Made by a program: the position numbers and the translations under genes
In this document: one piece after another, positions 1-64,000 of the stretch
Numbering within the stretch: position 1 is the stretch's first letter
How the letters are laid out: every line of letters starts with the position of its first letter
Source of the DNA: a candidate division Kazan bacterium RIFCSPHIGHO2_01_FULL_44_14
GTDB taxonomy: Bacteria; Patescibacteriota; Kazan-3B-28
Reading direction: 5' to 3'
Assembly (NCBI GenBank): GCA_001771185.1
Contig: METB01000001.1
Span: 439,200-503,199 of the forward strand
DNA: 64,000 nucleotides
Notes under the pieces: generated by a model
Told to the model about the DNA's origin: nothing
The model's database searches: none
Seen by the model: the letters and a program-made list of their open reading frames with translations, nothing else

Positions 1-2
1 AA

Positions 3-1022
3 GTGATTGTAGATAAGGAGGGGGCTAGTTGGACGATACCAAAGCGAGCGTCGATGGTGATTAAACGCGATATCTTGTCGGAGTGGATAGAACACATATT
101 ATCGTTTGCAAAAATTGATGGGTTGAAACCATTAAAGATAGTAGTGGACGCTGGCAATGGGGTGGCGGGACCGATTGTCCGAGAGTTATTTGTACAACTT
201 AACCAAGGGAAAGAGCGAGATACCCGTACCGAGCTTATCGAGGTATATTTCGAGCCAGACGGTAATTTCCCGCATCATTTGCCAAGCCCGATTGAGCCAA
301 AAAATGTGGAGGATTTGTGTAAGAAAGTGGTTGAAGAGAAGGCGGATTTAGGGATGGCGTTTGACGGTGATGCCGACCGACTGTTTTTGGTAGATAACAA
401 TGGGCAATGGGTGAATGGTTCGGAAATGACCGCGTTGGTGATGGATGCGATTTTAACAGAGGATTCAACTCGGACGGTGTTGTATAATGCGATTTGCGGT
501 TGGAATGTTCGAGATGTAATCGAACGACACAGGGCTAAAGCATTGCGTACGCGTGTTGGGCATGGGTTTATCAAAAATGACATGAAAACCTATGGTGCCT
601 TTTTTGCCGGCGAACACTCTGGGCATTATTTCTTTCAAGACAATTACGGTTGTGATTCCGGGTTAATTGCGGCAATGCTGGTTTTGTCATTGATAGCAGA
701 GACGAATCGGTCGCTAATAGAATTATTGGTGCCACATCGGAGATATTTTCAGATTCCAGAGACAAACTTTGAAGTGACCGACATCAAAGTGGCTTTAAAT
801 AAACTAGCAGAAAGATTCCAACATGAAGAACTTGATTGGTTAGATGGATTAACAATTAAAACACTTGAGTGGTGGGCGAATATTCGGCCAAGCCAAACTC
901 AACCGTTGTTGCGGTTGAATGTTGAAGCGACCACTCCAGAAATTCTGGAGCGGGTGACAGCCGAGCTGACTGGATTCATCACAATGGGTCATCCTGAACT
1001 GGTTTCAGGATCTAGATGCTGA
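3..1022 (+). CDS. PGM/PMM-family phosphohexomutase (phosphoglucomutase/phosphomannomutase/phosphoglucosamine-mutase type), C-terminal part; 5' end truncated by the window edge
   Basis: Translation carries the PGM/PMM-family motifs GMAFDGDADR and GEHSGHYFF and a domain IV tail. The last 11 codons (GHPELVSGSRC*) are supplied by a palindromic repeat element at 988-1018. Confidence 0.8.
   Translation: MIVDKEGASWTIPKRASMVIKRDILSEWIEHILSFAKIDGLKPLKIVVDAGNGVAGPIVRELFVQLNQGKERDTRTELIEVYFEPDGNFPHHLPSPIEPKNVEDLCKKVVEEKADLGMAFDGDADRLFLVDNNGQWVNGSEMTALVMDAILTEDSTRTVLYNAICGWNVRDVIERHRAKALRTRVGHGFIKNDMKTYGAFFAGEHSGHYFFQDNYGCDSGLIAAMLVLSLIAETNRSLIELLVPHRRYFQIPETNFEVTDIKVALNKLAERFQHEELDWLDGLTIKTLEWWANIRPSQTQPLLRLNVEATTPEILERVTAELTGFITMGHPELVSGSRC
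988..1018. repeat. Palindromic repeat element, copy A (gtcatcctgaaCTGGTttcaggatctagatg)
   Basis: The 31 nt are identical to copy C at 23919-23949. A longer variant lies at 6924-6966. The core is an inverted repeat, TCCTGAA/TTCAGGA. Confidence 0.8.
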
Positions 1023-1071
1023 AACCCCTTGGTAAAAACTTGGGACATCGTAAATTAAGCATAACATCGGG

Positions 1072-2058
1072 TTAGGCCACTAATCCAAGCTTCTGCTTAA
1101 CTTCTTTTAGGGTCTGACTGGCGATTTTATCGGCGCGCTTAGCACCACTCTTAAGTACCTGGTCGAGCAAGCGCTTGTTTTTCATGTAGTACTCAATTTT
1201 TTTCTGAAGCGGAGTGAGCTTATCAATAATCAAATCGGCTAGTTCGCGCTTAAGATTGCTATATCCTTTTCTGATAAAGTGTTTTTCGATCTGGGCCTCG
1301 GTTTTGCCAGAGAAGAGTTGATAGATGGTCAGGAGGTTATAGAGACCTGCTCGTTTGGGGTCAAATTTTATTACGGTTCCAGAATCAGTAGTAGCCCGCA
1401 TAATTTTTTTGCGGATAATTTCCGGGCTGTCGGTCAGGGCGATGTAGTTAGCTGGCCCGGCACTCTTGCTCATTTTTTTAGAGGGGTCATCTAACCCCAT
1501 AATTCTGGCACCACTTTTGCGGATGATAGGTTCTGGAATAGCGAAAGTTTTACCGAATCGGTTATTAAATCTCTGGGCCAAATTTCGGGCTAGTTCGACA
1601 TGTTGTTTTTGGTCTTCACCGACTGGAACAAGGTTAGTGCCGTACAATAGAATGTCGGCTGCCATTAGTACGGGGTAGTCAAATAGCCCAACTGATGCAT
1701 TGTCACTGCCAGTTTTGGTCTTATCTTTGAACTGGGTCATCCGCAATAGTTCGCCCGTGTGGGTAACGGTGTTTAAAACCCAGGCCAATTCGGTATGAGC
1801 GGGAACCTGGGACTGAACAAAGATGATGGAGTTTTTGGGATTAATCCCAGCCGCCAAATAAATCGCGGCGGTGCGATAGGTATTCTCTTTTAGAGATTTA
1901 GGATCTTGGGGAACGGTGATGGCATGCAAATCAACCACGCAAAAGATATTGGCATATTTATCTTGTCCGTCCACCCATTGCTGGATGGCTCCGAGGTAAT
2001 TGCCGATATGGATAACCCCACTGGGCTGGATACCTGAAAAGGCGACTTTTTTGCTCAT
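1072..2058 (-). CDS. trpS: Tryptophanyl-tRNA synthetase
   Basis: Class I aaRS signatures are present: an N-terminal HIGN-type motif (PSGVIHIGNYLG) and KMSKS. Size is 328 aa, and trpS-like conservation runs throughout. Confidence 0.9.
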   Translation of the reverse strand: MSKKVAFSGIQPSGVIHIGNYLGAIQQWVDGQDKYANIFCVVDLHAITVPQDPKSLKENTYRTAAIYLAAGINPKNSIIFVQSQVPAHTELAWVLNTVTHTGELLRMTQFKDKTKTGSDNASVGLFDYPVLMAADILLYGTNLVPVGEDQKQHVELARNLAQRFNNRFGKTFAIPEPIIRKSGARIMGLDDPSKKMSKSAGPANYIALTDSPEIIRKKIMRATTDSGTVIKFDPKRAGLYNLLTIYQLFSGKTEAQIEKHFIRKGYSNLKRELADLIIDKLTPLQKKIEYYMKNKRLLDQVLKSGAKRADKIASQTLKEVKQKLGLVA

Positions 2059-2112
2059 AATGTTTGTCTAATTTACAACTCCACGATACCATAAAAGCAC
2101 TCTTTTACTTCT

Positions 2113-2994
2113 ATGAAGGACGCTCTTATCCCTCTGATTTTCTTTGCTCAATTCGATCGGCCGTTGACTCTAAGGGAACTTCGACGCTATGGATGGGGGG
2201 GAGAGTTGGATGTGAACGAGTTGAAGCAAATTATTAAAAAAAGCGACATGCATTGGTCGGGTGAGTTTTGTTATGTGGACGAAACTCATATCCATGAGTA
2301 CGCTCGGCGGCGCGAATTGGCCAAAAAGTTTTGGCAACGAGTACGGCAGAGCCGATGGATATTTGCCAATGTACCGTTTATTAAACTGGTCGCAGTTGGT
2401 AATACATTGGCTTATGATAATGTGCACGAGAATTCCGATATTGATTTGTTTGTGGTGACAAGGGCTAGGCGGGTGTGGACGGCTCGAGCGATTTTACTGT
2501 TGTGGCTAAGTTTCTTAGGCCTAAGAGTGCGGTCAGTAAAAAAGTATTTATTATTTTCGCCAGAGTTCTTTGTAGATGAGACCGCGCTGGACTTATCGCT
2601 CTGTGCGATTGCTAACGATTATTATTTGGCCTATTGGTTAGCTGACTTGGTCCCGGTTTGGCAAACGGACTACTTTGAAACGATTTGGTCGGCCAACAAA
2701 TGGCTGAAGGATAAATTGCCGGTGGCATATCGAAGTCCTAACCGACGACCGGAATTTGACAAGCCAATGCGACCGTCTTGGTTTGCTTGGGGATTGGAGA
2801 AGATTTTGGTCGGCAAGTTCGGTGATAGGATAGAAGCGTGGGTGCGAATCAAACAGCAGCGGATTATTGAACGAAATAAACAAAAGTTAGGGATTAATCC
2901 AAGCGTGATAGCCGATGACCATGTTGTCAAAATCCATTTCAATGACCGACGAGCGGAAGTCCGAGAACGAATCGAAGAATTTCTGGCTGGATAA
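2113..2994 (+). CDS. Hypothetical protein (nucleotidyltransferase-like DxD motif, DIDLFVVT)
   Basis: Long ORF in codirectional gene context. Only a weak motif supports the call. Confidence 0.5.
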   Translation: MKDALIPLIFFAQFDRPLTLRELRRYGWGGELDVNELKQIIKKSDMHWSGEFCYVDETHIHEYARRRELAKKFWQRVRQSRWIFANVPFIKLVAVGNTLAYDNVHENSDIDLFVVTRARRVWTARAILLLWLSFLGLRVRSVKKYLLFSPEFFVDETALDLSLCAIANDYYLAYWLADLVPVWQTDYFETIWSANKWLKDKLPVAYRSPNRRPEFDKPMRPSWFAWGLEKILVGKFGDRIEAWVRIKQQRIIERNKQKLGINPSVIADDHVVKIHFNDRRAEVRERIEEFLAG

Positions 2995-3008
2995 AATCGA
3001 GGCAGTAA

Positions 3009-4315
3009 TGGTGTGGCTATCGGTATTTTTATTGCCGTGGCAACTAAGGCATACGGTGATGTTTGCGACTATTAATGGCGGATATTTTGAATATGGCTCG
3101 TGGCATATTTATGCGACAGACTTAGTTATAATCGCGCTACTGGTTTGTTGGGTCTTGCGACCAGATAAAAAGTTTTTTGCTGGGCCTAGATGGCTGAGTG
3201 CACCACTTCTAACTTTGTTGGTGTGGATGACACTGTCGGTTAGTTGGGCGGTGGATAAGCCGTTGGCAATGATTACGGCAGGACACTGGTGGTTGGCGTA
3301 TTTGTGGTATTTGTATTTGTTAAATCGGATTCAAGCAATTAGTCAATTAATTCGTCCGCTGATGTGGGGGGTGGGATTACAAGCGCTGTGGGGAGTGGTT
3401 CAATATTTTCTGAACCAGTCGTTGGGGTTTCCCTGGTTGGGCGAATCAATTTTGAACGCTCAAGTGTCTGGCATTCCAGTGGTTATGGCTAATGGGGTGC
3501 GTCAACTGCGAGCCCATGGGATGTTGCCTCACGCTAATATGTTGGGTGGGTTATTAGCGGTGGCAACTCCAGTGTTGATTTATTACTACACCACATTAGA
3601 GCGGTCTAAGTTGAGTCGTCAGTTGGTCCAGATTATCATGCTAGTGGTAGTTGGAGTAGGATTGTCATTCGCTCGTGGAGCATGGTTAGTATTGGGGGTA
3701 GGTTTATTGGTGGTGATTATTTTGGGTTGGTCCGCCAAAAGGGAGGAGCACAATTCGGCGGACAAGCGGTGGAGGAATCGGCGTCAATTTAATATCGCTG
3801 GGGGAGCGTTATTACTTTTTGGTCTGGTTCTTGCTACCCAATATCAATTTGTAATTAATCGGTTTGACTTGTCAGATAGGTTAGAACAGCGCTCGGTTGA
3901 AGAGCGAATTACTGGGGTAACTAATTGGGAAAAGATAGCTGGTCAGTACATGGTTCGAGGGGCGGGGATTGGTGGCTATACGGTGGCTTTGCAAAAACTC
4001 GATAGCACTCAACCGGTCTGGTGGTACCAACCAGTTCATAATGTTTATTTGCTGATGATAGGTGAGTTAGGTGTAGTGGGAGTAGCGATTTGGGCGTGGT
4101 TGATTGCAGTTCTGGTTTGGGTGCAGGTGAAGTGGTTGCGTTTTAAAGAGAATTGGTTGCTGGTTCTGCCGATTGACGCTTGGTTGGCTCTGGGGTTGGT
4201 AGATCATTGGCTGGTATCGCTCCAGCAAGGTAGATTACTTCTGTTTCTGGCTCTGGTATTGATTATTTTAGTGGATAGAGTATCTTTGATTAAGCCAGAA
4301 AGTAAACTATACTAA
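3009..4315 (+). CDS. O-antigen ligase (Wzy_C)-like polytopic membrane protein
   Basis: Multiple hydrophobic helices and a large periplasmic loop with R/H-rich motifs typical of WaaL/O-antigen polymerase-like proteins. The ATG at 3009 is preferred over the overlapping upstream start at 2915. Confidence 0.55.
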
Positions 4316-4319
4316 ACCT

Positions 4320-4709
4320 ATGGAAGAGAACTATCAATCAATTACACCTGAACCGCGTCGGGTTTCATCTGGAGGAGAAGACAAAGTCTTTGCGGCTTTG
4401 AGTTATATTTCGATTCTGTTCGTGGTTCCATTGATTTTAAAGCACGAAAACGACGATATTTATTTTCATGCCAAACAGGGGATGGTGTTGTTTCTATCTG
4501 AAGTGGTGATTTGGTTTGTGCTGTTTATGCTGGAATCATTTATTGTGGCGCTGTTACCGCGAACCACTTTCAGTTTAACGGCTTGGTTGGGAGCAGTGGC
4601 CTGGATGTTGTTTGTGGTGCTTAGCGTCGCCGGTGTCTATAATGCTCTGGTGGGAAAGCGCTGGGAGATACCAATTCTGGGACGGATTGCCAAGAGTGTA
4701 GAAGTTTGA
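4320..4709 (+). CDS. Small membrane protein (DUF4870-like)
   Basis: 129 aa with hydrophobic helices and a conserved HAKQG motif. It is tightly linked downstream of the ligase-like gene. Confidence 0.5.
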   Translation: MEENYQSITPEPRRVSSGGEDKVFAALSYISILFVVPLILKHENDDIYFHAKQGMVLFLSEVVIWFVLFMLESFIVALLPRTTFSLTAWLGAVAWMLFVVLSVAGVYNALVGKRWEIPILGRIAKSVEV

Positions 4710-4963
4710 AGAAAATTTATCCAATTTATTCCAATCTCACCCCTACTCCGCTAAAGCTTCGAAGGGTCTACGACAATCTAACCAATGGGGTGGGGTTGAA
4801 GGTGAAGAGTATGGTATATTCGAGCAACAGGGGCCGTTGGCTTCCGACTACGCTCATAAGCTTTGTCGGACTTTGCAGTTGGTAGAGCGGTTCGACACTT
4901 CGGTCGGACAGGTCATCGGTTTTTCAGTTGATTGGTAGTGTGTTTTATAATAGATCTGACTAT

Positions 4964-5038
4964 GGGCCGTTAGCGAAGTGGTAACGCGCCTCCCTGGCAG
5001 GGAGGAGATCACCGGTTCGAATCCGGTACGGTCCACCA
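4964..5038 (+). tRNA. tRNA-Ala (anticodon GGC)
   Basis: Cloverleaf: acceptor GGGCCGT/ACGGTCC with the G3:U70 alanine identity pair, anticodon loop CTGGCAG, T-loop GGTTCGAATCC, CCA encoded. Confidence 0.85.
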
Positions 5039-5048
5039 AAACCAAAAT

Positions 5049-5080
5049 TGCCCCAGCGGGGCGATTTTTGTTTTTATGGG
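5049..5080 (+). terminator. Rho-independent terminator after tRNA-Ala
   Basis: Hairpin gccccagcggggc followed by gatttttgttttt. Confidence 0.6.
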
Positions 5081-5170
5081 ATTGGCGGATGAGAATCGGA
5101 GGTTCGCTCGCGATGCTGCTTATATAAATTTGTTGTCTTCCTTGTTGCAGCGAGCGCAGGGCCCCTGTAG

Positions 5171-5202
5171 CCAACAGGGAAATCATCCGGTACGGTCCAC
5201 CA
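5171..5202 (+). repeat. Duplicated tRNA-Ala 3'-end fragment (att-like), copy 2
   Basis: ccaacagggaaATCATCCGGTACGGTCCACCA repeats the 3' 18 nt of tRNA-Ala (5021-5038). It is a near-identical direct repeat of 5625-5659. Confidence 0.75.
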
Positions 5203-5359
5203 CGAACTATTCGCTTCGCTCAAGTTCATGGCGCAGCCACGAACGAAAATAGTATAAGGCGAATAGTGAGTGCCGTGTACCGGAAGCGCCAGCTGACTGG
5301 TACGGGGCGGTGTTCTGTACTCGAGTGTAGCGAGTAGTACGGGACTATATAATACAAAT

Positions 5360-5623
5360 ATGTATTATGTTTACGTACTTCGTAGCCAAATAGACGGTAA
5401 GTTGTATGTTGGTTTTACCGAGGATCTCAAGAAACGACTAATAGCCCATAATTCTGGTAAGAATCTATCAACTCAAACTCGTAAACCATTAGACCTTATA
5501 TTTTACGAAGCTTTTATAAACAAGTTCGATGCCTTGCGTCGTGAGCGATATTTTAAAACCACAAAGGAAAAAGTTACTTTGGTTCAGATGTTGAGAGAGT
5601 ATAGTGGGGTGTCTAGGGCCTAG
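5360..5623 (+). CDS. Small GIY-YIG nuclease-domain protein
   Basis: YVYVLRSQIDGKLYVGFTEDLKKRLIAHNSG is a canonical GIY-YIG N-terminal motif. 87 aa, free-standing. Confidence 0.8.
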   Translation: MYYVYVLRSQIDGKLYVGFTEDLKKRLIAHNSGKNLSTQTRKPLDLIFYEAFINKFDALRRERYFKTTKEKVTLVQMLREYSGVSRA

Positions 5624-5624
5624 A

Positions 5625-5659
5625 CCAGCAGGGAAATCATCCGGTACGGTTTACCATAT
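5625..5659 (+). repeat. Duplicated tRNA-Ala 3'-end fragment (att-like), copy 3, slightly degenerate (ggtTTacca)
   Basis: ccagcagggaaatcatccggtacggt matches 5171-5196 at 25 of 26 positions. Confidence 0.75.
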
Positions 5660-5746
5660 AGAAAGTCGCTCCAAGAGCGAAGTTTAGCTTGACATAGGAA
5701 ACTACTAATAGTAGGATGCAACCATCTTGTACCTAGGAGGTTTGTA

Positions 5747-6061
5747 ATGTCAGCTATACGGAAACAAGTGAAGCCGCTGGTTTACCCAGTCGACTTTATT
5801 CAAGCGGTGAAGGATGAGTTTCCTGACTGGAAGGAACTTCATCAATCGCTCAACAGTAATGGTGTCATCGTAGGGCGCTATCTGGATGATTCTCAGCAGG
5901 GTGGAGGTATCACCTCCGAGGAGCTCATCGAGGCGTTGGATGCAGGAGGTACTGGCACTGATGCTATGAGTAAATTGCGTCAGAAGGCGGAACAGCATAT
6001 CCGCCGTCAGAAGCTCTATGTGTGGTGGAGTAAACTCTGTCACGACTGCCTGGAGGAGTAG
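5747..6061 (+). CDS. Hypothetical protein
   Basis: 104-aa ORF with an upstream AGGAGG-like RBS (cctaggagg). No recognisable motif. Confidence 0.4.
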   Translation: MSAIRKQVKPLVYPVDFIQAVKDEFPDWKELHQSLNSNGVIVGRYLDDSQQGGGITSEELIEALDAGGTGTDAMSKLRQKAEQHIRRQKLYVWWSKLCHDCLEE

Positions 6062-6208
6062 AACAGGTTTATCTGGTTGCTTCTTCTAATCAGACCCCTT
6101 GGGCAAGGGTCTTTTCTTTTGCCAAATCTCCTAATATAAGTTGCTACCTTCTCTGAAGTACTTCATCAGAACCACCGGTCTGGTAGCTTTTTGTTATGAT
6201 AAACCCAT

Positions 6209-8665
6209 ATGAAAGAGGAGCACTTTAATCACCAGACCATCGAGGCCAAGTGGCAAAAATATTGGAGCAAAGAAAAACTGTTTACGGCCAAAACCGGCGA
6301 TAAACAGTCGAAGGTCTATGTTTTAGATATGTTTGCTTATCCTTCGGGTGATGGGTTGCATGTCGGACATCCCAAGGGGTATATCGCTACGGATATTTTT
6401 GCGCGCTATTATCGAATGCGGGGGATGAATGTACTTCGACCAATTGGCTGGGATGCCTTTGGTCTGCCGGCCGAGAACTATGCGATTAAAGTGGGCAAAC
6501 CGCCAGCCGAGACGACCGAGGTTAATATCAAACGGTTTACCAAGCAACTAAAGTCGCTTGGGTTCGTGTATGACTGGGAGCGAGAGATCAACACCTCCAA
6601 GCCGGACTATTATAAATGGACCCAGTGGCTGTTTAAGATTTTATACGACAACGGTTATGCCTATCAAAAGGAGGCCCATGCCAACTGGTGTCCTAGTGAT
6701 CAGACGGTACTTGCGAATGAGCAGGTGGTAAATGGCTGTTGTGAGCGATGTGGGACGCAAGTTGAGCAGAAACAATTGAAGCAGTGGTTTTTTAAAATTA
6801 CCGAGTTTGCCGAGGAACTATTGGCGGGTCTGAATAAAGTTGACTGGCCGGAATCGACCAAAGTCGGACAGCGGAATTGGATTGGACGCTCTGAAGGAGC
6901 TTCGTTAAAATTCCAAGTTGTCCGTCATCCTGAATTTATTTCAGGATCTAAAGTTGAGATGCTGAATCAAGTTCAGCATGACGAGCTAAACATCGAAGTG
7001 TTTACCACGCGGGCGGATACTATTTTTGGGGCGACTTATTTGGTATTGGCACCGGAACATCCAATAATTAAAAATGAAAAATTAAAAATTAAAAATTTGG
7101 AGGAAGTTATCCAATACATAGAAACAACTAAGAAAAAAAGTGAGCTTGAAAGACAAATCCAGAAAGAGAAAACAGGTGTTCAGTTGGAAGGAGTAATGGC
7201 AATCAACCCAGCGACTGGACAAGAGATTCCGATTTGGATTGCAGATTATGTGTTGATGAATTATGGGACGGGAGCAATTATGGCGGTGCCGGCGCATGAC
7301 GAGCGGGATTTTGAATTTGCGAAGAAATTTAATTTGCCAATTATTAGAGTAATCGAAGGGGGAGAATTACCTTTTGTTGGCCAAGGCCAGTTAGTAAATT
7401 CAGGAATTTTCAGCGGTAAGAACTCTTTGGCATTAATGGCGGATATGGCCGAGAAATTTGGCGGGAAATTAAAAGTACAGTACAAATTACATGACTGGCT
7501 GATTTCTCGTCAGCGGTATTGGGGAGCACCAATACCAGTGGTTTATAAACCACTGGAAATATCAAATTCCAAATCTCAAATACCAAATGGAGAAGAGGGG
7601 TGGAAAGTGGTATCGGTGGACGAGAAGGATTTGCCGGTGATGCTGCCAACGGATGTAGATTTTAAACCAACAGGTGAATCGCCTCTTGCTAATTCAAAAA
7701 CTTTCCAGACGGGAGTAGAAAAAAAATACGGCAGAGGGGCATATCGAGAACTGGACACGATGGACACCTTTGTGTGTTCGTCATGGTATTTTTTGCGCTA
7801 TTGCGATTCTAACAACGACAAAGAATTCGTTAGTGGGAAAGCGCTGAAATATTGGATGCCAGTGGATTTGTATATTGGTGGAGCAGAACATACTAACGGG
7901 CATTTGTTGTATGCTAGATTTATCACCAAGGTTTTGTATAAACTAGGATATTTGGACTTTGACGAACCATTTTTGAAGTTGCGCCACCAAGGATTAATCT
8001 TGGCACCGGATGGTGAGAAGATGAGTAAGAGCAGAGGCAATGTGATAAATCCAGATAATTTAATTGCCAGATACGGCGCCGACACTTTGAGAATGTACGA
8101 AATGTTTATGGGTCCGTTTGATCAGACGGTGGCCTGGGATACTAATGGTGTGACGGGGGTCCGCAAATTTTTAGAGCGAGCATACAAGCTAGTAAAAGAC
8201 CGTAAAGATGAACTGGCAGTAGATGATGTGTCAATCAACCGATTGGTCAAAAAAGTGACCGAGGATATTGCCGAGATGAAATTTAATACGGTAGTGAGTA
8301 GTATGATGGAATTTATTAACGATATGAGCCGAGTGCCAGATGGCGGATGGGCTGAATCATTTGTACAAGTACTAGCTCCGTTTGCACCGCACTTAGCCGA
8401 AGAAATGTGGCAGAATATTTTAGGATATAAAACTAGCGTGTTTGAGTCGGCCTGGCCAACTTTTGACAAAAATAAAATTGCTCACAGTACGGTCGTAATC
8501 GCAGTTCAAGAAAATGGCAAACTGCGAGGGACGGTTAATCTTCCGGCGGGGGCATCAAAAGAAGATGTGTTGTTGGCAGTCAATCAAGACGAGCGATTGG
8601 CCAAGATCGCCAAATCGGCCAAGCGCGAAATATTTGTGCCGGATAAAATTATTAATTTTATTTGA
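6209..8665 (+). CDS. leuS: Leucyl-tRNA synthetase
   Basis: HVGH (HIGH-class) and KMSKS motifs, CP1 editing-domain sequence, 818 aa. It contains an in-frame copy of the palindromic repeat at 6924-6966. Confidence 0.95.
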   Translation: MKEEHFNHQTIEAKWQKYWSKEKLFTAKTGDKQSKVYVLDMFAYPSGDGLHVGHPKGYIATDIFARYYRMRGMNVLRPIGWDAFGLPAENYAIKVGKPPAETTEVNIKRFTKQLKSLGFVYDWEREINTSKPDYYKWTQWLFKILYDNGYAYQKEAHANWCPSDQTVLANEQVVNGCCERCGTQVEQKQLKQWFFKITEFAEELLAGLNKVDWPESTKVGQRNWIGRSEGASLKFQVVRHPEFISGSKVEMLNQVQHDELNIEVFTTRADTIFGATYLVLAPEHPIIKNEKLKIKNLEEVIQYIETTKKKSELERQIQKEKTGVQLEGVMAINPATGQEIPIWIADYVLMNYGTGAIMAVPAHDERDFEFAKKFNLPIIRVIEGGELPFVGQGQLVNSGIFSGKNSLALMADMAEKFGGKLKVQYKLHDWLISRQRYWGAPIPVVYKPLEISNSKSQIPNGEEGWKVVSVDEKDLPVMLPTDVDFKPTGESPLANSKTFQTGVEKKYGRGAYRELDTMDTFVCSSWYFLRYCDSNNDKEFVSGKALKYWMPVDLYIGGAEHTNGHLLYARFITKVLYKLGYLDFDEPFLKLRHQGLILAPDGEKMSKSRGNVINPDNLIARYGADTLRMYEMFMGPFDQTVAWDTNGVTGVRKFLERAYKLVKDRKDELAVDDVSINRLVKKVTEDIAEMKFNTVVSSMMEFINDMSRVPDGGWAESFVQVLAPFAPHLAEEMWQNILGYKTSVFESAWPTFDKNKIAHSTVVIAVQENGKLRGTVNLPAGASKEDVLLAVNQDERLAKIAKSAKREIFVPDKIINFI
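6924..6966. repeat. Palindromic repeat element, copy B, inserted in frame inside leuS
   Basis: gtcatcctgaaTTTATttcaggatcta[aagttgag]atgctgaa encodes RHPEFISGSKVEMLN in LeuS. The same element encodes HPELVSGSRC at the end of ORF 3-1022. Confidence 0.75.
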
Positions 8666-8668
8666 CTA

Positions 8669-9292
8669 ATGAACGAGGATGAAATAACTCAACCTGACTT
8701 TGAAGTGGAAACCGAATGGAAGCGAGTAACTATATTGCTTAATCGTAAAGACGAACCGGCCTTGAGCATGGCGGTATTGGAAGCTCACAAGATTTTTCGC
8801 CAGATATTGAACGAGGTAAGTTTTGGGGGAACGATTGATGACCAAATTCACAACGCCGGAGAATTATTTAAGGACATCAATGGAGTTTTGGCAGCTGACT
8901 TGGTCCAACAGCATATTGTTGAGCAAGTCGGACATCGAATTACCAAAGCCGATGCCCAAACTGCTTGCGACGCGCTGATGAAGGCGATCTTGGATATGGT
9001 GGGGCGGGATTTTGAACTGCAGGGATTTTGGCATCGCTGGGCGAATGGGTTGAATTATTTCTGGGGTCATCATCCCCGGTTACTGGCTGGACTGCTGGCT
9101 GGGATTTTGGCTTTCGTAGTTTTAATTTGGTTTTTGGCTGACACTCTAATGGGTCAGTGGGTGGCGTCTCTCTTAGTTGGGTTCGCCCATTTTATTTTGG
9201 GCTGGTCTGGGCTGATTATCGGGCTGGTAGTGGCGATTATTATTTCTCTGGCGATTGGGTTAACCTATGCCGATCGACAGCGTCGGCGCTAG
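8669..9292 (+). CDS. Hypothetical membrane protein
   Basis: ORF with a C-terminal hydrophobic half, immediately downstream of leuS. Confidence 0.45.
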   Translation: MNEDEITQPDFEVETEWKRVTILLNRKDEPALSMAVLEAHKIFRQILNEVSFGGTIDDQIHNAGELFKDINGVLAADLVQQHIVEQVGHRITKADAQTACDALMKAILDMVGRDFELQGFWHRWANGLNYFWGHHPRLLAGLLAGILAFVVLIWFLADTLMGQWVASLLVGFAHFILGWSGLIIGLVVAIIISLAIGLTYADRQRRR

Positions 9293-9352
9293 TTAGGGCT
9301 AGGTGATACAATAAGAAGTACCAAAATTACCCGAATAATAGGAGGTGGGGCA

Positions 9353-12300
9353 ATGGAGTTCGTGCATTTACATGTGCATAGCCACTACAGTTTATTGGAC
9401 GGTCTATCTAAAGTGCCGGATTTAGTAGAACGGGCCAAACAGCAAGGAGCGACGGCCTTGGCTTTAACCGACCATGGCGTAATGTATGGTGCGATTGAGT
9501 TTTATCAGGCCTGTAAGAAGGCAGAGATAAAACCGATTATTGGTAATGAAATCTATGTGACCCAAGGGAGCATTACTGATCGGGAATTAAAGCGGGGAGA
9601 AAAGAATTTTTATCATCTGACTCTACTGGCTAAAGACCACGAGGGTTATGTGAATTTAATGCGATTAACGACCGAGGCGCATCTGCGCGGATTTTATTAT
9701 CGGCCACGGGTTGATCACGATACATTGGCTAAATATGCCAAGGGGTTAGTGTGTTTGTCGGGGTGTTTGGGAGGGGAGTTGGCCCAGACCATTTTGCATG
9801 GGAACCCAGAACAAGTTAAGCAGTTGGCATTGTGGCACAAAAATCTGTTTGGCGAGGATTACTATTTGGAACTACAGCATCATCCAAATTTAGCTGATCA
9901 GCAAACAGTCAACAATGCTCTAATTGGTTTAAGCCAAGAACTGGATATCCCATTGGTAGTGACTGCCGATTCGCACTATCTGTGTGCGGATGATTCAGAA
10001 GCGCAAGATGTGTTGTTGTGTGTTCAGACCGGAGCCAAGGTGGACGATATAAACCGATTCTCAATGAAAGGGGAAGTGTTTGATTTGCGCAATCCGCAGG
10101 AAATCATCGATGCTTTTGCCCATGTGCCCGAGGCAGCTACTAACACGGTTAAAATAGCAGACAAATGCAATTTGGAAATTCCAACTGGCGGGATGATTCT
10201 ACCGGCTTTTGATTTACCGGAAGGCGCCACTCTTCAAGATTATTTTAATCAGGAACTAGACAAGGGTTTGATTCGACGGTTTGGACTGGATATCCCTGAA
10301 GCCGTGCGGACATTGGCTGATTTTGAGGTATCAGTTATTTCTCAAATGGGATATCAGAGTTATTTTTTGATTGTGGCGGATTTTGTGAACTGGGCCAAAC
10401 GGCAGGGGATTTTGGTTGGACCAGGTCGAGGTAGTGCGGCTGGAAGTATGGTGTCGTATGCACTGGGGATTACCAGCATTGACCCGATTAAACATGGTTT
10501 GCTGTTTGAGCGATTTTTGAATCCAGAACGCGTCTCGATGCCGGACATTGATTTGGATTTTGCGGATGACCGAAGAGGCGAAGTAATCGAGTATGTCATC
10601 CAAAAGTATGGCCGTGGTCGGGTGGCTCAAATTGTTACATTTGGAACAATGGCTTCAAGATCAGCAATCCGAGATGTTGGTCGGGCAATCGGAATGAGTT
10701 ATGGCGAAGTCGATCGGATTGCCAAAATGGTACCGCCCCCCCAACAGGGGAAGTACACGCCATTGTCGGTCCACATCCAAAATGTGCCGGAACTGACCGG
10801 AGTGTATGCTTCGAGCGAACAAGCAAAACATTTGTTGGATTTAGCCCAAAAGATGGAGGGGACAATCCGACATGCCTCCACTCATGCGGCCGGGGTGGTG
10901 ATTAGTGATAAGGATTTGACTCACTATACTCCATTGCAGTATTCACCGACAGGCGATCAGCAGTTGATTACCCAATATTCAATGTATCCAGTTGAAGCCG
11001 TCGGATTACTTAAAATGGACTTTTTGGGGCTGAAGAACTTAACTATTATTAAGAATTCATTAAGGATTATTCGGAAAATCCATCATTTAGAATTAGATTT
11101 GGACAAATTGCCATTTGATGATGCCAAAACATTTGAACTGCTGGCAGCGGCCAATACCACGGGGATTTTTCAATTAGAAGGCGATGGAATGCGCCGGTAT
11201 TTGAAAGAACTTAAACCAACTGTATTTGATGATGTAGTGGCAATGGTAGCGATGTATCGGCCAGGTCCGATCGAATTTGTGCCAGATTTTATTGCTAGAA
11301 AACATGGTCAAAAAAAGATCGAATACCTCCATCCGAAACTAGAGCCAATTCTTAAATCGACCTATGGAATTGCAGTGTACCAGGAACAGGTGATGCATAT
11401 CGCTCGTGAATTGTGCGGGTTCACTCGCGGAGAAGCGGATGTGTTGCGGAAAGCCATGGGGAAGAAAATCCCGAAACTGCTAGCTGAACAAAAAGAAAAA
11501 TTTATTAATGGGGCGATTGCTAATCAGGTGAGTGATGCAGCCGCTCAACAATTGTGGCATTTTGTCGAACCGTTCGGATTATATGGATTCAACCGAGCGC
11601 ATTCAGTTAGTTATGCGACCATTTCATACTGGACGGCTTATTTGAAAGCCCATTTCCCCAATGCATTTATGGCGGCACTGATGACCTCGGACCAACAGGA
11701 CTTGGACAAAATCGCTAAGAATATAGGTGAATGCGAGCATATGGGAATCAAGGTTTTGCCACCATCAGTGAATCGTAGTTTTACTGGTTTCGCGGTAGTA
11801 AAAGAAACCGGTGACATCACTTTTGGATTAAACGCCATTAAAAATGTTGGGCAGAAGGTTTCGGATACAATCGCGGAAGAAAGGCAAACCAATGGGGTGT
11901 ATCAAGATTTAACTGATTTTGTAAAGCGGGCCGGACGAGAGGTGATTAACAAAAAGACCGTGGAGAGTTTGGTTTTGGCGGGAGCGTTGGATGAGTTTGG
12001 TGATCGAAAAATAATTTTTAATAATCTAGATAATATTTTAAAATATGCTTCGGGCTACTATTTAAGGCGGGACTCGACCCAAGAGGCATTATTTGGGGAA
12101 ACCGAAGTTGGCGGGGCAGAAACGATTCAATTGCAAATAGGGGAGACCGCAACTGATCGAGAAAAATTAACTTGGGAACGAGAGTATTTGGGGACCTTTG
12201 TATCGCAACATCCTTTGAAAGAAATTATGCCGAAATTGCAGGGGATAGTTAGGCCAATTCGAGAGTTGTCTAATTTAGACGACAATCAGATGGGCAAGGT

Positions 12301-12868
12301 GGCAGGGGTAGTAACTCGAGTGCAGAAAGTATTTACCAAGAACGGGGATGCAATGTTGTTTGTCAATCTAGAGGATTTGGGTGGGACAATAGAGGTGATT
12401 GTTTTTCCGAAAGTGTTTGAACAGACCATAACAATTTGGGAGCGGGATAAAGTCGTATTAATTACTGGTAAGGTGAATGTGAAAGAGCGAGCCGAAACCC
12501 AAGGCGATAATATTGTAATGGTAGCCGAGCCAAAGATTATCGTGGCTGAAGCCGTCGAAGTAACCGATGCCTACATCGGTCAATTGCAAAAGGCCGATAC
12601 TATGTTGGCTCCAAGAACAACGGTTCCAATCTCTCCACTTGAGCAATATGACAATGAGATACTAATTAAGTTGCCTAAGGGATTTGGCAACGGCCAATTA
12701 CAGGAGTTAAAAAATATATTGGAACAACATCCAGGTGATTTGAATGTGACTCTAGAACTATTTACTCAAGGTCGGTGGCAGACAATTAAAACAAGTACCA
12801 AGGCCGGTATGACTCCGGCACTAGAACAAGCAGTTGTTAAATTGACGACTGGGCAACTTACCAATTAG
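9353..12868 (+). CDS. dnaE: DNA polymerase III alpha subunit
   Basis: N-terminal PHP domain (HLHVHSHYSLLDG), polymerase core motifs, OB fold. 1171 aa. RBS aggaggtg lies upstream. Confidence 0.95.
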   Translation: MEFVHLHVHSHYSLLDGLSKVPDLVERAKQQGATALALTDHGVMYGAIEFYQACKKAEIKPIIGNEIYVTQGSITDRELKRGEKNFYHLTLLAKDHEGYVNLMRLTTEAHLRGFYYRPRVDHDTLAKYAKGLVCLSGCLGGELAQTILHGNPEQVKQLALWHKNLFGEDYYLELQHHPNLADQQTVNNALIGLSQELDIPLVVTADSHYLCADDSEAQDVLLCVQTGAKVDDINRFSMKGEVFDLRNPQEIIDAFAHVPEAATNTVKIADKCNLEIPTGGMILPAFDLPEGATLQDYFNQELDKGLIRRFGLDIPEAVRTLADFEVSVISQMGYQSYFLIVADFVNWAKRQGILVGPGRGSAAGSMVSYALGITSIDPIKHGLLFERFLNPERVSMPDIDLDFADDRRGEVIEYVIQKYGRGRVAQIVTFGTMASRSAIRDVGRAIGMSYGEVDRIAKMVPPPQQGKYTPLSVHIQNVPELTGVYASSEQAKHLLDLAQKMEGTIRHASTHAAGVVISDKDLTHYTPLQYSPTGDQQLITQYSMYPVEAVGLLKMDFLGLKNLTIIKNSLRIIRKIHHLELDLDKLPFDDAKTFELLAAANTTGIFQLEGDGMRRYLKELKPTVFDDVVAMVAMYRPGPIEFVPDFIARKHGQKKIEYLHPKLEPILKSTYGIAVYQEQVMHIARELCGFTRGEADVLRKAMGKKIPKLLAEQKEKFINGAIANQVSDAAAQQLWHFVEPFGLYGFNRAHSVSYATISYWTAYLKAHFPNAFMAALMTSDQQDLDKIAKNIGECEHMGIKVLPPSVNRSFTGFAVVKETGDITFGLNAIKNVGQKVSDTIAEERQTNGVYQDLTDFVKRAGREVINKKTVESLVLAGALDEFGDRKIIFNNLDNILKYASGYYLRRDSTQEALFGETEVGGAETIQLQIGETATDREKLTWEREYLGTFVSQHPLKEIMPKLQGIVRPIRELSNLDDNQMGKVAGVVTRVQKVFTKNGDAMLFVNLEDLGGTIEVIVFPKVFEQTITIWERDKVVLITGKVNVKERAETQGDNIVMVAEPKIIVAEAVEVTDAYIGQLQKADTMLAPRTTVPISPLEQYDNEILIKLPKGFGNGQLQELKNILEQHPGDLNVTLELFTQGRWQTIKTSTKAGMTPALEQAVVKLTTGQLTN

Positions 12869-12882
12869 GGAGGTGATTCTGA

Positions 12883-14856
12883 TTGTTGTTCAGGCAGTGG
12901 TTGGTCGCAGGTCTTGCGACTGGAGTTTTGGCGACTGCCACTTGGGCGGTCGTGGGGTCAGACAGTATCTGGCAAAACAATGTAGTTGATAAAGGGAAAG
13001 TGGCGAAAGCCAACGGTGAGTTAACCGCCTGGGACAAAGTACCACTCGGCAACCGACATCCATGGATTCTAGTTCATGGGTTACATCAGGATAATGCAAC
13101 CGTTGATGGGATGTCGCCAAATAACGCTAGGCGATTATTTCAGTTGCCGATGACTAATTTTCAGGCGATTTACCGAGACGATTTCAATCTAGAGTTGTTG
13201 GCGGATGTGAAACCATTTCTGTTTACTTACAATTCCGAACGAGACGACAACGAGATTGCCAAAGATCTAAACGCATTAATTGAAAGCAACCCAGAATTGA
13301 CTGGAGCCAAAGTCAAGTTGGTATTTCTGGTCCACAGTAAGGGCGGATGTATTACTGACAACTATGTAGTGAATTTCGGAAATCGGAAATTCTTGCGTGG
13401 GGTAACGTTAGGTTCTCCGCTGGTTGGGACAGTTGCTGCTTCGCGTGATGAAATGGGTAAAGCGTCAAAGAAACTTTATCCACTCCTAGGGAAGAAATTG
13501 ATGACAGTAATTGAGAAGGGAATTAATTTTGACTCTCTCGGGGTGCAGTGGTTGAGATGGCGTAATGATGGACTAATGCGATTGCATCAAGTTAGACCGC
13601 TAGACAACCGATGGTATCTGTATGCCGGAGAAATTAAGCCGGTATCAAACAATTTCATTGCTCGTAATATTCAATTGGCTTTACTGGCCGACTCGGTATT
13701 CATTGGTAAATTAGGAAACGAGGGGGATTTCTATTTACCGTTGTGTGCCGGGTTGATTAAGCAGGCGGGTGGAGGAAAAAGCGATGGGTTGGTTCCGATT
13801 GATTCAGCTCATGCGGTTGGTTTTACCCAAGGGGCAAAATTACGGCTAGAAAATGATTGTGACCACTACGAAATTTTGCAAGGTCGGCAAGGTGATTTGG
13901 CGTTGCATCGCCAGATTCTGTACGACCTACTAACTTTTGTTCCGGGGGAAAAAGACGATTTTAATTTGGACATGTGGTTGCCAGAAGTCCCTTCGATTGA
14001 TTTGCCGAAACTATCACAGAGCAATCTAAATGAAGCGAGAGTGGTTTGGATAGATAGTCGGGGTCAATTGCAAGTAGCAGATAAGAGCGGTACTAATATC
14101 AAAGAGTTGTCTCTGCCCGGTCGATTTAATTGGCCGAGTTGGGATGGGTCTGACATTGTGGTGGCGCGGACACAAAATGGTGCTAGCGATATCGTGCGGG
14201 TTAAATCAGACGGTAAAATGGTCAAATTGACCACCGATGGGACTAGTACTCTGCCGTCAGTAATGAATGGCCAATTAGTATGTGTCAGTGATGACCAACT
14301 TATTTTACGAGATGCTAGTGGGGCTTCCGCAGTTATCTTGGGAGATAAACTTGATTTGGTTGGTCCGCCAGTAATTTTTGCCGACAAAATTTATTTTGCG
14401 CACAAGAAGTCGACAAAAACTGACTTATATTGGATCAGCATTAACCAACGCGGTGCTAAGTTGTCTGATGCCAAGCAAGTCATGGCAGATATTGTTCGCC
14501 CAATTAGAGTCGGCGACTTCTTACTAGGTGTCAGCCAGAGCGGAGAGGTCAAAGCGGTCTTGGGTGGTTGGCTGGGGTTTACCGAAATTAGTTTGCCGTC
14601 TTCAATCAAAGCCAGTCGGAAGTTCATTCCAACCCAGACGGAAGTAGATATCGATGATATAACTGGCGAATTGTATGTGGTAGCGGATGGCCGAGTTCGG
14701 TATCTCGATTACCAAGTGCTGGCGACCTACGCGCCAGATTGGGCTAAGGAGTTGACGGTGGCTACTCTGGAGAAAAGAACGGCCACTTTAGTGGTTCCAT
14801 CTTTGGACGAGTTGGCCCCACCCCTTGGAGAGGGGTCACAAATCGATGTTAAGTGA
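12883..14856 (+). CDS. Secreted protein with an N-terminal alpha/beta-hydrolase (lipase-like, VHSKGG) domain and a beta-rich C-terminal domain
   Basis: TTG start with an AGGGAGGTG RBS, a signal-peptide-like N-terminus, and a PGAP1/lipase-class serine motif. Confidence 0.5.
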   Translation: MLFRQWLVAGLATGVLATATWAVVGSDSIWQNNVVDKGKVAKANGELTAWDKVPLGNRHPWILVHGLHQDNATVDGMSPNNARRLFQLPMTNFQAIYRDDFNLELLADVKPFLFTYNSERDDNEIAKDLNALIESNPELTGAKVKLVFLVHSKGGCITDNYVVNFGNRKFLRGVTLGSPLVGTVAASRDEMGKASKKLYPLLGKKLMTVIEKGINFDSLGVQWLRWRNDGLMRLHQVRPLDNRWYLYAGEIKPVSNNFIARNIQLALLADSVFIGKLGNEGDFYLPLCAGLIKQAGGGKSDGLVPIDSAHAVGFTQGAKLRLENDCDHYEILQGRQGDLALHRQILYDLLTFVPGEKDDFNLDMWLPEVPSIDLPKLSQSNLNEARVVWIDSRGQLQVADKSGTNIKELSLPGRFNWPSWDGSDIVVARTQNGASDIVRVKSDGKMVKLTTDGTSTLPSVMNGQLVCVSDDQLILRDASGASAVILGDKLDLVGPPVIFADKIYFAHKKSTKTDLYWISINQRGAKLSDAKQVMADIVRPIRVGDFLLGVSQSGEVKAVLGGWLGFTEISLPSSIKASRKFIPTQTEVDIDDITGELYVVADGRVRYLDYQVLATYAPDWAKELTVATLEKRTATLVVPSLDELAPPLGEGSQIDVK

Positions 14857-14865
14857 TTTTCCGGT

Positions 14866-14902
14866 CCTGCTGTTATCAGTGGGGCCGGTTTTTTTAACTA
14901 TT
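14866..14902 (+). terminator. Rho-independent terminator
   Basis: ccggtcctgctgttatcagtggggccgg followed by a T7 run. Confidence 0.6.
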
Positions 14903-14938
14903 GCCTGGGAGGGGAGGTTTTGCTAGTATGCTAGGGTT

Positions 14939-15625
14939 ATGAATTTAGCAGAACCTATCCTCCAACTCTTTCGGAAGAAAACTATTCCCGAGATTTCGGT
15001 CGGGGATGTGGTACGGGTGCATCAAAGAATCCGTGAGGGTGACAAAGAGAGAGTCCAGGTGTTCGAAGGGATCATAATCGCCAGACACGGCAAAACCTCT
15101 TTGGATGCTACTTTTACCGTACGCAAGATTGCTTCTGGGGTTGGGGTGGAAAAAGTTTATCTGTTGCATTCGCCGAACATTGTTAAGGTTGAGTTTAAAC
15201 GGGGCTCTGATGTACGTCGGGCCAAGTTGTATTATTTGCGTAAGTTGTCAGGCAAGTCGCTTCGGATGAAAGACAAGACAACCAATAAGGTAGCTTGGGA
15301 AGAAGTGTTGGGCGGGACCGATACTCCAACTGAAGCCAGTGAAGCGGATATTGCTGAAGCGGTGGTGGCTGAAGAAGCCAAGCGGGCCAGTGAACAAGTG
15401 GCCACTGAACCAGACGGTAGTGATGAGGCGACCGAGTCAGTAAGCGGTACAATGGAATCAGAGGGCGAAGTCGCTAACGAAGCGAATGATAATCAGCCAC
15501 CTTCAAGCGAGGTCAAGGATGAATCAACCAACGCGGGGGGCGAACAATCAGTCAGTGAGTCAGTCGACGTCGACAACCCAACCGAATCTGCAAATCGAGC
15601 AGGAGATTCAAAAGACCGGGCTTAA
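14939..15625 (+). CDS. rplS: Ribosomal protein L19 with a long acidic C-terminal extension
   Basis: The N-terminal ~115 aa match the L19 family (VGDVVRVHQRIREG...). The remaining ~110 aa are Glu/Asp/Ser-rich. Confidence 0.9.
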   Translation: MNLAEPILQLFRKKTIPEISVGDVVRVHQRIREGDKERVQVFEGIIIARHGKTSLDATFTVRKIASGVGVEKVYLLHSPNIVKVEFKRGSDVRRAKLYYLRKLSGKSLRMKDKTTNKVAWEEVLGGTDTPTEASEADIAEAVVAEEAKRASEQVATEPDGSDEATESVSGTMESEGEVANEANDNQPPSSEVKDESTNAGGEQSVSESVDVDNPTESANRAGDSKDRA

Positions 15626-16214
15626 ATTAATCGCAGGAGTGGATGAAGCCGGTCGGGGAGCATGGGCCGGACCAGTAGTAGCAGCCGCAGTAGTGTTGCC
15701 GGTTTTGGATAAGACACATGGAATTAATGATTCTAAACAATTGACTCCAGCACAACGGGAGAAGTTGTTTAAGAAGATTCATGGTCTGGCTTTGGCAGTA
15801 GGAGTTGGGATAGCGGATGTCGCAGAGATTAATCGGATGGGAGTGGGCCAAGCAAGTTTTGTAGCGATGCAGCGAGCAGTTGATAATTTAGAAATTAAAC
15901 CCGAACATATTTTAGTTGATGGTTATCGAGTGAATTTTATCCAAGCTCCGGCTAGCGGAATTATTGATGGGGATGCAAAGTCATTATCAATCGCCGCGGC
16001 TTCAATTGTGGCTAAAGTGACCCGCGATAAAATTATGACCGAAGCTCATAATAAATACCCGCGATTTGGGTTTGCGATTCATAAAGGGTATGGCACGGTT
16101 TTACATCGGGAACGCATTGCCAAGCACGGAACTTGTGCTTGGCATAGAAAGAATTTTGCTCCCATTCGTCAAATTATTACTGGAAGTAAAGTTCAAGTTG
16201 CCTTGCATGGTTAA
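15519..16214 (+). CDS. rnhB: Ribonuclease HII
   Basis: GVDEAGRGAWAGPVV active-site motif and RNase HII conservation. The start is uncertain because the frame stays open back to 15486, inside the rplS tail. Confidence 0.8.
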   Translation: MNQPTRGANNQSVSQSTSTTQPNLQIEQEIQKTGLKLIAGVDEAGRGAWAGPVVAAAVVLPVLDKTHGINDSKQLTPAQREKLFKKIHGLALAVGVGIADVAEINRMGVGQASFVAMQRAVDNLEIKPEHILVDGYRVNFIQAPASGIIDGDAKSLSIAAASIVAKVTRDKIMTEAHNKYPRFGFAIHKGYGTVLHRERIAKHGTCAWHRKNFAPIRQIITGSKVQVALHG

Positions 16215-16566
16215 TTTAAGAGGACAGTTGGGGGAAGAAGCGGCGGCCGATTATCTCCAGGCCCAAGGGTATGTTGTTGTGGCGCGAAATTGGCGGAGTC
16301 GATTTGGGGAAATTGATATTATTGCCAGGGACGGGAAGACCCTGGCTTTTATTGAGGTAAAGACCCGAAGCCGTCAGCGAGGGAAGTTTGGAACCCCTCT
16401 AGATGCAATCACTCCAGACAAGGTGAGACGCCTAAGTTGGTTAGCAATCGATTTCTCGGCTAGGTATAATCTTAATGTCCCGATTCGGCTGGATGTGGTA
16501 ACGGTGGCCGGGCAGGGAGAGCTCGAACTAATCAAGGGAATTGAACCGGTTGACATTAATCGATAA
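16207..16566 (+). CDS. yraN: YraN/UPF0102 family endonuclease
   Basis: GEIDIIARDGKTLAFIEVKTR PD-(D/E)xK motif typical of UPF0102. ATGGTTAA overlap with the rnhB stop. Confidence 0.8.
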   Translation: MVNLRGQLGEEAAADYLQAQGYVVVARNWRSRFGEIDIIARDGKTLAFIEVKTRSRQRGKFGTPLDAITPDKVRRLSWLAIDFSARYNLNVPIRLDVVTVAGQGELELIKGIEPVDINR

Positions 16567-16650
16567 ATTGGCTATACTCCAGGTAGATATTAGAGTAAAT
16601 GAAGTAGGTTGAAGATCAACCTGCTTTGTTTTTAAAACATTTTTACAAGT

Positions 16651-17859
16651 ATGACATCAGAACTGTTGTCTGCGATTGCTCAAATTGCTGAAGAAAAAGG
16701 CATCTCAAAAGAGGCCGTATTAGAGACGGTAGAAGCGGCCTTGGCGGCAGCTTACCGAAAGGACTTTGGTCAAAAAGAACAAACGGTGGTGGCTCAACTT
16801 GATCCTAAAAGTGAAAAGACCAGGTTGTTTGTGGTACATAAGATTGTCGAAGAAGTTGAGGATCCGATGAAGGAAATTACGCTGAAAGATGCTAAAAAAA
16901 TTGATAAGAAAGCTACGGTTGGCGGTGAAATCAGAGAAGAAGTTTTTCCGCCGGCTGAATATGGTCGGGTGGCGGCCCAAACTGCTAAGCAAGTCATTCT
17001 TCAGCGGTTGAGAGAAGCCGAACGGGATGTGATTTTCAAGGAATATAAAGATAAAGAAGGGACCCTGATTACCGGAACAATTCAGCGGGTCGAGGGTGAT
17101 GTGGTGATGATTGATATCGGGAAGACCACTGGAATTTTGTTCCCCTCCGAACAGTCGCGAGCCGATCACTACTATGTTAGTCAGCGGATGAAGTTTTACG
17201 TGGTAAAAGTTGATGATTCCGGTAAAGAACCCCAAGTATTGCTATCTCGGTCACATCCAGAAATGATTAAACGGTTATTTGAGATGGAAGTGCCAGAGAT
17301 TGGGGCTGGTTCAGTTGAAATCAAAGGCGTGGCCAGAGAAGCTGGAGTTCGGTCTAAAGTCGCTGTTCATTCTTTGCAAGAAGCCGTTGACCCAGTTGGT
17401 TCGTTGGTGGGCCGCCGAGGCGTTCGAGTTCAAGCAGTTATGTCGGAGATTGGTGATGAAAAAATCGACATTGTGCTGTGGAATTCGGATATTAAGCAAT
17501 ACATCACCAATGCCCTGTCTCCTGCTAAAATTAAAGAAGTGGTGTTAGAGGAAAATAACCATTCGGCCCTGATCAAAGTGGAACCCGATCAGTTGTCTCT
17601 AGCCATCGGTCGGGCAGGGCAAAATGTTCGGCTGGCAAGCAAACTGACTGGTTGGCAGATCGAAGTAGAGAAGGGCCCTATGGTCAAGGCCACCACCGAA
17701 CCAGCAACAGAAGAAGATGCGGTAGTTGGGACCACCGAAGTCAGCGAAGAGGCGAATGCAGAACCAGTAGTTGGTACGGATGAAGAGAAGGCCGAAGTTG
17801 AAACACCGGCCGAACCGACCACCGAAGAGGCGCCCAAGCCAGACGAATTAGCTAAGTAA
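16651..17859 (+). CDS. nusA: Transcription termination/antitermination factor NusA (acidic C-terminal tail)
   Basis: NusA N-terminal domain, S1 domain and two KH domains are recognisable. 402 aa. Confidence 0.9.
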   Translation: MTSELLSAIAQIAEEKGISKEAVLETVEAALAAAYRKDFGQKEQTVVAQLDPKSEKTRLFVVHKIVEEVEDPMKEITLKDAKKIDKKATVGGEIREEVFPPAEYGRVAAQTAKQVILQRLREAERDVIFKEYKDKEGTLITGTIQRVEGDVVMIDIGKTTGILFPSEQSRADHYYVSQRMKFYVVKVDDSGKEPQVLLSRSHPEMIKRLFEMEVPEIGAGSVEIKGVAREAGVRSKVAVHSLQEAVDPVGSLVGRRGVRVQAVMSEIGDEKIDIVLWNSDIKQYITNALSPAKIKEVVLEENNHSALIKVEPDQLSLAIGRAGQNVRLASKLTGWQIEVEKGPMVKATTEPATEEDAVVGTTEVSEEANAEPVVGTDEEKAEVETPAEPTTEEAPKPDELAK

Positions 17860-17880
17860 TACTTTTTATTAAGGGGGACT

Positions 17881-20379
17881 ATGGAGAATTACTTTCTCGA
17901 CAAATTTACTACCAACGCCAAAAAGGTGCTGACCAATGCTCAAAAGGTAGCCCGTGATTTGGGCAATATGCATTTAGGAACCGAGCATTTGTTGATGGCG
18001 ATGCTGAACATCAAGAGCGGAACGGCTTATGAAATTTTGAGCGGGTTTGGAATTAGTGTCGAGAAGGCCGAGATGGTTCTGTCGATTTTGCAACGTGATG
18101 AAGTTAATCAAACCGGTTTAACCCAATCAGCCAAACGGTTAGTTGAAGGGGCTGTGTTAGTAGGAGCCCAATATGGCAGTTTTTATATTGGCACGGAACA
18201 TTTGCTGTTCGCGATGGTGCAAAACCGATCGAGTAAGGCCTATGCGATGTTGTTAGAATTGGGCGTTGATCCGGGAGTGATTGCAACTCAAGTTGCGCAT
18301 TATATGCAGGAAAATCGGGAACGCGATCCGCGGGTACGAGTGGGAGCAGACGAGGCCAAAGACGGCAAAAGTAGCACTCCGGCGTTGGATCAATTCAGTG
18401 TGGACATTACTCAATTGGCTCGGGATGGAAAGATTGACCCAGTGATTGGTCGGGACAAAGAAATCGCTCGAGTAATTCAAATCTTGAATCGGCGAACTAA
18501 AAATAATCCAGTCCTAATTGGTGAACCAGGAATTGGCAAGACCGCGATTGTGGAAGGGCTGGCTTTACATGTTAATGCTGGTCAGGTGCCTGATAATTTG
18601 CAGAACAAACGGATTATGGCATTGAGTCCGTCCGCTATGGTAGCGGGAACTAAATATCGGGGAGAGTTCGAGGATCGGGTTAATCAAATTGTCGAGGAAG
18701 TCAAAGCCGCTCAAGATGTAGTTTTATTTGTTGATGAACTACATACTTTGGTTGGAGCGGGGAGTGCCGAGGGAAGTTTGGATGCAGCTAATATTTTAAA
18801 ACCGGCGCTGGCTCGCGGTAATTTGCAAATGATCGGGGCAACTACGCTGGATGAGTATCGCAAGCATATTGAAAAGGACGCGGCGTTGGAACGAAGATTC
18901 CAGCCGATTACGGTGAGTGAACCGACGCCGGAAGACACGGTCAAGATCATTCAGGGGGTTAGGCAAAATTATGAAAATCATCACAAGGTAGCGATTACCG
19001 ATCAGTCGATCGAGGCAGCCGTGAATTTGTCGGTTCGGTATATTAACGATCGATTCTTGCCAGACAAGGCCATTGATTTGATTGATGAAGCGGCTTCGAT
19101 GGTTCGGATTGCGGCTGGTTTAAATGAACCAACAATGGCTAAGACAGAGAAAGAAGAACTCGATAAAATTGTGTCGTTGAAAGAAGAAGTAATTGATCGG
19201 CAGGATTTTGAAGAGGCCGCCAAATTGCGGGCTCAAGAATTACGGCTCAAAAAGAAAATTGATACTTTGCACAAAAAGACCGCCAAGCAAGGTATGGATG
19301 GTTGGCCAAAAGTTGAAGCCAAAGATATTGCCAAGGTCGTGTCGCAGTGGACTAATATTCCGGTGGGGAACTTAGCCGCCGAGGAGATTGAGCAGTTAGC
19401 TAATTTAGAAAATGTGTTGCGGGCTCGGATTATCGGGCAGAACGAAGCAATCGAAGCAATCGCTTCAGCCATCAAACGGTCCAGGGTGGATATTGGCAAC
19501 CCAGATCGGCCGATGGGTTCGTTCTTGTTTTTGGGCCCAACCGGAGTAGGGAAAACTGAATTAGCCAAGGTTTTGGCGGAAGAGGTATTTAAAGACAAAG
19601 ACGCATTGATCAAAATTGACATGAGCGAATTCATGGAACGGCACGCGGTGTCGAGGTTGGTCGGAGCGCCTCCGGGATATGTGGGTTACGACGAGGCAGG
19701 TAAGTTGACCGAAGCGGTCCGGCGGAAGCCCTATTCGGTGGTATTGATGGATGAAATTGAAAAAGCCCATCCCGAAGTGATGAATATTTTATTACAAGTA
19801 TTAGAAGATGGGTTCTTAAGCGATGCCAAGGGTCGACGGGTCAGTTTCAAAAACACAATCGTGATTTTAACTTCCAATGTTGGGACTGAGCTTCTCAATC
19901 GGCAAGCAGTAGTTGGTTTCCACAAGGGAAGTGAAGCATCTTTGGATTATGAAAAAACCAAAGAACAAGTGATGGACGAAGTGAAGCGCAGATTCCGGCC
20001 GGAGTTAATTAATCGATTCGATAAGGTAATTGTATTCAGACCCTTGGGGGCCAAAGAAATTCAACGAATCGTTGATTTACAGTTGGAGGATTTGATGAGA
20101 CGGTTAACCAAGCAGCAAATTGGCCTGGAAGTGAGTGACCCAGCCAAGGGCTGGTTAGCCGATCGGGGGTTCGAACCGGAACTAGGGGCTAGACCGGTCA
20201 GACGGTTAATCCAGACCAAGATTGAGGACCCATTAGCGGAAGGTATCTTGAATAAAACCTTTACTAAGGGTAGTGTGGTACGGGTAGACAAAAATGCTCA
20301 AGAACTGCGGCTTAGTTTGGTGGGTGAGGCGAATACCCTAAAATCCTCTCCCCGGCGTCGAGCCAAGGTCAAAGTGTGA
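17881..20379 (+). CDS. clpC: Clp/Hsp100 family AAA+ ATPase (ClpC-like: two Clp_N repeats, two AAA modules)
   Basis: Duplicated Clp_N (GTEHLLxAM), Walker A GEPGIGKT and GPTGVGKT, and UVR-like and ClpB_D2-small regions. Confidence 0.9.
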
Positions 20380-20424
20380 CGGGGTTGATTGGTTTTATCT
20401 GTTGGTTTGAGGGATTTATCTAAT

Positions 20425-21393
20425 ATGACTCAGGTTTTTGCGGGGATTATTATTGTATTGGTGGTGGCTTATCTGGCGATTGCCAGACGGTCGCTGTCGG
20501 TCCCGTCATCAGTTTTCATGATGACGCTTTTGGGGGTAATCGTCGGTCTGTCAATCGGAGCACTGATTTCTTTGCCGCTGTCGAGATTAGCCGATCCGCT
20601 GGGTCAATGGTTGCCTTTAATTGTAAATATTTTTTCGGTGGCGATTGTCACCACTTTCTTTTACAACCAACGGGAAAGCATTATGCGTTCGATCGGTCAG
20701 TTGGTTGATTTGATTGGGGCACTAGTCAAAGAGTCCCGAAGTGCCAGACGGGAAGGGGGTAAGAGCGATCGGGCAACGGCTACTCCAATCGTGGTAGATA
20801 CGAGTGTGATTATTGACGGCCGGATATTGGATTTAGCCAAAACCGGGTTTATCAATGGGACGCTAATTGTTCCGCGGTTTGTGTTGGATGAGTTGCAGTC
20901 AATCGCTGATTCGGAGGAAGTGTTAAGACGGAACAAAGGGCGGAGAGGGTTAGAAGTGTTAAACACGCTCAAGCGGGAATCGGGAGTCACGGTAGAAGTG
21001 GTGGATGATGATTTTGCTAATGAACCGGATGTCGATTCAAAAATTATTCGACTGACTAAGTATTATCATGGCCGGTTAATGACAGTTGACTACAATCTTA
21101 ACCGAGTGGCTCAAATCCAAAACTTAGTGGTGCTTAATGTCAATGAGTTAAATAATGCGCTTCGGCCAGTTGTTCTGCCTGGTGAGCGGTTGAAGATTAG
21201 AATTATCCAAGCCGGTAAAGACGCCGGTCAAGGAGTTGGTTATTTGGAGGATGGGACAATGGTGGTAGTTGAGGGAGGTGATAGTGGAATTGGCAAGGAC
21301 CAAGAAGTGGTGGTGACTAGGGTATTCCAGACCGTGGCTGGCAAAATGATTTTTGCGATGCCGGAAGACAAGTATCAACAAGCCCGTAAGTAG
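20425..21393 (+). CDS. PIN-domain and TRAM-domain membrane-anchored protein (YacL-like)
   Basis: N-terminal TM helices, PIN acidic residues (VVDTSVIIDGR...DEL) and a C-terminal TRAM-like beta domain. Confidence 0.7.
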   Translation: MTQVFAGIIIVLVVAYLAIARRSLSVPSSVFMMTLLGVIVGLSIGALISLPLSRLADPLGQWLPLIVNIFSVAIVTTFFYNQRESIMRSIGQLVDLIGALVKESRSARREGGKSDRATATPIVVDTSVIIDGRILDLAKTGFINGTLIVPRFVLDELQSIADSEEVLRRNKGRRGLEVLNTLKRESGVTVEVVDDDFANEPDVDSKIIRLTKYYHGRLMTVDYNLNRVAQIQNLVVLNVNELNNALRPVVLPGERLKIRIIQAGKDAGQGVGYLEDGTMVVVEGGDSGIGKDQEVVVTRVFQTVAGKMIFAMPEDKYQQARK

Positions 21394-21478
21394 ATAAATA
21401 AGATAGGAATAAGCGTACCTCTTGACTAAAAGAGTATTTTGTGGTATAATCGGATGATGGCCTAAGTCCACTTACTAG

Positions 21479-23203
21479 GTGATAAAACAAACACAAAAAT
21501 TTTTAATTCGTTTATTGGAGCAGGAACTATTTACCGTTCTGGCAATTTTGATTGTGGGTAGCTTTGGATTGTGGACCAGAGCGAGTGATACGGCGACTGT
21601 AACGATGAATCTGACGGTCCTTAATCCGGGTGGGACGATTACGGTTTTGACGCCGAATGGTGGTGAAAATTGGACGGTTGGTTCTAGTCAAAACATTACT
21701 TGGGAGACCACGGGGACGGTGACCGATGTCAAGATCGAATTGCAACGCTCTACTGGCGGGAGTTGGGAGACGATTATTGCGTCAACTACCAATGATGGTA
21801 GTTATCCATGGGAGGTGACCGAACCAACTACTGTTCAGGCATTAATTAAGATTACTGAAGTGGGCGATAACACAGTGACCGACACTAGTGGTGCAGTATT
21901 CTCAATTGTTAGTTCTGGCGGAGGCGGAGGGGCTGGAGGTGGGACATATATTCCGCCGGCGCCAGCGATTGACAACATTACACCTTCAATCGTTGTTAAT
22001 CGAGTGCCGGTAATCTTAGATATTACTGGTATTAATTTTGAAATTGGAGTGTACTTTCGTCTGAATGGGACTATAAATTTACAGAATCCGGTTTGGATCA
22101 GTCCTTATCGGGCACAAGTAACAGTCCCGACTGGTATCTCGGTTGGAACTTGGTACATTTGGGTTTATAACCCAGACGGCCAACATACAGTTTGGGGACA
22201 ACCCATTCAAATCGTGGTCCCGCAGTATGATGCAATCGCGCAGGATTTGCCGGAAACCATCCGATTTTATTTACATCCGAGCGAGACCGGTCAGATTACA
22301 CTTAAGTTTACTAATTACAGCAACCAGTCCTGGGATGCTCGGCTGAAATTTGGAACGGTTGAGCCGGTGGATCACAATAGTTTGCTTTATCATGCCCCGA
22401 CCTGGTCAGCCCGGAATCGGGCGGTGAATTATCGTGTGACAGCCGTAGGATACGGTGGAACAGTTGAATTGCCGTTGACGGTTCAAGCCCCATTGCAGTC
22501 AGGAACCTATACGGACAAATTTAAATTAGTTTTGGACGGAGTGGCCTGGCTCAATATGGTTCCAATTACAGTAGAGGTAATTGTTTCACCAGAAATTAAG
22601 GCCCCACCAACTACTGGTGGCGAGGAATTGTTCTATGACGCGAAGTTTATCGCTAAATCGCCTAATCCGAGAATTGTAACTGGCGATGAAGCAGAATTGT
22701 GGGTGGAATTTAAAAACACTGGTACGATTCCGTGGCAAAGCACTGGATTAAATCCGGTTCGGTTAGGTACCACTCATACGCGGGATCGAGTGAGTCGGTT
22801 TACTCATTCAACTTGGATTATCAATAATAATCGGGCTACAAGTGTTGGGAATGCGGTAGTTAAGCCAGGTGAGATTGGCCGATTCGAATTTAAGATTAAG
22901 GCGCCGACCAGGACTGGTTATTACCGAGAATGGTTTGGGTTAGTGGCAGAGTTTAAACAGTGGTTTGGGGCGAGTGCTGAAGCAAGGTGGGATATTTCGG
23001 TAATTCGGAGAACAGCCAACAGGGTAGTCGCTCCGAGTACGGGGGGTACGACAACTCCGGGGGTTACCGGGTTGACTTCTGCTGGTGGGTCGGCTCCAGT
23101 CGTCTCGGTTTCTGATACATCTGATTTGCTCTGGCAGATTTTGTCAGGAGCAGTAGGCCGAGTAATGGACAGTATTGGCGGTCTGCTTCGAAGTTGGTTT
23201 TAA
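21479..23203 (+). CDS. Secreted/cell-surface repeat-domain protein
   Basis: GTG start, N-terminal TM/signal segment, Gly/Thr-rich linkers. It shares a ~70-aa domain with the next gene. Confidence 0.5.
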   Translation: MIKQTQKFLIRLLEQELFTVLAILIVGSFGLWTRASDTATVTMNLTVLNPGGTITVLTPNGGENWTVGSSQNITWETTGTVTDVKIELQRSTGGSWETIIASTTNDGSYPWEVTEPTTVQALIKITEVGDNTVTDTSGAVFSIVSSGGGGGAGGGTYIPPAPAIDNITPSIVVNRVPVILDITGINFEIGVYFRLNGTINLQNPVWISPYRAQVTVPTGISVGTWYIWVYNPDGQHTVWGQPIQIVVPQYDAIAQDLPETIRFYLHPSETGQITLKFTNYSNQSWDARLKFGTVEPVDHNSLLYHAPTWSARNRAVNYRVTAVGYGGTVELPLTVQAPLQSGTYTDKFKLVLDGVAWLNMVPITVEVIVSPEIKAPPTTGGEELFYDAKFIAKSPNPRIVTGDEAELWVEFKNTGTIPWQSTGLNPVRLGTTHTRDRVSRFTHSTWIINNNRATSVGNAVVKPGEIGRFEFKIKAPTRTGYYREWFGLVAEFKQWFGASAEARWDISVIRRTANRVVAPSTGGTTTPGVTGLTSAGGSAPVVSVSDTSDLLWQILSGAVGRVMDSIGGLLRSWF

Positions 23204-23305
23204 AAGCATAGATAGATGATTTATGGCTCCTGGGGCGACTTTTTGCTTGACAAAAAGGTAATTTGTGCTACCCTAGGAGAGGTATATTGGCTGACATTAT
23301 TTTTT

Positions 23306-23728
23306 ATGAATAAACTGTTACAACAGGGGAAAGTGGTTCTGGTGGGGTTAGCGGTTATGGTTGGTCTGGGAGCGTGGGGAATGGGAATCCCAAACCAGTT
23401 TATTGATATTTTTGCGCCTATAGCGGGTGACCAGTGGCAGGTTGGTAAAGTGAAGCAAATCGAATGGGTTGGCGTAGAAGTGGCCGGTCCTTATCGGATT
23501 GAGATTCAGCGCCAACCCATGGGCAAATGGCAGACCATTGTTGGTTCGACCTATGGTCATGGAATGGACAATGGCCATACGGCCTACGATTGGCGCGTGA
23601 CCGGTCCAGTAACTCGGCGAGCTCAAATCCGAATTACGGACTTAGGTCCAGACGGCCCGAATGGTCCAATCGTTGGCTATAGTGAGAGATTCATAATCTA
23701 TCAGGGGTCTCACATTGGGGCTCGGTAA
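23306..23728 (+). CDS. Secreted protein, paralogous domain to the 21479-23203 product
   Basis: The signal peptide MNKLLQQGKVVLVGLAVMVGLGAWG follows the ATG at 23306. The domain WQVGKV...IEIQRQPMGKWQTI parallels WTVGSS...IELQRSTGGSWETI. Confidence 0.5.
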   Translation: MNKLLQQGKVVLVGLAVMVGLGAWGMGIPNQFIDIFAPIAGDQWQVGKVKQIEWVGVEVAGPYRIEIQRQPMGKWQTIVGSTYGHGMDNGHTAYDWRVTGPVTRRAQIRITDLGPDGPNGPIVGYSERFIIYQGSHIGAR

Positions 23729-23751
23729 TCAGTAGTGTAAACTAAATTATA

Positions 23752-23790
23752 AAAGTCGTACCCGATTGGGTACGACTTTTGGTTTATTAG
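23752..23790 (+). terminator. Rho-independent terminator
   Basis: aaagtcgtacccgattgggtacgacttt followed by tggttt. Confidence 0.65.
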
Positions 23791-23859
23791 CCACCATTTT
23801 GCTTCGCCCTTGTACGGTGGCGCCAAAAGCGTGGCCTTACTCATCAATTGCTAGCCGAT

Positions 23860-24020
23860 AAGCAAAACTGTCTTACTGCTCTCGCCAAACTCTCCCTCCC
23901 CAGTTGTGTCTTCTTCTCGTCATCCTGAACTGGTTTCAGGATCTAGATGAGTAAAATAAATTTAGCATGACAGAACTGGGGAGGGATCAAACAGTTGGCT
24001 TCGCAATGGCAGTTTTGCTG
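23860..24020. repeat. Composite palindromic element (MITE-like): outer inverted arms around palindromic repeat copy C (23919-23949)
   Basis: The left arm (gcaaaactg...ctccctccccagtt) is partly complementary to the right arm (aactggggagggat...cagttttgc). Confidence 0.55.
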
Positions 24021-24115
24021 TCGGCGAACGCAATTGGCTCGATGGGTTCTAAAGTCGACTCAAAGTTGAAGGGCCGGTGAAGGTGGGGATTATAGGCGGA
24101 AACTGGGCCACTTTT

Positions 24116-25207
24116 TTATACATTGAAACGGAAAAGGAGGACATCACCATCTTTGACGATGTAGGTTTTACCTTCGGCTCTGACTTTTCCAGTTGAACGA
24201 GCGCCTATCCAGCCGTTATTTGTAATGAAGTCGTTGTAACTAACGGTCTCGGCGCGGATGAATCCTTTGGTAAAGTCGGTGTGAATAGCACCGGCAGCGA
24301 TTGGAGCCGTGTCGCCATTGTGGATAGTCCAGCCCCGGGCTTCTTTTTCTCCAGCAGTGAAAAAGGTGATTAATCCAAGAAGTTTATAACCGGCTCGAAT
24401 GATTTGATTGAGTCCCGGTTCGGTCAAACCTAAACTCTGAATAAATTCAGCGCGTTCGTCTGGAAGTAATTCAGTGAGTTCGGCTTCGCTTTTAGCATCA
24501 ACAGCAATTACTTCTGCATTTTCTTTGTGGCTTAGTGTCTGTAACGGTTGAAGTAGTTCAGTGTTATTTAGTTGAGTTGTATCAACATTGGCAACATAGA
24601 GAACTGGTTTGTTGGTTAGAAGTTGGAGCTCTTTTAAGTAAACCGATTCAGTTGGACTGACTGGCAAAGAACGGGCCGGCTCCCCTGTCTCCAAGTGATT
24701 TTTTAAGCGGGTGATAAATTCAACTCGGGGCTGCAACTTGGCGTCTCCGCGAGCAGCTTTCTCTTCTTGAGGTAAGCGTTTTTCCAGGGTCTGTAAATCG
24801 GCCAGAGCCAGTTCAGTAGCAATGATTTCAGCGTCATCTATCGGGTCAATTTGGCCACTAACATGAGTAACATTGGTATCGTTAAACAAACGGACAACTT
24901 CTATAATGGCATCAACTTCGCGGATGTGGGCTAGGAATTGATTACCCAAACCTTCGCCCTTGGAGGCGCCTTTGACCAGACCAGCAATATCTACAAATTC
25001 AACAGTAGCGGGAACAACTTTTTGGGAGTGTTCTAGCTCGGCAAGCTTGGCTAAGCGAGAGTCAGGAACCGGAACAATGCCGGTGTTTGGCTCAATTGTG
25101 CAGAATGGGAAATTCGAAGCTGCCGCTTGATTGGTGCCAAGCAGAGCATTGAAGAGAGTAGATTTTCCGACGTTGGGAAGCCCAACGATACCGAGTTTTA
25201 GAGACAT
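24116..25207 (-). CDS. ychF: Ribosome-binding ATPase YchF (Obg-family GTPase)
   Basis: G1 motif GIVGLPNVGKSTLFNAL and TGS domain. 363 aa. Confidence 0.9.
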   Translation of the reverse strand: MSLKLGIVGLPNVGKSTLFNALLGTNQAAASNFPFCTIEPNTGIVPVPDSRLAKLAELEHSQKVVPATVEFVDIAGLVKGASKGEGLGNQFLAHIREVDAIIEVVRLFNDTNVTHVSGQIDPIDDAEIIATELALADLQTLEKRLPQEEKAARGDAKLQPRVEFITRLKNHLETGEPARSLPVSPTESVYLKELQLLTNKPVLYVANVDTTQLNNTELLQPLQTLSHKENAEVIAVDAKSEAELTELLPDERAEFIQSLGLTEPGLNQIIRAGYKLLGLITFFTAGEKEARGWTIHNGDTAPIAAGAIHTDFTKGFIRAETVSYNDFITNNGWIGARSTGKVRAEGKTYIVKDGDVLLFRFNV

Positions 25208-25208
25208 A

Positions 25209-25402
25209 ATTTAATTATGTCATTCTCCGGCTTGCGCCAGTCCTCCGTAGCTCATAGAGCGGAGGATGGAACCGGAGAATCCAGAAAAGAAAATAAAAAT
25301 GTTTCTGTTTTTTGTCTGGATTCCCGCCTACCTGCCCGAATCGCTACGCCCGCCAGAAATGTTGTATCTACCACGGGCTGGCGAATCGTTGCGGACGGGC
25401 GC
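25209..25402. repeat. Structured intergenic element with terminal inverted repeats and nested hairpins (MITE-like or RNA structure), between efp and ychF
   Basis: Terminal inverted repeats gtcattctccg and cgggaatgac. Nested pairs attctccgg/ccggagaat and attcccgc/gcgggaat. Inner stems tcctccg/cggagga and ccgccag/ctggcg. Confidence 0.45.
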
Positions 25403-25445
25403 GGGAATGACTGAAAGGGTTATGGATGGTGCTAAATACTAGATA

Positions 25446-26006
25446 CTACTTGGCTCGCTCAATATATGAACCGTCGCGAGTATCAACGATGATAGTATCG
25501 CCGATTGAAATAAACATGGGGACTCGGATTGAAAAACCGGTTTCAATCGTAGCATTCTTGGTTGGGTTGGTGGCACTGTCGCCTTTTACGGCTGGTTCGG
25601 ATTCAGTTACCTTGAATGGCATTTTGGTTGGCAGGGACAGGTTGATTGCGTTCTCGTCAAACATCAGTAGTTCTACTTCCTGGCCATCCTTAATAAAATT
25701 GGCCGAGAAACCAACGGTAGCTCCAGGGATAGTGAATTGGTCGAATGTAGTTGTATCCATGACAACAAAATCACCGCCTTGGTGATAAAGAAACTGGGCT
25801 TTTTTGCGTTCCAATTCAGCGGGTACGAATTTTTCGTCGCCATGAAAAGTCCGTTCAATATTATTACCAGTCAGTAGGTTTTTGAGGGTAGTTCGGAGCA
25901 CAGCTCCGCCGCGTCCCATTTTGGAGTGTTGATACTTAACTACCTCGTAGGGAGCACCTTCGAGGTTAATCACCACGCCAGTTTTTAGATCATTGATGGT
26001 CAGCAT
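25446..26006 (-). CDS. efp: Elongation factor P
   Basis: The KPGKG-region equivalent and three OB domains are recognisable. 186 aa, with strong similarity to EF-P. Confidence 0.9.
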   Translation of the reverse strand: MLTINDLKTGVVINLEGAPYEVVKYQHSKMGRGGAVLRTTLKNLLTGNNIERTFHGDEKFVPAELERKKAQFLYHQGGDFVVMDTTTFDQFTIPGATVGFSANFIKDGQEVELLMFDENAINLSLPTKMPFKVTESEPAVKGDSATNPTKNATIETGFSIRVPMFISIGDTIIVDTRDGSYIERAK

Positions 26007-26138
26007 AGGGGAGAAATCTAACCAATCTAATCAATCTAATCAATGAGGAATGGAATCTTTCGGTGGGATTCAGTTCCAATCCTACGGCTTGATTGGTCAG
26101 ATTGAAATAAATTGAATAGATTGGTGAGATTGTTTAAA

Positions 26139-26402
26139 TTAATGCAGGGTGAAGGGGAGCAATGCCAAATGCCGCGATCGTTTGAGTGCTTCGGTGACGG
26201 CTCGTTGATGTTTGGCACAAGTGCCGGTGCGGTGTTGCGATTCAATTTTCATGTAACGGGAAACAAACTTACGCAACATTCGGGTATTTTTGTAATCAAC
26301 ATAGGGAATACCTTCTGAACAAAAATAGCAGGTCTTCTTGACCGCCATCATTGACCGCAGAGTTTTTGGTCGCTTGGAAGTGGGGCGTTTGAATCTTGCC
26401 AT
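26139..26402 (-). CDS. rpsR: Ribosomal protein S18
   Basis: The CYFC...IDYKN...LRKF motif region is typical of S18. Confidence 0.85.
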   Translation of the reverse strand: MARFKRPTSKRPKTLRSMMAVKKTCYFCSEGIPYVDYKNTRMLRKFVSRYMKIESQHRTGTCAKHQRAVTEALKRSRHLALLPFTLH

Positions 26403-26408
26403 AGTAGT

Positions 26409-26888
26409 TTAAAAAGGAATATCTTCTATATTTATTTCATCGTCACTAGTTGCAGGCGTCGTAGGCGCATTATCGGCCGCAATCACCGCAGGTTGCGGGA
26501 CCTCGCCAAAGGCGGTGGCGGGGTGAGCGGTTGGTTCAGGAGACATTTCACCACTCCGTTGACTATCTTGGAGCAAAAGTTCAGAAGCAATTACTTCGGT
26601 CTTGTATCGTTTGATTCCATCTTGGCCGTCCCAACTACGGGTTTGCAGGCGACCTTCAACATAAGTGCGACGACCTTTCTTGTAGATTTGGCCGACAATT
26701 TCGGCTAATTTGCCCCAAGCAACAATGTCAATATATTCAACTGCGTCTACCCGCATCCCTTGAGCATCGTTCCAAGAACGGTTGCAGGCCACGGCGAACG
26801 AGGCCACGGTCTGTCCAGTAGCCGTAGTTCTAATCTCTGGATCGCGAGTGAGATTACCAATTAGTATAACTTTGTTGATGTCGCGCAT
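26409..26888 (-). CDS. ssb: Single-stranded DNA-binding protein
   Basis: OB fold with a C-terminal acidic DIPF tail. Confidence 0.9.
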   Translation of the reverse strand: MRDINKVILIGNLTRDPEIRTTATGQTVASFAVACNRSWNDAQGMRVDAVEYIDIVAWGKLAEIVGQIYKKGRRTYVEGRLQTRSWDGQDGIKRYKTEVIASELLLQDSQRSGEMSPEPTAHPATAFGEVPQPAVIAADNAPTTPATSDDEINIEDIPF

Positions 26889-26992
26889 AGTTAGATGAAT
26901 TAAGAATTATGAATCATGAATAATGGAGGATCTGCTGAATAGCAGAGTTACTATCATTTTTAATTTTTAATTTGGCATTTTTAATTTGCGGA

Positions 26993-27475
26993 TTATTCTT
27001 CTTTCAGTAAATTCCCTAACTTTTCGTCGAGTTCTTTCAACCGAGTGGCTTCATCTTTTTGAGGGACGACTGGCTTAGCAACTGGAGTCCGGCGAGTAGC
27101 CATGGTAGTTGGTCTGGTTGTGGTCCGGATTGGGGTTGGTTGTTCCTTGAAGGGATCAATCATTTTAATGTCCTCTGGCCGAATCTTTTCTTTATCCAGC
27201 GATAGAATTAGATGGCGAATAGTTTCTGGCATCAACTGGATATCATGGTTGAAGGTTGCGATTTGTTCTGACGGATAATTGAAAACCATAGTGGCGTAGT
27301 AGCCATATTCGTGTTTGCCAATTGGGTAGGCCAACCGTTGTTTCCCCCAGAAATTCTGGGAATAAATCCGTCCTTCGGCCTTGGTAATTAGACCGGCTAT
27401 TTTGGCTGTGATATTCTGGGCCTCTATCTCTGGCATATCAGAGGAGATAATAAATGTTAGTTCGTAATTAGTCAT
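26993..27475 (-). CDS. rpsF: Ribosomal protein S6 (C-terminal extension)
   Basis: S6-family N-terminal 95 aa in the classic rpsF-ssb-rpsR arrangement. Confidence 0.85.
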   Translation of the reverse strand: MTNYELTFIISSDMPEIEAQNITAKIAGLITKAEGRIYSQNFWGKQRLAYPIGKHEYGYYATMVFNYPSEQIATFNHDIQLMPETIRHLILSLDKEKIRPEDIKMIDPFKEQPTPIRTTTRPTTMATRRTPVAKPVVPQKDEATRLKELDEKLGNLLKEE

Positions 27476-27594
27476 AGAGAAAAATTCCTTTCCCGTGGGG
27501 ATTCCCGGGTTGGCCGGGAGAAAAGGTTATTAATATTGTATGGGCAGTATAGGTGATAGAATTGGGGTAGTCAATACTTGGTTCGTATACTAGT

Positions 27595-27684
27595 TGGCGG
27601 AGAGGAAGGGATTCGAACCCTTGGTACTCTTTCGAGTACACAGTCTTTCCAGGACTGCCAGATAAACCACTCTTGCACCTCTCC
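27595..27684 (-). tRNA. tRNA-Ser (anticodon GGA), long variable arm
   Basis: Minus strand: GGAGAGG acceptor, anticodon loop CTGGAAA, 18-nt variable arm, T-loop GGGTTCGAATCCC, CCA encoded. Confidence 0.85.
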
Positions 27685-27698
27685 TTGACGATTTTATT

Positions 27699-28730
27699 TT
27701 ACCTCACCTTGGCAGGGTATCTGTTCTGTGGGTACTTTTCAATAAAATTGTCGTATTTCGTCTGGTGCTTGGGGTTGTTGGTGCCCACAATTTTTAGATA
27801 ACGAGCCACAGAAGAGGTCCCATACGCATAGACATGTTGTGGGTTCGGCTGTTTGGGGTTCAAACCAATTGAATCTAGCATACTCGTAACCCAAGAAGCG
27901 ATCGGGATACTATGATTTGTAAACGTGAGACCGATGTGCTCGTATTGATTCCCGCCTACCTGGTGTTTGTGGATATATATACATCCATCTGTGTCAACTA
28001 ACCCCCGGAGAGTGGCGTCTTTCCATTTTTTATACCGATTGACCCAGTTTGGCACTCGGACCTGCTGTCGCACTTTATTGCCAGTTTTGAGGCCAATCCT
28101 GACAAATAGTTCTACATACTCTATACCGGATAGAGTGATGACACAAACAGTATCTCGAAAGTAGATTTTGGGGTACTCACTAAAAATTTTATATATCAAT
28201 GAGGCAACATGTCCGGCATAGAGTTTGTCTCTGGTTTTGTCTAGAGTGATTTGCAGCTGATTAAATGTAATCCCGCCATCGCCCAGAAGAATGCCTGTAA
28301 GTTCGGCTAAATTTTCTGAAAGACGAGGCTTCAGTATCTGTTTGCGCACATTACATCCTAATAGTCGATATTTTTCTGGGTCTAGTTTCCGCTTCTTGGC
28401 AGAGATTTTGCCAGCTATACGTCTAGTCTCGAGGTTTCCAGGTGCCCCATGTTTTGCCAGCATTGCCATTGCCCCTATGCGAGCAATCTCCGGTATTTGC
28501 CAATGTTCTGGCTTGGTCTGATAGCGAGGCAGGGGAATATTGTATTTTGTGCTAAGTCGTTTCAGTATCTCTGCATTTGGCAGGTATAATCCTCTTTCCC
28601 AGTCGCGAAGAGTCCGAACCGATATTCCAGAGTCATGAGCTATTGCTATTTTGGTTTTTTGACTACGAGCAAAAAGCTCGGCAAAGAAGTAATCTAGTTG
28701 TGGTTTGGGTAGTGATGCTCTCATTTTCAT
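27699..28730 (-). CDS. Helix-turn-helix (XRE-like) plus double-motif LAGLIDADG homing-endonuclease-like protein
   Basis: N-terminal HTH (IAHDSGISVRTLRDWERG). The two LAGLIDADG motifs are LTGILLGDGG and LRGLVDTDGC. Confidence 0.7.
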   Translation of the reverse strand: MKMRASLPKPQLDYFFAELFARSQKTKIAIAHDSGISVRTLRDWERGLYLPNAEILKRLSTKYNIPLPRYQTKPEHWQIPEIARIGAMAMLAKHGAPGNLETRRIAGKISAKKRKLDPEKYRLLGCNVRKQILKPRLSENLAELTGILLGDGGITFNQLQITLDKTRDKLYAGHVASLIYKIFSEYPKIYFRDTVCVITLSGIEYVELFVRIGLKTGNKVRQQVRVPNWVNRYKKWKDATLRGLVDTDGCIYIHKHQVGGNQYEHIGLTFTNHSIPIASWVTSMLDSIGLNPKQPNPQHVYAYGTSSVARYLKIVGTNNPKHQTKYDNFIEKYPQNRYPAKVR

Positions 28731-28759
28731 ATGCCACTAAGCGTCCCCTCTATTATATC

Positions 28760-28775
28760 AGATGCGGGTGATATA
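28760..28775 (+). promoter_or_regulatory. Extended -10 promoter-like sequence (TGaTATAAT)
   Basis: gtgatataat sits upstream of the tRNA-like fragment and the mazG-like gene. No clear -35 element was assessed. Confidence 0.4.
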
Positions 28776-28830
28776 ATGAATCTGCGGGGGTGCGTTTATA
28801 ATAGCGAAGCGGGTTGGGGTGCAAGCCCCT

Positions 28831-28859
28831 CGAGGGTTCGAATCCCTCACCCTCCGCCA
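28831..28859 (+). other. tRNA-like 3' fragment: an inverted, diverged copy of the tRNA-Ser(GGA) 3' end (T-arm, acceptor strand, CCA)
   Basis: cgagggttcgaatccctcaccctccgcca compared with the reverse complement of 27595-27623, tggcggagaggaagggattcgaacccttg. A T-loop is present and CCA is encoded. The fragment and its upstream sequence cannot be folded into a full tRNA or tmRNA. Confidence 0.5.
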
Positions 28860-28941
28860 CACTTCGCCAAGGCGCTTCGTGTGACCCATGGCCAACATTG
28901 AGCCAATGCTATGTGTGGCTTATAGCCAGAAAGGGTGTGAT

Positions 28942-29274
28942 ATGACATTTGAAGAATTATTAAAGTGGGTTGATGTTGAAGACCAAAGGTTAAAAGACCA
29001 GTTTGGTAATTATCCAGATGAAGAAAAGCGGATTTTGGCACGGACTGTGAAGTTGTCAGAAGAGTTAGGAGAGTTGTGTGATGAGGTGTTATCGTTCAAC
29101 TCGATGCAGAGGCAAGAAAAGCTGGATGAACACGAGGGCGATAATTTATCAGCAGAGTTTGCGGATGTGTTGATTACTACTTTGTTATTGGCCAAAACTA
29201 TGGGAGTAGATGTCCGAACTGCGCTCGAAAAAAAGATTGATAAAATCAATACGAGATACGAAGTCAAAATATGA
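28942..29274 (+). CDS. MazG-like nucleotide pyrophosphohydrolase (small single-domain)
   Basis: The EEKRILARTVKLSEELGELCDEV and ADVLITTLLLA motifs fit the MazG/NTP-PPase all-alpha fold. ATG at 28942 with RBS aaagggtg. Confidence 0.65.
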   Translation: MTFEELLKWVDVEDQRLKDQFGNYPDEEKRILARTVKLSEELGELCDEVLSFNSMQRQEKLDEHEGDNLSAEFADVLITTLLLAKTMGVDVRTALEKKIDKINTRYEVKI

Positions 29275-29870
29275 AAATTGCAGTCGACATTGATGATGTG
29301 TTAAGTGAATGGACGCGCGAGTTTTTGAAGTGGTATAACGCGCGTTATGGCACAACCTATACATATGAGGATATGGTAGATTATCGGTGGTCTAGGTGGA
29401 TGAACATTTCTAGTAAGCAGGCACTTGATGATGTGTACGAATTTCATGAAACGAAGGAGTTTAGAAAATTACCCTTGTTGTCTGGGGCAAAAGAAGCAGT
29501 TGCAGAGCTCGTTAAAGAACATGAATTATATGCAGTAACCGGCAGGCAGAATGTTACAGCAGAAATCACTCACCAGTGGGTGGATAAGAATTTTCCGGGT
29601 GTATTCAAAGGGATCGAGATTGTTAATGGAAATAACAGAGACGGAAGTCACACTTTAACCAAAGGCGAGGTGTGTGAGCGATTGGGTTGCAAGATTTTGA
29701 TTGATGACGATACGCGTCATATTGAGTCACTACTGAAGCATGGGGTCCAGGCGATTATTTTCAATAAACATTGGAATGAATATCATCGATTGCCAGATTC
29801 AATTATGCGGGCGAATAATTGGCCAGAAATATTGGAGGCAATAGGCAAACTGGAGGGCGTTAATAAGTAA
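29271..29870 (+). CDS. HAD-superfamily 5'(3')-deoxyribonucleotidase-like protein
   Basis: N-terminal DxDxV motif (VDIDDVL) and the later ILIDDD motif. ATGA overlap with the upstream gene. Confidence 0.6.
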   Translation: MKIAVDIDDVLSEWTREFLKWYNARYGTTYTYEDMVDYRWSRWMNISSKQALDDVYEFHETKEFRKLPLLSGAKEAVAELVKEHELYAVTGRQNVTAEITHQWVDKNFPGVFKGIEIVNGNNRDGSHTLTKGEVCERLGCKILIDDDTRHIESLLKHGVQAIIFNKHWNEYHRLPDSIMRANNWPEILEAIGKLEGVNK

Positions 29871-29921
29871 AAATAGATTCCGGGCTTCCGCCAGTTGGCG
29901 GATCCGGGATGACAGAATAGT

Positions 29922-31694
29922 ATGACCGATTTAGATTTAATTAAAGATAAGATTGATTTGGTCGATTACATCGGCCGAGTGGTGCCGTTGAAAAAAGCCG
30001 GGACCAACTGGAAAGGCGTTTGTCCATTTCATCAGGAAAAGACCCCATCATTTATGGTTAGCCCAGAAAAGGGGATTTGGCACTGTTTTGGATGCGCTAG
30101 AGGTGGTGACATTTTTAAGTTTGTAATGGAGCGTGATGGGGTGGAGTTTGTCGAGGCCTTGCAGATGTTAGCTGAAACGGTAGGTATAACATTGAGTAAG
30201 GCACCACAGCAAGACGGTGGCAGAAAGACCTTGTTGGCCATCAACGAATTAGCGACCAAGTATTTTGCGAAAGTTATGACCGATACGGCTAGTGGTCGGA
30301 AAGCCAAGGATTACTTAGTGGGTCGGGGATTACATCCGACTAGTGTGGATGAATTTCGGATTGGTTATGCTCCCAATGCTGGTAAGTCGCTAGTAGAGTT
30401 TTTACAACATCGGGGTCATCGAGATGAAGACATTGAGCGGGCTGGTTTAGCTACTCGAAAAGGCAGATTTTTACAGGATAAGTTTGTTGGTCGAATTATG
30501 TTCCCATTGTTTGACGCATTGGGACGAGTAGTCGCTTTTACTGGTCGAGTGTTGGATGCGAAGCAACAACCGAAATATTTAAATTCACCAGAGACCCCTC
30601 TGTTCCATAAAAGTGACTTGTTGTATGGCTTGCATTTGGCTAAAACGGTCATGCAACAGGAAAATAGTGTGGTGGTAGTAGAGGGTCAGATGGATGTAAT
30701 CAGCTCGCATCAAGTTGGAGTTAAAAACACTATCGGAATTTCTGGGACGGCCTTGACCCAAGAGCAGTTGAAACTAATTAGTCGCTACGCTAATAATATT
30801 GTTTTGGCTTTAGATGCGGATACAGCTGGCGGTGAAGCAACTAAGCGTGGGATTGCTCTCTCCGGTGAATTTGATTTGAATATAAAGATTGCGTTACTTG
30901 GTGATTATAAAGACCCTGATTCAATGATTAAAGATAACCCTGACGCGTGGAAACGAGCGATAGAAGGGGCGGTTCCGGTAATGGATTTTTATTTCGATTC
31001 GGCTGTGCGCCACTATGATTTGCGTGATTTGGCCCAAAAGAAACAAGCTACCCGTGATCTCTTGGGAGTGATTGTGAAGGTGACTGACCCAATGGAGCGA
31101 GATCATTATATTAAAAGATTAGGGCAGTTGGTCGGAGTGGAGCCGACTATACTTTACGATGTCATTAAGCGGACGAAACCAGTTAGGACTCGGATGGTGT
31201 CAGCTCCAGCCAGTACCACCGAATTACATCCAACTTGGGTGGAGGAAAGAGCGGTGGCACTCCCCTTTGTCTATCCAGCAATGATGCAAGAGTTTATGGA
31301 CCAGGCCGGACAGATAAAATGGGCTTCTGGACTGGCTAATAGCATTTACTCGGAACTGGCTAATTGGTATACTACCACCATCACCGCCTCTGGCGGGACC
31401 CCGCAGAATGCGGTGGCCGAGGCGTTTTCTATGGAAGAGATTTTGGCCAGATTATCTGCTAACGACCGGACAACCTTACTGGAACTGATGTTGGTAGTAG
31501 AGCAAAGTTATGTTGGAATTGATGAATCGGCTTTGCGTCACGAACTATTATTTTATTTGGATATTTTACAAAAACGCTCGTATGCTTCTCGTCGACATGA
31601 ACTGGTGGTGGCGATTGCGGCGGCTGAAGCAGCCCAAGACCAGACCAAACTTAAAGAATTATTGGCTGAACTTAATCAATTAAGTACTACATAA
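29922..31694 (+). CDS. dnaG: DNA primase
   Basis: CHC2 zinc finger (CPFHQEKTPSF...HCFGC) and a Toprim domain. 590 aa. Confidence 0.9.
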   Translation: MTDLDLIKDKIDLVDYIGRVVPLKKAGTNWKGVCPFHQEKTPSFMVSPEKGIWHCFGCARGGDIFKFVMERDGVEFVEALQMLAETVGITLSKAPQQDGGRKTLLAINELATKYFAKVMTDTASGRKAKDYLVGRGLHPTSVDEFRIGYAPNAGKSLVEFLQHRGHRDEDIERAGLATRKGRFLQDKFVGRIMFPLFDALGRVVAFTGRVLDAKQQPKYLNSPETPLFHKSDLLYGLHLAKTVMQQENSVVVVEGQMDVISSHQVGVKNTIGISGTALTQEQLKLISRYANNIVLALDADTAGGEATKRGIALSGEFDLNIKIALLGDYKDPDSMIKDNPDAWKRAIEGAVPVMDFYFDSAVRHYDLRDLAQKKQATRDLLGVIVKVTDPMERDHYIKRLGQLVGVEPTILYDVIKRTKPVRTRMVSAPASTTELHPTWVEERAVALPFVYPAMMQEFMDQAGQIKWASGLANSIYSELANWYTTTITASGGTPQNAVAEAFSMEEILARLSANDRTTLLELMLVVEQSYVGIDESALRHELLFYLDILQKRSYASRRHELVVAIAAAEAAQDQTKLKELLAELNQLSTT

Positions 31695-31712
31695 TTAAGT
31701 AGTGATAAAACT

Positions 31713-33278
31713 ATGGCTCGATCTCGTAAGCCCCTGAAGAAGAAACCAGTGCGCACTAAAAAGAAAGTAGTGCGTAAGTTAGTGAAAAAGGTAGTTAAAA
31801 AATCTGCCAGACGAGTAGTGAAACGGGTAGCCAAACGGGTAGTAAAGCACAAACCCGTTAGACGGGTAGTTAAAAAGAAACCGGCACTCAAGAAACGCTT
31901 GACCAAGAAGGCAAAGGTAATCAAGCGGAAGATTACGGCTAAGAAAGTTGTTCGTGGTAAAAAACTTCACAAGCCGATTGTGCGCAAACCTCTTGCCAAG
32001 AAAAAGATGGTAGTTAAGCATCCAGCGAAGCAGAAGCCAAAGCGAATTGTGGTGCCTAAAGTGCCAGAGACACCAGAAGAAGAAGTTGAAGATAAACTGA
32101 TCGATCTTGATTCAGAAGAAATCGCTGCCATGTCGGCTGCCAAAAAAGACCGGTCTTTGAAGAAACTGTCTCCGGAATTGCAGATGATGATTCAGCGAGG
32201 TAAAGAGCAGGGCTTCTTGACTCAACAGGAGATGGAGCGGTCCATGCCGAATGTAGAGAAGGATGTCAATCAGTTGGACTTACTGTTTAAGGCCTTAATG
32301 GAAGAAGGAGTGGAAATTGTTGATGTCCGCGACGATTTAATTTGGTCGGGAGGGACTTCAGAAAAATTAAGTAAGAAAACCGAAGCCACCAAAAAGAAAA
32401 TGCGGAGCAAGTTGGATGTTGGGATTGGTTCCAATTTGGCTGACGACGGGATTAGCGACGATTCGGTTCGGATGTACTTAAAAGAAATTGGTCAGGTAGC
32501 ACTATTAACTGGCGCCGAAGAAGTAATGTTGGCTAAACGAGTAGAACAGGGTGACCCATTGGCATCCAAGCAATTAGCCGAGGCCAACTTGCGGTTAGTG
32601 GTATCGATTGCTAAGAAATACATTGGTCGGGGTTTGTCGTTACTTGATTTAATCCAAGAAGGTAATATTGGTTTGATGAAAGCAGTCGAAAAATTCGACT
32701 GGCACAAGGGTTTTAAGTTTTCGACTTATGCGACTTGGTGGATTCGTCAGGCAATTACTCGAGCAATTGCCGATCAAGCCCGAACCATTCGGATTCCGGT
32801 GCATATGGTTGAAACGATGAACCGGTTGGCCAGAACTCAACGGCAATTGGTGCAGGAACTGGGTCGCGAACCGACGCCGGAAGAAATTGCCAATGAAATG
32901 GAATTGGAAGTCGAAAAAGTCAATCACATCTTAAAGATTTCTCAAGAAACAGTTTCATTAGAGAAATCGGTTGGGGATGAAGACGATTCATTGCTAGGCG
33001 ACTTTATTAAAGATGAAGATAGTTTGACGCCGGAAGAGGCCTCATCTTATGAACTGCTAAAAGGGGATGTGGGCGAGGTGTTGCATCTACTAACTCCGCG
33101 GGAGCAAAAGATTCTTAAAATGCGGTTTGGGTTAGATGGGGAATGGGCTCACACGCTGGAAGAAGTGGGCCAGGAATTTGGAGTTACTCGTGAACGGATT
33201 CGGCAGATTGAGGCAAAGGCCTTGATGAAATTGCGCAAGAGCAAAGATTCTAAGCGGCTAAAGGACTATTTGAAGTAA
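31713..33278 (+). CDS. rpoD: RNA polymerase sigma-70 factor RpoD with a ~110-aa lysine-rich repetitive N-terminal extension
   Basis: Regions 1.2 to 4 are conserved ([31 protein letters not shown], region 4 HTH). The N-terminus is made of KKxVxKxVKR repeats. Confidence 0.9.
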
Positions 33279-33382
33279 ATAAAATCTCGAGAGGGAAAAA
33301 CGGGGTGTGTTTCCCTCTCGACGCTTGTGGGCTCGCTACTTCCCCTTCCACCTGTGGGGAAGTTAGCCCTTGGGATCTAGTC

Positions 33383-33415
33383 AAGTAGTTTCGGGCAAGA
33401 GTTCTCCTGCCCGGT
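33383..33415 (+). terminator. Rho-independent terminator after rpoD
   Basis: cgggcaagagttctcctgcccg followed by gtttttta. Confidence 0.6.
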
Positions 33416-33507
33416 TTTTTATATTTGGCGAAGCTGTGATTGAGAGTGTATAATTGCCTCTGTAAGAGATTAATCCGGGGTAGCTCAGTGGTAGAGCGAT
33501 CGACTGT

Positions 33508-34069
33508 ACGTTAAAAGACGTCTTTGGTATACTCAATCGTGTTATGCCAGAGAAGAGAACATATGCCGATCGTGCCGAGTACATTAAACGAGCAGTGACG
33601 AAGCGCAGAAAAAAGCTGAAGACAATGCTGGTTGAGTATAAGGGCGGTCAATGTGCAATTTGTGGCTATAATCGGAGTCCAGATGTTTTGGAATTTCATC
33701 ATATTGATGAGTCCAAAAAAGAGTTTGGTCTATCGATTCGCGGACTAACTCGCTCATGGGAGAGGATGCGGGTAGAAGCCGATAAGTGCATTTTGTTATG
33801 CGCAAATTGTCATAGAGAAGTACATGCAGGTGTAGTGCAGCTTCCCCAAGTAATTGGGGATGAAAAATGAGGTGAATTGCGAGAAACCTAAGTTTATAGG
33901 CATAGTGGATATGGTAATTCGCAGCCAAGTTCCGGTTTGCCGGGAAAGGTTCAGAGACTATCCTTTATGGAGTAGTTCTACTAAATAGCAGAACGAAGCG
34001 CCTCACACCCCACTCTGAGAAGAAGGGTGATGATATAGTCCATGCCATAGCGAAAGCTGGGAGTACATG
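33508..34069 (+). ncRNA. Group I intron within tRNA-Asn, carrying an HNH endonuclease ORF
   Basis: Its position is inside the anticodon loop. The conserved P3/P7-like sequence elements cluster after the ORF. The exact splice sites are approximate. Confidence 0.55.
33544..33870 (+). CDS. HNH homing endonuclease (intron-encoded)
   Basis: CAICGY...EFHHID...CANCHREVH form the HNH/zinc-binding motif. 108 aa. Confidence 0.8.
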   Translation: MPEKRTYADRAEYIKRAVTKRRKKLKTMLVEYKGGQCAICGYNRSPDVLEFHHIDESKKEFGLSIRGLTRSWERMRVEADKCILLCANCHREVHAGVVQLPQVIGDEK

Positions 34070-35568
34070 TAATCGATTGGTCGTGGGTTCGAATCCCACC
34101 CCCGGAGCCAGTTTGAACAAGTAGATGCTTCAACCAGTAGGTTGAACGGAGAACGAAGCTCGTAGAGCAGGTTTTTCCCGTTTAACTTGCAGTTCTGAAG
34201 TAGGAAGCTCAATAGTTGCCGTTTTTCAGGGACTTCCGAACTTTTGAAGATGTCCATAGCTCTGGAAGCCAGGTTGAATACCATATTGGCGGTCAGGTAA
34301 AACTCTTCATCGGCTTGGCTGTGCGAGTTCATTTCAGCTATCAGCTCTGCCTGTCTACCCTTCCACTCTTTCAGCTTTTTGTCATACATATCCTGCGTAA
34401 TACTACGGTCGAGTTTGTCCTCGTACATTCTGGCTATACGATCTTCCAGCCGATCGTAGTCGGCTCGTAGGGCTGTCATACTCTCTTTGTGAAAATGGGA
34501 CTCATTTTGACCAGTTGTCTTGAGGTCTTGGGTAAGCCTGTCTATGGCTTCCTGGGGCATTTGAACGGCTTTCAGAGCCTTATAGACGGGCTTGAGTAGT
34601 TCTTCCTCTGGTACCCAAATCCTCTTACATAAGCCCTTGAAATTGGTACAGCTGTAGTAGATGTATTTGCCTTTCGATATTTCTGGGGTAATTAGGCAAC
34701 CGCATTTTTCGCACCTAATAAGACCTCGAAAAATATAGGGCTTGGCTCCAGCCTTAAAGGGCTTTTTATGGTAATTATCCATAATTGTCTGGCACTTGCT
34801 GAACAGCCATTCTGGAACGAGTGGCTCATACTTATGGCGATATTCTTTGCCATTGACGACCATTACGCCAGAGTAGAATGGGTTTCTTAAGTTCTTGTGA
34901 ATGAGGCTGGTTGTTAGCTTTTTGCCAGTTCTGGTAATAAATCCAGCCCTATCCAGCTCTTGCTTAATAGTTTTAACGGAGTGCTGACCTGTCCCATAAA
35001 GTTCGAACATCTTAGCAATCAAATGGGCTCGGTCTGGGTCGGGGACTATAGTTTTTTTGCCGTCTGGTAAGTCGTGGTTAATGTAGCCGACTGGAGCCAT
35101 CCCAGGGAACTCGCCATTCAGCAGTTTTTGAGAGATGCTTCTTTTAACATTGTCGCTGAGCTGTAATACATAGCTTCTGGCAAACATTACGCCCATATCC
35201 CAGCGAAGCAGGTCAGAGCTATTGGACTGGTCATTGAGAACGAGGTTTTCTCGGATAAAGTGAATTTCTAACTGTCCATTTTTTCGATACTCATCAAGAA
35301 CAACCGACTCTTTGAAGCTCCTTTGTAGGCGATCAATGGTTTCGACTACTAAAGCAACCTTGTCTTTGGAGCGTTTAATCTCATCAATTACAAGTTCAAA
35401 TTTTGTCCGTTGATCTTTGGTGGATGACTCGTCAAACTGATATTCACTTTTAACTTCCAGCCCTCGATCTTTGCACCACTGTCTTGAACGGGCAAGTTGG
35501 GCGGGGATAGACTGCCCGTCTTGCATTTGTTCTTCGGTCGAAACTCTGGCTAAGATGATGGCTCTCAT
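34003..35568 (-). CDS. Large serine recombinase (integrase); the annotated C-terminal ~36 aa read through the tRNA-Asn 3' exon and may be artefactual
   Basis: N-terminal resolvase domain with catalytic Ser (ILARVSTEEQ), recombinase domain, and a Cys-rich zinc ribbon (CEKCGC...CTNFKGLC). Confidence 0.85.
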   Translation of the reverse strand: MRAIILARVSTEEQMQDGQSIPAQLARSRQWCKDRGLEVKSEYQFDESSTKDQRTKFELVIDEIKRSKDKVALVVETIDRLQRSFKESVVLDEYRKNGQLEIHFIRENLVLNDQSNSSDLLRWDMGVMFARSYVLQLSDNVKRSISQKLLNGEFPGMAPVGYINHDLPDGKKTIVPDPDRAHLIAKMFELYGTGQHSVKTIKQELDRAGFITRTGKKLTTSLIHKNLRNPFYSGVMVVNGKEYRHKYEPLVPEWLFSKCQTIMDNYHKKPFKAGAKPYIFRGLIRCEKCGCLITPEISKGKYIYYSCTNFKGLCKRIWVPEEELLKPVYKALKAVQMPQEAIDRLTQDLKTTGQNESHFHKESMTALRADYDRLEDRIARMYEDKLDRSITQDMYDKKLKEWKGRQAELIAEMNSHSQADEEFYLTANMVFNLASRAMDIFKSSEVPEKRQLLSFLLQNCKLNGKNLLYELRSPFNLLVEASTCSNWLRGWDSNPRPIDYMYSQLSLWHGLYHHPSSQSGV

Positions 35569-36344
35569 ATTTTCCCTCTGGCTAACCTCTTGAGAGAGGC
35601 GTTAACATATCTCTTATCTTTTTCAATGCCAATCCACTTTCTTCCATACTGCTTAGCCACCAATGCTGTAGTCCCACTGCCCAAGAATGGGTCTAAAACG
35701 ATGTCTCCCTTACGAGAACTGGCAAGGATAATTCGTTTTAGCATTTCTTCTGGCTTTTGGGTTGGGTGAAGAGCTCTGTTGTGGGAGTCTCTAAGGCGTT
35801 CCTTGCCCTGTACAAGTGGCATTGTCCATACATCTCGCATTTGCTTAGGGCTTCCATCTTTTTGGGTCTCTGGGTTAATTCTTCGTAGTTCTTTATAATT
35901 GAAAACCCATCCGCGACCTTTTACAGCCCAGATGACAAACTCGGTAGAATGTGTGAATACTCGTCGAGTCATATTGGGCATTGGGTTGGTTTTATACCAA
36001 GTGATGATGTTATTGATCTTGAACCCCAGCTGTTTCAGCACAATCATCACCTCACCGATATTGTGATAACTACAGGCTATGTATAATGCTCCACCATTTT
36101 TTAGTACTCTGTAGCAACCAGCTATCCACTGTCTTGTAAACTGCAAATACTCAGGTGCGGTCATCTTGTCCCACTCTTCGTTGACCATATACCAGTCGCC
36201 CCCAGTTTTATTACCTTTCCACTTAAGTCCATTGCCAGAAAGGTTATATGGGGGGTCTGCAAAAATAAGACCAACTGAATCCTTTTGGACTTTTGACCCC
36301 AGGATTTCCACACAATCACCGTGATGGACTATATTCGTTTTCAT
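35565..36344 (-). CDS. Beta-class N6-adenine/N4-cytosine DNA methyltransferase
   Basis: Motif IV FADPPYN precedes motif I DPFLGSGTT, the N6_N4_Mtase order. 4-nt overlap with the recombinase gene. Confidence 0.85.
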   Translation of the reverse strand: MKTNIVHHGDCVEILGSKVQKDSVGLIFADPPYNLSGNGLKWKGNKTGGDWYMVNEEWDKMTAPEYLQFTRQWIAGCYRVLKNGGALYIACSYHNIGEVMIVLKQLGFKINNIITWYKTNPMPNMTRRVFTHSTEFVIWAVKGRGWVFNYKELRRINPETQKDGSPKQMRDVWTMPLVQGKERLRDSHNRALHPTQKPEEMLKRIILASSRKGDIVLDPFLGSGTTALVAKQYGRKWIGIEKDKRYVNASLKRLARGKI

Positions 36345-36347
36345 AGT

Positions 36348-38171
36348 TTATGCAGTCACCTCTGACTTCCAGAAGTTGATTATGTTTGGGATTTCTTGCA
36401 ACCAGTCGGCTGGGTTCTCGAAGTTTGATGAACTGGTCACGATTTTTTCATACAACTCAAATAGTTTTTGATGAGTTAAGAAGACTCCCTTCTTCTTGAT
36501 TTCGGGTAGCACCTTCAAGAGGTCTGCAAACTGAGTGATCGACAAGGGGACTATCTTTTGGGGTTTTCCCTCATATTCGTATTTAACAGCCATCCAGAAG
36601 GTATTAACCGTATCTCTATGTAGTCTTGGGGCAAGAAAAATACAATAAGTTGTTTTGGTATGGTTTGCGTCTTCAAAGTCTCTGAGGTGTCTCATAACAG
36701 GTTGACCTTCGTTGTACCATTGATCGCGACCAGTTAGCATAGTGACCTCACAGATTGCATTGCTTGACTCGTAATAGCACTCTATATCTGGCACATTAGC
36801 AGGGGCAGTGAAGGTTGGTTCATTGTCATCTCCTACTGGGTAGTTTGGTTTTATTGATAGAGCATCGTTAAGGGCATTAAGACCCAAAGAAGCGTATTTT
36901 TCCAGGGCAATCGGTCTATCCTCTTGGCTGAATATATTTTCCAATGCTTCTATATATTCTTTAACTGATCCAGCGTCTTGAGCTACTTGATGTACCTCTT
37001 GTTCCTGCAGGTCTCTTCTATAGCTACGAAGTAGATTCGCATAATCCTTGAGAGCGTCCTTTGATAACTTCTGATAGTCAAGGCGATGTTGGGCAGATGA
37101 GTTAAGTTTTTTCTCGTATTCTGCTATTTCTTCAGTAAGTTTCTTTATGATTTCGATGAATTTGTCTTTAGTTTCCCAAGGGAGTTGGGGCTTGGAGATG
37201 TCGGAAAGGTATTCAAAATACTCATCCTTGGAGGCGAATTCTATAGCCTCAGCATTGTCATATGTTAATAAATTGTTGATTTCCACCGATCTTCTCGGCT
37301 CTAAGTCTACATAGAAACCGTTGCCCCTGATGTATATATATCTGGTTAATCTGAAGTATCGGATAGCATTGTCACCATAGTCCTTTAGGTTATTCAGTAG
37401 TTTTTCTATCTCGGAGTTGTCACCTGAGTCGAGAAAACGAATAGCAAATTCTCTCTTGTAGCTCTTTAGGATTTGTTTTTGATCTGCTTTAGTCTTTCCA
37501 TCCATCGCATCTCTAAGTTGTAGAATCTGATTTGAGTAGGATTCTATGTCCTTAGAATGCACAAGTGTAGGTGAAAAAAGGGCAAACTCTTCATTGCTTA
37601 ATCCTTTGGGATTTTTGCCACGCTTTATTTCTTTAAGGTTAACCTGATTGATTAAATGGAGTGTCCCAATAAAGGGCTTGATATTGTAAGTTCCATCTCC
37701 TGCATAATCGTTGCTTACTGGGTTGGGGATTTGCCATTTAATAAAGAATCGGAAGTAAACATCTCCAATATCCACCTTGCCCTTTAGAAAGGCATTGCCT
37801 AAGTCGGTGATTACAATTGCACCAGTAGTCTTTTTCGCAGTTGCCAACCCCATTTTGGTCAGGGGTGCTACGGATGTTCTCCCTCGTAGTCCCAGATCGT
37901 TTCGGAGTTCCTTAGATCGGCTGACCATATGATTGAAAATTTCCCGTGCTTTTGCAAAAGACATTGTGTCTTCAGCAGTCCCGTAATAACTGGCTAATTG
38001 GACTGATAGACCAGTTGGTTGGTATAGCCTATTTTGAATCAAGAGGGTCTGGAACTTAACTTGTCCAGCTTCATCGAAATTTTCCCCTTCCATTTCTTTT
38101 AGCACACGCAAAAACGGCAGTACTCTGTCGGGATTTCTTACGGTGGTTGATAAAGACCAAGGTTTTTTCAT
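36348..38171 (-). CDS. Putative Type IIS restriction endonuclease (AlwI/PleI-family-like)
   Basis: ~608 aa between two methyltransferases. The call rests on size, the two-MTase context typical of asymmetric-site Type IIS systems, and recalled similarity to the AlwI family. No definitive catalytic motif was identified. Confidence 0.45.
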   Translation of the reverse strand: MKKPWSLSTTVRNPDRVLPFLRVLKEMEGENFDEAGQVKFQTLLIQNRLYQPTGLSVQLASYYGTAEDTMSFAKAREIFNHMVSRSKELRNDLGLRGRTSVAPLTKMGLATAKKTTGAIVITDLGNAFLKGKVDIGDVYFRFFIKWQIPNPVSNDYAGDGTYNIKPFIGTLHLINQVNLKEIKRGKNPKGLSNEEFALFSPTLVHSKDIESYSNQILQLRDAMDGKTKADQKQILKSYKREFAIRFLDSGDNSEIEKLLNNLKDYGDNAIRYFRLTRYIYIRGNGFYVDLEPRRSVEINNLLTYDNAEAIEFASKDEYFEYLSDISKPQLPWETKDKFIEIIKKLTEEIAEYEKKLNSSAQHRLDYQKLSKDALKDYANLLRSYRRDLQEQEVHQVAQDAGSVKEYIEALENIFSQEDRPIALEKYASLGLNALNDALSIKPNYPVGDDNEPTFTAPANVPDIECYYESSNAICEVTMLTGRDQWYNEGQPVMRHLRDFEDANHTKTTYCIFLAPRLHRDTVNTFWMAVKYEYEGKPQKIVPLSITQFADLLKVLPEIKKKGVFLTHQKLFELYEKIVTSSSNFENPADWLQEIPNIINFWKSEVTA

Positions 38172-39271
38172 AGTTTTGCTGTCCTTACTTTGCAAAAGAA
38201 AACTCTTTCAGTATGACCGTTGATATCGCTCTTGCCCGTGGTAAAAGCACGATAAGTTTTTTCGAATGTCTTGACCTCGCCTTTTGCTTTTAAGATCCTT
38301 ACTATATCGTTGTCGCTAATTCTTGCATTGGATCTATCGTTCTTTGATTCTCCTGTGTTGTTGTAGGATAGCAATATATATTTACAGTTGGCATTTTGTA
38401 TTAAATCCTCCAATGCCTCAGTTGCTCCCCTTAAGCAGTATTCACTTTTGATATGGGATCGATCCATCTTTTTGGCAATGCCAGATACAGTTGGCTTACC
38501 CCAATCGACGAGATTCTCTAAAAGGTGGTAGGCATCTGAATACTGCCGTGAATTATAGGGTGGGTCGATATATAGCACATCGCATTTTATCTTCCTCACA
38601 AGAGCGTTGGCATCTTCTTTGTAAATCCTATTGTTGTGGTTAGATTCCCAGTCAATCTCGGGTAGCAACAGAGTGACAGGTTTCTGCTTGTCTATATCTG
38701 GACTCTTTCGATAAGCATCGTAGTGACCCACTGTATTTGCTATTTTATCTACCGCATACAAGAGAGAGCATAGCAGAATACTTTTTTCCTGTTCGGATTT
38801 TGATATTTCATCAATGGCACTACGGATCATCCCTATTTTTCTTGCGTTAGTAATTGAAAAGTAGCTATTTCCAAAATGCATTGAAAAGTAGTTATCCTCG
38901 TTCGTTTGCAAGGAATTAAGGTAGTCGATCTTATGTGTAATGGATTTTCTGTAATCGCCGTCCGTCATAAGGAAAGTCTTGAGACATACTATGCTACTGG
39001 ATAGTATGTCATTTGCGATTATCTCTGTCTGACCATCATTGAACTTTGCTCCCACCACTCCTGTACCAGCGAATATATCGCAGAATGTCTTGTATCCTTT
39101 GCATTCTTTTCCAACAATCTCCTCGATGAAAGATAGAAGCCTGTATTTACTACCCAAGTATCGTCTATTTTGGATACTAAATGTTTGGACAATAGATGGA
39201 CTGTCTACCAACACCCTAACACTGTTAGTTGATTGAGTTGGGCTAATTGTTATGGGTGAGATCCTGTTCAT
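38168..39271 (-). CDS. Dam-like (D12-class, alpha-group) N6-adenine DNA methyltransferase
   Basis: RYLGSKYRLL and DIFAGTG (motif I) precede LYIDPPYN (motif IV). Confidence 0.8.
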   Translation of the reverse strand: MNRISPITISPTQSTNSVRVLVDSPSIVQTFSIQNRRYLGSKYRLLSFIEEIVGKECKGYKTFCDIFAGTGVVGAKFNDGQTEIIANDILSSSIVCLKTFLMTDGDYRKSITHKIDYLNSLQTNEDNYFSMHFGNSYFSITNARKIGMIRSAIDEISKSEQEKSILLCSLLYAVDKIANTVGHYDAYRKSPDIDKQKPVTLLLPEIDWESNHNNRIYKEDANALVRKIKCDVLYIDPPYNSRQYSDAYHLLENLVDWGKPTVSGIAKKMDRSHIKSEYCLRGATEALEDLIQNANCKYILLSYNNTGESKNDRSNARISDNDIVRILKAKGEVKTFEKTYRAFTTGKSDINGHTERVFFCKVRTAKL

Positions 39272-39275
39272 AAAA

Positions 39276-39461
39276 TTACCTCGCACAGGCTTTGTCTAAA
39301 AACTTTTGGAATGTTTTGTGGTCAATTCTGAACTCTTTCCCCAGTTTATAAGCCTTCAATCTCCCAGCCTTTATGTAGCGGTAGATCGTCATTATATTTA
39401 CCTGCAGTTTGTCAGCTAACTCTTGGGCGGTGTAAAAATCCTTGTTTTTCATAGTCTCCAT
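39276..39461 (-). CDS. Excisionase-family/MerR-like HTH DNA-binding protein (candidate RDF or RM controller)
   Basis: YTAQELADKLQVNIMTIYRYIKAGRLKAYK matches the HTH_17/excisionase family. 61 aa. Confidence 0.55.
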   Translation of the reverse strand: METMKNKDFYTAQELADKLQVNIMTIYRYIKAGRLKAYKLGKEFRIDHKTFQKFLDKACAR

Positions 39462-39486
39462 ACTTACTACTATACTTTACAATGCT

Positions 39487-40605
39487 TTACATATCAACTT
39501 CGTGTTTATAGGGCTTGAATTCATCAATCTGGGTAATGATTTGTTTAACCCAATCGTGATATTGGGTAGGGCTTCGGTTGAGAGTTCTTAGCCCTTTTGC
39601 CAATCTCATCCAAGTGCGGTCGCTGGATTTGGGAGATAGGGCTTGTCTCAGTTTGCGGATACCCGCTTCATCTTGGGCTAAAGTCTTGAGTCCTGTGAGG
39701 TATATGGCTTGTTTCGGTTTGATCTTGGGTTCACTGGCTAAAATATCCTGTAAAATTTGGTGTGGGCTGGTGTGGGTATCAAAAATAAATAGGTTGTGTT
39801 CGGCTACGAACTCCCTCCAGTAATGTTCGATAACTGTCTTGGCGGTCTTGTTTTGAATGACATCTCGGAGGGTGGGGTTAATTGGAAACCCTAACTTACC
39901 AAATAGGGAGTTGAGTTTCTGTTTCTTGGACAGCCTTACTTCCATTCTCAAAATCTCAAGGTGGCTATCAGATAGCGGTTCGAAGAGGGAGCGTTGAACA
40001 TAGTTTTGATGTTTATCGGTTGCTCTTTTGTCGGGTTTTGTCAGGTCTTGGATTTTGTCATAAAAGACGAGGGAGTGGGAGGCTGTGTAATACTGCAGAG
40101 CTTCACCATTAGTAAATTTCATTGGGGTCAGATCCAGTCGCTTGGGGACATTGACCTTGGCTAAATCCTTGAGAACACTGCTACAGGTGTATGGGTATGG
40201 AAGCTCTAGGTTCTTGGAGTAGTGGACTGCCGACACTTTGGCGTTGATTAGGAGTTCACTCAATACGCCAACCCCGATTTCTCTTAACTCGGTAGCCAGT
40301 TTTTTGATTAGCTCTGGAAACTCAACTTCAGCTGTCTCGTCTAAGTTGTTGCCATATAGCAGTTTAGGGATTGAAAACTCGATTTTAAGTGGCTGTTCGG
40401 TCTGTCCGTTTTTTGTCATCCTTTTCATCAGGGTAAGTCGGGGTCGATAATGCTTTGTTCGCTTGTCTTGAGCTGTGGGGTTGTTCACATACTTAATCAA
40501 GTAGTTGCCAGGCTGTTTAAGGGCTTCAGCGTTAGGCTGAAACCGCTCGGGTTTCAAGATGAGGTATTTGCCTTGTGGGATTTGTAGGATTACGGTGTCA
40601 ATCAT
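39487..40605 (-). CDS. Hypothetical protein (mobile-element cargo; possible replication/initiator-like)
   Basis: 372-aa ORF with no secure motif. Confidence 0.45.
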   Translation of the reverse strand: MIDTVILQIPQGKYLILKPERFQPNAEALKQPGNYLIKYVNNPTAQDKRTKHYRPRLTLMKRMTKNGQTEQPLKIEFSIPKLLYGNNLDETAEVEFPELIKKLATELREIGVGVLSELLINAKVSAVHYSKNLELPYPYTCSSVLKDLAKVNVPKRLDLTPMKFTNGEALQYYTASHSLVFYDKIQDLTKPDKRATDKHQNYVQRSLFEPLSDSHLEILRMEVRLSKKQKLNSLFGKLGFPINPTLRDVIQNKTAKTVIEHYWREFVAEHNLFIFDTHTSPHQILQDILASEPKIKPKQAIYLTGLKTLAQDEAGIRKLRQALSPKSSDRTWMRLAKGLRTLNRSPTQYHDWVKQIITQIDEFKPYKHEVDM

Positions 40606-40821
40606 TGTTTTGGTTTTTTATATCGGTTGGGGTTATTTCTGCGGTCGATCTTAAGTAGAAGCTCCATAAAACCAACCAGGTTTTGCCAGTCCTCTCTGGG
40701 CAAATGGCTGAGCGGTTTTTTCTTGGGTTGAATTGTGGGTAAGTTGTTGGACATAAAAATAACCCCTATCTTGAGGTTATAAAATGTCGTGTTTGCAGAA
40801 CTCTGCGGATTAGTCTGCAGA

Positions 40822-41991
40822 CTATTTCAGGTACTTTTTGTTGAGCTGGAGCGTAGTTTTTTTCATAATCACAAAATCCCTAATCCTTGTCTGCTTGGCT
40901 ATTTCTTCATTAAGATCGTAGGTGGCGTTGTACATCTTCTTCCAGTGTTTGCGGGGGTTATATTCAATGTTTTTCCCGAAGAGCTTTTCCCAAATCTCAT
41001 CCACAGCCCATACCTTGGCTGGAGCCTTAAAGATGGCTTTGAGTAGATAGTGAGGGTTGCTGTTGTGGGTCTTGGATATAGTGATTTTGTTGGTTTGAAA
41101 GGTCAATTGACTGGTCTTGGAGTCGAATGACGCTGGTTGCGATATGGAGGTTCGTGCTGGTGTTTTATACTTAGCATCGATCTCTGCCATCGCCTTATCG
41201 AGCAGGGTTAATCTAATTTTAAAGACATCAGTGTCATCGTCTTCGGGTGGTACATCCATATCTATGACCCACACAGCTTCTATGTCTAAGTAGCCCAGTT
41301 TCTCGAGGGCGATTAGAGTGTGTAGGGGAAGTGTTTTATCAAACCAGGTTCTGATCTCAGAACTCATCCAGTTATTGTTCTTGGTCTGATAATACTGACC
41401 CCTTAAAACAAAGGTATCCCCAAACTGTAATTGGAGTACTCGCAGGGTATCTAACATTGACTCTTTCTGCTTCTCGAACTTATACCAATTGATCGAGTCA
41501 ATTTGTAGCTTATCGTTGATAAAACCGTTGAGGTAAATATCCAAGAGGGTATCCAGTCGTTTTTTGTTATTGGGTTTAAGCTGAACTGGGAACTCAAACC
41601 ATTCTCCAAGCCCGAATTTTTTGAACAATATGGCTGAGTCGGCAAACTGTTTGAAGGTAAAGTTGTTGTCTAAGAAGGGGGCAATCCCTTTTGCCATTTT
41701 TTCAGCTTTGCCCTCTTGGTGATTTTTCAGAGTTTCCGCTCCGATCTTACTATATTGAGCATACAAATCTGTGTGAAAAATCATTCCATCAATTTCAATA
41801 CCCCACAAGTCGAATTGTAGAGCGACTCTAAAGGCACAGTTATCGATGCTGTCTTGGGTGGGAGATAGCATATCCTCAAACCGCATCAGGCTTCGAGGCA
41901 CTAAGCGTTCGGCGTTAGCATATTTCCACAGGGCGTATAACCCTGCCTCTGAGATATGGGGTATGGGGAGTTTGTTTGTTTGCTTGTTCAT
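40822..41991 (-). CDS. Hypothetical protein (mobile-element cargo)
   Basis: 389-aa ORF with no recognisable motif. Confidence 0.45.
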   Translation of the reverse strand: MNKQTNKLPIPHISEAGLYALWKYANAERLVPRSLMRFEDMLSPTQDSIDNCAFRVALQFDLWGIEIDGMIFHTDLYAQYSKIGAETLKNHQEGKAEKMAKGIAPFLDNNFTFKQFADSAILFKKFGLGEWFEFPVQLKPNNKKRLDTLLDIYLNGFINDKLQIDSINWYKFEKQKESMLDTLRVLQLQFGDTFVLRGQYYQTKNNNWMSSEIRTWFDKTLPLHTLIALEKLGYLDIEAVWVIDMDVPPEDDDTDVFKIRLTLLDKAMAEIDAKYKTPARTSISQPASFDSKTSQLTFQTNKITISKTHNSNPHYLLKAIFKAPAKVWAVDEIWEKLFGKNIEYNPRKHWKKMYNATYDLNEEIAKQTRIRDFVIMKKTTLQLNKKYLK

Positions 41992-42048
41992 CTCTTTACT
42001 TTAGTTTACAATAACCAGTAAACATATACTCATAATGCAACCATTTAT

Positions 42049-42816
42049 ATGACGGTCTGTATTGGAGCTTTGGCTGAGAATGGGCAAAAGCTGGTACTTG
42101 TATCGGATAAGATGATTACTGCTAACATCCCGATTGCTTATCAGTTCCAGAAGCCAGATGTGCAAAAAATTTATCCGATTAACAATAATGCCCAAGTGCT
42201 GACTGCTGGGAATGCTTTATATGCTCACGAGATTGTCCGTATGGCAGTAAAACGGGTTGCGAAAGAGCGTCTCGAGGGTAAAGATGCTCATAGCGTTGAA
42301 GAGATTACGGAGATAATAAGATCTATCTACCAGGCGTTTAGATTGCAAAAGGTGGTTCAGCTTGTCTTGGAGCCAAGGGGGTTATCATTGGATGCCTACT
42401 ATAGTAATCAACAAAGGTTGCACCAAGGAATGGTGGGCGAAATAGAGCAAAACTTAGTGAACTACAATATAGGAGTAGAGTTAATAGTCGCTGGTATTAA
42501 CCCTGGGGACGGATGTCATCTGTACAGTATTACCCATCCTGGCGTATCCGCCTGTCACGACACGATAGGATATGCCTGTGTAGGTAGTGGAGCTCCCCAC
42601 GCTCTCTATTCTTTAATAGCCTCTGAATATACTAAAGACAAATTGGTTGGGCAGGTTGAAGCGTATGTAGATGATGCTAAGAAAAAGAGTGAGGTTGCCC
42701 CTGGAGTTGGGACGGAAACCGAAAAGATCATACTTCCACCTGCTACAATAGAAGCGGTTCCAGAAGTAATGCATACAGCGGTGCCAGTATTAGATAATCC
42801 ACAGCCACCAGTATGA
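42049..42816 (+). CDS. Proteasome-like N-terminal-nucleophile hydrolase (HslV/Anbu-like), putative
   Basis: Thr directly after the initiator Met (MTVCIGALAENG), a Lys about 30 residues in, and a GSG motif (ACVGSGAPHA). 255 aa. Confidence 0.4.
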   Translation: MTVCIGALAENGQKLVLVSDKMITANIPIAYQFQKPDVQKIYPINNNAQVLTAGNALYAHEIVRMAVKRVAKERLEGKDAHSVEEITEIIRSIYQAFRLQKVVQLVLEPRGLSLDAYYSNQQRLHQGMVGEIEQNLVNYNIGVELIVAGINPGDGCHLYSITHPGVSACHDTIGYACVGSGAPHALYSLIASEYTKDKLVGQVEAYVDDAKKKSEVAPGVGTETEKIILPPATIEAVPEVMHTAVPVLDNPQPPV

Positions 42817-43046
42817 ACGAGGATTTTGAACAGAGTAAAGCGAATGTTGTCAGCATTTCGGTAGCCCAACATCAAGCGTATATGCGTTGGGGTCTTCAGT
42901 CTCTCGTCTTTGAGGGGCTTAAAGACGAAGGGTTTATCCGACAGACCGATGGGAAGATGTTGGCAAAGAAGCTGGTTTCCTCCGATCAGGATGAGATTAC
43001 AGACTTGCCCAATTTTCAGCCCCATTTACTGCAAGTCCCGTCTTAA
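42813..43046 (+). CDS. Small hypothetical protein translationally coupled (ATGA) to the proteasome-like gene
   Basis: 77-aa ORF with a 4-nt overlap. Confidence 0.35.
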   Translation: MNEDFEQSKANVVSISVAQHQAYMRWGLQSLVFEGLKDEGFIRQTDGKMLAKKLVSSDQDEITDLPNFQPHLLQVPS

Positions 43047-43108
43047 GGATTTGTAAGTCTGCTCTAATTTGTTTCCAATCAAGAGTTCTAAGTTTGTCCA
43101 CGAGGGGG

Positions 43109-43143
43109 AGCCAAATGAAAACGAGTAAAGTGACCGAGGTGCC
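43109..43143 (+). repeat. 35-bp direct repeat R1 (candidate attL), containing a truncated 13-codon copy of the small ORF at 63742-63840
   Basis: AGCCAAATGAAAACGAGTaAAgTGACCGAGGTGCC compared with 63736-63770 AGCCAAATGAAAACGAGTcAAaTGACCGAGGTGCC, 33 of 35 identical. Confidence 0.7.
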
Positions 43144-43194
43144 CCAAAGCGCCTAGTTCGGTCTGGGAGCCAAAAAATCCACATTGGCCCAAGA

Positions 43195-43225
43195 AAATAA
43201 CCCCTTCGCAGGGGTTGTTTTTATG
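43195..43225 (+). terminator. Rho-independent terminator
   Basis: aaccccttcgcaggggtt followed by gtttttat. Confidence 0.6.
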
Positions 43226-43232
43226 GTAAGCT

Positions 43233-43385
43233 ATGGGTGTTGTTCCACAATCTTGAAAGTTTGGATATCCAATTTTCCTAGGGATATAGGGATGTTAGTA
43301 CCGATAATCGCGGTTAAAAACGGGCAGATGCTCGAGTGCCGCGATTATCTACTCCTAGGAGCAAGAGATTGTGGAACAACCACCA
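43233..43385. repeat. Nested inverted-repeat structure (outer ~19-bp arms gtgttgttccacaatcttg / caagagattgtggaacaac; inner 11-bp arms gataatcgcgg / ccgcgattatc)
   Basis: The arms are directly visible. It lies just inside the candidate element boundary and upstream of gene 43447. Confidence 0.6.
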
Positions 43386-43446
43386 CGAGGTCTGCCCCTT
43401 TTTGATTTATATAATAATCGGCAGGTCATCGGGTAGGGAATCCACG

Positions 43447-44517
43447 ATGGCTATTATTGTTTCTAAATCAGGAAAGAACGCTCAAAAAGTTGAGCGATCC
43501 AGAATCGAACAAGAGGATTATCTCCAACAATATACACTGGATAATCCGGAGGTGATTCCACTTTACGATATCAAAGAAGATATCAGGTTACTAATTCTCG
43601 CTCGAGAGTTTTCCACTAATAGCGGTCCCATTGATGCCATTGGTATCGATAAGGATGGCGAGATTTATATTGTAGAAACTAAGCTCTATAAGAATCCGGA
43701 CAAACGAACAGTCGTTGCCCAAGCTCTCGACTATGGAGCGGCCCTTTGGCGACACTCCAATGATTTTGATTACTTTATCGATACTTTGAATCAGAGTGTC
43801 CAGAAGGTGTTCGGAATGACTCTCAACGACAAGATTGAAGCTTTCTTCGGTTTATCACAAGAGGAGATAGCTGGACTACTTGAGGGGGTCAAAAAGAACC
43901 TAGCCGATGGAGTGATGCACTTCGTCGTTCTGATGGATTCTCTAGATGATCGGCTGAAAGACTTAGTTCTATATGTTAATCAGAACAGTCAGTTTGATAT
44001 CTACATTGTTGAATTGGACTACTACAAGCACGAAGAGTATGAGATTATCATTCCCAAGATTTACGGGGCGGAGGTTAAAAAAGATGCCGCCATCCAGAAA
44101 AGTAGTGGGTCTAGGCAACAGTGGTCTGAGGAAGAGTATCTATCTAGCGCTAAAGCTACCATAGACGGCAAGGTCTATCCGGCATTCAGTAAATTATATG
44201 AAGCTTGTAAGACCTCAGCCGATGGGATGCGATTTGGCACTGGCACGGTCAGAGGTTCAGTCGGTCCATTCTATAACTCTATCTCTCGGCGAACTATTTT
44301 TACTCTTTATACCGACGGCAAGTTAGCTTTCAATTTTGGCTGGTTGAATGAGCCCACTTCAGCGATTGAGTTTAGAGATAGATACTTCAACGCGCTGAAG
44401 TCCTTGGGGCTGAAATTGGAAGAGAGCGATATTTTGGTCTATCCGCATTTTCCGATCAATCAGTGGTCGCCTTTGGTAGAGAAAATCATCCAAGTGGTTA
44501 AGGAGACTGCGGTATGA
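43447..44517 (+). CDS. PD-(D/E)xK (restriction-endonuclease-fold) nuclease-like protein with a C-terminal domain of unknown function
   Basis: IDAIGIDKDGEIYIVETKLYK gives a D...ExK arrangement of NucS/Shedu/Mrr type. 356 aa. Confidence 0.5.
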   Translation: MAIIVSKSGKNAQKVERSRIEQEDYLQQYTLDNPEVIPLYDIKEDIRLLILAREFSTNSGPIDAIGIDKDGEIYIVETKLYKNPDKRTVVAQALDYGAALWRHSNDFDYFIDTLNQSVQKVFGMTLNDKIEAFFGLSQEEIAGLLEGVKKNLADGVMHFVVLMDSLDDRLKDLVLYVNQNSQFDIYIVELDYYKHEEYEIIIPKIYGAEVKKDAAIQKSSGSRQQWSEEEYLSSAKATIDGKVYPAFSKLYEACKTSADGMRFGTGTVRGSVGPFYNSISRRTIFTLYTDGKLAFNFGWLNEPTSAIEFRDRYFNALKSLGLKLEESDILVYPHFPINQWSPLVEKIIQVVKETAV

Positions 44518-45230
44518 AGAAAATCAAATCCGTCGAGCAATATGGTCAGTTATATATGAAACGATTTCTCCAGGACCAAATTGCTCACAAGGATGCTATT
44601 TATGATGACTGGCGAGAGGCCTTGGAGTTCTTGTTTTCCAAGGTCTTTTATCGGGGTAGGCGAGATGAGTTGTCAGAGAGATTTATGTGGGCAACTCTTA
44701 AAACTCTAAAAGAAATTGAGTTAGATCCGGACTATAACAAGCAATTACTTGATAATCGCCTACAATCCAATGGGGTGAACAATCACAAGGATCGCAAGAT
44801 GGTCTGCGAAGTTCTGGATTTCGTCTTTAATCTTCCCACTCCTTACGGTCGCAATATCGTTAAATACACCATTGAGCGGATTAAAAATGGGAAGATTCTA
44901 GACATCTTTAATGAACTGAATACGATTTATGCCATCGGAGACAAGCTATCCTCGTTCTATATCCGAGATGTGGCGTTGGTATTTGATTTAGAGGATAAGC
45001 TACTAGCAGATGACTTCAAATATTGTCAGCCTATCGATACATGGGTGAAACAAGTAGCGGTTAAGCTGGACCTTATTGCTCCCCAAGAAGGGGATGTGGC
45101 AACAATCAAGTCAGCCATTATAGATGCGTGTCGAGGGGCAAATGTATCACCCCTACTTTTTAACGCAGGGGCATGGATGGTCGGAGCTAAATCCTTCGAT
45201 TTGTTGATAGAGCGGTTTTCTACACAATAA
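44514..45230 (+). CDS. Hypothetical protein, possible helix-hairpin-helix DNA-binding module (LNTIYAIGDKLSSFYIRDVAL)
   Basis: ATGA overlap with the upstream nuclease-like gene. 238 aa. Confidence 0.4.
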   Translation: MKKIKSVEQYGQLYMKRFLQDQIAHKDAIYDDWREALEFLFSKVFYRGRRDELSERFMWATLKTLKEIELDPDYNKQLLDNRLQSNGVNNHKDRKMVCEVLDFVFNLPTPYGRNIVKYTIERIKNGKILDIFNELNTIYAIGDKLSSFYIRDVALVFDLEDKLLADDFKYCQPIDTWVKQVAVKLDLIAPQEGDVATIKSAIIDACRGANVSPLLFNAGAWMVGAKSFDLLIERFSTQ

Positions 45231-45258
45231 ACAATCCTACTGTTTCTGTTGGAGCTTA

Positions 45259-46638
45259 CTAGCGGGCTGAAGTGGGTTCATCGATAAGCTTGGTTAGGGT
45301 AGTTTTCTTATTGTCTTGTAGTGTCAGTTTGCCTTGGTTCAATATTACTTGGCTTTGGATGTTTGCTAGTATCTCTCGCTTTTGTTCATTACTACCTTCC
45401 CGGAGAATGTACTTGGCATACATTTTCAGGTCCACTCTTGGCATTTTGGAGGTGGCGGAATCTATCCCCAGCACTCCCTGCGTGAATTTATTGTAGCGGT
45501 CTATCTCTTCCTGCAACCTATCCTTCATCCCGATTCGATCTAGAGTCAGTTTATCGATAATCTCCACAAATTGTTCAATGAGGTCTGCCTCTCTGACATA
45601 AGGTTGTTTGCACCCGATTCTCTTGCTATCTGTGCAGTGATAGTAGACATGGCGATTCATCTCACCATTCTTTAATCGCTTGAATTTTTCTTCAGCACTG
45701 ACTCCGGCCCCGCACTGACCGCAGGTCATCATCCTTGTAAAGGCGAAGCACTTTTCACCATGACGGCCATGTGGGGGTTTAGAAATTCTAACTTGCACCT
45801 CATCAAATAACTCTTTGTTAATTAGTGGTTCGTGTTTGCCTTGGTAGCTTCCTTCGCCATAGGTATATTCGCCATAGTAGAAGCTATTCTTGAGAGTCAG
45901 AAAGATTGAACTTAGTGCCATCTTCTTGCCGCTTCGAGTCGTGAAGTTAGTTTCGCTATTAAGCCAATCTAAGATGTTCCTGCCGGAGTAGCCATGTTTG
46001 GCCACCTTATTGAAGATCTCTTTAATGGTGGGAGCTCTTTCTTTGTCGACCAAGATCGTGTTGTCGGCATAGTTGTTGAGATAGCCGAGTGGGGCGACTC
46101 CTGGTCGCCAGCCCATCTCACATTTGGTTCGCATCCCTCGTTTAACATTCACGCCCTTGTTATCGTTTTCCAATTTGGCTTGGGAACAGAGAATCATTAA
46201 GAGGAACTTCTCGTTAGGGGAGTTCCGGAATATCTGACCATGGGTTCTGATTTCGTGCAGAAGTCCTTGGTCCATAAGGTCGACCAAAGAGCCAAGGTCT
46301 CCGGCATTACGGCTCAATCGGTCTGGAGCCCATGTCATAATTCCATTGAAATCGCCTTCTCGGATTCTCATCAGAAGCTCAGTAAAGGCGGGTCTTTGGC
46401 CGGAGTCCTTAGCCGAGTGGCTTTCCTTGATAGTCTCTACTATCTCTATCCCATCCCTCTCAGCCATCGCCAACATCTCTTTGATTTGGCTGTCTATGGA
46501 GAGGGCTTGTCGTTCGTCCTGCTCTGAGGACTTACGGGCATAGAGACAGTACTTGGCTCCCTGTGGTTGCTCCATGGCTTCCGAAGACCCCTCGGGAGCT
46601 CCTGGAATCGTCTCGTTTTTCACCATATTTGCCTCCAT
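45259..46638 (-). CDS. Large serine recombinase (second copy, distinct sequence)
   Basis: The resolvase catalytic region CLYARKSSEQDE...DSQ, recombinase domain, and zinc ribbon (CGQCGAGVS...YYHCTD). The N-terminal start is uncertain (MEAN... or MEQP...). Confidence 0.8.
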   Translation of the reverse strand: MEANMVKNETIPGAPEGSSEAMEQPQGAKYCLYARKSSEQDERQALSIDSQIKEMLAMAERDGIEIVETIKESHSAKDSGQRPAFTELLMRIREGDFNGIMTWAPDRLSRNAGDLGSLVDLMDQGLLHEIRTHGQIFRNSPNEKFLLMILCSQAKLENDNKGVNVKRGMRTKCEMGWRPGVAPLGYLNNYADNTILVDKERAPTIKEIFNKVAKHGYSGRNILDWLNSETNFTTRSGKKMALSSIFLTLKNSFYYGEYTYGEGSYQGKHEPLINKELFDEVQVRISKPPHGRHGEKCFAFTRMMTCGQCGAGVSAEEKFKRLKNGEMNRHVYYHCTDSKRIGCKQPYVREADLIEQFVEIIDKLTLDRIGMKDRLQEEIDRYNKFTQGVLGIDSATSKMPRVDLKMYAKYILREGSNEQKREILANIQSQVILNQGKLTLQDNKKTTLTKLIDEPTSAR

Positions 46639-46742
46639 TTGTCTATAGGGCTATATCAAGGGTAAGGATGCCCGAAAATTGGCCAAAGTCCAGTCCCAAA
46701 ACGCTTTATTTTGAGTTATACTAAAGAAGTCAAATAACCCCT

Positions 46743-48980
46743 ATGGAGCTAGCAGACAACGAAAAGCGGGATATTATCAAGTACTTGGAGGCAGGGAAAC
46801 CCCTGCCAGACAAGTACCGCTTTTTGCTATTCGGGGATAAAAATGAGGTAGAGTTGGTCTGGAATGGTAAAACCGACGAGGTTACTAATGTGGCTCTGCC
46901 TTTTCAGGTTATAGAACAGGTGGACGAGGCTAGGAGTGAAAAAGAGGTAAAAATCCAGACGGGTCTATTTGATGAGGGTGGCCGTCAGATTGGAGGTTGG
47001 GTCAATAAGCTGATTTGGGGCGACAATAAGCTCATTCTTTCCAGCTTGAAGAATGGTCCCATCAGGGAAGAGATAGCGAGACAAGGTGGGATAAAACTGA
47101 TTTACATAGATCCGCCATTTGATGTCGGTGCTGATTTTTCTATGGATATTGAGATAGGTGATGAGCAATTTACCAAACAGCCAGGCGTATTAGAAGAACT
47201 GGCGTACAGAGATACATGGGGTAAGGGTGCTGATAGTTTTATCTCTATGATTTATGAGCGTCTAAAGTTGATGAGAGACTTATTGGCCGATGATGGCAGT
47301 ATATATGTGCATTGTGATGACAGATTGAGTGGGTATTTACGACTAGTAATGGATGAAGTTTTTGGAAAAAATAATTTTAGAAATCATATTATCTGGAAAC
47401 GCACCTCTTCACATAATGATTCTAAAAAGATTGGCAAGGTGTCAGATTCAATTTTTTACTACTCCAAGAGTGAAAATGCTATATGGAATCCACAATTTAG
47501 GCCTTACGATCAAACTTATCTTGATAACTTCTATCGGCATATCGAAAGCGACGGTCGTAAGTATCGTCTGCACCAAATAGAACGTAATCCAGCACTAGGT
47601 CTTCGTGAAAATCTAAAGTATGAATACAACAACTACACACCTCGGTATGGCTGGATGGTGGAGAGAGGGAAGCTTGAGGAACTTGATAAAAAGGGTATGC
47701 TGGTTTGGTCAAAAAACGGTAAACCCCAAAGGAAAATCTATATAGGCGAGGACACTGAAGGACAGCCGATTCATGATATTTGGGATGATATATCAGCAGT
47801 TGGTAGCCAGAGTAAAGAGAAGACTGATTATCCAACACAAAAACCAGAGTCATTGCTTGCAAGGGTTATTAGAACCTCTACTAATGAAGGTGACATCGTT
47901 GCCGACTTTTTTGTGGGTTCTGGTACTACTTTGTCCGTTGCCGAAAAATTGGGACGTAAATGGATTGGTAGTGATTTGGGAAAATTCTCCATTCATACTG
48001 CTCGCAAAAGAATGATTGGTGTTCAGCGGGAACTTAAAAAAGAGAATAAGGGTTATCGAGCGTTTGAGATTCTTAATCTTGGTAAATATGAGAGGCAATA
48101 TTATGTGGGAGCCAATCCCGATTTAAGAGATGAAGAAAAACAAAGACAGCTTGACCAAAAAGAGCAAGATTTCGAGAAGCTTATATTGGGCGCCTACAAG
48201 GCAGAGCCGGTGGACGGCTTCAAAACATTCAGAGGGAAGAAGGCCAGCCGATTGGTATCCATTGGGGCCATTAACTTACCGGTTACTCGTAGGTTTGTGG
48301 AAGAAGTCGTAGAAGAATGTCTCGAGAAGAAAATCACCAAGGTAGATATTTTAGCCTTTGAGTTTGAGATGGGTCTATTTCCCAAAATGCAGGAAGAGGC
48401 CAAGGACAAAGGTATTGATATGGCTCTTAAATATATTCCTCGAGATGTGTTTGACAAAAGAGCTATCGACAAAAATCAAGTTGTCTTCCATGATGTTTCC
48501 TTTATCGAGGTCAGGCCTATTATCAAGGGTAAAAGTGTGGCAATCGAGCTAACTGATTTCTCGGTTTTCTATAATCAGGATTCTGTCGCCCAGGTTGAAT
48601 CTCTACTCAAGAATGGTAACAATAAGATTGTGGTTGAAAATGGTCAGATTATTAAAGTGCTAAAAGACAAGGATGGCATAGTCACTCAGGAGGTACTAAC
48701 TAAGAAGTGGTCTGATTGGATCGACTACTGGTCTGTAGATTTCAATTTCGAGAGCAAGCAAGAGATTATCCGTATCCAGAAAGATGGTAAAACTGAGGAG
48801 GTTTGGACGGGAGATTATATATTTGAAAACGAATGGCAATCTTTCAGGACCAAAAAGGACCGTAAGCTGGATTTTGTAAGTGTTGCGACTGAAATGACAA
48901 AAGGTCGACATAAGGTTGCTATAAAAGTGGTCGATATCTTTGGCAATGACACTATGAAAGTTATGGAGGTAAATATCTAA
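46743..48980 (+). CDS. Type III restriction-modification methyltransferase (Mod-like, beta-class N6_N4 MTase) with a long C-terminal extension
   Basis: Motif IV IYIDPPFD comes ~265 aa before motif I FFVGSGTT, with a TRD-like region between. 745 aa. Confidence 0.8.
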   Translation: MELADNEKRDIIKYLEAGKPLPDKYRFLLFGDKNEVELVWNGKTDEVTNVALPFQVIEQVDEARSEKEVKIQTGLFDEGGRQIGGWVNKLIWGDNKLILSSLKNGPIREEIARQGGIKLIYIDPPFDVGADFSMDIEIGDEQFTKQPGVLEELAYRDTWGKGADSFISMIYERLKLMRDLLADDGSIYVHCDDRLSGYLRLVMDEVFGKNNFRNHIIWKRTSSHNDSKKIGKVSDSIFYYSKSENAIWNPQFRPYDQTYLDNFYRHIESDGRKYRLHQIERNPALGLRENLKYEYNNYTPRYGWMVERGKLEELDKKGMLVWSKNGKPQRKIYIGEDTEGQPIHDIWDDISAVGSQSKEKTDYPTQKPESLLARVIRTSTNEGDIVADFFVGSGTTLSVAEKLGRKWIGSDLGKFSIHTARKRMIGVQRELKKENKGYRAFEILNLGKYERQYYVGANPDLRDEEKQRQLDQKEQDFEKLILGAYKAEPVDGFKTFRGKKASRLVSIGAINLPVTRRFVEEVVEECLEKKITKVDILAFEFEMGLFPKMQEEAKDKGIDMALKYIPRDVFDKRAIDKNQVVFHDVSFIEVRPIIKGKSVAIELTDFSVFYNQDSVAQVESLLKNGNNKIVVENGQIIKVLKDKDGIVTQEVLTKKWSDWIDYWSVDFNFESKQEIIRIQKDGKTEEVWTGDYIFENEWQSFRTKKDRKLDFVSVATEMTKGRHKVAIKVVDIFGNDTMKVMEVNI

Positions 48981-49594
48981 TGACTGACTATGCTATCAAT
49001 TTGGAAGAGACTCTATCTATCAAAGATAGTTGGGGATATGAAACTGAAGTAGATGCAGTTATTTATCGCAACCAATTTGATAAATATTATCAGGCATACT
49101 CAAAGTCTGGTTTGCAGGAAGACCTAATGTTTAGTTTTATATTCCTTCAGATTTATATAGAGTGTTTTTTGCATGGCTGTATGAGGAAAATTGTTGAAAT
49201 GGAATTCAAGCCGCCTCGTATAAATGTGTACAAAGATTGGACTGGAGGAGAAAAGCGTTCGGTTCAAGACAAATTAGATGCCTTTGTGGGACTCTTTTTT
49301 AGTCTCATAACTGACAAGATCAACGATGATAAAGATGAAATTAAGAGACTCTTCGGTAGCATTAGCTATATCCGCAACCTACTAGTTCATGGCCACAAAG
49401 TTGCAATGTGGTCGAATTCTGATGGCTACTCTGGTATCAGTGAGGCTAAAGCATTCTTAACCTCAGATCAGTTGGGCAACACAGTCAAGGAGGCAAATAA
49501 ACTTGGGGCATTGTGGAATCAGTTATTGGACACAATTTTGCCACAACTCAAAGCATTACAAAGAGTGAGTGATTTTAAGTATAAAGAAATATAA
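48980..49594 (+). CDS. HEPN-like protein (Rx4H motif SYIRNLLVHGH) inserted between mod and res
   Basis: TAATG overlap with the mod stop, and 6 nt before the res start. It is all-alpha by composition. The HEPN assignment rests only on the Rx4-6H motif. Confidence 0.4.
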   Translation: MTDYAINLEETLSIKDSWGYETEVDAVIYRNQFDKYYQAYSKSGLQEDLMFSFIFLQIYIECFLHGCMRKIVEMEFKPPRINVYKDWTGGEKRSVQDKLDAFVGLFFSLITDKINDDKDEIKRLFGSISYIRNLLVHGHKVAMWSNSDGYSGISEAKAFLTSDQLGNTVKEANKLGALWNQLLDTILPQLKALQRVSDFKYKEI

Positions 49595-49600
49595 TTCGCC

Positions 49601-52291
49601 ATGGCATTACATCCTAATTTCCCAAAATCTCCCCATGCTATCTTGAACCCAGATTTACGCTGGTTTCCGGCAGATGAAGCATTGAGAGAGAAAGATTACA
49701 GCAAATTGTTGCCACCACTTGTGGCAAAGCTTCGTAAGGAAGTGGCAATTTGGCGTGACAAGAACTACGAGGGGGCCACGGATACCAGTAAGGGCTTATT
49801 GCAGTGGTGGTTCAAGACGGATCACCCCATGGATGATAGCAATGGCAGAACATACTTATTTGAATATTATTTCGCCCAGCGAGAAGCGGTAGAGACTGTT
49901 ATTTATCTCTATGAAATCGCTGGCGTTAAACAACCTTTAGATCTTCTGAAGTACGATAGCTCGGGAGCCATCTCTACTGGGATGTTCGATGAATCTTGGT
50001 TGAGATTTGTCATTAAGATGGCTACAGGTAGTGGCAAGACGAAGGTCTTAAGTTTGATATTGGCTTGGAGCTATTTCCATAAGATGTATGAAGAATACTC
50101 TCATTTGGCGAGAAACTTCCTAGTGATTACCCCGAACATTATTGTATTGGATCGTATCCGGTCTGATTTTGATGGACTCAAGATTTTCTTTCAAGATCCA
50201 GTTGTGCCAGATAACGGGTTTGAGGGTAAGAACTGGCGAGATGATTTTCAGCTAACACTTCATATTCAGGACGAGATTGGGGTAGTCAATAAAACGGGAA
50301 ACATTTTTCTTACCAATATCCATCGGGTCTATGAAGGTAATGTGACTGAACCGACTTTTAAAGATGAAGACACTACTAACTATTTTCTAGGTAAAAAGCC
50401 TACTGGGGCGACCAATGAATCAAAAGTGGATCTTGGTCAGATTGTGCGTGATGTAGATGAGCTGGTAATCCTGAATGATGAAGCCCATCATATTCACGAC
50501 CCGAGAATGGCCTGGTTTAAGTCCATCGAAGACATCCATAATCGGCTGAAGATGAAGGGGGTGTCGTTATCGCTTCAGCTAGATGTGACAGCCACTCCCA
50601 AACACGATAATGGTTCTATTTTTGTACAAACAGTTAGTGATTATCCGCTGGTCGAAGCCATCCATCAGGATGTGGTGAAGCATCCGGTTCTGCCGGATTC
50701 GGCTAGTCGAGCCAAGCTTCAGGAGCAAAAAAGCTCTATCTTCACCGAAAAGTATAAAGACTATATCCATCTGGGCTTTCTGGAATGGAAAAAGGTATAT
50801 GAGCAACACAAGAAACTCGGCAAGAAAGCTGTTCTGTTTGTAATGACTGATGACACTAAAAATTGCGATGAAGTGGCTGAGTATTTACATAAAACCTATC
50901 CCGAGTTTAGTAATCAAGATTCAGTACTGGTCATTCACACCAAGAATAATGGTGAAATCTCCGAGAGCGTAACTGGCAAAAATGAAGAAGAGCTTAAAGA
51001 GCTTCGTCTAGCGGCCAATAGTATCGATTCATTTGATAGCCCACACAAGGCAATTATTTCTGTGCTGATGTTGAAAGAGGGTTGGGATGTAAAGAATGTA
51101 ACGACTATTGTTGGACTTCGAGCCTATTCTGCCAAAAGCAATATCTTGCCCGAGCAAACACTAGGCAGAGGTCTGCGACGAATGTATAGGGCGGAGAATA
51201 TTACTGAGATGGTGAGCGTGGTGGGTACCGATGCGTTTATGGACTTTGTTGAGTCTATTAAAAGCGAGGGTGTGGAATTGGAACGTCGCAAGATGGGTGA
51301 GGGTACTGAACCTAATGCTCCGTTAGTCATTGAGGTTGATAACGAAAATACCAAGAAGGATATCGCTAAACTGGACATTGAGATTCCTGTTCTGACTCCT
51401 CGGATCTATCGGGAATACAAAAACCTGTCGGATTTGAATTTGGCAGGTCTTCAGTACAAGAAAATCGAGCTTAAACAATTCTCTAAAGAGGAACAGCGAG
51501 AGATTGTTTTTAGGGACATAGCTACCGGAAATATTACCCATACCACCAAGTTTGATACGGAGTTTACGCCGAATTATCAGAGTGTTATTGGCTACTTTAC
51601 GCAAGTGATTATGAAGGAACTTCGGCTGGTTAGCGGTTATGATGTTTTGTATGGCAAGGTAAAAGAATTTATTCAAAGTAGTCTCTTTACCAAGTCGGTA
51701 GATTTGGAAGACCTTAACATACTGCGTAACTTGTCAGAACTAGAAGTGACCAAGACTATAGTTGAGACTTTCAAAAAAGCTATCAACGCTCTGACAGTTC
51801 TGGATAAAGGGGAGGCCGAAATCAGGGACTACATTAAGGTCAGTAAGAGTCGGCCGTTTGTCACCAGAGAGCAGGGTTATCTTTTGCCCAAGAAAAGTGT
51901 CTTTAACAAAATTGTCGGAGACAGTCATCTTGAGCTAGAGTTTGCCAGTTTTCTAGAAGAAGCCGAGGATGTAGTTTCTTATATCAAGAATTATTTTTCT
52001 GTCTACTTCCGAATTGACTATCAAAACAGTAGTGGTGATATCTCTAACTTTTATCCCGACTTCATCGTTAAGTTGTCTGAGAAAGAGGTCTATATTGTCG
52101 AGACTAAAGGTAGGGAAGACCTGGACGACATTGAGAAAATAAACCGACTTCGACAGTGGTGTCAGGATATCAACGAAGTACAAAAGAAGGCCACCTACAA
52201 AATGCTATATGTGAAGCAAGAGGATTGGGATAAGTTAGACCATAAACCAGGGTCTTTTGCCGAGGCTGTCCGACTTTTTGAAGATAAATAA
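49601..52291 (+). CDS. Type III restriction enzyme Res subunit (SF2 helicase plus C-terminal PD-(D/E)xK nuclease)
   Basis: Walker A ATGSGKTKV, DEAH box LNDEAHHI, C-terminal PDFIV...YIVETKG. Confidence 0.85.
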   Translation: MALHPNFPKSPHAILNPDLRWFPADEALREKDYSKLLPPLVAKLRKEVAIWRDKNYEGATDTSKGLLQWWFKTDHPMDDSNGRTYLFEYYFAQREAVETVIYLYEIAGVKQPLDLLKYDSSGAISTGMFDESWLRFVIKMATGSGKTKVLSLILAWSYFHKMYEEYSHLARNFLVITPNIIVLDRIRSDFDGLKIFFQDPVVPDNGFEGKNWRDDFQLTLHIQDEIGVVNKTGNIFLTNIHRVYEGNVTEPTFKDEDTTNYFLGKKPTGATNESKVDLGQIVRDVDELVILNDEAHHIHDPRMAWFKSIEDIHNRLKMKGVSLSLQLDVTATPKHDNGSIFVQTVSDYPLVEAIHQDVVKHPVLPDSASRAKLQEQKSSIFTEKYKDYIHLGFLEWKKVYEQHKKLGKKAVLFVMTDDTKNCDEVAEYLHKTYPEFSNQDSVLVIHTKNNGEISESVTGKNEEELKELRLAANSIDSFDSPHKAIISVLMLKEGWDVKNVTTIVGLRAYSAKSNILPEQTLGRGLRRMYRAENITEMVSVVGTDAFMDFVESIKSEGVELERRKMGEGTEPNAPLVIEVDNENTKKDIAKLDIEIPVLTPRIYREYKNLSDLNLAGLQYKKIELKQFSKEEQREIVFRDIATGNITHTTKFDTEFTPNYQSVIGYFTQVIMKELRLVSGYDVLYGKVKEFIQSSLFTKSVDLEDLNILRNLSELEVTKTIVETFKKAINALTVLDKGEAEIRDYIKVSKSRPFVTREQGYLLPKKSVFNKIVGDSHLELEFASFLEEAEDVVSYIKNYFSVYFRIDYQNSSGDISNFYPDFIVKLSEKEVYIVETKGREDLDDIEKINRLRQWCQDINEVQKKATYKMLYVKQEDWDKLDHKPGSFAEAVRLFEDK

Positions 52292-52298
52292 ATGGAAT

Positions 52299-54014
52299 AT
52301 GTCATTTCTACCAAAAATCTTTAATGCATTATCTCGGCATACCAACAAGGGGGTTGCGGTTGCTACGGTGGTTGGGGATACGAATAGTATCGAAGTCACT
52401 CCAGAATACAATAAGGTATTAGATTTAATTGAGGGTGGAGCTCCTATCACACTAGTTAGTGGTGCTGGTGGAACTGGCAAATCGACACTTATCAAATTTC
52501 TGGAAAAGACCCTGCGTCGTAAGATAGTGAAATTGGCACCAACGGGGGTGGCCGCGATTAACGTTGGCGGACAAACACTTCATTCATTTTTTCAGCTTCC
52601 GCACCAAATTCTCACCAAAGACCATGTGAAGCGGATATATCAGAAGAAACTGTATCAGCAGATTGGGTTGCTGGTTATTGACGAGGTTTCTATGGTGCGA
52701 CCAGATGTTTTGGATGCCATAGATCACTTTTTGCGGATCAATGGTCCTGACGGAGCAAGACCATTCGGAGGGGTTCAGCTATTGCTGATAGGGGATCATT
52801 TTCAGCTTCCTCCTGTGACCCCGACATCAGAGGATGCCGTTCTTAGGCAAATGGGATACAACTTTGAGCGGCACTACTGGTTTCATGCTAAGTGTGTTCA
52901 AGATCTTCCGATTGAATATGTTGAGTTAACTCATATCTATCGGCAAACCGATGCCCATTTTATTAACCTCTTAAGTAAGATTCGGGTTGGTAATGATTTG
53001 GCCAATGTGATTAAGGAAATCAATGAGAAATGTTTTGATACCGAATATCAATCGGATTTATGTACTACAGTTACGGCGACCAATAGGGTGGCTGATTTTA
53101 TTAACCAAGCTAAGTTTGACGCCCTGCCGGGGCAGGTTTATAAATTTGAGGGTTATATCGATGGCAAGTTTGCCGCCGAGAAGGAAAAACTACCCTCTCC
53201 ATCGGAGCTGTTTTTGAAAAAAGGAACTCGGGTGATGTTCACTAAGAACGATTCAAGGAAGAGGTGGGTTAACGGAAGTACAGGTATTGTCGAGGAGGTC
53301 GACGAGAAAGAAATCAGAGTAAAAATGCTAAACTCTAGTTTGGTTTATTCGGTAGAGAAAGCCAAGTGGCAAAATCTGAAATATGTTTACAACCAAAAGA
53401 CGGAGAAGTTAGATACGGAGATTGTTGGGGAATATGTACAATATCCGCTGAAATGGGGATGGGCTATTACTATTCATAAAGCTCAGGGCAAAACTCTAGA
53501 CGAGATTATTATCGACCTAGGTAATGGAGGGGCGTTTGAGACAGGTCAGGTCTATGTGGCTTTGAGCCGTTGCCGGACATTGGAGAATATTCATCTTAGA
53601 CGACCTCTGAATCTTAGTGATGTAAAGTGGTGTCCGATTATCAAGGAGTTTGACGATTATCTGTCTGGTCGTATGGAGAAACTAGTGTCTATTGGTGAAG
53701 GTGAGCTTCCAGAGGACACTGACGACTTAGCGAAGGCGCTGGAGAAGAGGAGAGCACTAAGTGGCGAACTACATCAGGTAATAGCCAAGATTGGTAAAGC
53801 CATATCTAGCTCAGGTATCGATATAGCGGGTCTCCCGGGGAATGAGAGTAGGGATAAATCCTACGAGCCGTGGGATGAGACAGAAGACGATATGTTGCGT
53901 CTTCGTTTTCAAGAAGGAATACCAATAAAAGATATTGCCAAGCTTCATGCGCGGACTATTGGAGCCATACGCTCCAGATTAGACAAATTGGGGGTTACGG
54001 TGGAAGTCGGGTAA
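52299..54014 (+). CDS. Pif1/RecD-family SF1 helicase with a C-terminal sigma-70-region-4-like HTH
   Basis: Walker A SGAGGTGKST, Walker B LLVIDEVSM, and a C-terminal segment (YVALSRCRTLENIHL) typical of Pif1-like helicases. C-terminal HTH LRLRFQEGIPIKDIAKLHARTIGAIRSRL. Confidence 0.7.
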   Translation: MSFLPKIFNALSRHTNKGVAVATVVGDTNSIEVTPEYNKVLDLIEGGAPITLVSGAGGTGKSTLIKFLEKTLRRKIVKLAPTGVAAINVGGQTLHSFFQLPHQILTKDHVKRIYQKKLYQQIGLLVIDEVSMVRPDVLDAIDHFLRINGPDGARPFGGVQLLLIGDHFQLPPVTPTSEDAVLRQMGYNFERHYWFHAKCVQDLPIEYVELTHIYRQTDAHFINLLSKIRVGNDLANVIKEINEKCFDTEYQSDLCTTVTATNRVADFINQAKFDALPGQVYKFEGYIDGKFAAEKEKLPSPSELFLKKGTRVMFTKNDSRKRWVNGSTGIVEEVDEKEIRVKMLNSSLVYSVEKAKWQNLKYVYNQKTEKLDTEIVGEYVQYPLKWGWAITIHKAQGKTLDEIIIDLGNGGAFETGQVYVALSRCRTLENIHLRRPLNLSDVKWCPIIKEFDDYLSGRMEKLVSIGEGELPEDTDDLAKALEKRRALSGELHQVIAKIGKAISSSGIDIAGLPGNESRDKSYEPWDETEDDMLRLRFQEGIPIKDIAKLHARTIGAIRSRLDKLGVTVEVG

Positions 54015-54034
54015 TAACGTAACTAAGTAAATCA

Positions 54035-55519
54035 ATGCAGCTCTCAAAATCTGATTACATGTTGTTTCTACGCCATCCGGCTTGGTTATGGCTCAAGAAA
54101 CACGCCAAAGATAAATTACCCCCTGTGGATGAAGATACTCAGGCGATTTTTGATGCTGGTTTCCTGTTCGAGACATACGCTGAACAGCTTTTCCCTGATG
54201 CAACAAAGTTAGAATACGATCGAGGGGACTATCAGGCATATGGAAAGCTAACTGCCGAGACAAAACAAGCGATAGCATCCGGAGCTACCACCATTATGCA
54301 AGGTCGTTTTGAGGCTGGTGATATCACGTGCATTTGTGATGTGCTGGTCCGAGTCAAGGATAATGAGTTTGACCTTTATGAAATTAAATCTAGTACTCAC
54401 GCTAAGCCCGAGCATGAGCCTGATTTAGCTTTTCAGATGGTAGTGCTAGAAGATTGCGGTTATACGGTTAACAAAATCTATGTCGTTCATGTAAATAATG
54501 AATACGTTAGAAACGGAGAGGTCACAGCCAAGGATCTAGCCAAGATGACTGAAGTTATTGACCAAGTTAAAGCATTGCGAGAAACTACCAGGGAGAATAT
54601 CAAACAAGCTCTGGAAGTTATGAATTCCAAAGAATGTCCAGATATCTCACCATCCTTGGCGAAGCTGGGAGCTTTTAATGATTGGCTGGGAATCTTCAAG
54701 ACTCTGGCAGAGGTAGAAGAATATAGTATTTATGATCTCTGTTCTCCTGGTGCAAGTAAGATTGGCAAACTGGAAGCATTGGGCATCAAGCAGATAAAAG
54801 ATATCCCAGAGGATTTTGCTCTAAGTGTAAAACAGCAAAGCCAAGTTCGGGCAACTAAGACTAACGAAGTATGTGTGGACAAGCCAAAGATTAAGCAGTT
54901 TTTGTCTGAGCTAAAATATCCTCTATATTTTCTTGATTACGAGACCCTATCTAGCGTAGTGCCATATTTCGATGGGCTAGGGCCTTATAAGCAATTGCCA
55001 TTCCAATATTCTCTGCATGTTATTGAAAAGCCGGGTGGTGAAGTAAATCATTTTGAATATTTGCATCAGGACAACAGCAACCCAGCACAACCAATCTCGG
55101 AATCGCTGAAGTCGCAAATCGGTGATAGTGGCACAGTCTTGGTTTGGTTTGAGGGTTTTGAAAAAACCTGCAACGAGCTATTGGGTGCCCTGCTCCCAGA
55201 GTTCACAACTTTCTTCAAAGACCTGAATGACCGCATCGTTGACCTAATGATTCCTTTTTCGACTTGCTCCTATGTCCACAAAGATTTTTTCGGGAGTACC
55301 TCGATTAAACAGGTATTACCGGTCCTGATTCCTGAACTTTCATATAAAGATTTAGATATCCATGCTGGTGGAGCAGCTCAACGGCTATGGATGGAGGCGG
55401 TATTGGATGGAAAAAGAGCTGATGAAAAAGATAAGATTCTTAAGGACTTAAAACAATACTGCGAGTTGGATACCTACGCGATGGTGAAGATATTCCAGTT
55501 CATTTCTGACATCAAATAG
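54035..55519 (+). CDS. DUF2779-like protein with an N-terminal Cas4/RecB-like PD-(D/E)xK nuclease motif
   Basis: CDVLVRVKDNEFDLYEIKSST gives D...ExK. The C-terminal YFLDYETL...PFQYSLH region is recalled as DUF2779-like. Confidence 0.5.
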   Translation: MQLSKSDYMLFLRHPAWLWLKKHAKDKLPPVDEDTQAIFDAGFLFETYAEQLFPDATKLEYDRGDYQAYGKLTAETKQAIASGATTIMQGRFEAGDITCICDVLVRVKDNEFDLYEIKSSTHAKPEHEPDLAFQMVVLEDCGYTVNKIYVVHVNNEYVRNGEVTAKDLAKMTEVIDQVKALRETTRENIKQALEVMNSKECPDISPSLAKLGAFNDWLGIFKTLAEVEEYSIYDLCSPGASKIGKLEALGIKQIKDIPEDFALSVKQQSQVRATKTNEVCVDKPKIKQFLSELKYPLYFLDYETLSSVVPYFDGLGPYKQLPFQYSLHVIEKPGGEVNHFEYLHQDNSNPAQPISESLKSQIGDSGTVLVWFEGFEKTCNELLGALLPEFTTFFKDLNDRIVDLMIPFSTCSYVHKDFFGSTSIKQVLPVLIPELSYKDLDIHAGGAAQRLWMEAVLDGKRADEKDKILKDLKQYCELDTYAMVKIFQFISDIK

Positions 55520-55647
55520 CTCCATACTTTGTGCAACAGCTCTGGCGGTGTAAAATAGGGCCAGTGAAACGATTTAGGAGACAATAAGCAAACGCAACCA
55601 AGTCGGGTCCGGAAACGGACGAGACGGAATGGTTGTGTTTTTTGTAT

Positions 55648-55722
55648 GCCGAGGTAGCTCATTGGTAGAGCGAGAGCTTGAAAAGCTCTGCGTAGGAGGT
55701 TCAATTCCTTCCCTCGGCACCA
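55648..55722 (+). tRNA. tRNA-Phe (anticodon GAA)
   Basis: GCCGAGG acceptor, D-arm GCTCATTGGTAGAGC, anticodon loop TTGAAAA, T-loop GGAGGTTCAATTCCTTC, CCA encoded. Confidence 0.8.
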
Positions 55723-55724
55723 AT

Positions 55725-55799
55725 GCCCCCGTAGGCTAACGGATAGACCAAGTCGCTTCTATCGACAGAGTGAGGGTTCGATTCCTTCCGGGGGCACCA
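55725..55799 (+). tRNA. tRNA-Arg (anticodon UCU), weak D-stem
   Basis: GCCCCCG/CGGGGGC acceptor, anticodon loop CTTCTAT, T-loop GAGGGTTCGATTCCTTC, CCA encoded. It lies 2 nt after tRNA-Phe. Confidence 0.65.
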
Positions 55800-55825
55800 G
55801 TTTCATTTTGTCAAAGTTTATTTTT

Positions 55826-57448
55826 TTACCACCTTCTGGAGGCGCGTCCCCAGCCGTGAGGGTCATTTTCCTCTAGATTATCGAGTAATCCACCTGATCG
55901 TCCTCTCCGTTTTCTGGTCTCGGTTTCTAGAGTTTCCCTCTCCCAGCCAGTAGTGCCATCAGGGGAGTAACAAAGATCACCATTTCTATCTCGGTATACG
56001 ATACCGATATTACAGTTAATCTTGTCATCCGCCATTACCCTAAGCACTAGCATTGTAAACGCATCGGCTAAGTCATCGTATCTTTCTCGGCCAAAACCCG
56101 TAATCTGATGAATCAACTCTTCTGCTCCTTTACGAGGGAACAATACTTTACCAGTTTGAATCAGGGCAGTGGTGGTGGACAGACGAGACCGTTTATCATT
56201 CTTACTGGTAAATTCCTCGGCGGTGATACCTTGGGTTTTAAGGTGTTGACCGAAGGCCGCTTGGTAAGCCGTGCTGTCGAAACAGAGTTTTACCGTGTAA
56301 TGTTGTTTAGTCCAAGACTTGTAGGATTCGATAACGGTTTGCACCGATGTCGGGAAGTCCATCCGCCGATTAATTGGGCCGGGCAGAATGTTGATTTGTA
56401 AACCATTCCTGCCACTATAAACCAGTGCTGTAACCACGGCAGTGTAGTTAGCTGATTCTTTTTCCGAAATCGCTAGATCAACCGCCATCGAAACATATCG
56501 CAATTTGGGGTCGTTCATACCCGGGGTTTGGTTTGGCAACTCATCATAGTAATGTAGCCACTCGGGATGCACAACTCGTTCGGCATCGGAAATAATCTTC
56601 AACAGATATTCTCGGCTCCAATCGATATCATCTGCTACCGTGCGCTTTTCATCATTGATGGCATCTTCGTCGGGATACTTGCCTGGCCAGAGACAATTGC
56701 CGTCGTAATCGATGAGGGGGTAGAACTCAAACACTCCGTCTCGTTTACTCTCTCGGATTTCTTTGCGTAATCGCATAATTAACGAGTCGTCGTGCAGTAA
56801 GTTTCCGATGACGACAATATTGGTGCGCCGGTCGCCAGTCGGAATTAGATCGCCCTTAAACCAGCGATAAGTTTTATCTCGGCTATCTTGGGTGGCGACA
56901 GAGTTCAAATCTTCGACATCATCACAGATGATTAAATCTGGTCGATAGGTGCCATACCTGATGCCTCGGATACCTTCTTCAACCGATGCCACTACAATTC
57001 TAGCTTTGTATTTAGACAGCTCAATCGTGCCACCACCCCACTTGGTGTTGCTACTTCGGAAAGGTCCCATATCTGCTTTAAGCAGAGTGTTGTCGGTTAG
57101 CTCCGCCTTCAAGCTTTCCAGTAGTCGTCTCGCCATGTCTTGAGTTTTGCTGGTGATAAGAATGTGCTTTTTTTGGAGCTTGCCCATAATCGCCCACAGA
57201 GGATAGGACAAGCTAATTAGGGTGCTCTTGCCCGATGCCCTAAAGGCACAAATTACTAGTGTCTTTATTTTAGTGTCTTGAGTTAGCTCGAAGATCTCTT
57301 TCTGGAAATCGGCGGTTTCGTATTGCACATAGTGGGGGAGATAGATACTGAAAAACATCAGATGAGCGTCCCTGGCCGCTTCAATCCGCATCCCCTGGTT
57401 GTTGATAATCTGACTAATCCACTTATCTCGTTCGTCATTGTTTAACAT
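55826..57448 (-). CDS. Phage terminase large subunit
   Basis: N-terminal ATPase with Walker A (AFRASGKST) and a C-terminal RNase-H-like nuclease region. 540 aa. Confidence 0.75.
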   Translation of the reverse strand: MLNNDERDKWISQIINNQGMRIEAARDAHLMFFSIYLPHYVQYETADFQKEIFELTQDTKIKTLVICAFRASGKSTLISLSYPLWAIMGKLQKKHILITSKTQDMARRLLESLKAELTDNTLLKADMGPFRSSNTKWGGGTIELSKYKARIVVASVEEGIRGIRYGTYRPDLIICDDVEDLNSVATQDSRDKTYRWFKGDLIPTGDRRTNIVVIGNLLHDDSLIMRLRKEIRESKRDGVFEFYPLIDYDGNCLWPGKYPDEDAINDEKRTVADDIDWSREYLLKIISDAERVVHPEWLHYYDELPNQTPGMNDPKLRYVSMAVDLAISEKESANYTAVVTALVYSGRNGLQINILPGPINRRMDFPTSVQTVIESYKSWTKQHYTVKLCFDSTAYQAAFGQHLKTQGITAEEFTSKNDKRSRLSTTTALIQTGKVLFPRKGAEELIHQITGFGRERYDDLADAFTMLVLRVMADDKINCNIGIVYRDRNGDLCYSPDGTTGWERETLETETRKRRGRSGGLLDNLEENDPHGWGRASRRW

Positions 57449-57848
57449 TTTTCCCTCCTATCGGTTTACCTTTATATATTCCAGCCAATGACAGAGCTTT
57501 TTTGATGAGAGCCCGTTGGGCTGGTGTTAACGGACTATCTTTGTGTTCCACTTTCGCCATTACTTGCAATTTCTCGGCATAAGACGAATGTCGATTGCGG
57601 AGCCAAAACATCAGGGCAGTCATGTTTTGGTTCTTAATTGCCGTCAATAATTGAGACTCCGCAAGGTCGTTGATCAGGTCGCATCCCTCTGCCAACGCCT
57701 TGTCCGCTTGCTGGGCAAAGGTTTTACTTTCTCGTTTCCACCGATAGAAGGTCGCTCGGCTGATGCCAGTTTTCTGGCAAGCGGTCTGAACAATAGGTGT
57801 TCGGCGGAGAATTTCCAGTACTTCTTCTTTTTGGCTCATTGGTTTCAT
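57435..57848 (-). CDS. Putative terminase small subunit / HTH DNA-binding protein
   Basis: HTH (ACQKTGISRATFYRWKRE) immediately upstream of, and overlapping, the large-terminase gene. Confidence 0.5.
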   Translation of the reverse strand: MKPMSQKEEVLEILRRTPIVQTACQKTGISRATFYRWKRESKTFAQQADKALAEGCDLINDLAESQLLTAIKNQNMTALMFWLRNRHSSYAEKLQVMAKVEHKDSPLTPAQRALIKKALSLAGIYKGKPIGGKNVKQ

Positions 57849-59170
57849 CGTACTTTTACTCCTTTCTGCCCAGTCAGTTTTTCCCATCTATTCCGGATTA
57901 CACAAGCGTATGTAGGAGATTTTTCGGAAATATAACATTTTCTTCCGAGTTTTTCACAAGCGATTAAAGTTGAACCTGAGCCACCGAATGGTTCAATCAC
58001 CCAGTCACCACGCTTGGTCAACACCTTGATGTAGGGGATTAATATCTCAATTGGCTTAACGCCAAAGATAATCCCTTGACCAGAACTCTTCTCATCCGCC
58101 ACATTGAACTCGATGAAGTCAGTCGGCTGGTACTTCTTGCCTTTTTCATACCCCTCCCATTGGGGTTTACCTTGGATGGCAAACAACGCTGTTTCGTATT
58201 CGTTTTGGAGTAGCTCATCCTCTGGCTCTAAGTTGAAGGATGGTTCACCGCCTTGTCCGACCATGGCGATATCGTGTTTGCTGAAAAACTTATATTTAGC
58301 CGCGAATCCTTGGTTGCGATTGGGAGTGTGCCAAACGATCATGTTTTTTACTTTCCAATGTTTGGCCATCTCACCCCAAATGGTGGGGATATTCTTCCAG
58401 TTCTCATAACATAGGATTGAAAAGTTGGGAGAAGCCATTTTAGCGATGTTCGTCATCCAAAGCTCCGTAAAGTTATCCGGCAACTCATCGGTCTCCAAAT
58501 ACTTGCGGTCTCGCTTGAACCCGAATCCCTCAGTCGGTTTGCCATGCTTCTTCTTGCCTTTGAGATAATCCAAAATGTACGGGGGGTCCGTGAGGCAGAG
58601 AGATGGCGGTGTTTCGCAGACCAGTCCAGTAATATGAGCTTCGTCAGTTGAGTCGCCACAAGCAAGATAATGATTACCTAATTTCCAGAGGTCGCCCTTT
58701 TGGATGTCTATATCGGTGATACCTATCTTGTCTAACTCTTTTTGTAGGTCGAACACTTCGGGGGTCTCGTCGATGCCAGTAATCTCGTCCATTTCTTCAC
58801 TGGAAAAACCAACATCAGTTAGCAGCGCTGGATCAAATTCTGCCAGCAAGTCTAGGTCCCAAGCGCCAAGGTTGCGGTTTAACCTCAAGTTCAGTTCTCG
58901 TTCACGCTCTATCTCGGGGATGTTCACAAACACTACAGGCACTTCTTTGATGCCGAGGTCTTTGGCCACCTTCAAGCGGAAATGACCCCCTATAATAATG
59001 TTCTCTCTCCCGGGAGCATTATTGCAGAGGATGGGATCGACCATCCCAAACTTACGGACGCTGTCAGTCAGCTGTTGAATAGCTGACTCATCCCAACGAC
59101 GAGGATTATATGTGCTCGGCTTGAGCTCGGAAACCGGCAGGTAGCGAACGGCCAGATTATCTTTATCCAT
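57845..59170 (-). CDS. ParB-like nuclease domain fused to a beta-class DNA methyltransferase
   Basis: N-terminal ParB/Srx motif (IIGGHFRL), central DPPY (CLTDPPYILDY), C-terminal motif I (IEPFGGSGST). A fusion common in phages. Confidence 0.75.
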   Translation of the reverse strand: MDKDNLAVRYLPVSELKPSTYNPRRWDESAIQQLTDSVRKFGMVDPILCNNAPGRENIIIGGHFRLKVAKDLGIKEVPVVFVNIPEIERERELNLRLNRNLGAWDLDLLAEFDPALLTDVGFSSEEMDEITGIDETPEVFDLQKELDKIGITDIDIQKGDLWKLGNHYLACGDSTDEAHITGLVCETPPSLCLTDPPYILDYLKGKKKHGKPTEGFGFKRDRKYLETDELPDNFTELWMTNIAKMASPNFSILCYENWKNIPTIWGEMAKHWKVKNMIVWHTPNRNQGFAAKYKFFSKHDIAMVGQGGEPSFNLEPEDELLQNEYETALFAIQGKPQWEGYEKGKKYQPTDFIEFNVADEKSSGQGIIFGVKPIEILIPYIKVLTKRGDWVIEPFGGSGSTLIACEKLGRKCYISEKSPTYACVIRNRWEKLTGQKGVKVR

Positions 59171-59260
59171 AGTATTTTTTTAAAAATATAACTGACCCAA
59201 TCGTAGAATCAAAAAGAACTCCCAAGGGGGAGTTCTTTAATGTTCCGGATGTGTTATCTG

Positions 59261-59800
59261 TTATTTACTCGGTTGTTCCGGTTCGTGCCATTCGATGCCG
59301 AAGTCCTTGAGAAGCTTTTTTATTTCGAACGGAGACATCTCCAAGTGGTCTATAATCTGTAAAGTGTGTTTGGTACAAACAGGCATAAAATAATGCCTGA
59401 ATGCTTTCCAATACTTCATCTTGCGAAAGGCCTCGTCGATTGGGACTTCGGTAGCTTCATCAATAGTCTCAGATATATCATCCTTGCTTACTTTGTCCCC
59501 TGTACGTCGATTCAGTAAGTAGTTCATCAATCTATCGGGGAGGGATTGATAATGAAACTTTTGGATCTCCTTGTCTATCTCTAATGCGTCAATAACTAAG
59601 AAAAGTTTGCATCCTCTCTTGACCAACTTAACCATTGCTGGTTTCCCATCAGTAGCTTCTTCGACGGAACGATAGATAATAACTGGTGGATGGTTCGGTT
59701 CGTAGCAAGCCTTTTTTATATTGCCCCGTTGAGCCCATAAGATTGTCTGGATAAAGACCTCGAGCTCTTTTTTGTGGTTTGGTTTTGTGGGTACCTTCAT
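59261..59800 (-). CDS. Hypothetical phage-associated protein
   Basis: 179-aa ORF with an RBS-like ggagga upstream. Confidence 0.4.
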   Translation of the reverse strand: MKVPTKPNHKKELEVFIQTILWAQRGNIKKACYEPNHPPVIIYRSVEEATDGKPAMVKLVKRGCKLFLVIDALEIDKEIQKFHYQSLPDRLMNYLLNRRTGDKVSKDDISETIDEATEVPIDEAFRKMKYWKAFRHYFMPVCTKHTLQIIDHLEMSPFEIKKLLKDFGIEWHEPEQPSK

Positions 59801-60059
59801 TTTGTCCTCCTAATCTTAAGCTGATATAAAAAATCCCTAAATCGAAAGCAGTTACATCAGTAACCTGACTTTCGCTTTTCTAGGGGTTTCCTTACTCAGC
59901 GAAAGAAACAGACAGTTTCTTCAATATCGAATTGTGACTCTACATTGAGATTGTACAACCGCATCATAATGGATGTCAAATGGCCGTCCGTGACAAGGTT
60001 ATCACCTAGAGGCAAGAGTATAATGGTTAAGAGCAGATGCTCTTAATTTTTTGAGACTT

Positions 60060-62504
60060 ATGATGTTTGGAACTGTAGATATTAAAATCAGACCCCTGAA
60101 ATTCGCTTGCCTCGTAGACCCTAAAAGCTCCAAGCAGACACGAGCGGCTATCAGGCTGTGTTCCAGTCTCTGGGGAGGGGCTTATTTTCCCATTATCCCT
60201 ATTTATAAAAAGATGCCGACATCGTGGCGGGGAGACCAATTGAAATTTGGCCCAGCGAGCAAAGTAGTCACAGGATATATCGAGGCATTTGACCCGGACA
60301 TTTTAATCCAATTTTCCGACAAGATACCAAAATACATAACCAAATTGGGACTTGAAATTGTTCAACCGAATGAAGTATGGTCACCATTAAAAGACGACTA
60401 TTCGCATCCACGTTTCGGGATAGGAATTTTTGAAATTCTTAGCGACGTTTTCCGGGAATATTTTAAGTACCAAGTAAAGTACCCAGTAAAGGTGTTCTTG
60501 CCCAAAATACCTACTCAACTTTCTCTATTTTGGGCTAGCTTGTTTGGAGAGCTGTCATCAGATATTACAGCAATAGTAGATCGGGATTATTCTGAGCCAC
60601 TTGCGGTGGAGAAAGTGAGTAATGTCATAGATCGTCTGTCGGAAGTAATGGCTTCTGATGGTATATTCCCAAGACGCTTAACGCAGTGGGGTTTGACTCC
60701 GTATGGTGGGTCTGCTCGTAGAAATGCCGCTGTCTTTTTTATGGATGCTACCAAAGTGGAGGACATAGTAGATTTTTGGAATTTGCGAGCTATTGGTATG
60801 GATGTCATGCCAGTCCCCAAACAGCTTTCTGACAATTCACAGCTACACGACTTGGTAGCTAATTTTTTCAAAAATCATCGGATCCCATGGAAACACAACA
60901 AGGAAGTTTGTGATTATGCGTCCATTATTAGGGCTGGGCACTGCACGATGGAAGAAGTGCAGGAATACGCTAAGACCTTCCAATTGCAACCCGAACCCAA
61001 CGATCCTTCTAGGGATGGATTCTTTTCGTTACAACACTGGTATCCCCGAATTTGGGATGAGTGGGCTAGGGATAGGGATGGGGCTAACCCAAGAGATATA
61101 TTAGGCGAAGAAGAGCATAGTATCGATATTTCTGATGCCAAGGCATTAAAATTACACTTGCCTGCGATTTGGCCTAAGTTTGCTTTTAGAAAGTTCGGGT
61201 ATGGCGACCCAAGGTGTGTTAATGAGGTGAGTTTGCGATTTTACGGTGCTGAAGAATATATAGCCGAGGCTTTTCCCAAATTATCCGGAGACAACTTTAA
61301 CCGAGCAATCTCTGGGAGATTTTCGATGATGGGAGACTGGCGAATAGGAAGGAATGGATTGGTCAGGCTCGTGAAGGATGATCGAATTGACACTAGAGAT
61401 ATTCCTGCCGCTGAAGATATTATGTTGGCATGGATTAAAGATCAGGGATGGGATGATCCTAAGTTATCTACTCCCGGTCTTTTGGCCAAGCGAATATATG
61501 AAATATTAGAAGGTCATCCGAAGTCTTTGGCAAATGAAAAACTTCTTGGTCTGCTGGAGCATATGAACGGCGGGCTAGTTAAAAAAGATGGTACTCCAGC
61601 AGAAAAGACCAAACTTAGTAATGAACGAGAACTCTCTTCTGCTGAGCTTAAGGAGCGATTGGGCGTGGGTCTATATGAATATCTTGTTGGGCGTGGGATT
61701 TTTAAGATAGGATTGCGAATACAATGTCCAAATTGTTCCAGAAACTCCTGGTTTCCAATGGACAACTTGCGAGATCAATTAACCTGTCCGCTGTGTCTAT
61801 CCGTCTTCCCAGCCATCGGGCACGTTGATGATAAGAGCAGTTGGTGCTATAAAACATCGGGTCCTTTCAGTGTGCCTGGATATGCAGACGGAGCCTTTGC
61901 GGTGTTGCTTGCCGTAGATTTTTTCGATGATCAATTGTCTAATTTACACACAACTCCCATTCTTAGCTTTACTGCCAAAGCATCAGGGAAGAAGGATTTA
62001 GAGGCAGATTTTGCTTTATTGTGGCAAGAAGCTGCCTATGGGGAGAATGAGGAGGGGGTTATATTTGGCGAATCAAAAACTTATGGACAGTTCAAGAAGA
62101 AAGATTTTGATAGGATGCGATTTTTGGCAAAAACATTTCCGGGAGCAATTTTGGTGTTTAGTACACTGCGGAAATCGTTGACTCATGAGGAGCTGACAGC
62201 AATAGCAAGTATTGCCAAAAGAGGGCGAAGATACTGGAAGGCTGATCGTCCTATCAACCCGGTATTAGTCTTAACGGGGGCAGAGATGTTGGCACACTAC
62301 CGACCTCCGTATTGTTGGAGCGAGACTTTGCAGAAGAAATTTGGACATCTCAGTGGTCTGCTAAGCATTTGCAACGCAACCCAGCAAATTTATCTAAATT
62401 TGCCATCTTGGAGTACGGAGTGGCGTGAGAAGCATGAAAAAAGATTACAGAAAAAGACAAAAAATACTCGTAAGACTAAGGCGACAAAATGTAAGGGCGA
62501 ATAG
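60060..62504 (+). CDS. Large hypothetical protein (about 815 aa) with a C4 zinc ribbon and a C-terminal PD-(D/E)xK-like motif
   Basis: CPNCSRNSW...CPLC zinc ribbon at ~aa 560. DLEADFALLWQE...VIFGESKTYG (D...ExK) near the C-terminus. No NTPase motifs. The start is uncertain (the annotated ORF opens at TTG 60051; the first ATGs are at 60060 and 60063). Confidence 0.5.
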   Translation: MMFGTVDIKIRPLKFACLVDPKSSKQTRAAIRLCSSLWGGAYFPIIPIYKKMPTSWRGDQLKFGPASKVVTGYIEAFDPDILIQFSDKIPKYITKLGLEIVQPNEVWSPLKDDYSHPRFGIGIFEILSDVFREYFKYQVKYPVKVFLPKIPTQLSLFWASLFGELSSDITAIVDRDYSEPLAVEKVSNVIDRLSEVMASDGIFPRRLTQWGLTPYGGSARRNAAVFFMDATKVEDIVDFWNLRAIGMDVMPVPKQLSDNSQLHDLVANFFKNHRIPWKHNKEVCDYASIIRAGHCTMEEVQEYAKTFQLQPEPNDPSRDGFFSLQHWYPRIWDEWARDRDGANPRDILGEEEHSIDISDAKALKLHLPAIWPKFAFRKFGYGDPRCVNEVSLRFYGAEEYIAEAFPKLSGDNFNRAISGRFSMMGDWRIGRNGLVRLVKDDRIDTRDIPAAEDIMLAWIKDQGWDDPKLSTPGLLAKRIYEILEGHPKSLANEKLLGLLEHMNGGLVKKDGTPAEKTKLSNERELSSAELKERLGVGLYEYLVGRGIFKIGLRIQCPNCSRNSWFPMDNLRDQLTCPLCLSVFPAIGHVDDKSSWCYKTSGPFSVPGYADGAFAVLLAVDFFDDQLSNLHTTPILSFTAKASGKKDLEADFALLWQEAAYGENEEGVIFGESKTYGQFKKKDFDRMRFLAKTFPGAILVFSTLRKSLTHEELTAIASIAKRGRRYWKADRPINPVLVLTGAEMLAHYRPPYCWSETLQKKFGHLSGLLSICNATQQIYLNLPSWSTEWREKHEKRLQKKTKNTRKTKATKCKGE

Positions 62505-62509
62505 ATATC

Positions 62510-63424
62510 ATGGATCAAAAGCGTAGCCAGAAGCACCATTATTTGCCAGTTAACTATCTTAATGGTTTTACTGACGACCAAGGTCTTTTCTTCGTTTATG
62601 ATAAAAAAGAGGACCAAATTGTTCAGAAGGCGGTCACGCCAAAGTCGGTATTTTTTGAGAACAATCTCAACACCATAGCATTAAAAGATGAGTGTTCAGA
62701 TTTCCTTGAGGGTCTCTATACCCAAACGGAGAATATATTGTGGGCTCCTTTTGAAACTATCAGACGATCCAAGTCTACTGATCAGATCCAACCTCTAGAC
62801 AGAATGCATTTGTACCTTTTTCTTACATTGCTGTACTGGAGGTTGCCCAGCAATTTCAATCAGGTAAAGAGCTTTTCAAGTAAAGCATTTGCCCACAATA
62901 ATGAAATCGATTACTTTCAGCTAAAATCTCGTAATGGGGATGTCTCCAATGAGATGATTGAGCAGATGAGAGGGTCAGAGTCGTTTAATAAATCAGTAAG
63001 ACTGATACTTCCATTTGCTCCATTCCTTAAGAACAAGGAGTGGTTTTTGTCAGTTGTGAAATGGAAGTTCGTCTATATAGAGCCGAATACGACAGCTTTT
63101 ATTACTGGAGATAATCCGATTATTCTCAAGGATGAGAGTGGTGAGGCCGTTGATCCGCTGGGCGAATTTATTTTTCCGATATCTAGTAATATTCTGTTAG
63201 CGAATTGCGACCATGCTATCAAAAAGGAGTTGGATCCAGCATTCGTTCTACAGGCCAACATTGCAATCATGGAAAATGCCAAGCGGTTTGTAATTTGCCG
63301 GAGCAAAGAATTTCTTCAGGGGTTAGTTAAATACTACAAAATATATAGTCAATACGGGAAAACTCCAACGATAGCGCCAGAGGTATTTGCTATGCTTATA
63401 GATACAGAGCTGGAGTATAAATAG
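62510..63424 (+). CDS. DUF4238-like protein (N-terminal HHYLPxxYLxxF motif)
   Basis: QKHHYLPVNYLNGF matches the recalled DUF4238 N-terminal signature. 304 aa, beginning 6 nt after the upstream gene. Confidence 0.45.
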   Translation: MDQKRSQKHHYLPVNYLNGFTDDQGLFFVYDKKEDQIVQKAVTPKSVFFENNLNTIALKDECSDFLEGLYTQTENILWAPFETIRRSKSTDQIQPLDRMHLYLFLTLLYWRLPSNFNQVKSFSSKAFAHNNEIDYFQLKSRNGDVSNEMIEQMRGSESFNKSVRLILPFAPFLKNKEWFLSVVKWKFVYIEPNTTAFITGDNPIILKDESGEAVDPLGEFIFPISSNILLANCDHAIKKELDPAFVLQANIAIMENAKRFVICRSKEFLQGLVKYYKIYSQYGKTPTIAPEVFAMLIDTELEYK

Positions 63425-63425
63425 T

Positions 63426-63611
63426 ATGCAACTCACTGATAAAGAAATAGTCGAATTTCAGCGAATTTACGAGAAGGAGTTTGGAGTCAAAATTAGCAAG
63501 CAGGATGCTCTTGAACAGGGTACGAAGCTACTAGTTTTGATGAAAGCCATTTACCAACCCATCCCATCACAAGGCCATAAAATCCCTCAAAAATCCAGTC
63601 CAAAACAGTAG
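63426..63611 (+). CDS. Small hypothetical protein (61 aa), third gene of the module
   Basis: It starts 2 nt after the DUF4238-like stop. No motif. Confidence 0.3.
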   Translation: MQLTDKEIVEFQRIYEKEFGVKISKQDALEQGTKLLVLMKAIYQPIPSQGHKIPQKSSPKQ

Positions 63612-63735
63612 GCCCTGCCACTGTCTCATTTGTCTCATTTTCTCCTATGGGTTCTACAACTGACCCACTTGCCCGAGCTCCTTTTCAAAAGCCCCAAATT
63701 ATCTCCTTAGGAATGCAATCCGAACCGAGCTGTTG

Positions 63736-63770
63736 AGCCAAATGAAAACGAGTCAAATGACCGAGGTGCC
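63736..63770 (+). repeat. 35-bp direct repeat R2 (candidate attR)
   Basis: See R1. This copy starts an intact 33-codon ORF (63742-63840, MKTSQMTEVPISVNLPLAEAIEREYQQVQLLL). Confidence 0.7.
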
Positions 63771-63840
63771 TATTTCGGTCAATTTGCCGTTGGCTGAAGC
63801 GATTGAGCGAGAATATCAGCAGGTTCAACTGCTTCTGTAA
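63742..63840 (+). CDS. Tiny ORF (32 aa) whose 5' end is duplicated at 43115-43156; candidate integration target
   Basis: ATG at 63742. Followed by a terminator at 63841-63872 (ccgtctccttgggaaagaggcgg, then T7). Confidence 0.25.
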   Translation: MKTSQMTEVPISVNLPLAEAIEREYQQVQLLL

Positions 63841-64000
63841 CCGTCTCCTTGGGAAAGAGGCGGTTTTTTTAAGTGACAATAGTTCGGACTTCCTGTAGCC
63901 AACGGAGCCAACTAAGACAGTTATCGAACTCCTCCTTTGGGGTGACGAAAGTCGAAATGACCTAGATGGGTTGTTTTGGTTTACTCCTTAAAATGGTTCT

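Follow-up and report, generated by a model that had tools for sequence, protein, structure and literature searches.

The leucyl-tRNA synthetase gene (leuS) of a candidate division Kazan bacterium contains, in frame, a palindromic block of DNA, and near-identical units recur at two other places in the window, i.e. the whole stretch of 64,000 nucleotides of the Kazan contig that was analysed here. This raises the question of which class of repeats the block belongs to, how it came to lie within the gene of an essential protein, and how it can persist there. An initial annotation had described it as a dispersed palindromic repeat in frame in leuS, and both the sequence itself and the two further copies in the window bear this out.

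Anatomy of the leuS insert and of its copies in the window

The product of the host gene is 99.9% identical to a protein from candidate division Kazan bacterium. Its insert consists of two inverted 25-nt hairpin units of the form GTCAT-CCTGAA-N5-TTCAGG-ATC, separated by a spacer of 9 nt (Table 1). Both hairpins are perfect, with stems of 8 bp without mismatch and loops of 5 nt: ATCCTGAA-TTTAT-TTCAGGAT on the left (6927-6947) and ATGCTGAA-TCAAG-TTCAGCAT on the right (6959-6979). Because the right unit carries the stem variant GCTGAA, the pair is a heterodimer. A repeat search recovered the element as two arms of 30 nt each that lie side by side at 6952/6954 (6923-6952 and 6954-6983) with 80% complementarity. 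Folded as single-stranded DNA, the element reaches -15.1 kcal/mol, compared to -5.2 +/- 1.9 for shuffled sequences (z = -5.2). The location given in the initial annotation was right, but its limits (6924-6966) were too narrow: the true block spans 60 nt. Likewise, an insertion is indeed present in the protein, yet it amounts to 20 residues contributed by a head-to-head dimer rather than to the roughly 15 that had been ascribed to a 31-nt core.

Table 1. Position and composition of the leuS insert, its host gene and the related units in the window
Feature	Position	Strand	Description
Copy A	987..1025	+	Full unit GTCATCCTGAACTGGTTTCAGGATC (988-1012), TA, then truncated inverted partner GATGCTGAAAC; tag GGTC
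leuS, leucyl-tRNA synthetase, host gene of the insert	6209..8665	+	818 aa; orthologues named leucine--tRNA ligase
60-nt head-to-head dimer of CGTC-2 REP units	6923..6982	+	In-frame LeuS codons 239-258, RHPEFISGSKVEMLNQVQHD
Left REP unit	6923..6950	+	CGTC tag 6923-6926; stem arms 6927-6934 and 6940-6947
Left REP unit, further parts		+	Loop TTTAT 6935-6939; tail CTA 6948-6950
Spacer between the leuS units, 9 nt, TAAAGTTGA	6949..6957	+	...GGATC to GATGC...
Right REP unit, inverted; minus-strand reading CGTCATGCTGAACTTGATTCAGCATC	6958..6983	-	Stem variant GCTGAA; CGTC tag 6980-6983 (minus strand)
Copy C, intergenic between convergent genes	23918..23971	+	CGTC-tagged unit 23918-23943 (tag 23918-23921), TA, partner
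18-nt inverted repeat around copy C	23893..23986	.	TCCCTCCCCAGTTGTGTC pairs with GACAGAACTGGGGAGGGA
Strings standing for these hairpin units			CGTCATCCTGAAnnnnnTTCAGGATC; CGTCATCCTGAA; CGTCATCCTGAACTTGTTTCAGGATC; CGTCATGCTGAA...GCATC

Besides the heterodimer in leuS, the window contains two partial dimers, copies A and C, both of which lie between convergent genes. Copy A is situated between PGM (+) and trpS (-) and encodes the final 11 residues of the PGM/PMM ORF together with its TGA stop (1020-1022). As the initial annotation had proposed, the element supplies the end of this gene: the ORF (3..1022) terminates in ...ITMGHPELVSGSRC, in contrast to ...ITALDRVSV in the syntenic orthologue. The partner in copy C is inverted and degenerate, with GCATGAC at its end, and the inverted repeat that surrounds this copy is either a host hairpin with the unit inserted in its loop or part of a composite palindrome. 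An identical 31-mer, GTCATCCTGAACTGGTTTCAGGATCTAGATG, is found in copies A and C, which share the loop CTGGT where the leuS copy has TTTAT.

These units clearly exceed chance expectation. The pattern CATCCTGAA-N5-TTCAGGAT, allowing up to 3 mismatches, has 8 matches in the window against 0.29 expected, a number reached by none of 100 shuffles, and a scan of the 64 kb for GTC followed by an AT-started hairpin of 8-9 bp returned exactly four units and nothing more. With the Rfam 15 covariance models, at gathering as well as permissive thresholds, only generic miRNA-precursor hairpins were matched (12-21 bits, compared to gathering thresholds of 50-100). The insert is genuine and no assembly artefact: it is present, with a LeuS identical at 817/818 residues, on nine contigs from NCBI, JGI and ENA assemblies.

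Assignment to the CGTC-tagged REPs

A superfamily of CGTC-tagged repetitive extragenic palindromes (REPs) was described by Di Nocera, De Gregorio & Rocco (2013, BMC Genomics 14:522; PMC3733652), defined by an unpaired terminal CGTC or TGTC tag (CCTC being accepted), stems of 8-9 bp starting with AT, loops of 4-5 nt and an unpaired 3-nt tail with the consensus CCA. Its units mostly form head-to-head dimers with the tags outside and are often found near the 3' ends of convergent genes, intragenic copies occurring as well; within it, the CGTC-2 family is distinguished by an 8-bp stem, a 5-nt loop and a predominance of heterodimers (PMC3733652). The window units agree with the superfamily in tag, stem, loop, head-to-head arrangement and position beside convergent genes, including the in-frame intragenic copies, and with CGTC-2 in stem, loop and heterodimer formation. 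A CGTC-2 intragenic peptide published for Sulfurovum, RHSELVSGS (PMC3733652), is furthermore nearly identical to RHPEFISGS and GHPELVSGS found here. The leuS element therefore fits a CGTC-2 REP dimer, an assignment based on the criteria in the published text and on this supplementary peptide. It departs from the published description in the tag of copy A (GGTC instead of CGTC), in the tails (CTA and CTC in the window, both with the initial C, instead of the consensus CCA) and in its host, as the Patescibacteria, with candidate division Kazan, lie outside the five phyla listed in that paper.

The 25-mer of these units was recovered from at least 119 genome loci; it is spread over more than 10 phyla of bacteria and also present in viral contigs. 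Its hosts include Patescibacteria, Bacteroidota, Sphingomonadales, Gammaproteobacteria, Campylobacterota, Spirochaetota, Gastranaerophilales, Elusimicrobiota and Rickettsiales. Among the 140 units listed from elsewhere, the tail is CTC in 34, CTA in 28 and CCA in 23, and the loops are non-random (CTTGT 58, TTTAT 25, CTTGA 21); a C directly follows the palindrome in 120/140, and 63/140 have an inverted partner at a distance of 7-90 nt. Literal searches of papers for the DNA and peptide strings matched only unrelated primers, and no report of CGTC REPs or Ssn-related hairpins in the CPR was found in the searchable literature, so that this is apparently the first description of CGTC REPs in this group.

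The likeness to Rickettsia palindromic elements suggested by the initial annotation proved well founded, because RPE-6 (CGTC-1) and RPE-4 (CGTC-4) of R. conorii belong to the same superfamily as CGTC-2, which also includes the Neisseria dRS3/NTS repeats (PMC3733652). In Rickettsia, too, a reduced genome harbours palindromic repeats within essential genes, whose reading frame they preserve. Compared by way of the published descriptions, RPE-4 and RPE-6 nevertheless represent other families, which have stems of 9 bp or loops of 4 nt. The longer RPE-1 (100-150 bp) is not known to be related in sequence. The additional statement that such in-frame spread is rarely reported elsewhere was overstated, given that intragenic GTAG and CGTC REPs, some of them in tRNA synthetase genes, are listed for many species (PMC3733652). 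In-frame REP insertion is a phenomenon already described, and the leuS element does not constitute a new kind of system.

The insertion site in LeuS and its history

The closest LeuS orthologue (P0002, 81% identical; DNA L002) has KFQIPNSKFQIEVF at the site and lacks the element, and the syntenic genome (L002/L003) has an empty site and not a single unit in 22 kb. This segment is present in a short form of 15 residues in 55 of 120 LeuS orthologues, and taking the 60-nt block out of the Kazan gene yields a 13-residue loop form known from orthologues. The alignment of orthologues, proposed in the initial annotation as a check, hence identifies the insertion as lineage-specific.

On the other hand, two orthologues (P0015 and P0016) possess similar peptides, VSHPKLGSGSKNKIPKQVRHD and VSHSELDSGSRKKMPKQVRHD, at the same LeuS site. 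The initial annotation had held that a shared peptide in unrelated lineages would make it ancestral; such a peptide is literally there, but ancestry does not follow. In the LeuS tree the three carriers stand apart from one another, with the same position and the same 9-nt spacer in all, and every one of them has an insert-free sister. Moreover, the leuS of L127 carries a second dimer at another site, and it is this different-site dimer that the window dimer resembles more closely (54/59 nt) than the same-site ones (46-47/59). The spacer also measures 9 nt in the dimers of L001 and of both L127 sites. A single ancestral insertion shared with P0015 and P0016 is therefore not favoured.

Could the segment be no insertion at all, and instead represent an ancestral, fast-evolving palindromic loop of LeuS, or an artefact of assembly or chimerism? 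The loop does differ in length between bacteria, with 8 additional residues in E. coli, and the similar peptide in two distant orthologues might be read in the same way. However, near-identical units at two other window loci, which share an exact match of 31 nt, and at no fewer than 119 loci of unrelated genomes, the empty site in the 81%-identical orthologue, the scattered carriers and the recovery of the insert from independent assemblies contradict this explanation, which is already refuted and retains a negligible probability.

No target-site duplication or common target motif was detected at the four leuS junctions (window, L001, L127). In this the element departs from a classical MITE, which has a target-site duplication along with terminal inverted repeats that match a parent IS. 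A tract of four CAAATTC copies in L002 was considered as an excision scar and rejected, because similar tandem tracts of 7-9 nt occur at other loops; these tracts look like an independent class of inserts. In other CPR lineages the same LeuS turn contains unrelated REP families, 7-nt tandem repeats or a hydrolase domain of ~190 aa. At least four different hairpin families occur at this one turn across lineages, and they are of the CGTC type in three that were examined as DNA. Some hairpins in the LeuS turn adjoin the inserted hydrolase domain.

Within LeuS, the insert occupies the first beta-hairpin turn of the editing (CP1) domain, a short way upstream of the TTRxDT motif; the equivalent turn in the T. 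thermophilus enzyme is PVEGKE. In an AF2 model of the protein (mean pLDDT 88.8), residues 241-260 have a pLDDT of 54-57 and form a low-confidence coil between strands 227-239 and 261-266. This would be consistent with a flexible surface excursion of 20 extra residues that LeuS tolerates, and the insert may well be neutral for the function of the enzyme. A dimer of 60 nt cannot shift the reading frame, the preservation of which the initial annotation had proposed as a check, and stop codons close all but one of its six frames. Consequently, all surviving copies borne by genes encode the same peptide, HPE(L/F)xSGS...QV(Q/R)HD; in-frame copies are found elsewhere in LigA, GltB, a FemAB-like protein, a glycosyltransferase and others.

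Alternatively, the dimer might be a selected functional module: the hairpin pair could, for example, stabilise the mRNA, be targeted by an RNase, signal pausing or attenuation, or serve as a site for gyrase or recombination, or else the peptide could modulate the editing domain. Its fixation in 9/9 contigs of the species and the similar dimers of two other lineages at the same LeuS turn could be interpreted in this sense, as could the proximity of the insert to the TTRxDT editing motif and the fact that copies A and C adjoin convergent genes at their 3' ends, a location in which REPs are assumed to act on transcripts. In L127, in addition, a T-A pair of the window is replaced by C-G, so that the hairpin remains paired. 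GCCGAA is a common stem variant of the family elsewhere, however, so that this 'compensatory' change need not date from a mutation in place. Selection for a function is also at odds with the missing insert in the closest orthologue and in 55/120 orthologues, with the behaviour of the turn as a permissive dump site for unrelated inserts and with the low-confidence coil of the model, and we regard a functional module as improbable.

A putative link to Ssn-type GIY-YIG nucleases

The Neisseria NTS/dRS3 repeats have a cognate protein in SsnA, a GIY-YIG single-strand nuclease of 94 aa. SsnA binds the NTS hairpin as single-stranded DNA and makes its cut a few nucleotides upstream, with a critical role for the C that follows the palindrome and for the 3 nt that precede it (Chenal et al. 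2025, Nat Commun 16:2388). For Ssn, cleavage and an effect on transformation have been shown, and no more, and hairpins that flank the ssn gene are a published arrangement for these nucleases (Chenal et al. 2025). The window units resemble NTS in the CGTCAT head, the palindrome and the C right after it, i.e. the positions that control cleavage and binding by SsnA, as well as in their dispersed, multi-copy occurrence and in the single-domain 94-aa GIY-YIG genes bracketed by related units in other phyla (in L052, L103, L268 and L270). They differ in an AT-richer stem (CCTGAA versus TCCCGCG) and a loop of 5 nt. We know of no demonstration of transposition by Ssn.

Single-domain GIY-YIG genes of 94-110 aa were found within ~100 nt of CGTC-type hairpins at all five loci examined, which represent four phyla. 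Hairpin and gene are 29 nt apart in L052, whereas L103 shows distances of 12 and 13 nt and L268 of 15 and 1 nt; hairpin arrays border the gene on both sides in L270/L271, and units with a variant stem lie ~80 and ~100 nt away in L269. The stems are of the CGTC-2 (CTGAA) type in L052, L268 and L270/L271, with variants in L103 (ATCCTGAC, 4-nt loop) and L269 (ATCTCCG, 7-nt loop). The flanked homologues are 64-67% identical across the four phyla. Since such Ssn-like genes are bracketed by hairpin units with the tags outward, the leuS dimer resembles a miniature 'REP-ssn-REP' cassette from which the gene is missing, and to the full cassette it may relate as a MITE or REPIN does to its parent element.

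In ~73 kb of the Kazan contig there is no Ssn-like gene, and the GIY-YIG genes of this stretch are UPF0213-like only. The GIY-YIG gene in the window (5360-5623) was rejected as the cognate nuclease: among solved structures it is closest to UPF0213 proteins, the C-terminal extension that marks the flanked family is missing from it, and 80 metagenomic loci with its homologues contained only 7 CGTC units in 303 kb. Just one of these 7 units lies within ~100 nt of the gene, an AT-rich hairpin in L137 that is probably a terminator. A cognate nuclease encoded in this Kazan genome is therefore only presumed. The published search pattern for Ssn-related motifs (SRM), HGTCWYN(0-2)YYVSBRHN(0-5)WNVSBRGN(0-2)RNCYNB, recovers none of the four window units and has no match in the window, and it does match a Neisseria NTS control.

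A nuclease of a different kind would be implied if the dimer were a REPIN in the strict sense, i.e. a REP doublet mobilised by RAYT, an IS200/IS605-like Y1 (HUH, PF01797) transposase. The geometry is the same: an inverted pair of REPs with a short spacer between them gives a long hairpin in single-stranded DNA, occurs in many copies and has no coding capacity, and in the REPIN/RAYT systems of Pseudomonas and Enterobacteria the inverted doublet is likewise the replicating unit and is paired with a single-copy, REP-flanked nuclease gene. Nevertheless, CGTC takes the place of the defining GTAG tag, and REPINs are lineage-specific, in contrast to the CGTC-2 25-mer, which is conserved across phyla. 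No association of CGTC REPs with a transposase was found by Di Nocera et al. (2013; PMC3733652, Table 1), and a tblastn search with E. coli RayT, a test of low sensitivity, gave zero matches in the window and ~125 loci. When 1369 ORFs of the 119 listed loci were clustered all against all, only generic families and no recurrent neighbour emerged, and the genes that were found flanked by these hairpins encode GIY-YIG nucleases rather than Y1 transposases. A strict REPIN thus appears quite improbable.

We consider it likely that the leuS block is a non-autonomous REP dimer, probably recognised or mobilised by an Ssn-type nuclease, that persists in a permissive beta-hairpin turn. By analogy with Neisseria NTS/SsnA, the units would probably be single-stranded-DNA recognition hairpins of a 94-aa GIY-YIG nuclease of the Ssn type; the non-autonomous repeat would have inserted in the first beta-hairpin turn of the CP1 domain and would persist there because just one of its six frames is open.

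The known class of palindromic repeats is hereby extended to the Candidate Phyla Radiation, and a rule for survival in frame emerges: a unit of 60 nt with one open frame in six explains why one and the same peptide recurs in proteins that are unrelated and come from many phyla. The recurrent peptides (HPELVSGS...QVQHD and, from single units, VILNLFQD or ILKQVQDD) can serve as a practical flag for annotators and builders of protein families. Because the SRM pattern misses an AT-richer family that nonetheless flanks Ssn-like genes, the known specificity range of Ssn is probably incomplete, which is relevant to the single-stranded-DNA tools that have been proposed.

A more far-reaching idea, possible but in our view doubtful, is that of a pan-bacterial 'REP-ssn-REP' element, of which the 60-nt CGTC-2 dimer would be a mobile unit, similar to a REPIN and neutral to the frame. 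The 25-nt hairpin is nearly base-for-base alike in CPR, Bacteroidota, Alphaproteobacteria and Spirochaetota, and also occurs in viral contigs, and the putative 94-aa nuclease keeps 64-67% identity between phyla; if the idea is true, this conservation implies either ongoing horizontal spread or a class of Ssn specificity that the SRM search has missed. Given the scarcity of intergenic DNA in the gene-dense genomes of the CPR, the dimers would then repeatedly colonise the few permissive loops of essential proteins, where they could feed loop expansion and perhaps the gain or loss of domains.

A hairpin dimer inserted in leuS

The element in leuS is a genuine insertion. A LeuS identical at 817 of 818 positions, with the same insert, is annotated to candidate division Kazan genomes (CPR) and was found on nine contigs from independent assemblies. 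The nearest other orthologue, P0002, is 81% identical, its locus keeps the synteny PGM-trpS-...-leuS-dnaE, and it reads KFQIPNSKFQIEVF at the insertion site; no CGTC unit was found anywhere in its 22-kb locus. The segment between NWIGxSxG and xFTTRxDT has a short 15-residue form in 55 of 120 orthologues and a 13-residue form in 8, and the window LeuS minus 60 nt has the 13-residue form. The initial annotation had described a palindromic element inserted in frame in leuS, and both the observation and its interpretation stand, but not the extent: the reported palindrome is a portion of a bigger structure, and the inserted block covers 60 nt (6923-6982; LeuS codons 239-258, translated RHPEFISGSKVEMLNQVQHD). 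Its first unit, CGTCAT-CCTGAA-TTTAT-TTCAGG-ATC, is separated by a 9-nt spacer (TAAAGTTGA) from a second, inverted unit, GAT-GCTGAA-TCAAG-TTCAGC-ATGACG, and as single-stranded DNA the element folds with -15.1 kcal/mol (z = -5.2 versus shuffles).

In an AlphaFold2 model of LeuS (mean pLDDT 88.8) residues 241-260, with only 54-57, sit between the modelled strands 227-239 and 261-266, and the insert aligns to the PVEGKE turn of T. thermophilus LeuS, directly ahead of TTRPDT. In LeuS structures the CP1 editing domain has its first beta-hairpin here, and the adjoining motif is the threonine-rich editing motif.

Two more copies, A and C, share an exact 31-mer and are both flanked by convergent genes. 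The core pattern has 8 matches in the window versus 0.29 expected, and a generic scan of the 64 kb for hairpins of 8-9 bp that begin with AT and come right after GTC returned exactly four units (the leuS dimer and copies A and C). As had been proposed, the PGM/PMM gene takes its final 11 residues and TGA stop from copy A (...ITMGHPELVSGSRC), whereas the syntenic orthologue ends in ...ITALDRVSV. In the genome of P0015, another LeuS orthologue, the annotated PGM/PMM start is probably mis-called upstream of the true Met (MHKSIFRAYDIRG).

Among other elements, a group I intron match (Rfam RF00028, 81 bits), at which ARAGORN called no tRNA, lies between an HNH-like and a serine-recombinase ORF. The window's 304-aa DUF4238 protein has a counterpart on contig L208, which also carries bAvd and a reverse transcriptase; both are components of a diversity-generating retroelement.

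Features of the window and of compared loci (window positions unless a locus is named)
Feature	Position	Description
LeuS ORF	6209-8665	818 aa
Arms of leuS element	6923-6952 / 6954-6983	80% complementary
Hairpin 1	6927-6947	ATCCTGAA-TTTAT-TTCAGGAT; perfect 8-bp stem, 5-nt loop
Hairpin 2	6959-6979	ATGCTGAA-TCAAG-TTCAGCAT; perfect 8-bp stem, 5-nt loop
Copy A	988-1025	
Copy C	23919-23971	
Tandem tract	L002 (P0002 locus) 10706-10732	CAAATTC x4 = IPNSKFQ
Tandem tract	L001 (P0015 genome) 11360-11410	GAAATCCG-like x4 = QIRNPKPEIRN
Tandem tract	7550-7600	SNSKSQIPN
Annotated PGM/PMM start	L001 3110-3280	begins MYMSLRVKRSNLLCVSPAKLQRRWVIPAEAGIQK...
CGTC-1-type unit within it	L001 3182-3204	GTCATTCCCGCGGAGGCGGGAATCC
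tRNA / GIY-YIG region	4964-5660	
tRNA-Ala(ggc)	4964-5038	
tRNA 3' end copies (direct)	5186-5203; 5638-5655	ATCCGGTACGGTCCACCA; ATCCGGTACGGTTTACCA
GIY-YIG gene	5360-5623	87 aa, single domain
HNH-like ORF	33544-33870	
Group I intron match	33782-34062 (+)	
Serine-recombinase ORF	34003-35568 (-)	
DUF4238 protein	62510-63424	
bAvd + reverse transcriptase	L208 13102-14506	
Hairpin at GIY-YIG gene	L052 (Lutibacter)	unit 29 nt from gene
Hairpins at GIY-YIG gene	L103	units 12 and 13 nt from the two ends of the gene; stem ATCCTGAC, 4-nt loop
Hairpins at GIY-YIG gene	L268 (Pontixanthobacter)	CGTCACCCTGAACTTGTTTCAGGGTC 15 nt upstream, GATGCTGAAACAAGTTCAGCATGACG 1 nt downstream; tags outward
Hairpins at GIY-YIG gene	L270/L271 (Bipolaricaulis)	arrays on both sides
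Hairpins at GIY-YIG gene	L269 (Sulfurimonas)	variant-stem units

Repeat family and reading frames

CGTC-tagged REPs are defined by a CGTC/TGTC tag, an AT-starting 8-9 bp stem, a 4-5 nt loop, a 3-nt tail and an arrangement, in most cases, as head-to-head dimers with the tags outside (Di Nocera 2013, PMC3733652). The window units agree with this description in all textual points save the tail, which is CTA/CTC instead of the consensus CCA. According to the same study, heterodimers are typical of CGTC-2, Neisseria dRS3 and Rickettsia RPE-6 belong to CGTC-1 and RPE-4 to CGTC-4, and no association with a transposase was found; copies inside genes, tRNA synthetase genes included, are documented, and a supplementary table lists the Sulfurovum CGTC-2 intragenic peptide RHSELVSGS (PMC3733652). 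The phenomenon belongs to a known superfamily, and the host group, CPR, is a phylum not previously listed for CGTC REPs.

An exact-pattern scan, with one genome per species, found the 25-mer in at least 119 loci. Patescibacteria, Bacteroidota, Sphingomonadales, Gammaproteobacteria, Campylobacterota, Treponema, Gastranaerophilales, Elusimicrobiota and Rickettsiales are among the hosts of the matches listed. In these matches the five 'free' loop bases are constrained (CTTGT in 58, TTTAT in 25 and CTTGA in 21 of 140 units), a C directly follows 120/140 units, and on the downstream side of 63/140 there is an inverted partner at 7-90 nt. Non-random loops, trailing C and inverted partners over so many hosts therefore identify the 25-mer GTCATCCTGAACTTGTTTCAGGATC as a unit conserved across phyla.

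In about 10 of the 140 units among the matches listed, at least one tandem copy of 'flank + first half-unit' precedes the unit (L029, L042, L084, L089, L115, L122 and, 3' of the GIY-YIG gene, L269); for example, AACCAATCC-GTCATCCTGAAC is repeated ahead of a full hairpin, giving LNNQSVI twice in frame in a glycosyltransferase. Such copies may come from slippage at the hairpin or, alternatively, from repair after cleavage 5' of the tag. Viral-labelled IMG/VR contigs (L229/L218, L226/L237, L245, L243, L228) carry 3-9 CGTC-2 units, all on a single strand, many of them in L229, L226/L237 and L245 head-to-tail with other GTCAT-headed hairpins (e.g. GTCATTTCGAnnnnnnnGAGAAATC); none of the screened viral loci showed a GIY-YIG ORF.

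When the 60-nt dimer is translated in six frames, only the frame read in leuS is open. A single unit has three (RHPELVSGS, VILNLFQDL, EILKQVQDD), and units inside long ORFs of other genomes encode exactly these peptides. In-gene units occur in LigA of a Nomurabacteria genome, GltB of a Treponema, a glycosyltransferase and a membrane protein, and a full dimer in a FemAB-like protein (CHPELVSGSSLSSEMPKQVRHDK); the LeuS of locus L127 has two dimers, the second in a different loop (CHPEFISGSKEQMLKQVQHD).

Repeated insertion in one LeuS turn

The orthologues P0015 and P0016 carry the same CGTC-2 dimer in the same turn, P0056 a CGTC-1-like + CGTC-3-like pair (VIPAKAGI...RIKSGMT), and P0045, P0073 and P0093 more GTCAT-headed hairpins; in other CPR lineages the turn also receives 7-nt tandem tracts, and in about 25 CPR orthologues an alpha/beta-hydrolase domain of ~190 aa. 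In the DNA, the different insert families start 3, 6 or 10 nt past the conserved Phe codon; the inserts therefore come from separate events, and the turn is permissive rather than the target of a single site-specific event. In P0093 a REP dimer adjoins the hydrolase domain, of which P0103 appears to have a deletion remnant. Tandem tracts of 7-9 nt, encoding low-complexity peptides, occur in LeuS loops too (Table).

The dimers at the same position can have different explanations. On the one hand, one old insertion may have been followed by several precise losses. Alternatively, dimers may have been inserted independently, or homogenised, and filtered by the one-frame rule and the tolerance of the loop. 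In the NJ tree each of the three carriers of the same-position CGTC-2 dimer has an insert-free sister, and the window dimer matches the other-site dimer of L127 at 54/59 positions versus 46-47/59 for same-site dimers; independent insertion or homogenisation is therefore favoured on these sequence comparisons, and the old insertion with losses less so.

A putative link to Ssn-type nucleases

SsnA of Neisseria, a 94-aa single-domain GIY-YIG protein, binds and cuts the NTS (CGTCATTCCCGCGMAVGCGGGAATCYRG, with dRS3 within) solely as single-stranded DNA; binding depends critically on the C that follows the palindrome, cleavage on the three bases preceding it, and such hairpins typically lie on the flanks of ssn genes (Chenal 2025, PMC11893778). 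The window units keep both the C and the three bases. They do not match the SRM pattern of that paper, a degenerate pattern tuned to stems rich in GC.

The window's own GIY-YIG gene was rejected as a nuclease partner: it is UPF0213-like, and 80 loci with homologues are essentially without CGTC hairpins. It is located 3' of tRNA-Ala(ggc), with a direct copy of the 3' end of this tRNA on each side, and the syntenic locus L002 lacks the entire tRNA / GIY-YIG / 104-aa-ORF block. Metagenomic loci that hold homologues (L128-L187) show a tRNA or tmRNA gene in the same orientation in 46 of 60 cases; it ends 60-350 nt before the GIY-YIG start, and its identity varies. The block looks like a mobile cassette tied to tRNA 3' ends.

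CGTC-type hairpins directly flank GIY-YIG genes of a different family, 94-110 aa long (Table). The hairpin stems are CGTC-2 in L052, L268 and L270/L271, and are variants in L103 and L269; homologues of the genes are 64-67% identical across the phyla of these loci. Since outward-tagged hairpins bracket such genes, the head-to-head dimer has the geometry of a gene-less hairpin-GIY-YIG cassette. The leuS dimer would thus correspond to hairpin-GIY-YIG-hairpin minus the gene, with a putative role of Ssn in moving the units. Two modest points are new: the rule that the 60-nt dimer has one open frame, and the finding that Ssn-like genes are flanked by hairpins of a family missed by the published SRM pattern.

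Follow-up and report, generated by a model that had tools for sequence, protein, structure and literature searches.

The anticodon of a tRNA-Asn gene in a groundwater ultra-small bacterium of the Patescibacteria (CPR) is, as read from the DNA, broken by a well-preserved group I intron that carries an HNH gene. We take it to be a genuine and mobile group I intron of tRNA-Asn(GUU), inserted between U35 and U36 and probably active. To the whole account, that of a mobile intron with a self-splicing ribozyme and a homing HNH nuclease of tRNA-Asn(GUU), we would give a probability of about 85%. The locus lies in a 64-kb stretch of DNA, called the window here. In literature searches, we came upon no paper on a tRNA-Asn group I intron. 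The intron is apparently undescribed and very widespread, and belongs to a known class of mobile introns. To the few group I introns listed so far for bacterial tRNAs, it would add a new tRNA, a new site within the anticodon (35/36) and a new endonuclease family.

A tRNA-Asn(GUU) gene split at the anticodon

An earlier note on this DNA had described a tRNA-Asn gene split at 33474-34110 by a 562-nt insert, and this was borne out to the base. In default mode, neither ARAGORN nor Rfam detected a tRNA at the split locus. When the two exons were joined, ARAGORN returned a tRNA-Asn(gtt) of 75 nt with all four stems perfect, and on the genomic DNA with introns allowed it returned tRNA-Asn i(35,562). 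CCA is encoded in the 3' exon at 34108-34110. The identity elements of AsnRS are G34, U35, U36 and G73, all of which are found in the joined sequence.

An intron-less homologue (L176) was available for comparison. The segment made up of the upstream region and the 5' exon was 92% identical in the alignment, with the printed exon bases the same, and the 3' exon was 100% identical. L176 consists of exon 1 plus exon 2 joined at CTGT/TAA (the slash marks the junction), with nothing gained or missing. This exact join puts the intron between positions 35 and 36 of the anticodon. The site proposed in the earlier note was thereby fixed independently, and the Asn(GUU) identity agreed with both ARAGORN and the collinear L176. 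A complete unsplit tRNA-Asn, named earlier as an observation that would speak against this gene, was not found within the 64-kb window.

In intron mode, ARAGORN labelled many homologues as Thr(tgt) i(33), His, Ser or Leu. We rejected these labels as boundary ambiguities (…CTGT/G…GTG/TAA…): the tRNA bodies, G73 and the co-varying stems give the mislabelled homologues an Asn identity, and CTGT/…G/TAA alone fits every locus. For annotation, this means that the gene is missed by standard tRNA finders or, with introns allowed, called tRNA-Thr, tRNA-His or tRNA-Ser, and hundreds of Patescibacteria genomes will therefore appear to be without tRNA-Asn.

The promoter-like site ahead of the gene ends 19 nt before tRNA position 1, and its TGTATAAT block is also present upstream of L176. 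All features of the locus are listed in Table 1.

Table 1. Coordinates in the window of the split tRNA-Asn gene, its intron and the HNH ORF
Feature	Position	Strand	Basis or description
Promoter-like site of tRNA gene, TTGGCG-18-TATAAT	33425-33454	+	motif scan; TG just 5' of -10
tRNA-Asn 5' exon, positions 1-35	33474-33507	+	acceptor TCCGGGG, D-arm, stem ATCGA, loop C32 U33 G34 U35
P1 5' strand, exon CUGU + intron AC	33504-33509	+	pairs with GUGCAG 33835-33840
Group I intron, 562 nt	33508-34069	+	starts ACGUU, ends ...CATG with omega-G at 34069; ARAGORN i(35,562)
Extended -10-like element TGGTATACT	33525-33533	+	10 nt upstream of HNH ATG
Predicted HNH endonuclease ORF, 108 aa, in P1 loop	33544-33870	+	Pfam, PHROG, AF2 model
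Internal guide sequence GUGCAG (P1 3' strand)	33835-33840	+	GCAG core 33837-33840, conserved in all homologues
P2 hairpin UCCCCAA-GUAA-UUGGGGA	33843-33860	+	7 bp, GNRA loop
P3 5' strand UGAGGUG	33868-33874	+	pairs with 33999-34005; covariation in 5/7 pairs
P4-P5-P6 domain	33878-33950	+	Rfam alignment; covariation for P4, P5, P6
P4	33878-33883 with 33918-33923	+	Rfam alignment, covariation
P5	33887-33889 with 33912-33914	+	Rfam alignment, covariation
P6	33924-33926 with 33948-33950	+	distal P6 hairpin 33930-33945
P7 5' strand G(A)GACUA, guanosine-binding helix	33954-33960	+	pairs with UAGUCC 34036-34041
Two extra hairpins between P7 and P3' (P7.1/P7.2-like)	33961-33994	+	UCC-UUUAU-GGA, GUUCU...AGAAC; read from sequence
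P3 3' strand CGCCUCA	33999-34005	+	pairing and covariation count
P8 hairpin (CACCC ... GGGUG)	34006-34029	+	covariation in 5/5 pairs
P7 3' strand UAGUCC	34036-34041	+	conserved J8/7 GAUGAUA before it
P9 hairpin, GAAA loop	34045-34061	+	covariation in 6/7 pairs; 75% of cells paired, alignment imperfect here
tRNA-Asn 3' exon	34070-34110	+	U36 A37 A38, stem TCGAT, variable loop, T-arm, CCCCGGA, G73

The ribozyme core and the nuclease gene in its P1 loop

The earlier note had called the insert a group I intron and had asked for an Rfam search. This search matched RF00028 (Intron_gpI) at 33782-34062 on the + strand over the full model (1-253), with 81.2 bits against a gathering score of 50 bits and E = 4.4e-19; 13 related loci also passed the threshold. 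Covariation pointed the same way. In 60 homologous introns, 92.2% of the cells of P2-P9 and the T-arm were paired, versus 32-46% in slid controls, and both sides had changed in 564 cells, a number that 0 of 500 shuffles matched. Such both-side changes occurred in 35 of 48 pairs, and every core helix was located, those of the P3/P7 pseudoknot included. RNAalifold on the MAFFT alignment gave P2, P4, P5, P8 and the T-arm only; P3, P6, P7 and P9 were placed by hand and their pairing was then counted. For the P2 helix (alignment A2), both-side changes were seen in 6/6 pairs with 96.7% of cells paired. Both P7 strands were invariant in 60/60 homologues, as was omega-G (60/60), so that the terminal G of the intron stands as the earlier note gave it (G34069). 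Subgroup IC3 is marked by a compact core that lacks P5abc and P2.1 and has no P7.1/P7.2. The core here is compact and has one P2 only, and two hairpins stand between P7 and P3' in the window's intron; in the alignment, these P7.1/P7.2-like hairpins are present in most homologues and missing from some.

In the U-G wobble of P1, we predict U35 (33507) to be the U at the splice site. In 56 of 58 homologues, intron nucleotide 1 pairs, across the ORF, with the position before the guide (IGS-1), as G-C, A-U, G-U or U-A. The order CUGU, L1, GCAG, CUU, P2-GNRA, UGAAAAA, P3 is kept in at least 58 homologues, with L1 measuring 5-9 nt without an ORF and 310-354 nt with one. Another GCAG at 33826-33829 (in ...CATGCAGG...) was considered as the guide and rejected, the copy at 33837-33840 being the one conserved beside P2 in all homologues. 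Just within the 5' end of the intron, where Azoarcus has its guide sequence, no guide was found. For P10, the 3' exon UAAU showed no convincing pairing with bases 5' of the guide. An 8-nt repeat, AGTACATG, shared by the ORF and the 3' splice site is not kept in homologues and was taken as chance.

The last 34 nt of the ORF overlap the guide GCAG (33837-33840), P2, J2/3 and the beginning of the P3 5' strand. The GCAG core sits in the codons Val-Gln, the conserved C-terminus 'QLP' of the family equals CAG CUU CC(N), and the stop codon UGA forms bases 1-3 of the P3 5' strand. The earlier note had placed the core elements after the ORF. This holds for the later ones, and not for the guide, P2, J2/3 and the start of P3, which overlap the 3' end of the ORF. 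The dual-coding layout is unusual: from its place in the P1 loop, the nuclease reading frame continues via the guide and P2 into P3. Translation of the ORF 3' end would compete with the folding of P1-P3.

In 27 of 38 homologues, a strict motif of the TGGTATACT type precedes the ATG by 9-10 nt, and 29 of 38 have the motif when any spacing is counted. It is also present in free-standing copies such as L033, L057 and L090. We regard TGGTATACT as a candidate internal promoter, from which a near-leaderless HNH mRNA would arise. The P1 loop is predicted to be a self-contained cassette in which TGGTATACT stands ahead of the gene for a zinc-finger HNH nuclease of 108 aa.

The ORF had been read earlier as a 108-aa HNH endonuclease, and several searches agree. 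Pfam HNH PF01844 was passed marginally (23.1 bits, cut-off 21.4), and PHROG HNH families matched with E = 5e-30. NCBIfam held no model for this protein, and sequence matches in the PDB were weak (the HNH domain of a group II maturase, and McrA). In 29 sequences, C37, C40, H52, H53, C86, N88, C89, H90 and H94 were invariant; this CxxC...HH...CxNCH..H pattern corresponds to the catalytic His/Asn/His and two pairs of zinc ligands. Set against the beta-beta-alpha-metal fold of HNH enzymes, the AF2 model (pLDDT 87.5) has a strand-strand-helix at residues 49-95, and its best Foldseek neighbours in the PDB are HNH domains, at a weak E >= 0.2. For a sequence-specific endonuclease, 108 aa is a small size, and no separate DNA-binding domain can be recognised in the protein.

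As the sequence and its homologues show, the precursor can build P1 from exon C32-U35 and intron A1-C2 on one side and the guide GUGCAG, some 330 nt further 3', on the other, and U35 lies opposite a G of the guide in the U-G wobble by which the 5' splice site is marked. The helices P2 to P9 make up a compact core, and its P7 guanosine pocket is invariant. In the mechanism that we propose, an external guanosine would attack 3' of U35, and the freed 3'-OH of U35 would attack after G34069, yielding mature tRNA-Asn; the exons would be kept together by the tRNA anticodon stem and not by a P10 helix. The nuclease would nick or cut near the anticodon of intron-less tRNA-Asn genes, and recombinational repair would copy the intron into the cut allele. 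In the case of free-standing relatives, repair would copy the nuclease gene and its flanks.

Distribution of the HNH family and alternative readings

The exact HNH protein is found on 20 independent metagenome contigs. Ten of these were examined, and nine carry the same 562-nt split gene; in the tenth (L002) the sequence stops within the intron. The exons of these contigs differ little: A and G both occur at stem position 27, and the contig L009 scores one pair lower. The family as a whole comprises 2854 protein clusters and occurs in at least 594 species genomes, mostly Patescibacteria. Among 80 related genomic loci, 65 show the split CTGT/...G/TAA with co-varying anticodon stems. The HNH ORF lies within the tRNA-Asn intron at 55 loci, beside an ORF-less tRNA-Asn intron at 10, and beside an intron-less tRNA-Asn at L040 (strict detector) and L074 (ARAGORN/Rfam). 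ORF-less introns (192-289 nt) and ORF-bearing ones share the same insertion site. The intron is polymorphic in its presence, being missing from L176 and present in the window. Phage relatives of the HNH protein are free-standing beside intron-less tRNA-Asn in tRNA arrays, and in a set of 80 viral loci tRNA-Asn was the nearest tRNA in 57 of 79 cases, the modal gap being 15 nt. The HNH family is linked everywhere to tRNA-Asn genes, whether inside their introns, beside ORF-less introns or beside intron-less genes.

Going by these loci, the arrangement of a tRNA-Asn intron with an HNH gene is common within Patescibacteria. The classical bacterial tRNA introns are in tRNA-Leu, tRNA-fMet, tRNA-Ile and tRNA-Arg. 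The earlier note had called the site unusual and ORF-bearing tRNA introns uncommon, which is right against the classical literature and fails within Patescibacteria, given the counts above. The wider family offers abundant cases of how a free-standing nuclease gene joins a self-splicing intron, and a test ground for the long-term intactness of such nuclease genes.

Between HNH copies, the median pS was 0.84 versus a pN of 0.215. Because dS was saturated in 32 of 35 pairs, we state no dN/dS ratio. By these values, the family is under long-term purifying selection, and the saturated synonymous sites imply that it is old. Selection may maintain a function other than, or besides, homing. On this alternative, an active ribozyme still yields the tRNA, and the HNH protein has ceased to home and is kept for another role, such as a maturase-like splicing cofactor or a general nuclease of use to the host. 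The low amino-acid divergence at saturated synonymous sites would fit such a role, as would an intron seemingly fixed in very many Patescibacteria lineages, and a homing endonuclease that has become fixed either decays or gains another function (PMC3984707). Moreover, the ORF overlaps P1-P3, and protein and RNA are therefore physically coupled. However, all catalytic residues and zinc ligands are invariant, which a pure RNA chaperone would not need; the free-standing phage relatives beside intron-less tRNA-Asn have no intron to splice; and close relatives differ in intron presence. We consider the loss of homing unlikely and prefer a nuclease that still homes.

It is less probable still that the locus is dead, with splicing lost and tRNA-Asn supplied by another genomic copy. 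Such a copy could lie beyond the 64 kb in view, and the default searches with ARAGORN and Rfam show no tRNA here. Yet all tRNA and ribozyme helices are intact, the invariant core positions are complete, a good promoter-like site precedes the tRNA, and the nine contigs with the 562-nt split gene come from different samples. In a study of closed CPR genomes, too, the tRNA set became full only once those interrupted by group I introns were included (PMC8172020). As for an assembly artefact, a chimera or a chance resemblance, we found no point in favour, and regard it as refuted by the same structure in independent assemblies and by hundreds of homologous loci with compensatory changes.

Beyond the preferred reading of an active, mobile intron, we tentatively suggest, at a little under even odds, that the HNH family is a homing lineage specific to tRNA-Asn genes, seen at every stage of the route proposed toward a mobile intron, from genes standing free beside intron-less tRNA-Asn in phage tRNA arrays and some bacteria to a gene embedded in the P1 loop, as in the window, its frame fused into the guide and P2. 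If so, phages with tRNA arrays would be the reservoir and vector by which intron and endonuclease were seeded across Patescibacteria and carried on into Acidobacteriota, Omnitrophota and Methylomirabilota. The endonuclease-invasion model could then be tested directly. Group I introns in phage tRNA genes would be included, which according to a 2014 review had not been seen.

Comparison with known systems

In Synechocystis PCC 6803, too, a group I intron interrupts a bacterial tRNA gene, that of tRNA-fMet, within the anticodon loop, and it carries a homing endonuclease gene (I-Ssp6803I). Its endonuclease is aimed at the anticodon region of its own tRNA gene, as proposed here. The Synechocystis intron is inserted after U36, whereas the one in the window lies between 35 and 36, and I-Ssp6803I is a PD-(D/E)XK endonuclease, unlike the HNH protein here. 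The hosts also differ, namely fMet(CAU) in a cyanobacterium versus Asn(GUU) in Patescibacteria, and the Synechocystis intron is sporadic, whereas the tRNA-Asn intron is present in at least hundreds of species. The Synechocystis system is credited to Bonocora & Shub 2001, as cited in PMC3984707.

The compact IC3 introns of Azoarcus tRNA-Ile(CAU) and of Anabaena and plastid tRNA-Leu(UAA) have a small core like that in the window. Both types use anticodon-loop bases in a short P1, carry GNRA loops on P2 and P9, and have an anticodon stem that holds the exons. The core strings AAUUGCG.GAAACC, GCCAAG, AGAGACUA and AUAGUCC presumably resemble those of Azoarcus/Anabaena-type introns. The Azoarcus and Anabaena/plastid introns are inserted at 34/35 or 36/37. 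They have no ORF, whereas the window's intron has the HNH ORF, and its two extra hairpins from P7 to P3' are typical of subgroup IA and not of IC3. The Azoarcus intron is 205 nt long (PMC13168695), against 192-289 nt for the ORF-less relatives here.

I-HmuI and I-TevIII of phages are HNH enzymes encoded within group I introns, as here. They are larger and have added DNA-binding modules. Their introns are in protein-coding genes and not in a tRNA gene, and past the HNH motif no sequence relationship with the window's protein is detectable.

In the same host clade, the group I introns of CPR rRNA genes (PMC11270868; PMC8172020; PMC11809585) also bring endonuclease genes into essential structural RNA genes. 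These introns are in 16S/23S and mostly encode LAGLIDADG enzymes, in contrast to tRNA-Asn and HNH here; PMC8172020 gives tRNA introns in CPR no more than a passing mention.

Free-standing homing endonucleases offer a further parallel. T4 SegB lies in a phage tRNA cluster (PMC2330249), T4 mobE homes in trans (PMC2790892), and in collaborative homing a free-standing endonuclease stands beside an ORF-less intron, as in two phage systems including the cyanophage psbA endonuclease (PMC3984707). SegB is a GIY-YIG enzyme, whereas the window's enzyme is an HNH protein whose cleavage is predicted from sequence. The arrangement of SegB and of collaborative homing is matched by the HNH relatives that are free-standing beside tRNA-Asn in phage tRNA arrays and by those that are free-standing beside ORF-less tRNA-Asn introns in bacteria; unlike these cases, the HNH gene of the window is already inside the intron.

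The split tRNA-Asn gene and its surroundings

Run with default settings on the window, ARAGORN found four other tRNAs, and the split tRNA-Asn was absent from its output. When introns were allowed, the program called tRNA-Asn i(35,562) on genomic DNA, and the joined exons form a perfect 75-nt tRNA-Asn(gtt). CTGT/ACG...ATG/TAA is the sole boundary pair in the window by which the anticodon loop has 7 nt while the 5' exon ends in U and the intron in G; it places the insertion between tRNA positions 35 and 36.

We then scanned metagenome contigs with the predicted spliced sequence, which yielded four uninterrupted tRNA-Asn genes. In L176, the contig used as reference for the intron-less allele, the upstream region and 5' exon match the window at 92% identity over 64 aligned nt, with no difference among the printed exon bases, and the 3' exon matches it at 100%. 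The window's tRNA promoter has a homologue there in the block TGTATAAT-TGCC-CTGTAAGA. This match over both exons makes the intron-less allele collinear with exon 1 and exon 2 to the base. The intron is present in some close relatives and absent from others. The unusual 35/36 site proposed in the earlier note was thus borne out both by the sole fitting boundary pair and by the intron-less allele, and the note's coordinates and sequence statements proved exact on re-reading window 33300-34300 and in ARAGORN, Rfam, ORF and Pfam searches.

Twenty contigs, from metagenomes of groundwater and other sources, encode the exact HNH protein, and 10 of them were fetched. Nine of these carry the same split gene with its 562-nt insert, and the tenth, L002, stops within the intron; this recurrence argues that the split gene is not an artefact. 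The gene upstream of the split tRNA-Asn encodes a housekeeping sigma-70 (window 31713-33278), which has a highly lysine-rich N-terminal extension of about 130 residues ahead of region 1.1. Named homologues of the HNH protein belong to Patescibacteria (Candidate Phyla Radiation, CPR).

An alignment of HNH homologues, scanned against a genome collection, matched in at least 594 species genomes, and 80 loci were fetched. By pattern search, 65 of the 80 have a tRNA-Asn split as CTGT/...G/TAA and one, L040, an uninterrupted tRNA-Asn; the anticodon stems vary by taxon yet pair in every split gene. ARAGORN labelled many homologous loci as Thr, His or Ser, labels that we rejected as boundary ambiguities. 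At L088:890-3091 and L030:2339-3097, the split gene closes a tRNA cluster (Leu-Ala-Pro-Met-Met-Asn, or Ala-Asn).

Two integrated elements lie in tandem at the tRNA-Asn 3' end (window 34105-43143 and 43108-63770). Island-free strains read ...GGAGCCA/AATGAAAACGAGT... there, and this flank recurs in the window at 43108-43143 and again at 63735-63770 (94% identity). The first element, about 9 kb, has on its minus strand a gene for a large serine recombinase (34003-35568), the ORF of which extends into the tRNA 3' exon and intron end, together with an AlwI-type restriction enzyme and two methylases. The second, about 20.6 kb, has a further large serine recombinase gene, also on the minus strand (45259-46638), a ParB-methylase, and tRNA-Phe(gaa) and tRNA-Arg(tct) within it (55648-55799); it may be phage-like. 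In one Gottesmanbacteria genome (L013:2341-2976), the split tRNA-Asn is immediately followed by a minus-strand gene with a resolvase domain, a case which suggests that serine recombinases have repeatedly integrated at tRNA-Asn in the clade.

Features of the split tRNA-Asn gene and its intron, in window coordinates
Feature	Position	Length	Strand	Remark
tRNA-Asn 5' half	33474-33507	34 nt	+	TCCGGGG TA GCTC AGTGGTA GAGC G ATCGA CTGT
Intron insert	33508-34069	562 nt	+	ACGTT...CATG
TGGTATACT-type motif, window copy	33525-33533		+	upstream of HNH ATG
HNH ORF	33544-33870	108 aa	+	sole long + strand ORF in insert
Guide core GCAG	33837-33840		+	
P2	33843-33860		+	
ORF stop codon UGA	33868-33870		+	first three bases of P3
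tRNA-Asn 3' half	34070-34110	41 nt	+	TAA TCGAT TGGTC GTGGG TTCGAAT CCCAC CCCCGGA G CCA

Intron layout and catalytic core

The group I core described in the earlier note was recovered by Rfam as an Intron_gpI match at 33782-34062 on the plus strand, scoring 81.2 bits where the gathering score is 50. One layout is common to all introns: a CUGU 5' splice site, the P1 loop, the GCAG guide, CUU, P2, UGAAAAA and P3. The P1 loop measures 5-9 nt in ORF-less introns versus 310-354 nt in those with the ORF, and P2, of 5-8 bp, closes with a GNRA tetraloop in all but one of 63 introns (62). A distinctive P2 (CCACAG/UCACAG, GUGA loop, CUGUGG/CUGUGA) occurs in four Acidobacteriota-labelled copies and in L030, where the loop is GCGA. 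From the positions of guide, P2 and stop codon, the P1 loop houses the ORF, whose reading frame extends across the guide and P2 and enters P3. The C-terminal 'QLP' conserved in the HNH family is the translation of CAG-CUU-CC, and free-standing HNH copies differ from intron-borne ones at this end. In the window, P1 comprises C32-U35 and intron A1-C2 paired with GUGCAG, with G opposite U35. Across about 320 nt of ORF, the pair between intron base 1 and the base 5' of GCAG is kept in 56 of 58 homologues (G-C 37, A-U 14, G-U or U-G 4, U-A 1).

The alignment comprised 60 cores, each starting two bases upstream of GCAG and running to the end of the acceptor stem. RNAalifold recovered P2, P4, P5, P8 and the T-arm; P3, P6, P7 and P9 were set by hand before the whole structure was counted. 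Paired cells amounted to 92.2%, versus 32-46% with partners slid by 1-3 columns. Changes on both sides were seen in 35 of 48 pairs, covering 564 cells versus 167 ± 13 in shuffles, none of 500 shuffles getting as high as the real alignment. No variation occurs in P7 (GAGACUA with UAGUCC), in J8/7 or at the terminal G. Subgroup features are mixed, the core looking IC3-like and the extra putative hairpins between P7 and P3' IA-like; the window intron has two such hairpins (33961-33994), which are common to many homologues and missing in some. No P10 pairing is evident in the window intron. The exons are probably aligned by the anticodon stem, as is reportedly the case in other tRNA introns (Zaug et al. 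1993).

The HNH protein and its linkage to tRNA-Asn

The protein passed Pfam HNH narrowly (23.1 versus 21.4 bits) and matched phage HNH families at E = 5e-30. At E <= 1e-3, 2854 clusters (90% identity) match it, the best 120 of them at 63-99% identity and 100-167 aa in length. Across 29 diverse members, no change occurs at C37, C40, H52, H53, C86, N88, C89, H90 or H94. The AlphaFold model (pLDDT 87.5) shows a strand-strand-helix unit and a long helix at the N-terminus; among solved structures, it comes closest to the HNH domains of Cap5, Cas9, T4 endonuclease VII and the Gme nicking enzyme, each a weak match (E >= 0.2). In comparisons of the window ORF with 35 homologues, synonymous differences reach a median proportion of 0.84, which is saturation, versus 0.215 for non-synonymous ones; purifying selection has long acted on the protein.

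In 27 of 38 homologues (29 at any spacing), free-standing copies included, a TGGTATACT-type motif stands 9-10 nt upstream of the ATG. Since it looks like the extended -10 in the promoter of the tRNA itself and the HNH ORF start has no Shine-Dalgarno sequence, we infer a private promoter that would give a near-leaderless HNH mRNA.

The HNH gene lies inside the tRNA-Asn intron at 55 of the 80 genomic loci. At 10 others it is free-standing beside an intron-bearing tRNA-Asn, in upstream, downstream or divergent orientation; nine of these introns are ORF-less (192-289 nt), and that of L045 has 575 nt. At L045:1275-2285 the free-standing gene is directly upstream of tRNA-Asn, and the locus may hold two nuclease copies. 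L040 and L074 have a free-standing HNH adjoining an intron-less tRNA-Asn. In the L074 copy (1550-1846), Glu replaces the last motif histidine (CHREVEAG), so this enzyme may be inactive.

At least 579 relatives, 45-64% identical, are on viral contigs, some up to 447 kb. Among the 80 viral loci fetched (L094-L173), 79 have tRNA genes and 69 a tRNA-Asn(GUU). The HNH relatives are embedded in phage tRNA arrays, usually 15 nt (the commonest gap) from an intron-less tRNA-Asn(GUU). The nearest tRNA is tRNA-Asn in 57 of the 79, with Asn making up only 73 of 514 tRNAs in the arrays. Viral tRNA-Asn genes contain group I introns above the Rfam threshold in L165 (869-1149) and L094 (1434-2053); introns below it occur in L150:1990-2258 (Asn) and L152:890-1208 (called tRNA-Lys), the latter with a AGAGACTA...ATAGTCC motif.

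This persistent linkage, with or without an intron, is at present the best indication that the tRNA-Asn gene would be the target of the enzyme. The pattern fits the intronless-homing, collaborative-homing and endonuclease-invasion schemes (PMC3984707), and is suggestive of a series within the family from free-standing to intron-borne nuclease gene.

Outside Patescibacteria, the intron with HNH occurs in Acidobacteriota-labelled MAGs (L055, L059, L076, L086), Omnitrophica (L077) and Methylomirabilota (L081). GC ranges from 0.42 to 0.69 among these loci, which may mean that some bins are mislabelled.

Comparison with described tRNA introns

The features by which group I introns, tRNA-Asn genes and HNH nucleases are recognised computationally were all found, the HNH fold being matched weakly, and we put the probability of this identification at about 0.85. 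On sequence grounds, the element is genuine and intact and, very probably, works as a mobile group I intron.

A 2014 review of bacterial group I introns and homing endonucleases (PMC3984707) draws its tRNA introns from literature on tRNA-Leu, tRNA-fMet, tRNA-Ile and tRNA-Arg; 'Asn' is absent from its text, and introns in phage tRNA genes were unknown at the time. The tRNAscan-SE 2.0 paper gives group I introns only in tRNA-fMet and tRNA-Ile2. In a study of closed CPR genomes (PMC8172020), the tRNA set was complete only once tRNAs containing group I introns were included; CPR papers otherwise cover rRNA introns. Our search of the open-access literature turned up no account of a tRNA-Asn intron, the 35/36 site or the present HNH family. 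The suggestion that ORF-bearing tRNA introns are uncommon in bacteria held against the classical literature, but the family, with HNH matches in at least 594 species genomes, is far commoner than supposed. The element is ordinary in kind; what is undescribed is its host tRNA, its site, its endonuclease family and the fusion of its ORF into the P1-P3 region.

Follow-up and report, generated by a model that had tools for sequence, protein, structure and literature searches.

The 36-nt direct repeat flanking a 20,627-bp segment (43114-63740, hereafter island 2) of the 64,000-nt window, the stretch of DNA from a candidate division Kazan bacterium analysed here, was best explained by two related mobile elements lying in tandem. 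Each copy would consist of GAGCCA followed by the left terminus of one of two adjacent family members, no piece of a target gene being duplicated, and island 2 would be a genuine integrative element bounded by the repeat, within a stack of serine-recombinase islands accreted at the 3' end of a tRNA-Asn gene. A probability of about 0.72 was given to this stacked-island explanation as a whole. Junction sequences and break points in several genomes, a conserved element backbone and near-identity of elements across divergent hosts were observed, and are presented below with the competing explanations.

The 35-bp pattern reported in an earlier sequence-only reading has exactly two copies in the window (43109-43143 and 63736-63770; 0 expected in 100 shuffles). 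With a repeat finder one more base was gained, giving 36 nt with 34/36 identities (Table 1), and similarity continued for about 10 nt if a 10-nt indel was allowed (GGTGCC[CCAAAGCGCC]TAGTTCGGTC on the left versus GGTGCC TATTTCGGTC on the right). Its first 6 nt, GAGCCA, coincide with the 3'-terminal 6 nt of tRNA-Asn(GTT). Beyond the left copy, a further conserved terminus ('B') runs to 43168, and a terminator-like hairpin with a T-run lies at 43202-43224. The left copy is 98.2% identical over 330 nt to comparator L024, where it stands directly 3' of tRNA-Asn, and 91% identical to L027, while over about 55 nt the right copy, with its adjoining right flank, agrees with the left end of the element in L019. 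At the two differing positions the left copy reads A..G and is followed by B, as in L027 and L024, and the right copy reads C..A and is followed by a variant B', as in L019; the copies thus represent two sub-lineages of left termini, and the 30-nt core occurs twice because two elements sit in tandem. The sole sequence common to all junctions is (G)GAGCCA, 6-7 nt in length.

Table 1. Features of the tRNA-Asn locus and its stacked islands (window coordinates)
Feature	Position	Strand	Description
tRNA-Asn(GTT)	33474-34110	+	Proposed integration target; exons 33474-33507 and 34070-34110; ends GGAGCCA (34104-34110)
Group I intron in tRNA-Asn	33508-34069		Rfam RF00028, 81.2 bits, E 4.4e-19
HNH ORF within intron	33544-33870		HNH domain
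LSR1	34003-35568	-	3' end reads into tRNA gene; Resolvase, Recombinase and zinc-ribbon domains
Island 1	34111-43106		Between tRNA-Asn and left repeat copy; GGAGCCA at both flanks (34104-34110, 43107-43113)
Left repeat copy	43108-43143	+	GAGCCA (putative displaced tRNA-Asn 3' end, crossover region) and 30-nt left terminus ('core') of island 2
Structured non-coding region	43228-43446	+	Upstream of first element gene; RNAalifold, 5 elements: 58 pairs, 13 with compensatory changes
NucS-like/PDC-S11 protein	43447-44517	+	Left backbone; PADLOC PDC-S11, 4e-20
238-aa protein (h238)	44514-45230	+	Left backbone
LSR2	45259-46626	-	Large serine recombinase; Resolvase PF00239 1.3e-19, Recombinase PF07508 2.6e-15, Zn_ribbon_recom PF13408 1.5e-7
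Variable cargo	46743-55519	+	Mod, 204-aa ORF, Res, helicase, nuclease
Type III Mod	46743-48980	+	
204-aa ORF	between Mod and Res	+	
Type III Res	49601-52291	+	
PIF1-like helicase	52257-54014	+	
DUF2779/Cas4-like nuclease	54035-55519	+	
tRNA-Phe(GAA), tRNA-Arg(TCT)	55648-55799	+	ARAGORN, Rfam
TerL	55826-57448	-	phrog_38, 2e-73
TerS-like HTH protein	57435-57887	-	TerS phrogs at about 7e-8
ParB-N6/N4 MTase	57845-59170	-	Pfam
179-aa protein (h179)	59261-59800	-	
Right-end genes	60051-63611	+	817-aa protein, DUF4238, 61-aa ORF
DUF4238 protein	62510-63424	+	
61-aa ORF	63426-63611	+	Homologue in L007
'A' arm	63615-63740	+	Conserved right terminus of island 2; starts CTGCCACTGTCTCATTTGTCTCATTTTCTCC, ends CCGAGCTGTTGAGCCA, mimic of tRNA-Asn 3' end
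Right repeat copy	63735-63770	+	GAGCCA (last 6 nt of A arm) and 30-nt left terminus of adjacent degraded LSR2-type element
Left-end remnant of neighbouring element	63741-63868	+	Core, B' variant, hairpin and T7; contains fortuitous ORF
TAGCCAACGGAGCCA	63896-63910	+	Identical to right end of third island type in L026

Housekeeping genes fill bases 1-33278 of the window. The relatives, from candidate division Kazan, share a common synteny of rpoD, tRNA-Asn just after it, a variable region and a Dus/DUF378/RluS4/DivIC block. In the spliced sequence, without its group I intron, ARAGORN identified tRNA-Asn(gtt), 74/75 identical to the intron-less gene of L023. Past the window end come a unit with a diversity-generating retroelement (DGR) and a Fic unit, before the host genes Dus and DUF378 are reached. 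The distance from tRNA-Asn to DUF378 is about 36 kb of stacked units here, versus 1.08 kb in L029; complete genomes of related Kazan bacteria measure 560-603 kb, so that this stack would represent roughly 5-6% of a genome.

The comparators were metagenome-assembled genomes and contigs, in which misassembly at repeats is possible. L027 and L024, both without island 1, showed the same left junction, tRNA-Asn ending in GAGCCA followed by AA(T/C)AAAAACGAGTAAAGTGACCGAGGTGCC, B and the terminator; L027 continues with the NucS-like gene, h238 and LSR2, and the L024 contig stops about 330 nt into the element, before its first gene. In other CPR bacteria, elements whose LSR2 is 67-68% identical and whose backbone is the same were found at the 3' end of tRNA-Trp, a homologous core following its terminal CCCTGCCA. 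Overall, element ends recur at the same nucleotide in independent insertions: the left end starts after the CCA of tRNA-Asn (L019, L024, L027), of tRNA-Trp (L087, L088), or after an A arm (L021), and the tRNA end repeated distally is GAGCCA for tRNA-Asn and CCCTGCCA for tRNA-Trp. The A arm of L090 terminates in CCCTGCCA, as does its tRNA-Trp target, and a core follows again; from CCCTGCCA to CCCTAAAA it is identical to the tRNA-side junction at 36/44 nt (47/82 in the wider compared window).

These junctions also bear on the possibility that the 36 nt are native sequence downstream of tRNA-Asn, copied in attP, and that a single integration crossed over anywhere within this identity block, as in tyrosine-integrase islands. 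The 94% identity of the copies would fit, as would L019, where tRNA-Asn is contiguous with a sequence resembling the right copy and its right flank. However, that sequence precedes an LSR2 homologue (80%) at the usual distance and its unit ends in an A arm, which makes it an element end and not an empty site. Moreover, in the related species that carry tRNA-Asn without an abutting LSR2-type element (L020, L023, L028, L029) the sequences trailing this tRNA bear no relation to the core, the tRNA-Trp of other lineages is itself followed by a homologous core, and none of the ORFs between 34 and 64 kb yielded a tyrosine recombinase domain. A single integration through a native block was accordingly considered unlikely.

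The sequence-only reading had proposed instead that a small protein-coding gene was the target of the insertion and had its 5' end duplicated, through an integrase of another type or one that had decayed. The underlying features are real. The right copy does begin an ORF (ATG at 63742, 32 codons and a stop, ending at 63840), a hairpin with T7 can be read from the sequence at about 63841-63868 (missed by a simple terminator scan because of its 9-nt loop or a mismatch), and the left copy carries a 13-codon version (MKTSKVTEVPQSA and a stop). However, the ATG is replaced by ATA or ACA in L019, L024, L026 and L027, so that the start codon is not conserved; frame and length are not conserved either, and in L007 the 13-codon form follows an A arm. 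The repeat itself starts with the 3'-terminal GAGCCA of tRNA-Asn and is contiguous with this tRNA in L027 and L024. The 32-codon ORF is a fortuitous product of the junction sequence. As for the integrase, its presumed replacement or decay was deduced from the length of the repeat, but only (G)GAGCCA is shared at junctions and the other 30 nt are the element left terminus; a long repeat made of tandem homologous termini is no argument against a serine recombinase. The LSR2 ORF is intact, with all three LSR domains, and close homologues lie at an equal distance from the same terminus in related elements of other genomes. A protein-coding target was therefore hardly tenable, while the first part of that proposal, a repeat pair bounding an integrative element of about 20.6 kb with a serine recombinase, was retained.

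The gene content read earlier for this segment (serine recombinase, type III Mod/Res, PIF1 helicase, DUF2779 nuclease, two tRNAs, TerL/TerS and ParB-MTase) proved correct. The non-coding region upstream of the first gene contains an inverted repeat (I6) and had no match in Rfam. The left backbone pair occupies the same position in L027 (87% and 80% amino acid identity), L021, L087 and L088. LSR2, presumed to be the integrase of island 2, has over 8000 homologues in CPR bacteria (E<=1e-30) and is 28% identical to LSR1, its catalytic-serine context YARKSSEQ aligning with LARVSTEEQ of the latter. At the cargo position a similar module was found in L091, and different restriction-modification (RM) systems in L087, L088 and L019. 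The tRNAs are absent from the equivalent place in L091, and none were found inside L087 or L088; if the tRNA-Phe of island 2 were the only copy of the genome, the cell could not survive losing the element. The TerL/TerS/ParB-MTase/h179 block was also encountered in L087, L088/L090, L091 and L102. Searches with Pfam and PHROGs returned TerL and TerS but no portal, capsid or tail genes in island 2, and virion structural genes were likewise absent from L087, L090, L091 and L102; this missing structural module speaks against a prophage. The 817-aa right-end protein had no detectable family in profile searches including Pfam, PHROGs and PADLOC, and may thus be a structural protein that has diverged strongly. 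A module for replication or regulation was not recognised in island 2.

Identity levels pointed to mobility. The element end shared with L024 contrasts with host dnaG/rpoD identities of 68-75%, and element proteins of L027 are 80-89% identical versus 74% for RpoD. Elements about 98% identical in hosts whose core genes are about 75% identical imply recent exchange between species. A non-mobile origin, in which the copies belong to a dispersed repeat family and the segment is a fixed mosaic of a defence island and a dead prophage fragment around host tRNA-Phe and tRNA-Arg genes, would accommodate the many recurrences of A and core sequences, the lack of structural phage genes and the internal tRNAs. 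It would also agree with the excision data, since neither an empty site nor an excised circle was found in the same population or in the collection scans, the 18-22 contigs with flank genes all showing the occupied arrangement. Against it, besides these identity levels, the copies are confined to unit junctions downstream of a tRNA, with only two in the window, and the whole backbone from the left terminus to ParB-MTase/h179 recurs at tRNA 3' ends in other genomes. Such a non-mobile origin was judged highly improbable.

The right terminus of island 2 recurs elsewhere: A arms terminate units in L001, L007, L019, L021, L028 (three times) and L090; their first 31 nt are invariant across lineages using different tRNAs, whereas the final 6-9 nt change with the tRNA that is targeted. 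Depending on the site, A-GAGCCA is followed by at least five different sequences (core, core', an LSR1 island and others). Attachment sites of LSRs have a common core only a few bp long, flanked on either side by an imperfect inverted half-site of about 20-25 bp; the 6-7 nt shared by the present junctions are compatible with such a core. Around GAGCCA a weak dyad symmetry was discerned by eye, the clearest flanking repeat (ACCGAG) being direct and not inverted. Conservation of the A arm over about 126 nt is far beyond the need of an LSR half-site, so something else acts there; RNAalifold gave no convincing hairpin for it. Further outward, the 15-mer shared with L026 (Table 1), together with a similar flank, is tentatively regarded as probably another junction scar.

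Between tRNA-Asn and the left copy, island 1 encodes, besides LSR1, an N4/N6 MTase, an AlwI-type REase, a D12 MTase, two hypothetical proteins, a proteasome-like protein and a 77-aa ORF (Pfam). Its left end is homologous to that of an LSR1-type island in L019, both starting exactly after GAGCCA. From the apparent order of events, island 1 would be a later insertion that separated the left copy from tRNA-Asn.

Under the stacked-island explanation, island 2 would belong to an element family widespread among CPR bacteria, and LSR2 would insert it at the extreme 3' terminus of its target tRNA gene, in this case tRNA-Asn(GTT). An A arm, which repeats the tRNA 3' end (GAGCCA) in its final 6-9 nt, joined to the core AATGAAAACGAGT.AA.TGACCGAGGTGCC would make up the attP; a crossover within or next to GAGCCA would restore the tRNA, leaving the core directly after it as attL and A-GAGCCA at the far end as attR. 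Newcomers would enter at the tRNA-proximal junction and shift older elements outward, which accounts for the order in the window: tRNA-Asn, the LSR1 island as the newest, the LSR2 island and the stub of another LSR2-type element. We infer catalysis by LSR2, the exact crossover dinucleotide and this order of events from the junctions.

Several points weigh against this scheme: neither an excised circle nor an empty site was found in the same population, the conserved A arm exceeds an LSR half-site, the clearest repeat flanking GAGCCA is direct, and the internal tRNA-Phe may be indispensable. In addition, canonical LSRs recombine attP with attB only, and a tRNA directly followed by a core is formally an attL, so that insertion beside a resident element would require either a trailer half-site of relaxed specificity or a different route. 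RecA-dependent (Campbell-type) recombination between the core of about 36-46 nt on an incoming circle and that of a resident remnant, with no part played by the serine recombinase, would explain such entry without attB; the near-identical block is close to what we take as the minimal RecA length, and tandem junctions do resemble attP. However, GAGCCA is the exact break point of the LSR1 island and of other units, in contexts (tRNA versus A arm) with no homology beyond it, a site-specific enzyme is encoded at a fixed, conserved position, and the two mismatches form no hybrid core. A purely RecA-dependent origin was thus judged very unlikely, and site-specific stacking remains the preferred explanation.

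Little is known of gene acquisition in Kazan and other CPR bacteria with tiny genomes. At this single tRNA-Asn, about 36 kb have been gathered via serine-recombinase elements, including RM systems, candidate defence genes, a DGR and a Fic toxin. The presence of a terminase but no capsid, together with the excess length of the conserved arm, offers leads to how such elements travel, and defined attachment sequences with compact LSRs may offer integration tools for CPR bacteria. More generally, a long 'direct repeat' beside a serine recombinase need not reflect a duplicated target, as tandem elements whose ends are homologous can produce one. It is conceivable, although doubtful, that these elements form a distinct class of CPR mobile DNA, defined by a serine recombinase, tRNA 3' ends as targets, a terminase without capsid, a long A arm and a structured left non-coding region, and building integron-like arrays in which integrase-less DGR, Fic and Thoeris TIR cassettes are exchanged in trans. 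If so, they would represent a new kind of phage satellite and a shuttle for defence islands in bacteria with genomes of about 0.6 Mb. Integrons proper were rejected: no IntI was found in the region, and A-GAGCCA/core junctions are not attC-like.

Among known systems, Islander/TIGER islands and the tycheposons of Prochlorococcus likewise integrate into tRNA genes, regenerate the tRNA and push older elements outward; they also share degraded units with scraps of tRNA ends, defence or adaptive cargo and some satellite-like units. The tycheposon preprint describes the same accretion and a minority of elements with a large serine recombinase, and tRNA targeting in general is treated in PMC4383910 and PMC12884075. 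The islands described here differ from the Islander type by their large serine recombinases in place of tyrosine integrases, by a much shorter duplicated tRNA piece (6-9 nt of the 3' end, including CCA), by a long conserved non-tRNA A arm and a conserved left terminus, and by CPR hosts with genomes of about 0.6 Mb.

By description, the arrays of SCC elements are also similar, with entry at a 3' end by serine recombinases and direct repeats between units. In staphylococci, SCCmec/SCC elements (CcrAB) enter the 3' end of the conserved gene rlmH (orfX), short target copies (repeats of about 15-18 bp) separate arrayed elements, some units have no recombinase of their own (pseudo-SCC), and a terminase module is not known in them; a tRNA target and a terminase module distinguish the present islands. 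LSR1 and LSR2 share the Resolvase, Recombinase and zinc-ribbon architecture and the short common core with classical phage LSRs (phiC31, Bxb1, A118, TP901-1). These classical examples target protein-coding genes or intergenic sites and belong to complete prophages, whereas here tRNA 3' ends are targeted and capsid, portal and tail genes are lacking. Gene content alone is suggestive of a phage satellite: as in PICI/SaPI-like elements, an integrase lies at one end of a unit in the 15-20 kb range, with TerS but no structural module and with defence cargo, and the terminase may serve satellite-like packaging. In contrast to those satellites, a full TerL and a ParB-methylase are present and no helper phage is known.

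Finally, the CIMEs of the ICESt1/3 family in Streptococcus are integrase-less, att-flanked units next to integrase-bearing elements. The DGR and Fic units, a ThsB-TIR unit in L090 and the L028 units resemble them, with another recombinase class and no conjugation module. Their mobilisation in trans is hinted at by the Fic protein, with an amino acid identity of 93% between genomes that share 74% identity in RpoD. That islands pile up in tandem at a tRNA gene is ordinary biology, and the combination of this process with CPR hosts, serine recombinases and a terminase without capsid is apparently an undescribed variant.

The sequence-only reading had described a 35-bp direct repeat that bounds a ~20.6-kb element inserted into a small gene. 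The repeat pair itself was confirmed, since its pattern occurred only at 43109-43143 and 63736-63770 and was expected nowhere in shuffled sequence; extension by a repeat finder gave 36 nt, with 34 identical positions, consisting of GAGCCA and a 30-nt core. The ORFs of 32 codons at the right copy and 13 codons at the left copy were also recovered, as was the gene content named for the interval. A terminator-like hairpin was located downstream of the left copy (43202-43214), and a hairpin followed by T7 was read from the sequence after the right copy (~63841-63868), where a simple terminator scan gave no score. A small gene as insertion target could not be maintained, because the tiny ORF starts with ATA or ACA in four related contigs (L019, L024, L026 and L027). 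Its 13-codon form was also found in related contig L007, downstream of an A arm, the conserved right terminus of this element family. The tiny ORF at the repeat is not a gene. The repeat was also considered as a minus-strand gene fragment (HLGHLTRFHLAQQLG...), a reading rejected because the frame is not preserved from the window to L007. Rfam searches on both repeat regions, at the gathering threshold and at E<=1, returned nothing credible.

Features of the tRNA-Asn locus, its islands and the adjoining unit (window coordinates unless a contig is named)
Feature	Coordinates	Description
tRNA-Asn(GTT)	33474-34110	A group I intron of ~560 nt (Rfam, 81 bits) splits the anticodon loop
Island 1	34111-43106	Carries LSR1 (34003-35568, minus strand)
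Island 2	43114-63740	Carries LSR2 (45259-46626, minus strand)
Repeat, left copy	43108-43143	36 nt
Structured non-coding region	43228-43446	Between left-end terminator and first element gene; also L027 5030-5256, L021 14612-14856, L087, L088
tRNA-Phe(GAA) and tRNA-Arg(TCT)	55648-55799	Inside island 2, between nuclease gene and terL
A arm	63615-63740	~126 nt, begins CTGCCACTGTCTCATTTGTCTCATTTTCTCC, ends ...CCGAGCTGTTGAGCCA; conserved right end of these elements
Repeat, right copy	63735-63770	36 nt
DGR unit	L001 11747-14651	Just beyond the right end of the window; 300-aa target ORF, bAvd, RT

The window comes from the chromosome of a CPR bacterium. Genes in bases 1-33278 code for PGM, TrpRS, LeuRS, DnaE, L19, RNase HII, NusA, ClpC, YchF, EF-P and S18, as well as SSB, S6, DnaG and RpoD; many groundwater (Rifle) contigs carry identical genes, the population being present in, for instance, JGI 3300025323 and ENA ERZ27254763, ERZ27254752 and ERZ27254767, and the nearest genomes by RpoD are those of candidate division Kazan (e.g. 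CP011216, 83%). Kazan relatives have in common the gene order SSB, S6, DnaG, RpoD, tRNA-Asn(GTT), a variable stretch, Dus, DUF378, RluS4 and DivIC. The intron of tRNA-Asn contains an HNH endonuclease ORF; the spliced gene was called tRNA-Asn(gtt) and is identical at 74 of 75 positions to the intron-less gene of relative L023, most relatives being likewise intron-less. In two others (L030 and L035), rpoD is followed by an HNH homologue and ARAGORN detects no tRNA-Asn, so the intron may be present there as well. The tRNA genes of this genome have homing-endonuclease-like genes (GIY-YIG, HNH, LAGLIDADG) clustered around them: a free-standing GIY-YIG ORF was observed near tRNA-Ala (5360-5623 and 4964-5038), and in contig L089 such an ORF adjoins tRNA-Asn. 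An HTH/LAGLIDADG-like ORF (27699-28730, minus strand) lies between tRNA-Ser(GGA) (27595-27684, minus strand) and an inverted copy of its 3' half (~28818-28859); tRNA-Ser is on the plus strand in most relatives, and the arrangement resembles the scar of an inversion or insertion.

The repeat opens with GAGCCA, the six bases in which tRNA-Asn ends, and comparison of related loci indicates that the following 30 nt belong to the element, not to the host. Where the tRNA-Asn of a Kazan genome has no LSR2-type element directly beside it (L020, L023, L028 and L029), its trailer is unrelated to the core. Two elements of other CPR genomes (L087 and L088/L090), with an LSR2 identity of 67-68% and a common backbone of h179 (a 179-aa protein), ParB-MTase, TerS, TerL, cargo, LSR2, a small ORF and a NucS-like gene, are located at the 3' end of tRNA-Trp. 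The junction there reads ...CCCTGCCA then GCAAG(T/G)GCG(C/G)G(A/T)GT..., and the latter stretch is recognisably related to the core. In contigs L027 and L024, the tRNA is followed, unbroken, by AA(T/C)AAAAACGAGTAAAGTGACCGAGGTGCC and then by ~25 nt ('B'), a terminator and a structured spacer that are the same as in the window, and L027 next carries homologues of the first three island genes of the window (NucS-like protein, 87%; 238-aa protein, 80%; LSR2, 89% amino acid identity). Owing to this contiguity and to these homologues, the left copy is attL, the junction of island 2 on the tRNA side.

A second island, island 1, now separates the left copy from the tRNA in the window. Its cargo comprises an AlwI-type RM system and the large serine recombinase LSR1, 28% identical to LSR2, and GGAGCCA is present on both flanks (34104-34110 and 43107-43113). 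The left end is homologous to the LSR1-type island of L019 from the base after GAGCCA; the upstream partner of that island is an A arm, not a tRNA. The last ~35 codons of LSR1 run antisense through the 3' exon and intron end of tRNA-Asn (34003-34110), so that integration supplies the C-terminal tail of the recombinase. The LSRs of contigs L022, L026 and L102 also directly adjoin a tRNA.

At the right end, the same break points recur: the A arm was found at unit ends in the related contigs or genomes L001, L007, L019, L021, L028 (three times) and L090, and the sequence after its final GAGCCA varies from place to place. The L090 arm terminates in CCCTGCCA, as does the tRNA-Trp that this element targets, and the core after it matches the tRNA-side junction over ~44 nt. 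The right copy in the window is thus the end of the A arm (GAGCCA) set against the left terminus of another family member, most of which has been deleted. In agreement with this, the two mismatches between the repeat copies assign the left one to the L027/L024 variant (A..G, then B) and the right one, with ~55 nt of its flank, to the L019 variant (C..A, then B'). B and B' were considered as markers of element versus host, and this was rejected since the L019 element carries B' at its left end. In L026, a third type of LSR island ends on its right in the 15-mer TAGCCAACGGAGCCA (17611-17625). An orphan copy of this 15-mer, preceded by a similar flank, was found 140 nt past the right copy of the repeat (63896-63910) and is probably another junction scar.

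Over its first 31 nt, CTGCCACTGTCTCATTTGTCTCATTTTCTCC (tandem TGTCTCATT; window 63615-63645, L001 14526, L090 4661 on the minus strand), the A arm is identical in the Kazan tRNA-Asn elements and the tRNA-Trp element, the recombinases of which are only 68% identical; this suggests that the stretch serves a function other than crossover, such as protein binding. An RNA function is not claimed for the arm, given the weak structure and positive (penalising) covariation term obtained with RNAalifold for arm and core in five units. Its interpretation as a degenerate tRNA or tmRNA piece was dropped, as it has no T-arm and ARAGORN found nothing. TTGTCT-18-TATAAT is present in some copies, but that of the window did not pass a consensus scan, and a promoter in the arm is a weak idea.

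The region downstream of tRNA-Asn is an accretion hotspot: the distance from tRNA-Asn to DUF378 is ~36 kb here, with the stretch past the window end taken from L001, versus 1.08 kb in L029. In the latter, the most 'empty' relative, the last 11 nt of tRNA-Asn (CCCCGGAGCCA) are repeated ~90 nt downstream (11351-11441), which looks like the mini-scar of a past insertion. A diversity-generating retroelement (DGR) unit runs from the right copy of the repeat to its end in a further A arm. It is followed in L001 by a unit encoding Fic, 93% identical to the Fic of L028, with which RpoD identity is 74%; in L028 the gene has A arms on both sides. In L090 (3504-4536), the A arm of the element and a shorter A-like arm enclose a 1-kb unit that carries a Thoeris ThsB-TIR gene.

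Island 2 is a coherent, recently mobile unit. Its architecture is conserved, the backbone being kept in at least five independent elements, and the segment from TerL to LSR2 varies (type III RM, helicase and nuclease in the window and L091; other RM systems elsewhere). Near-identity across hosts was observed at the left end of the element in L024, 98.2% identical to the window over the available 330 nt, with dnaG/rpoD only 68-75% identical. LSR2 has more than 8000 homologues. The terminase genes may have a packaging role; no portal, capsid or tail gene was found in any of the elements. The 39-kb 'viral' IMG/VR contig 3300033402_000781 (L102/L103) has the same order of ParB-MTase, TerS, TerL, cargo and LSR; it combines two TerL copies and two LSRs in this capsid-less layout, one LSR abutting tRNA-Ser(CGA). 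The two tRNA genes inside island 2 are absent from related elements, and its 817-aa protein had no match in Pfam, PHROGs, PADLOC or PDB sequences. The non-coding region behind the left-end terminator is apparently structured: RNAalifold predicted 58 pairs, 13 of them with compensatory double changes, and an invariant GAGGTCTGCCC could pair with GGGCAGA; Rfam gave no match at E<=1.

An empty site or circle was sought by scanning three collections with a codon-degenerate version of the core. Genome and viral contigs gave no match, as did two A-arm patterns in viral contigs; metagenome contigs gave one, L007, rejected as an excised circle because it is a related right end (A, core and B) beside a ZIP transporter gene. 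Exact-protein look-ups of the DUF4238, proteasome-like and NucS-like proteins returned only the occupied arrangement, and that of protein P0008 no record.

The best-supported model is LSR-catalysed recombination of an attP (A-GAGCCA/core) with the 3' end of the tRNA gene. Crossover in or beside GAGCCA would regenerate the tRNA and duplicate only 6-7 nt, as expected for a serine recombinase; the sequence-only reading had called the duplication long for such an enzyme, which under this model is no objection. We infer that LSR2 and LSR1 are the enzymes, and likewise the exact crossover and the order of insertions. Newcomers would enter at the tRNA-proximal junction and push older elements outward, and accretion with such displacement has been described for tycheposons (tycheposon preprint). 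One difficulty for LSR catalysis remains: the tRNA/core junction is formally an attL, so that re-use of the site needs either tolerance in the trailer half-site or, at times, homologous recombination, the latter being kept as a rival route.

Island 2 passed the domain and junction tests for LSR elements, and membership tests for tyrosine-integrase elements, prophages and integrons were negative. Literature searches turned up no account of elements of this kind from CPR bacteria. The behaviour of the window matches the tandem accretion at tRNA genes of Islander-type islands and tycheposons. Among serine-recombinase systems, the matching behaviour is presumably that of SCC arrays at rlmH.
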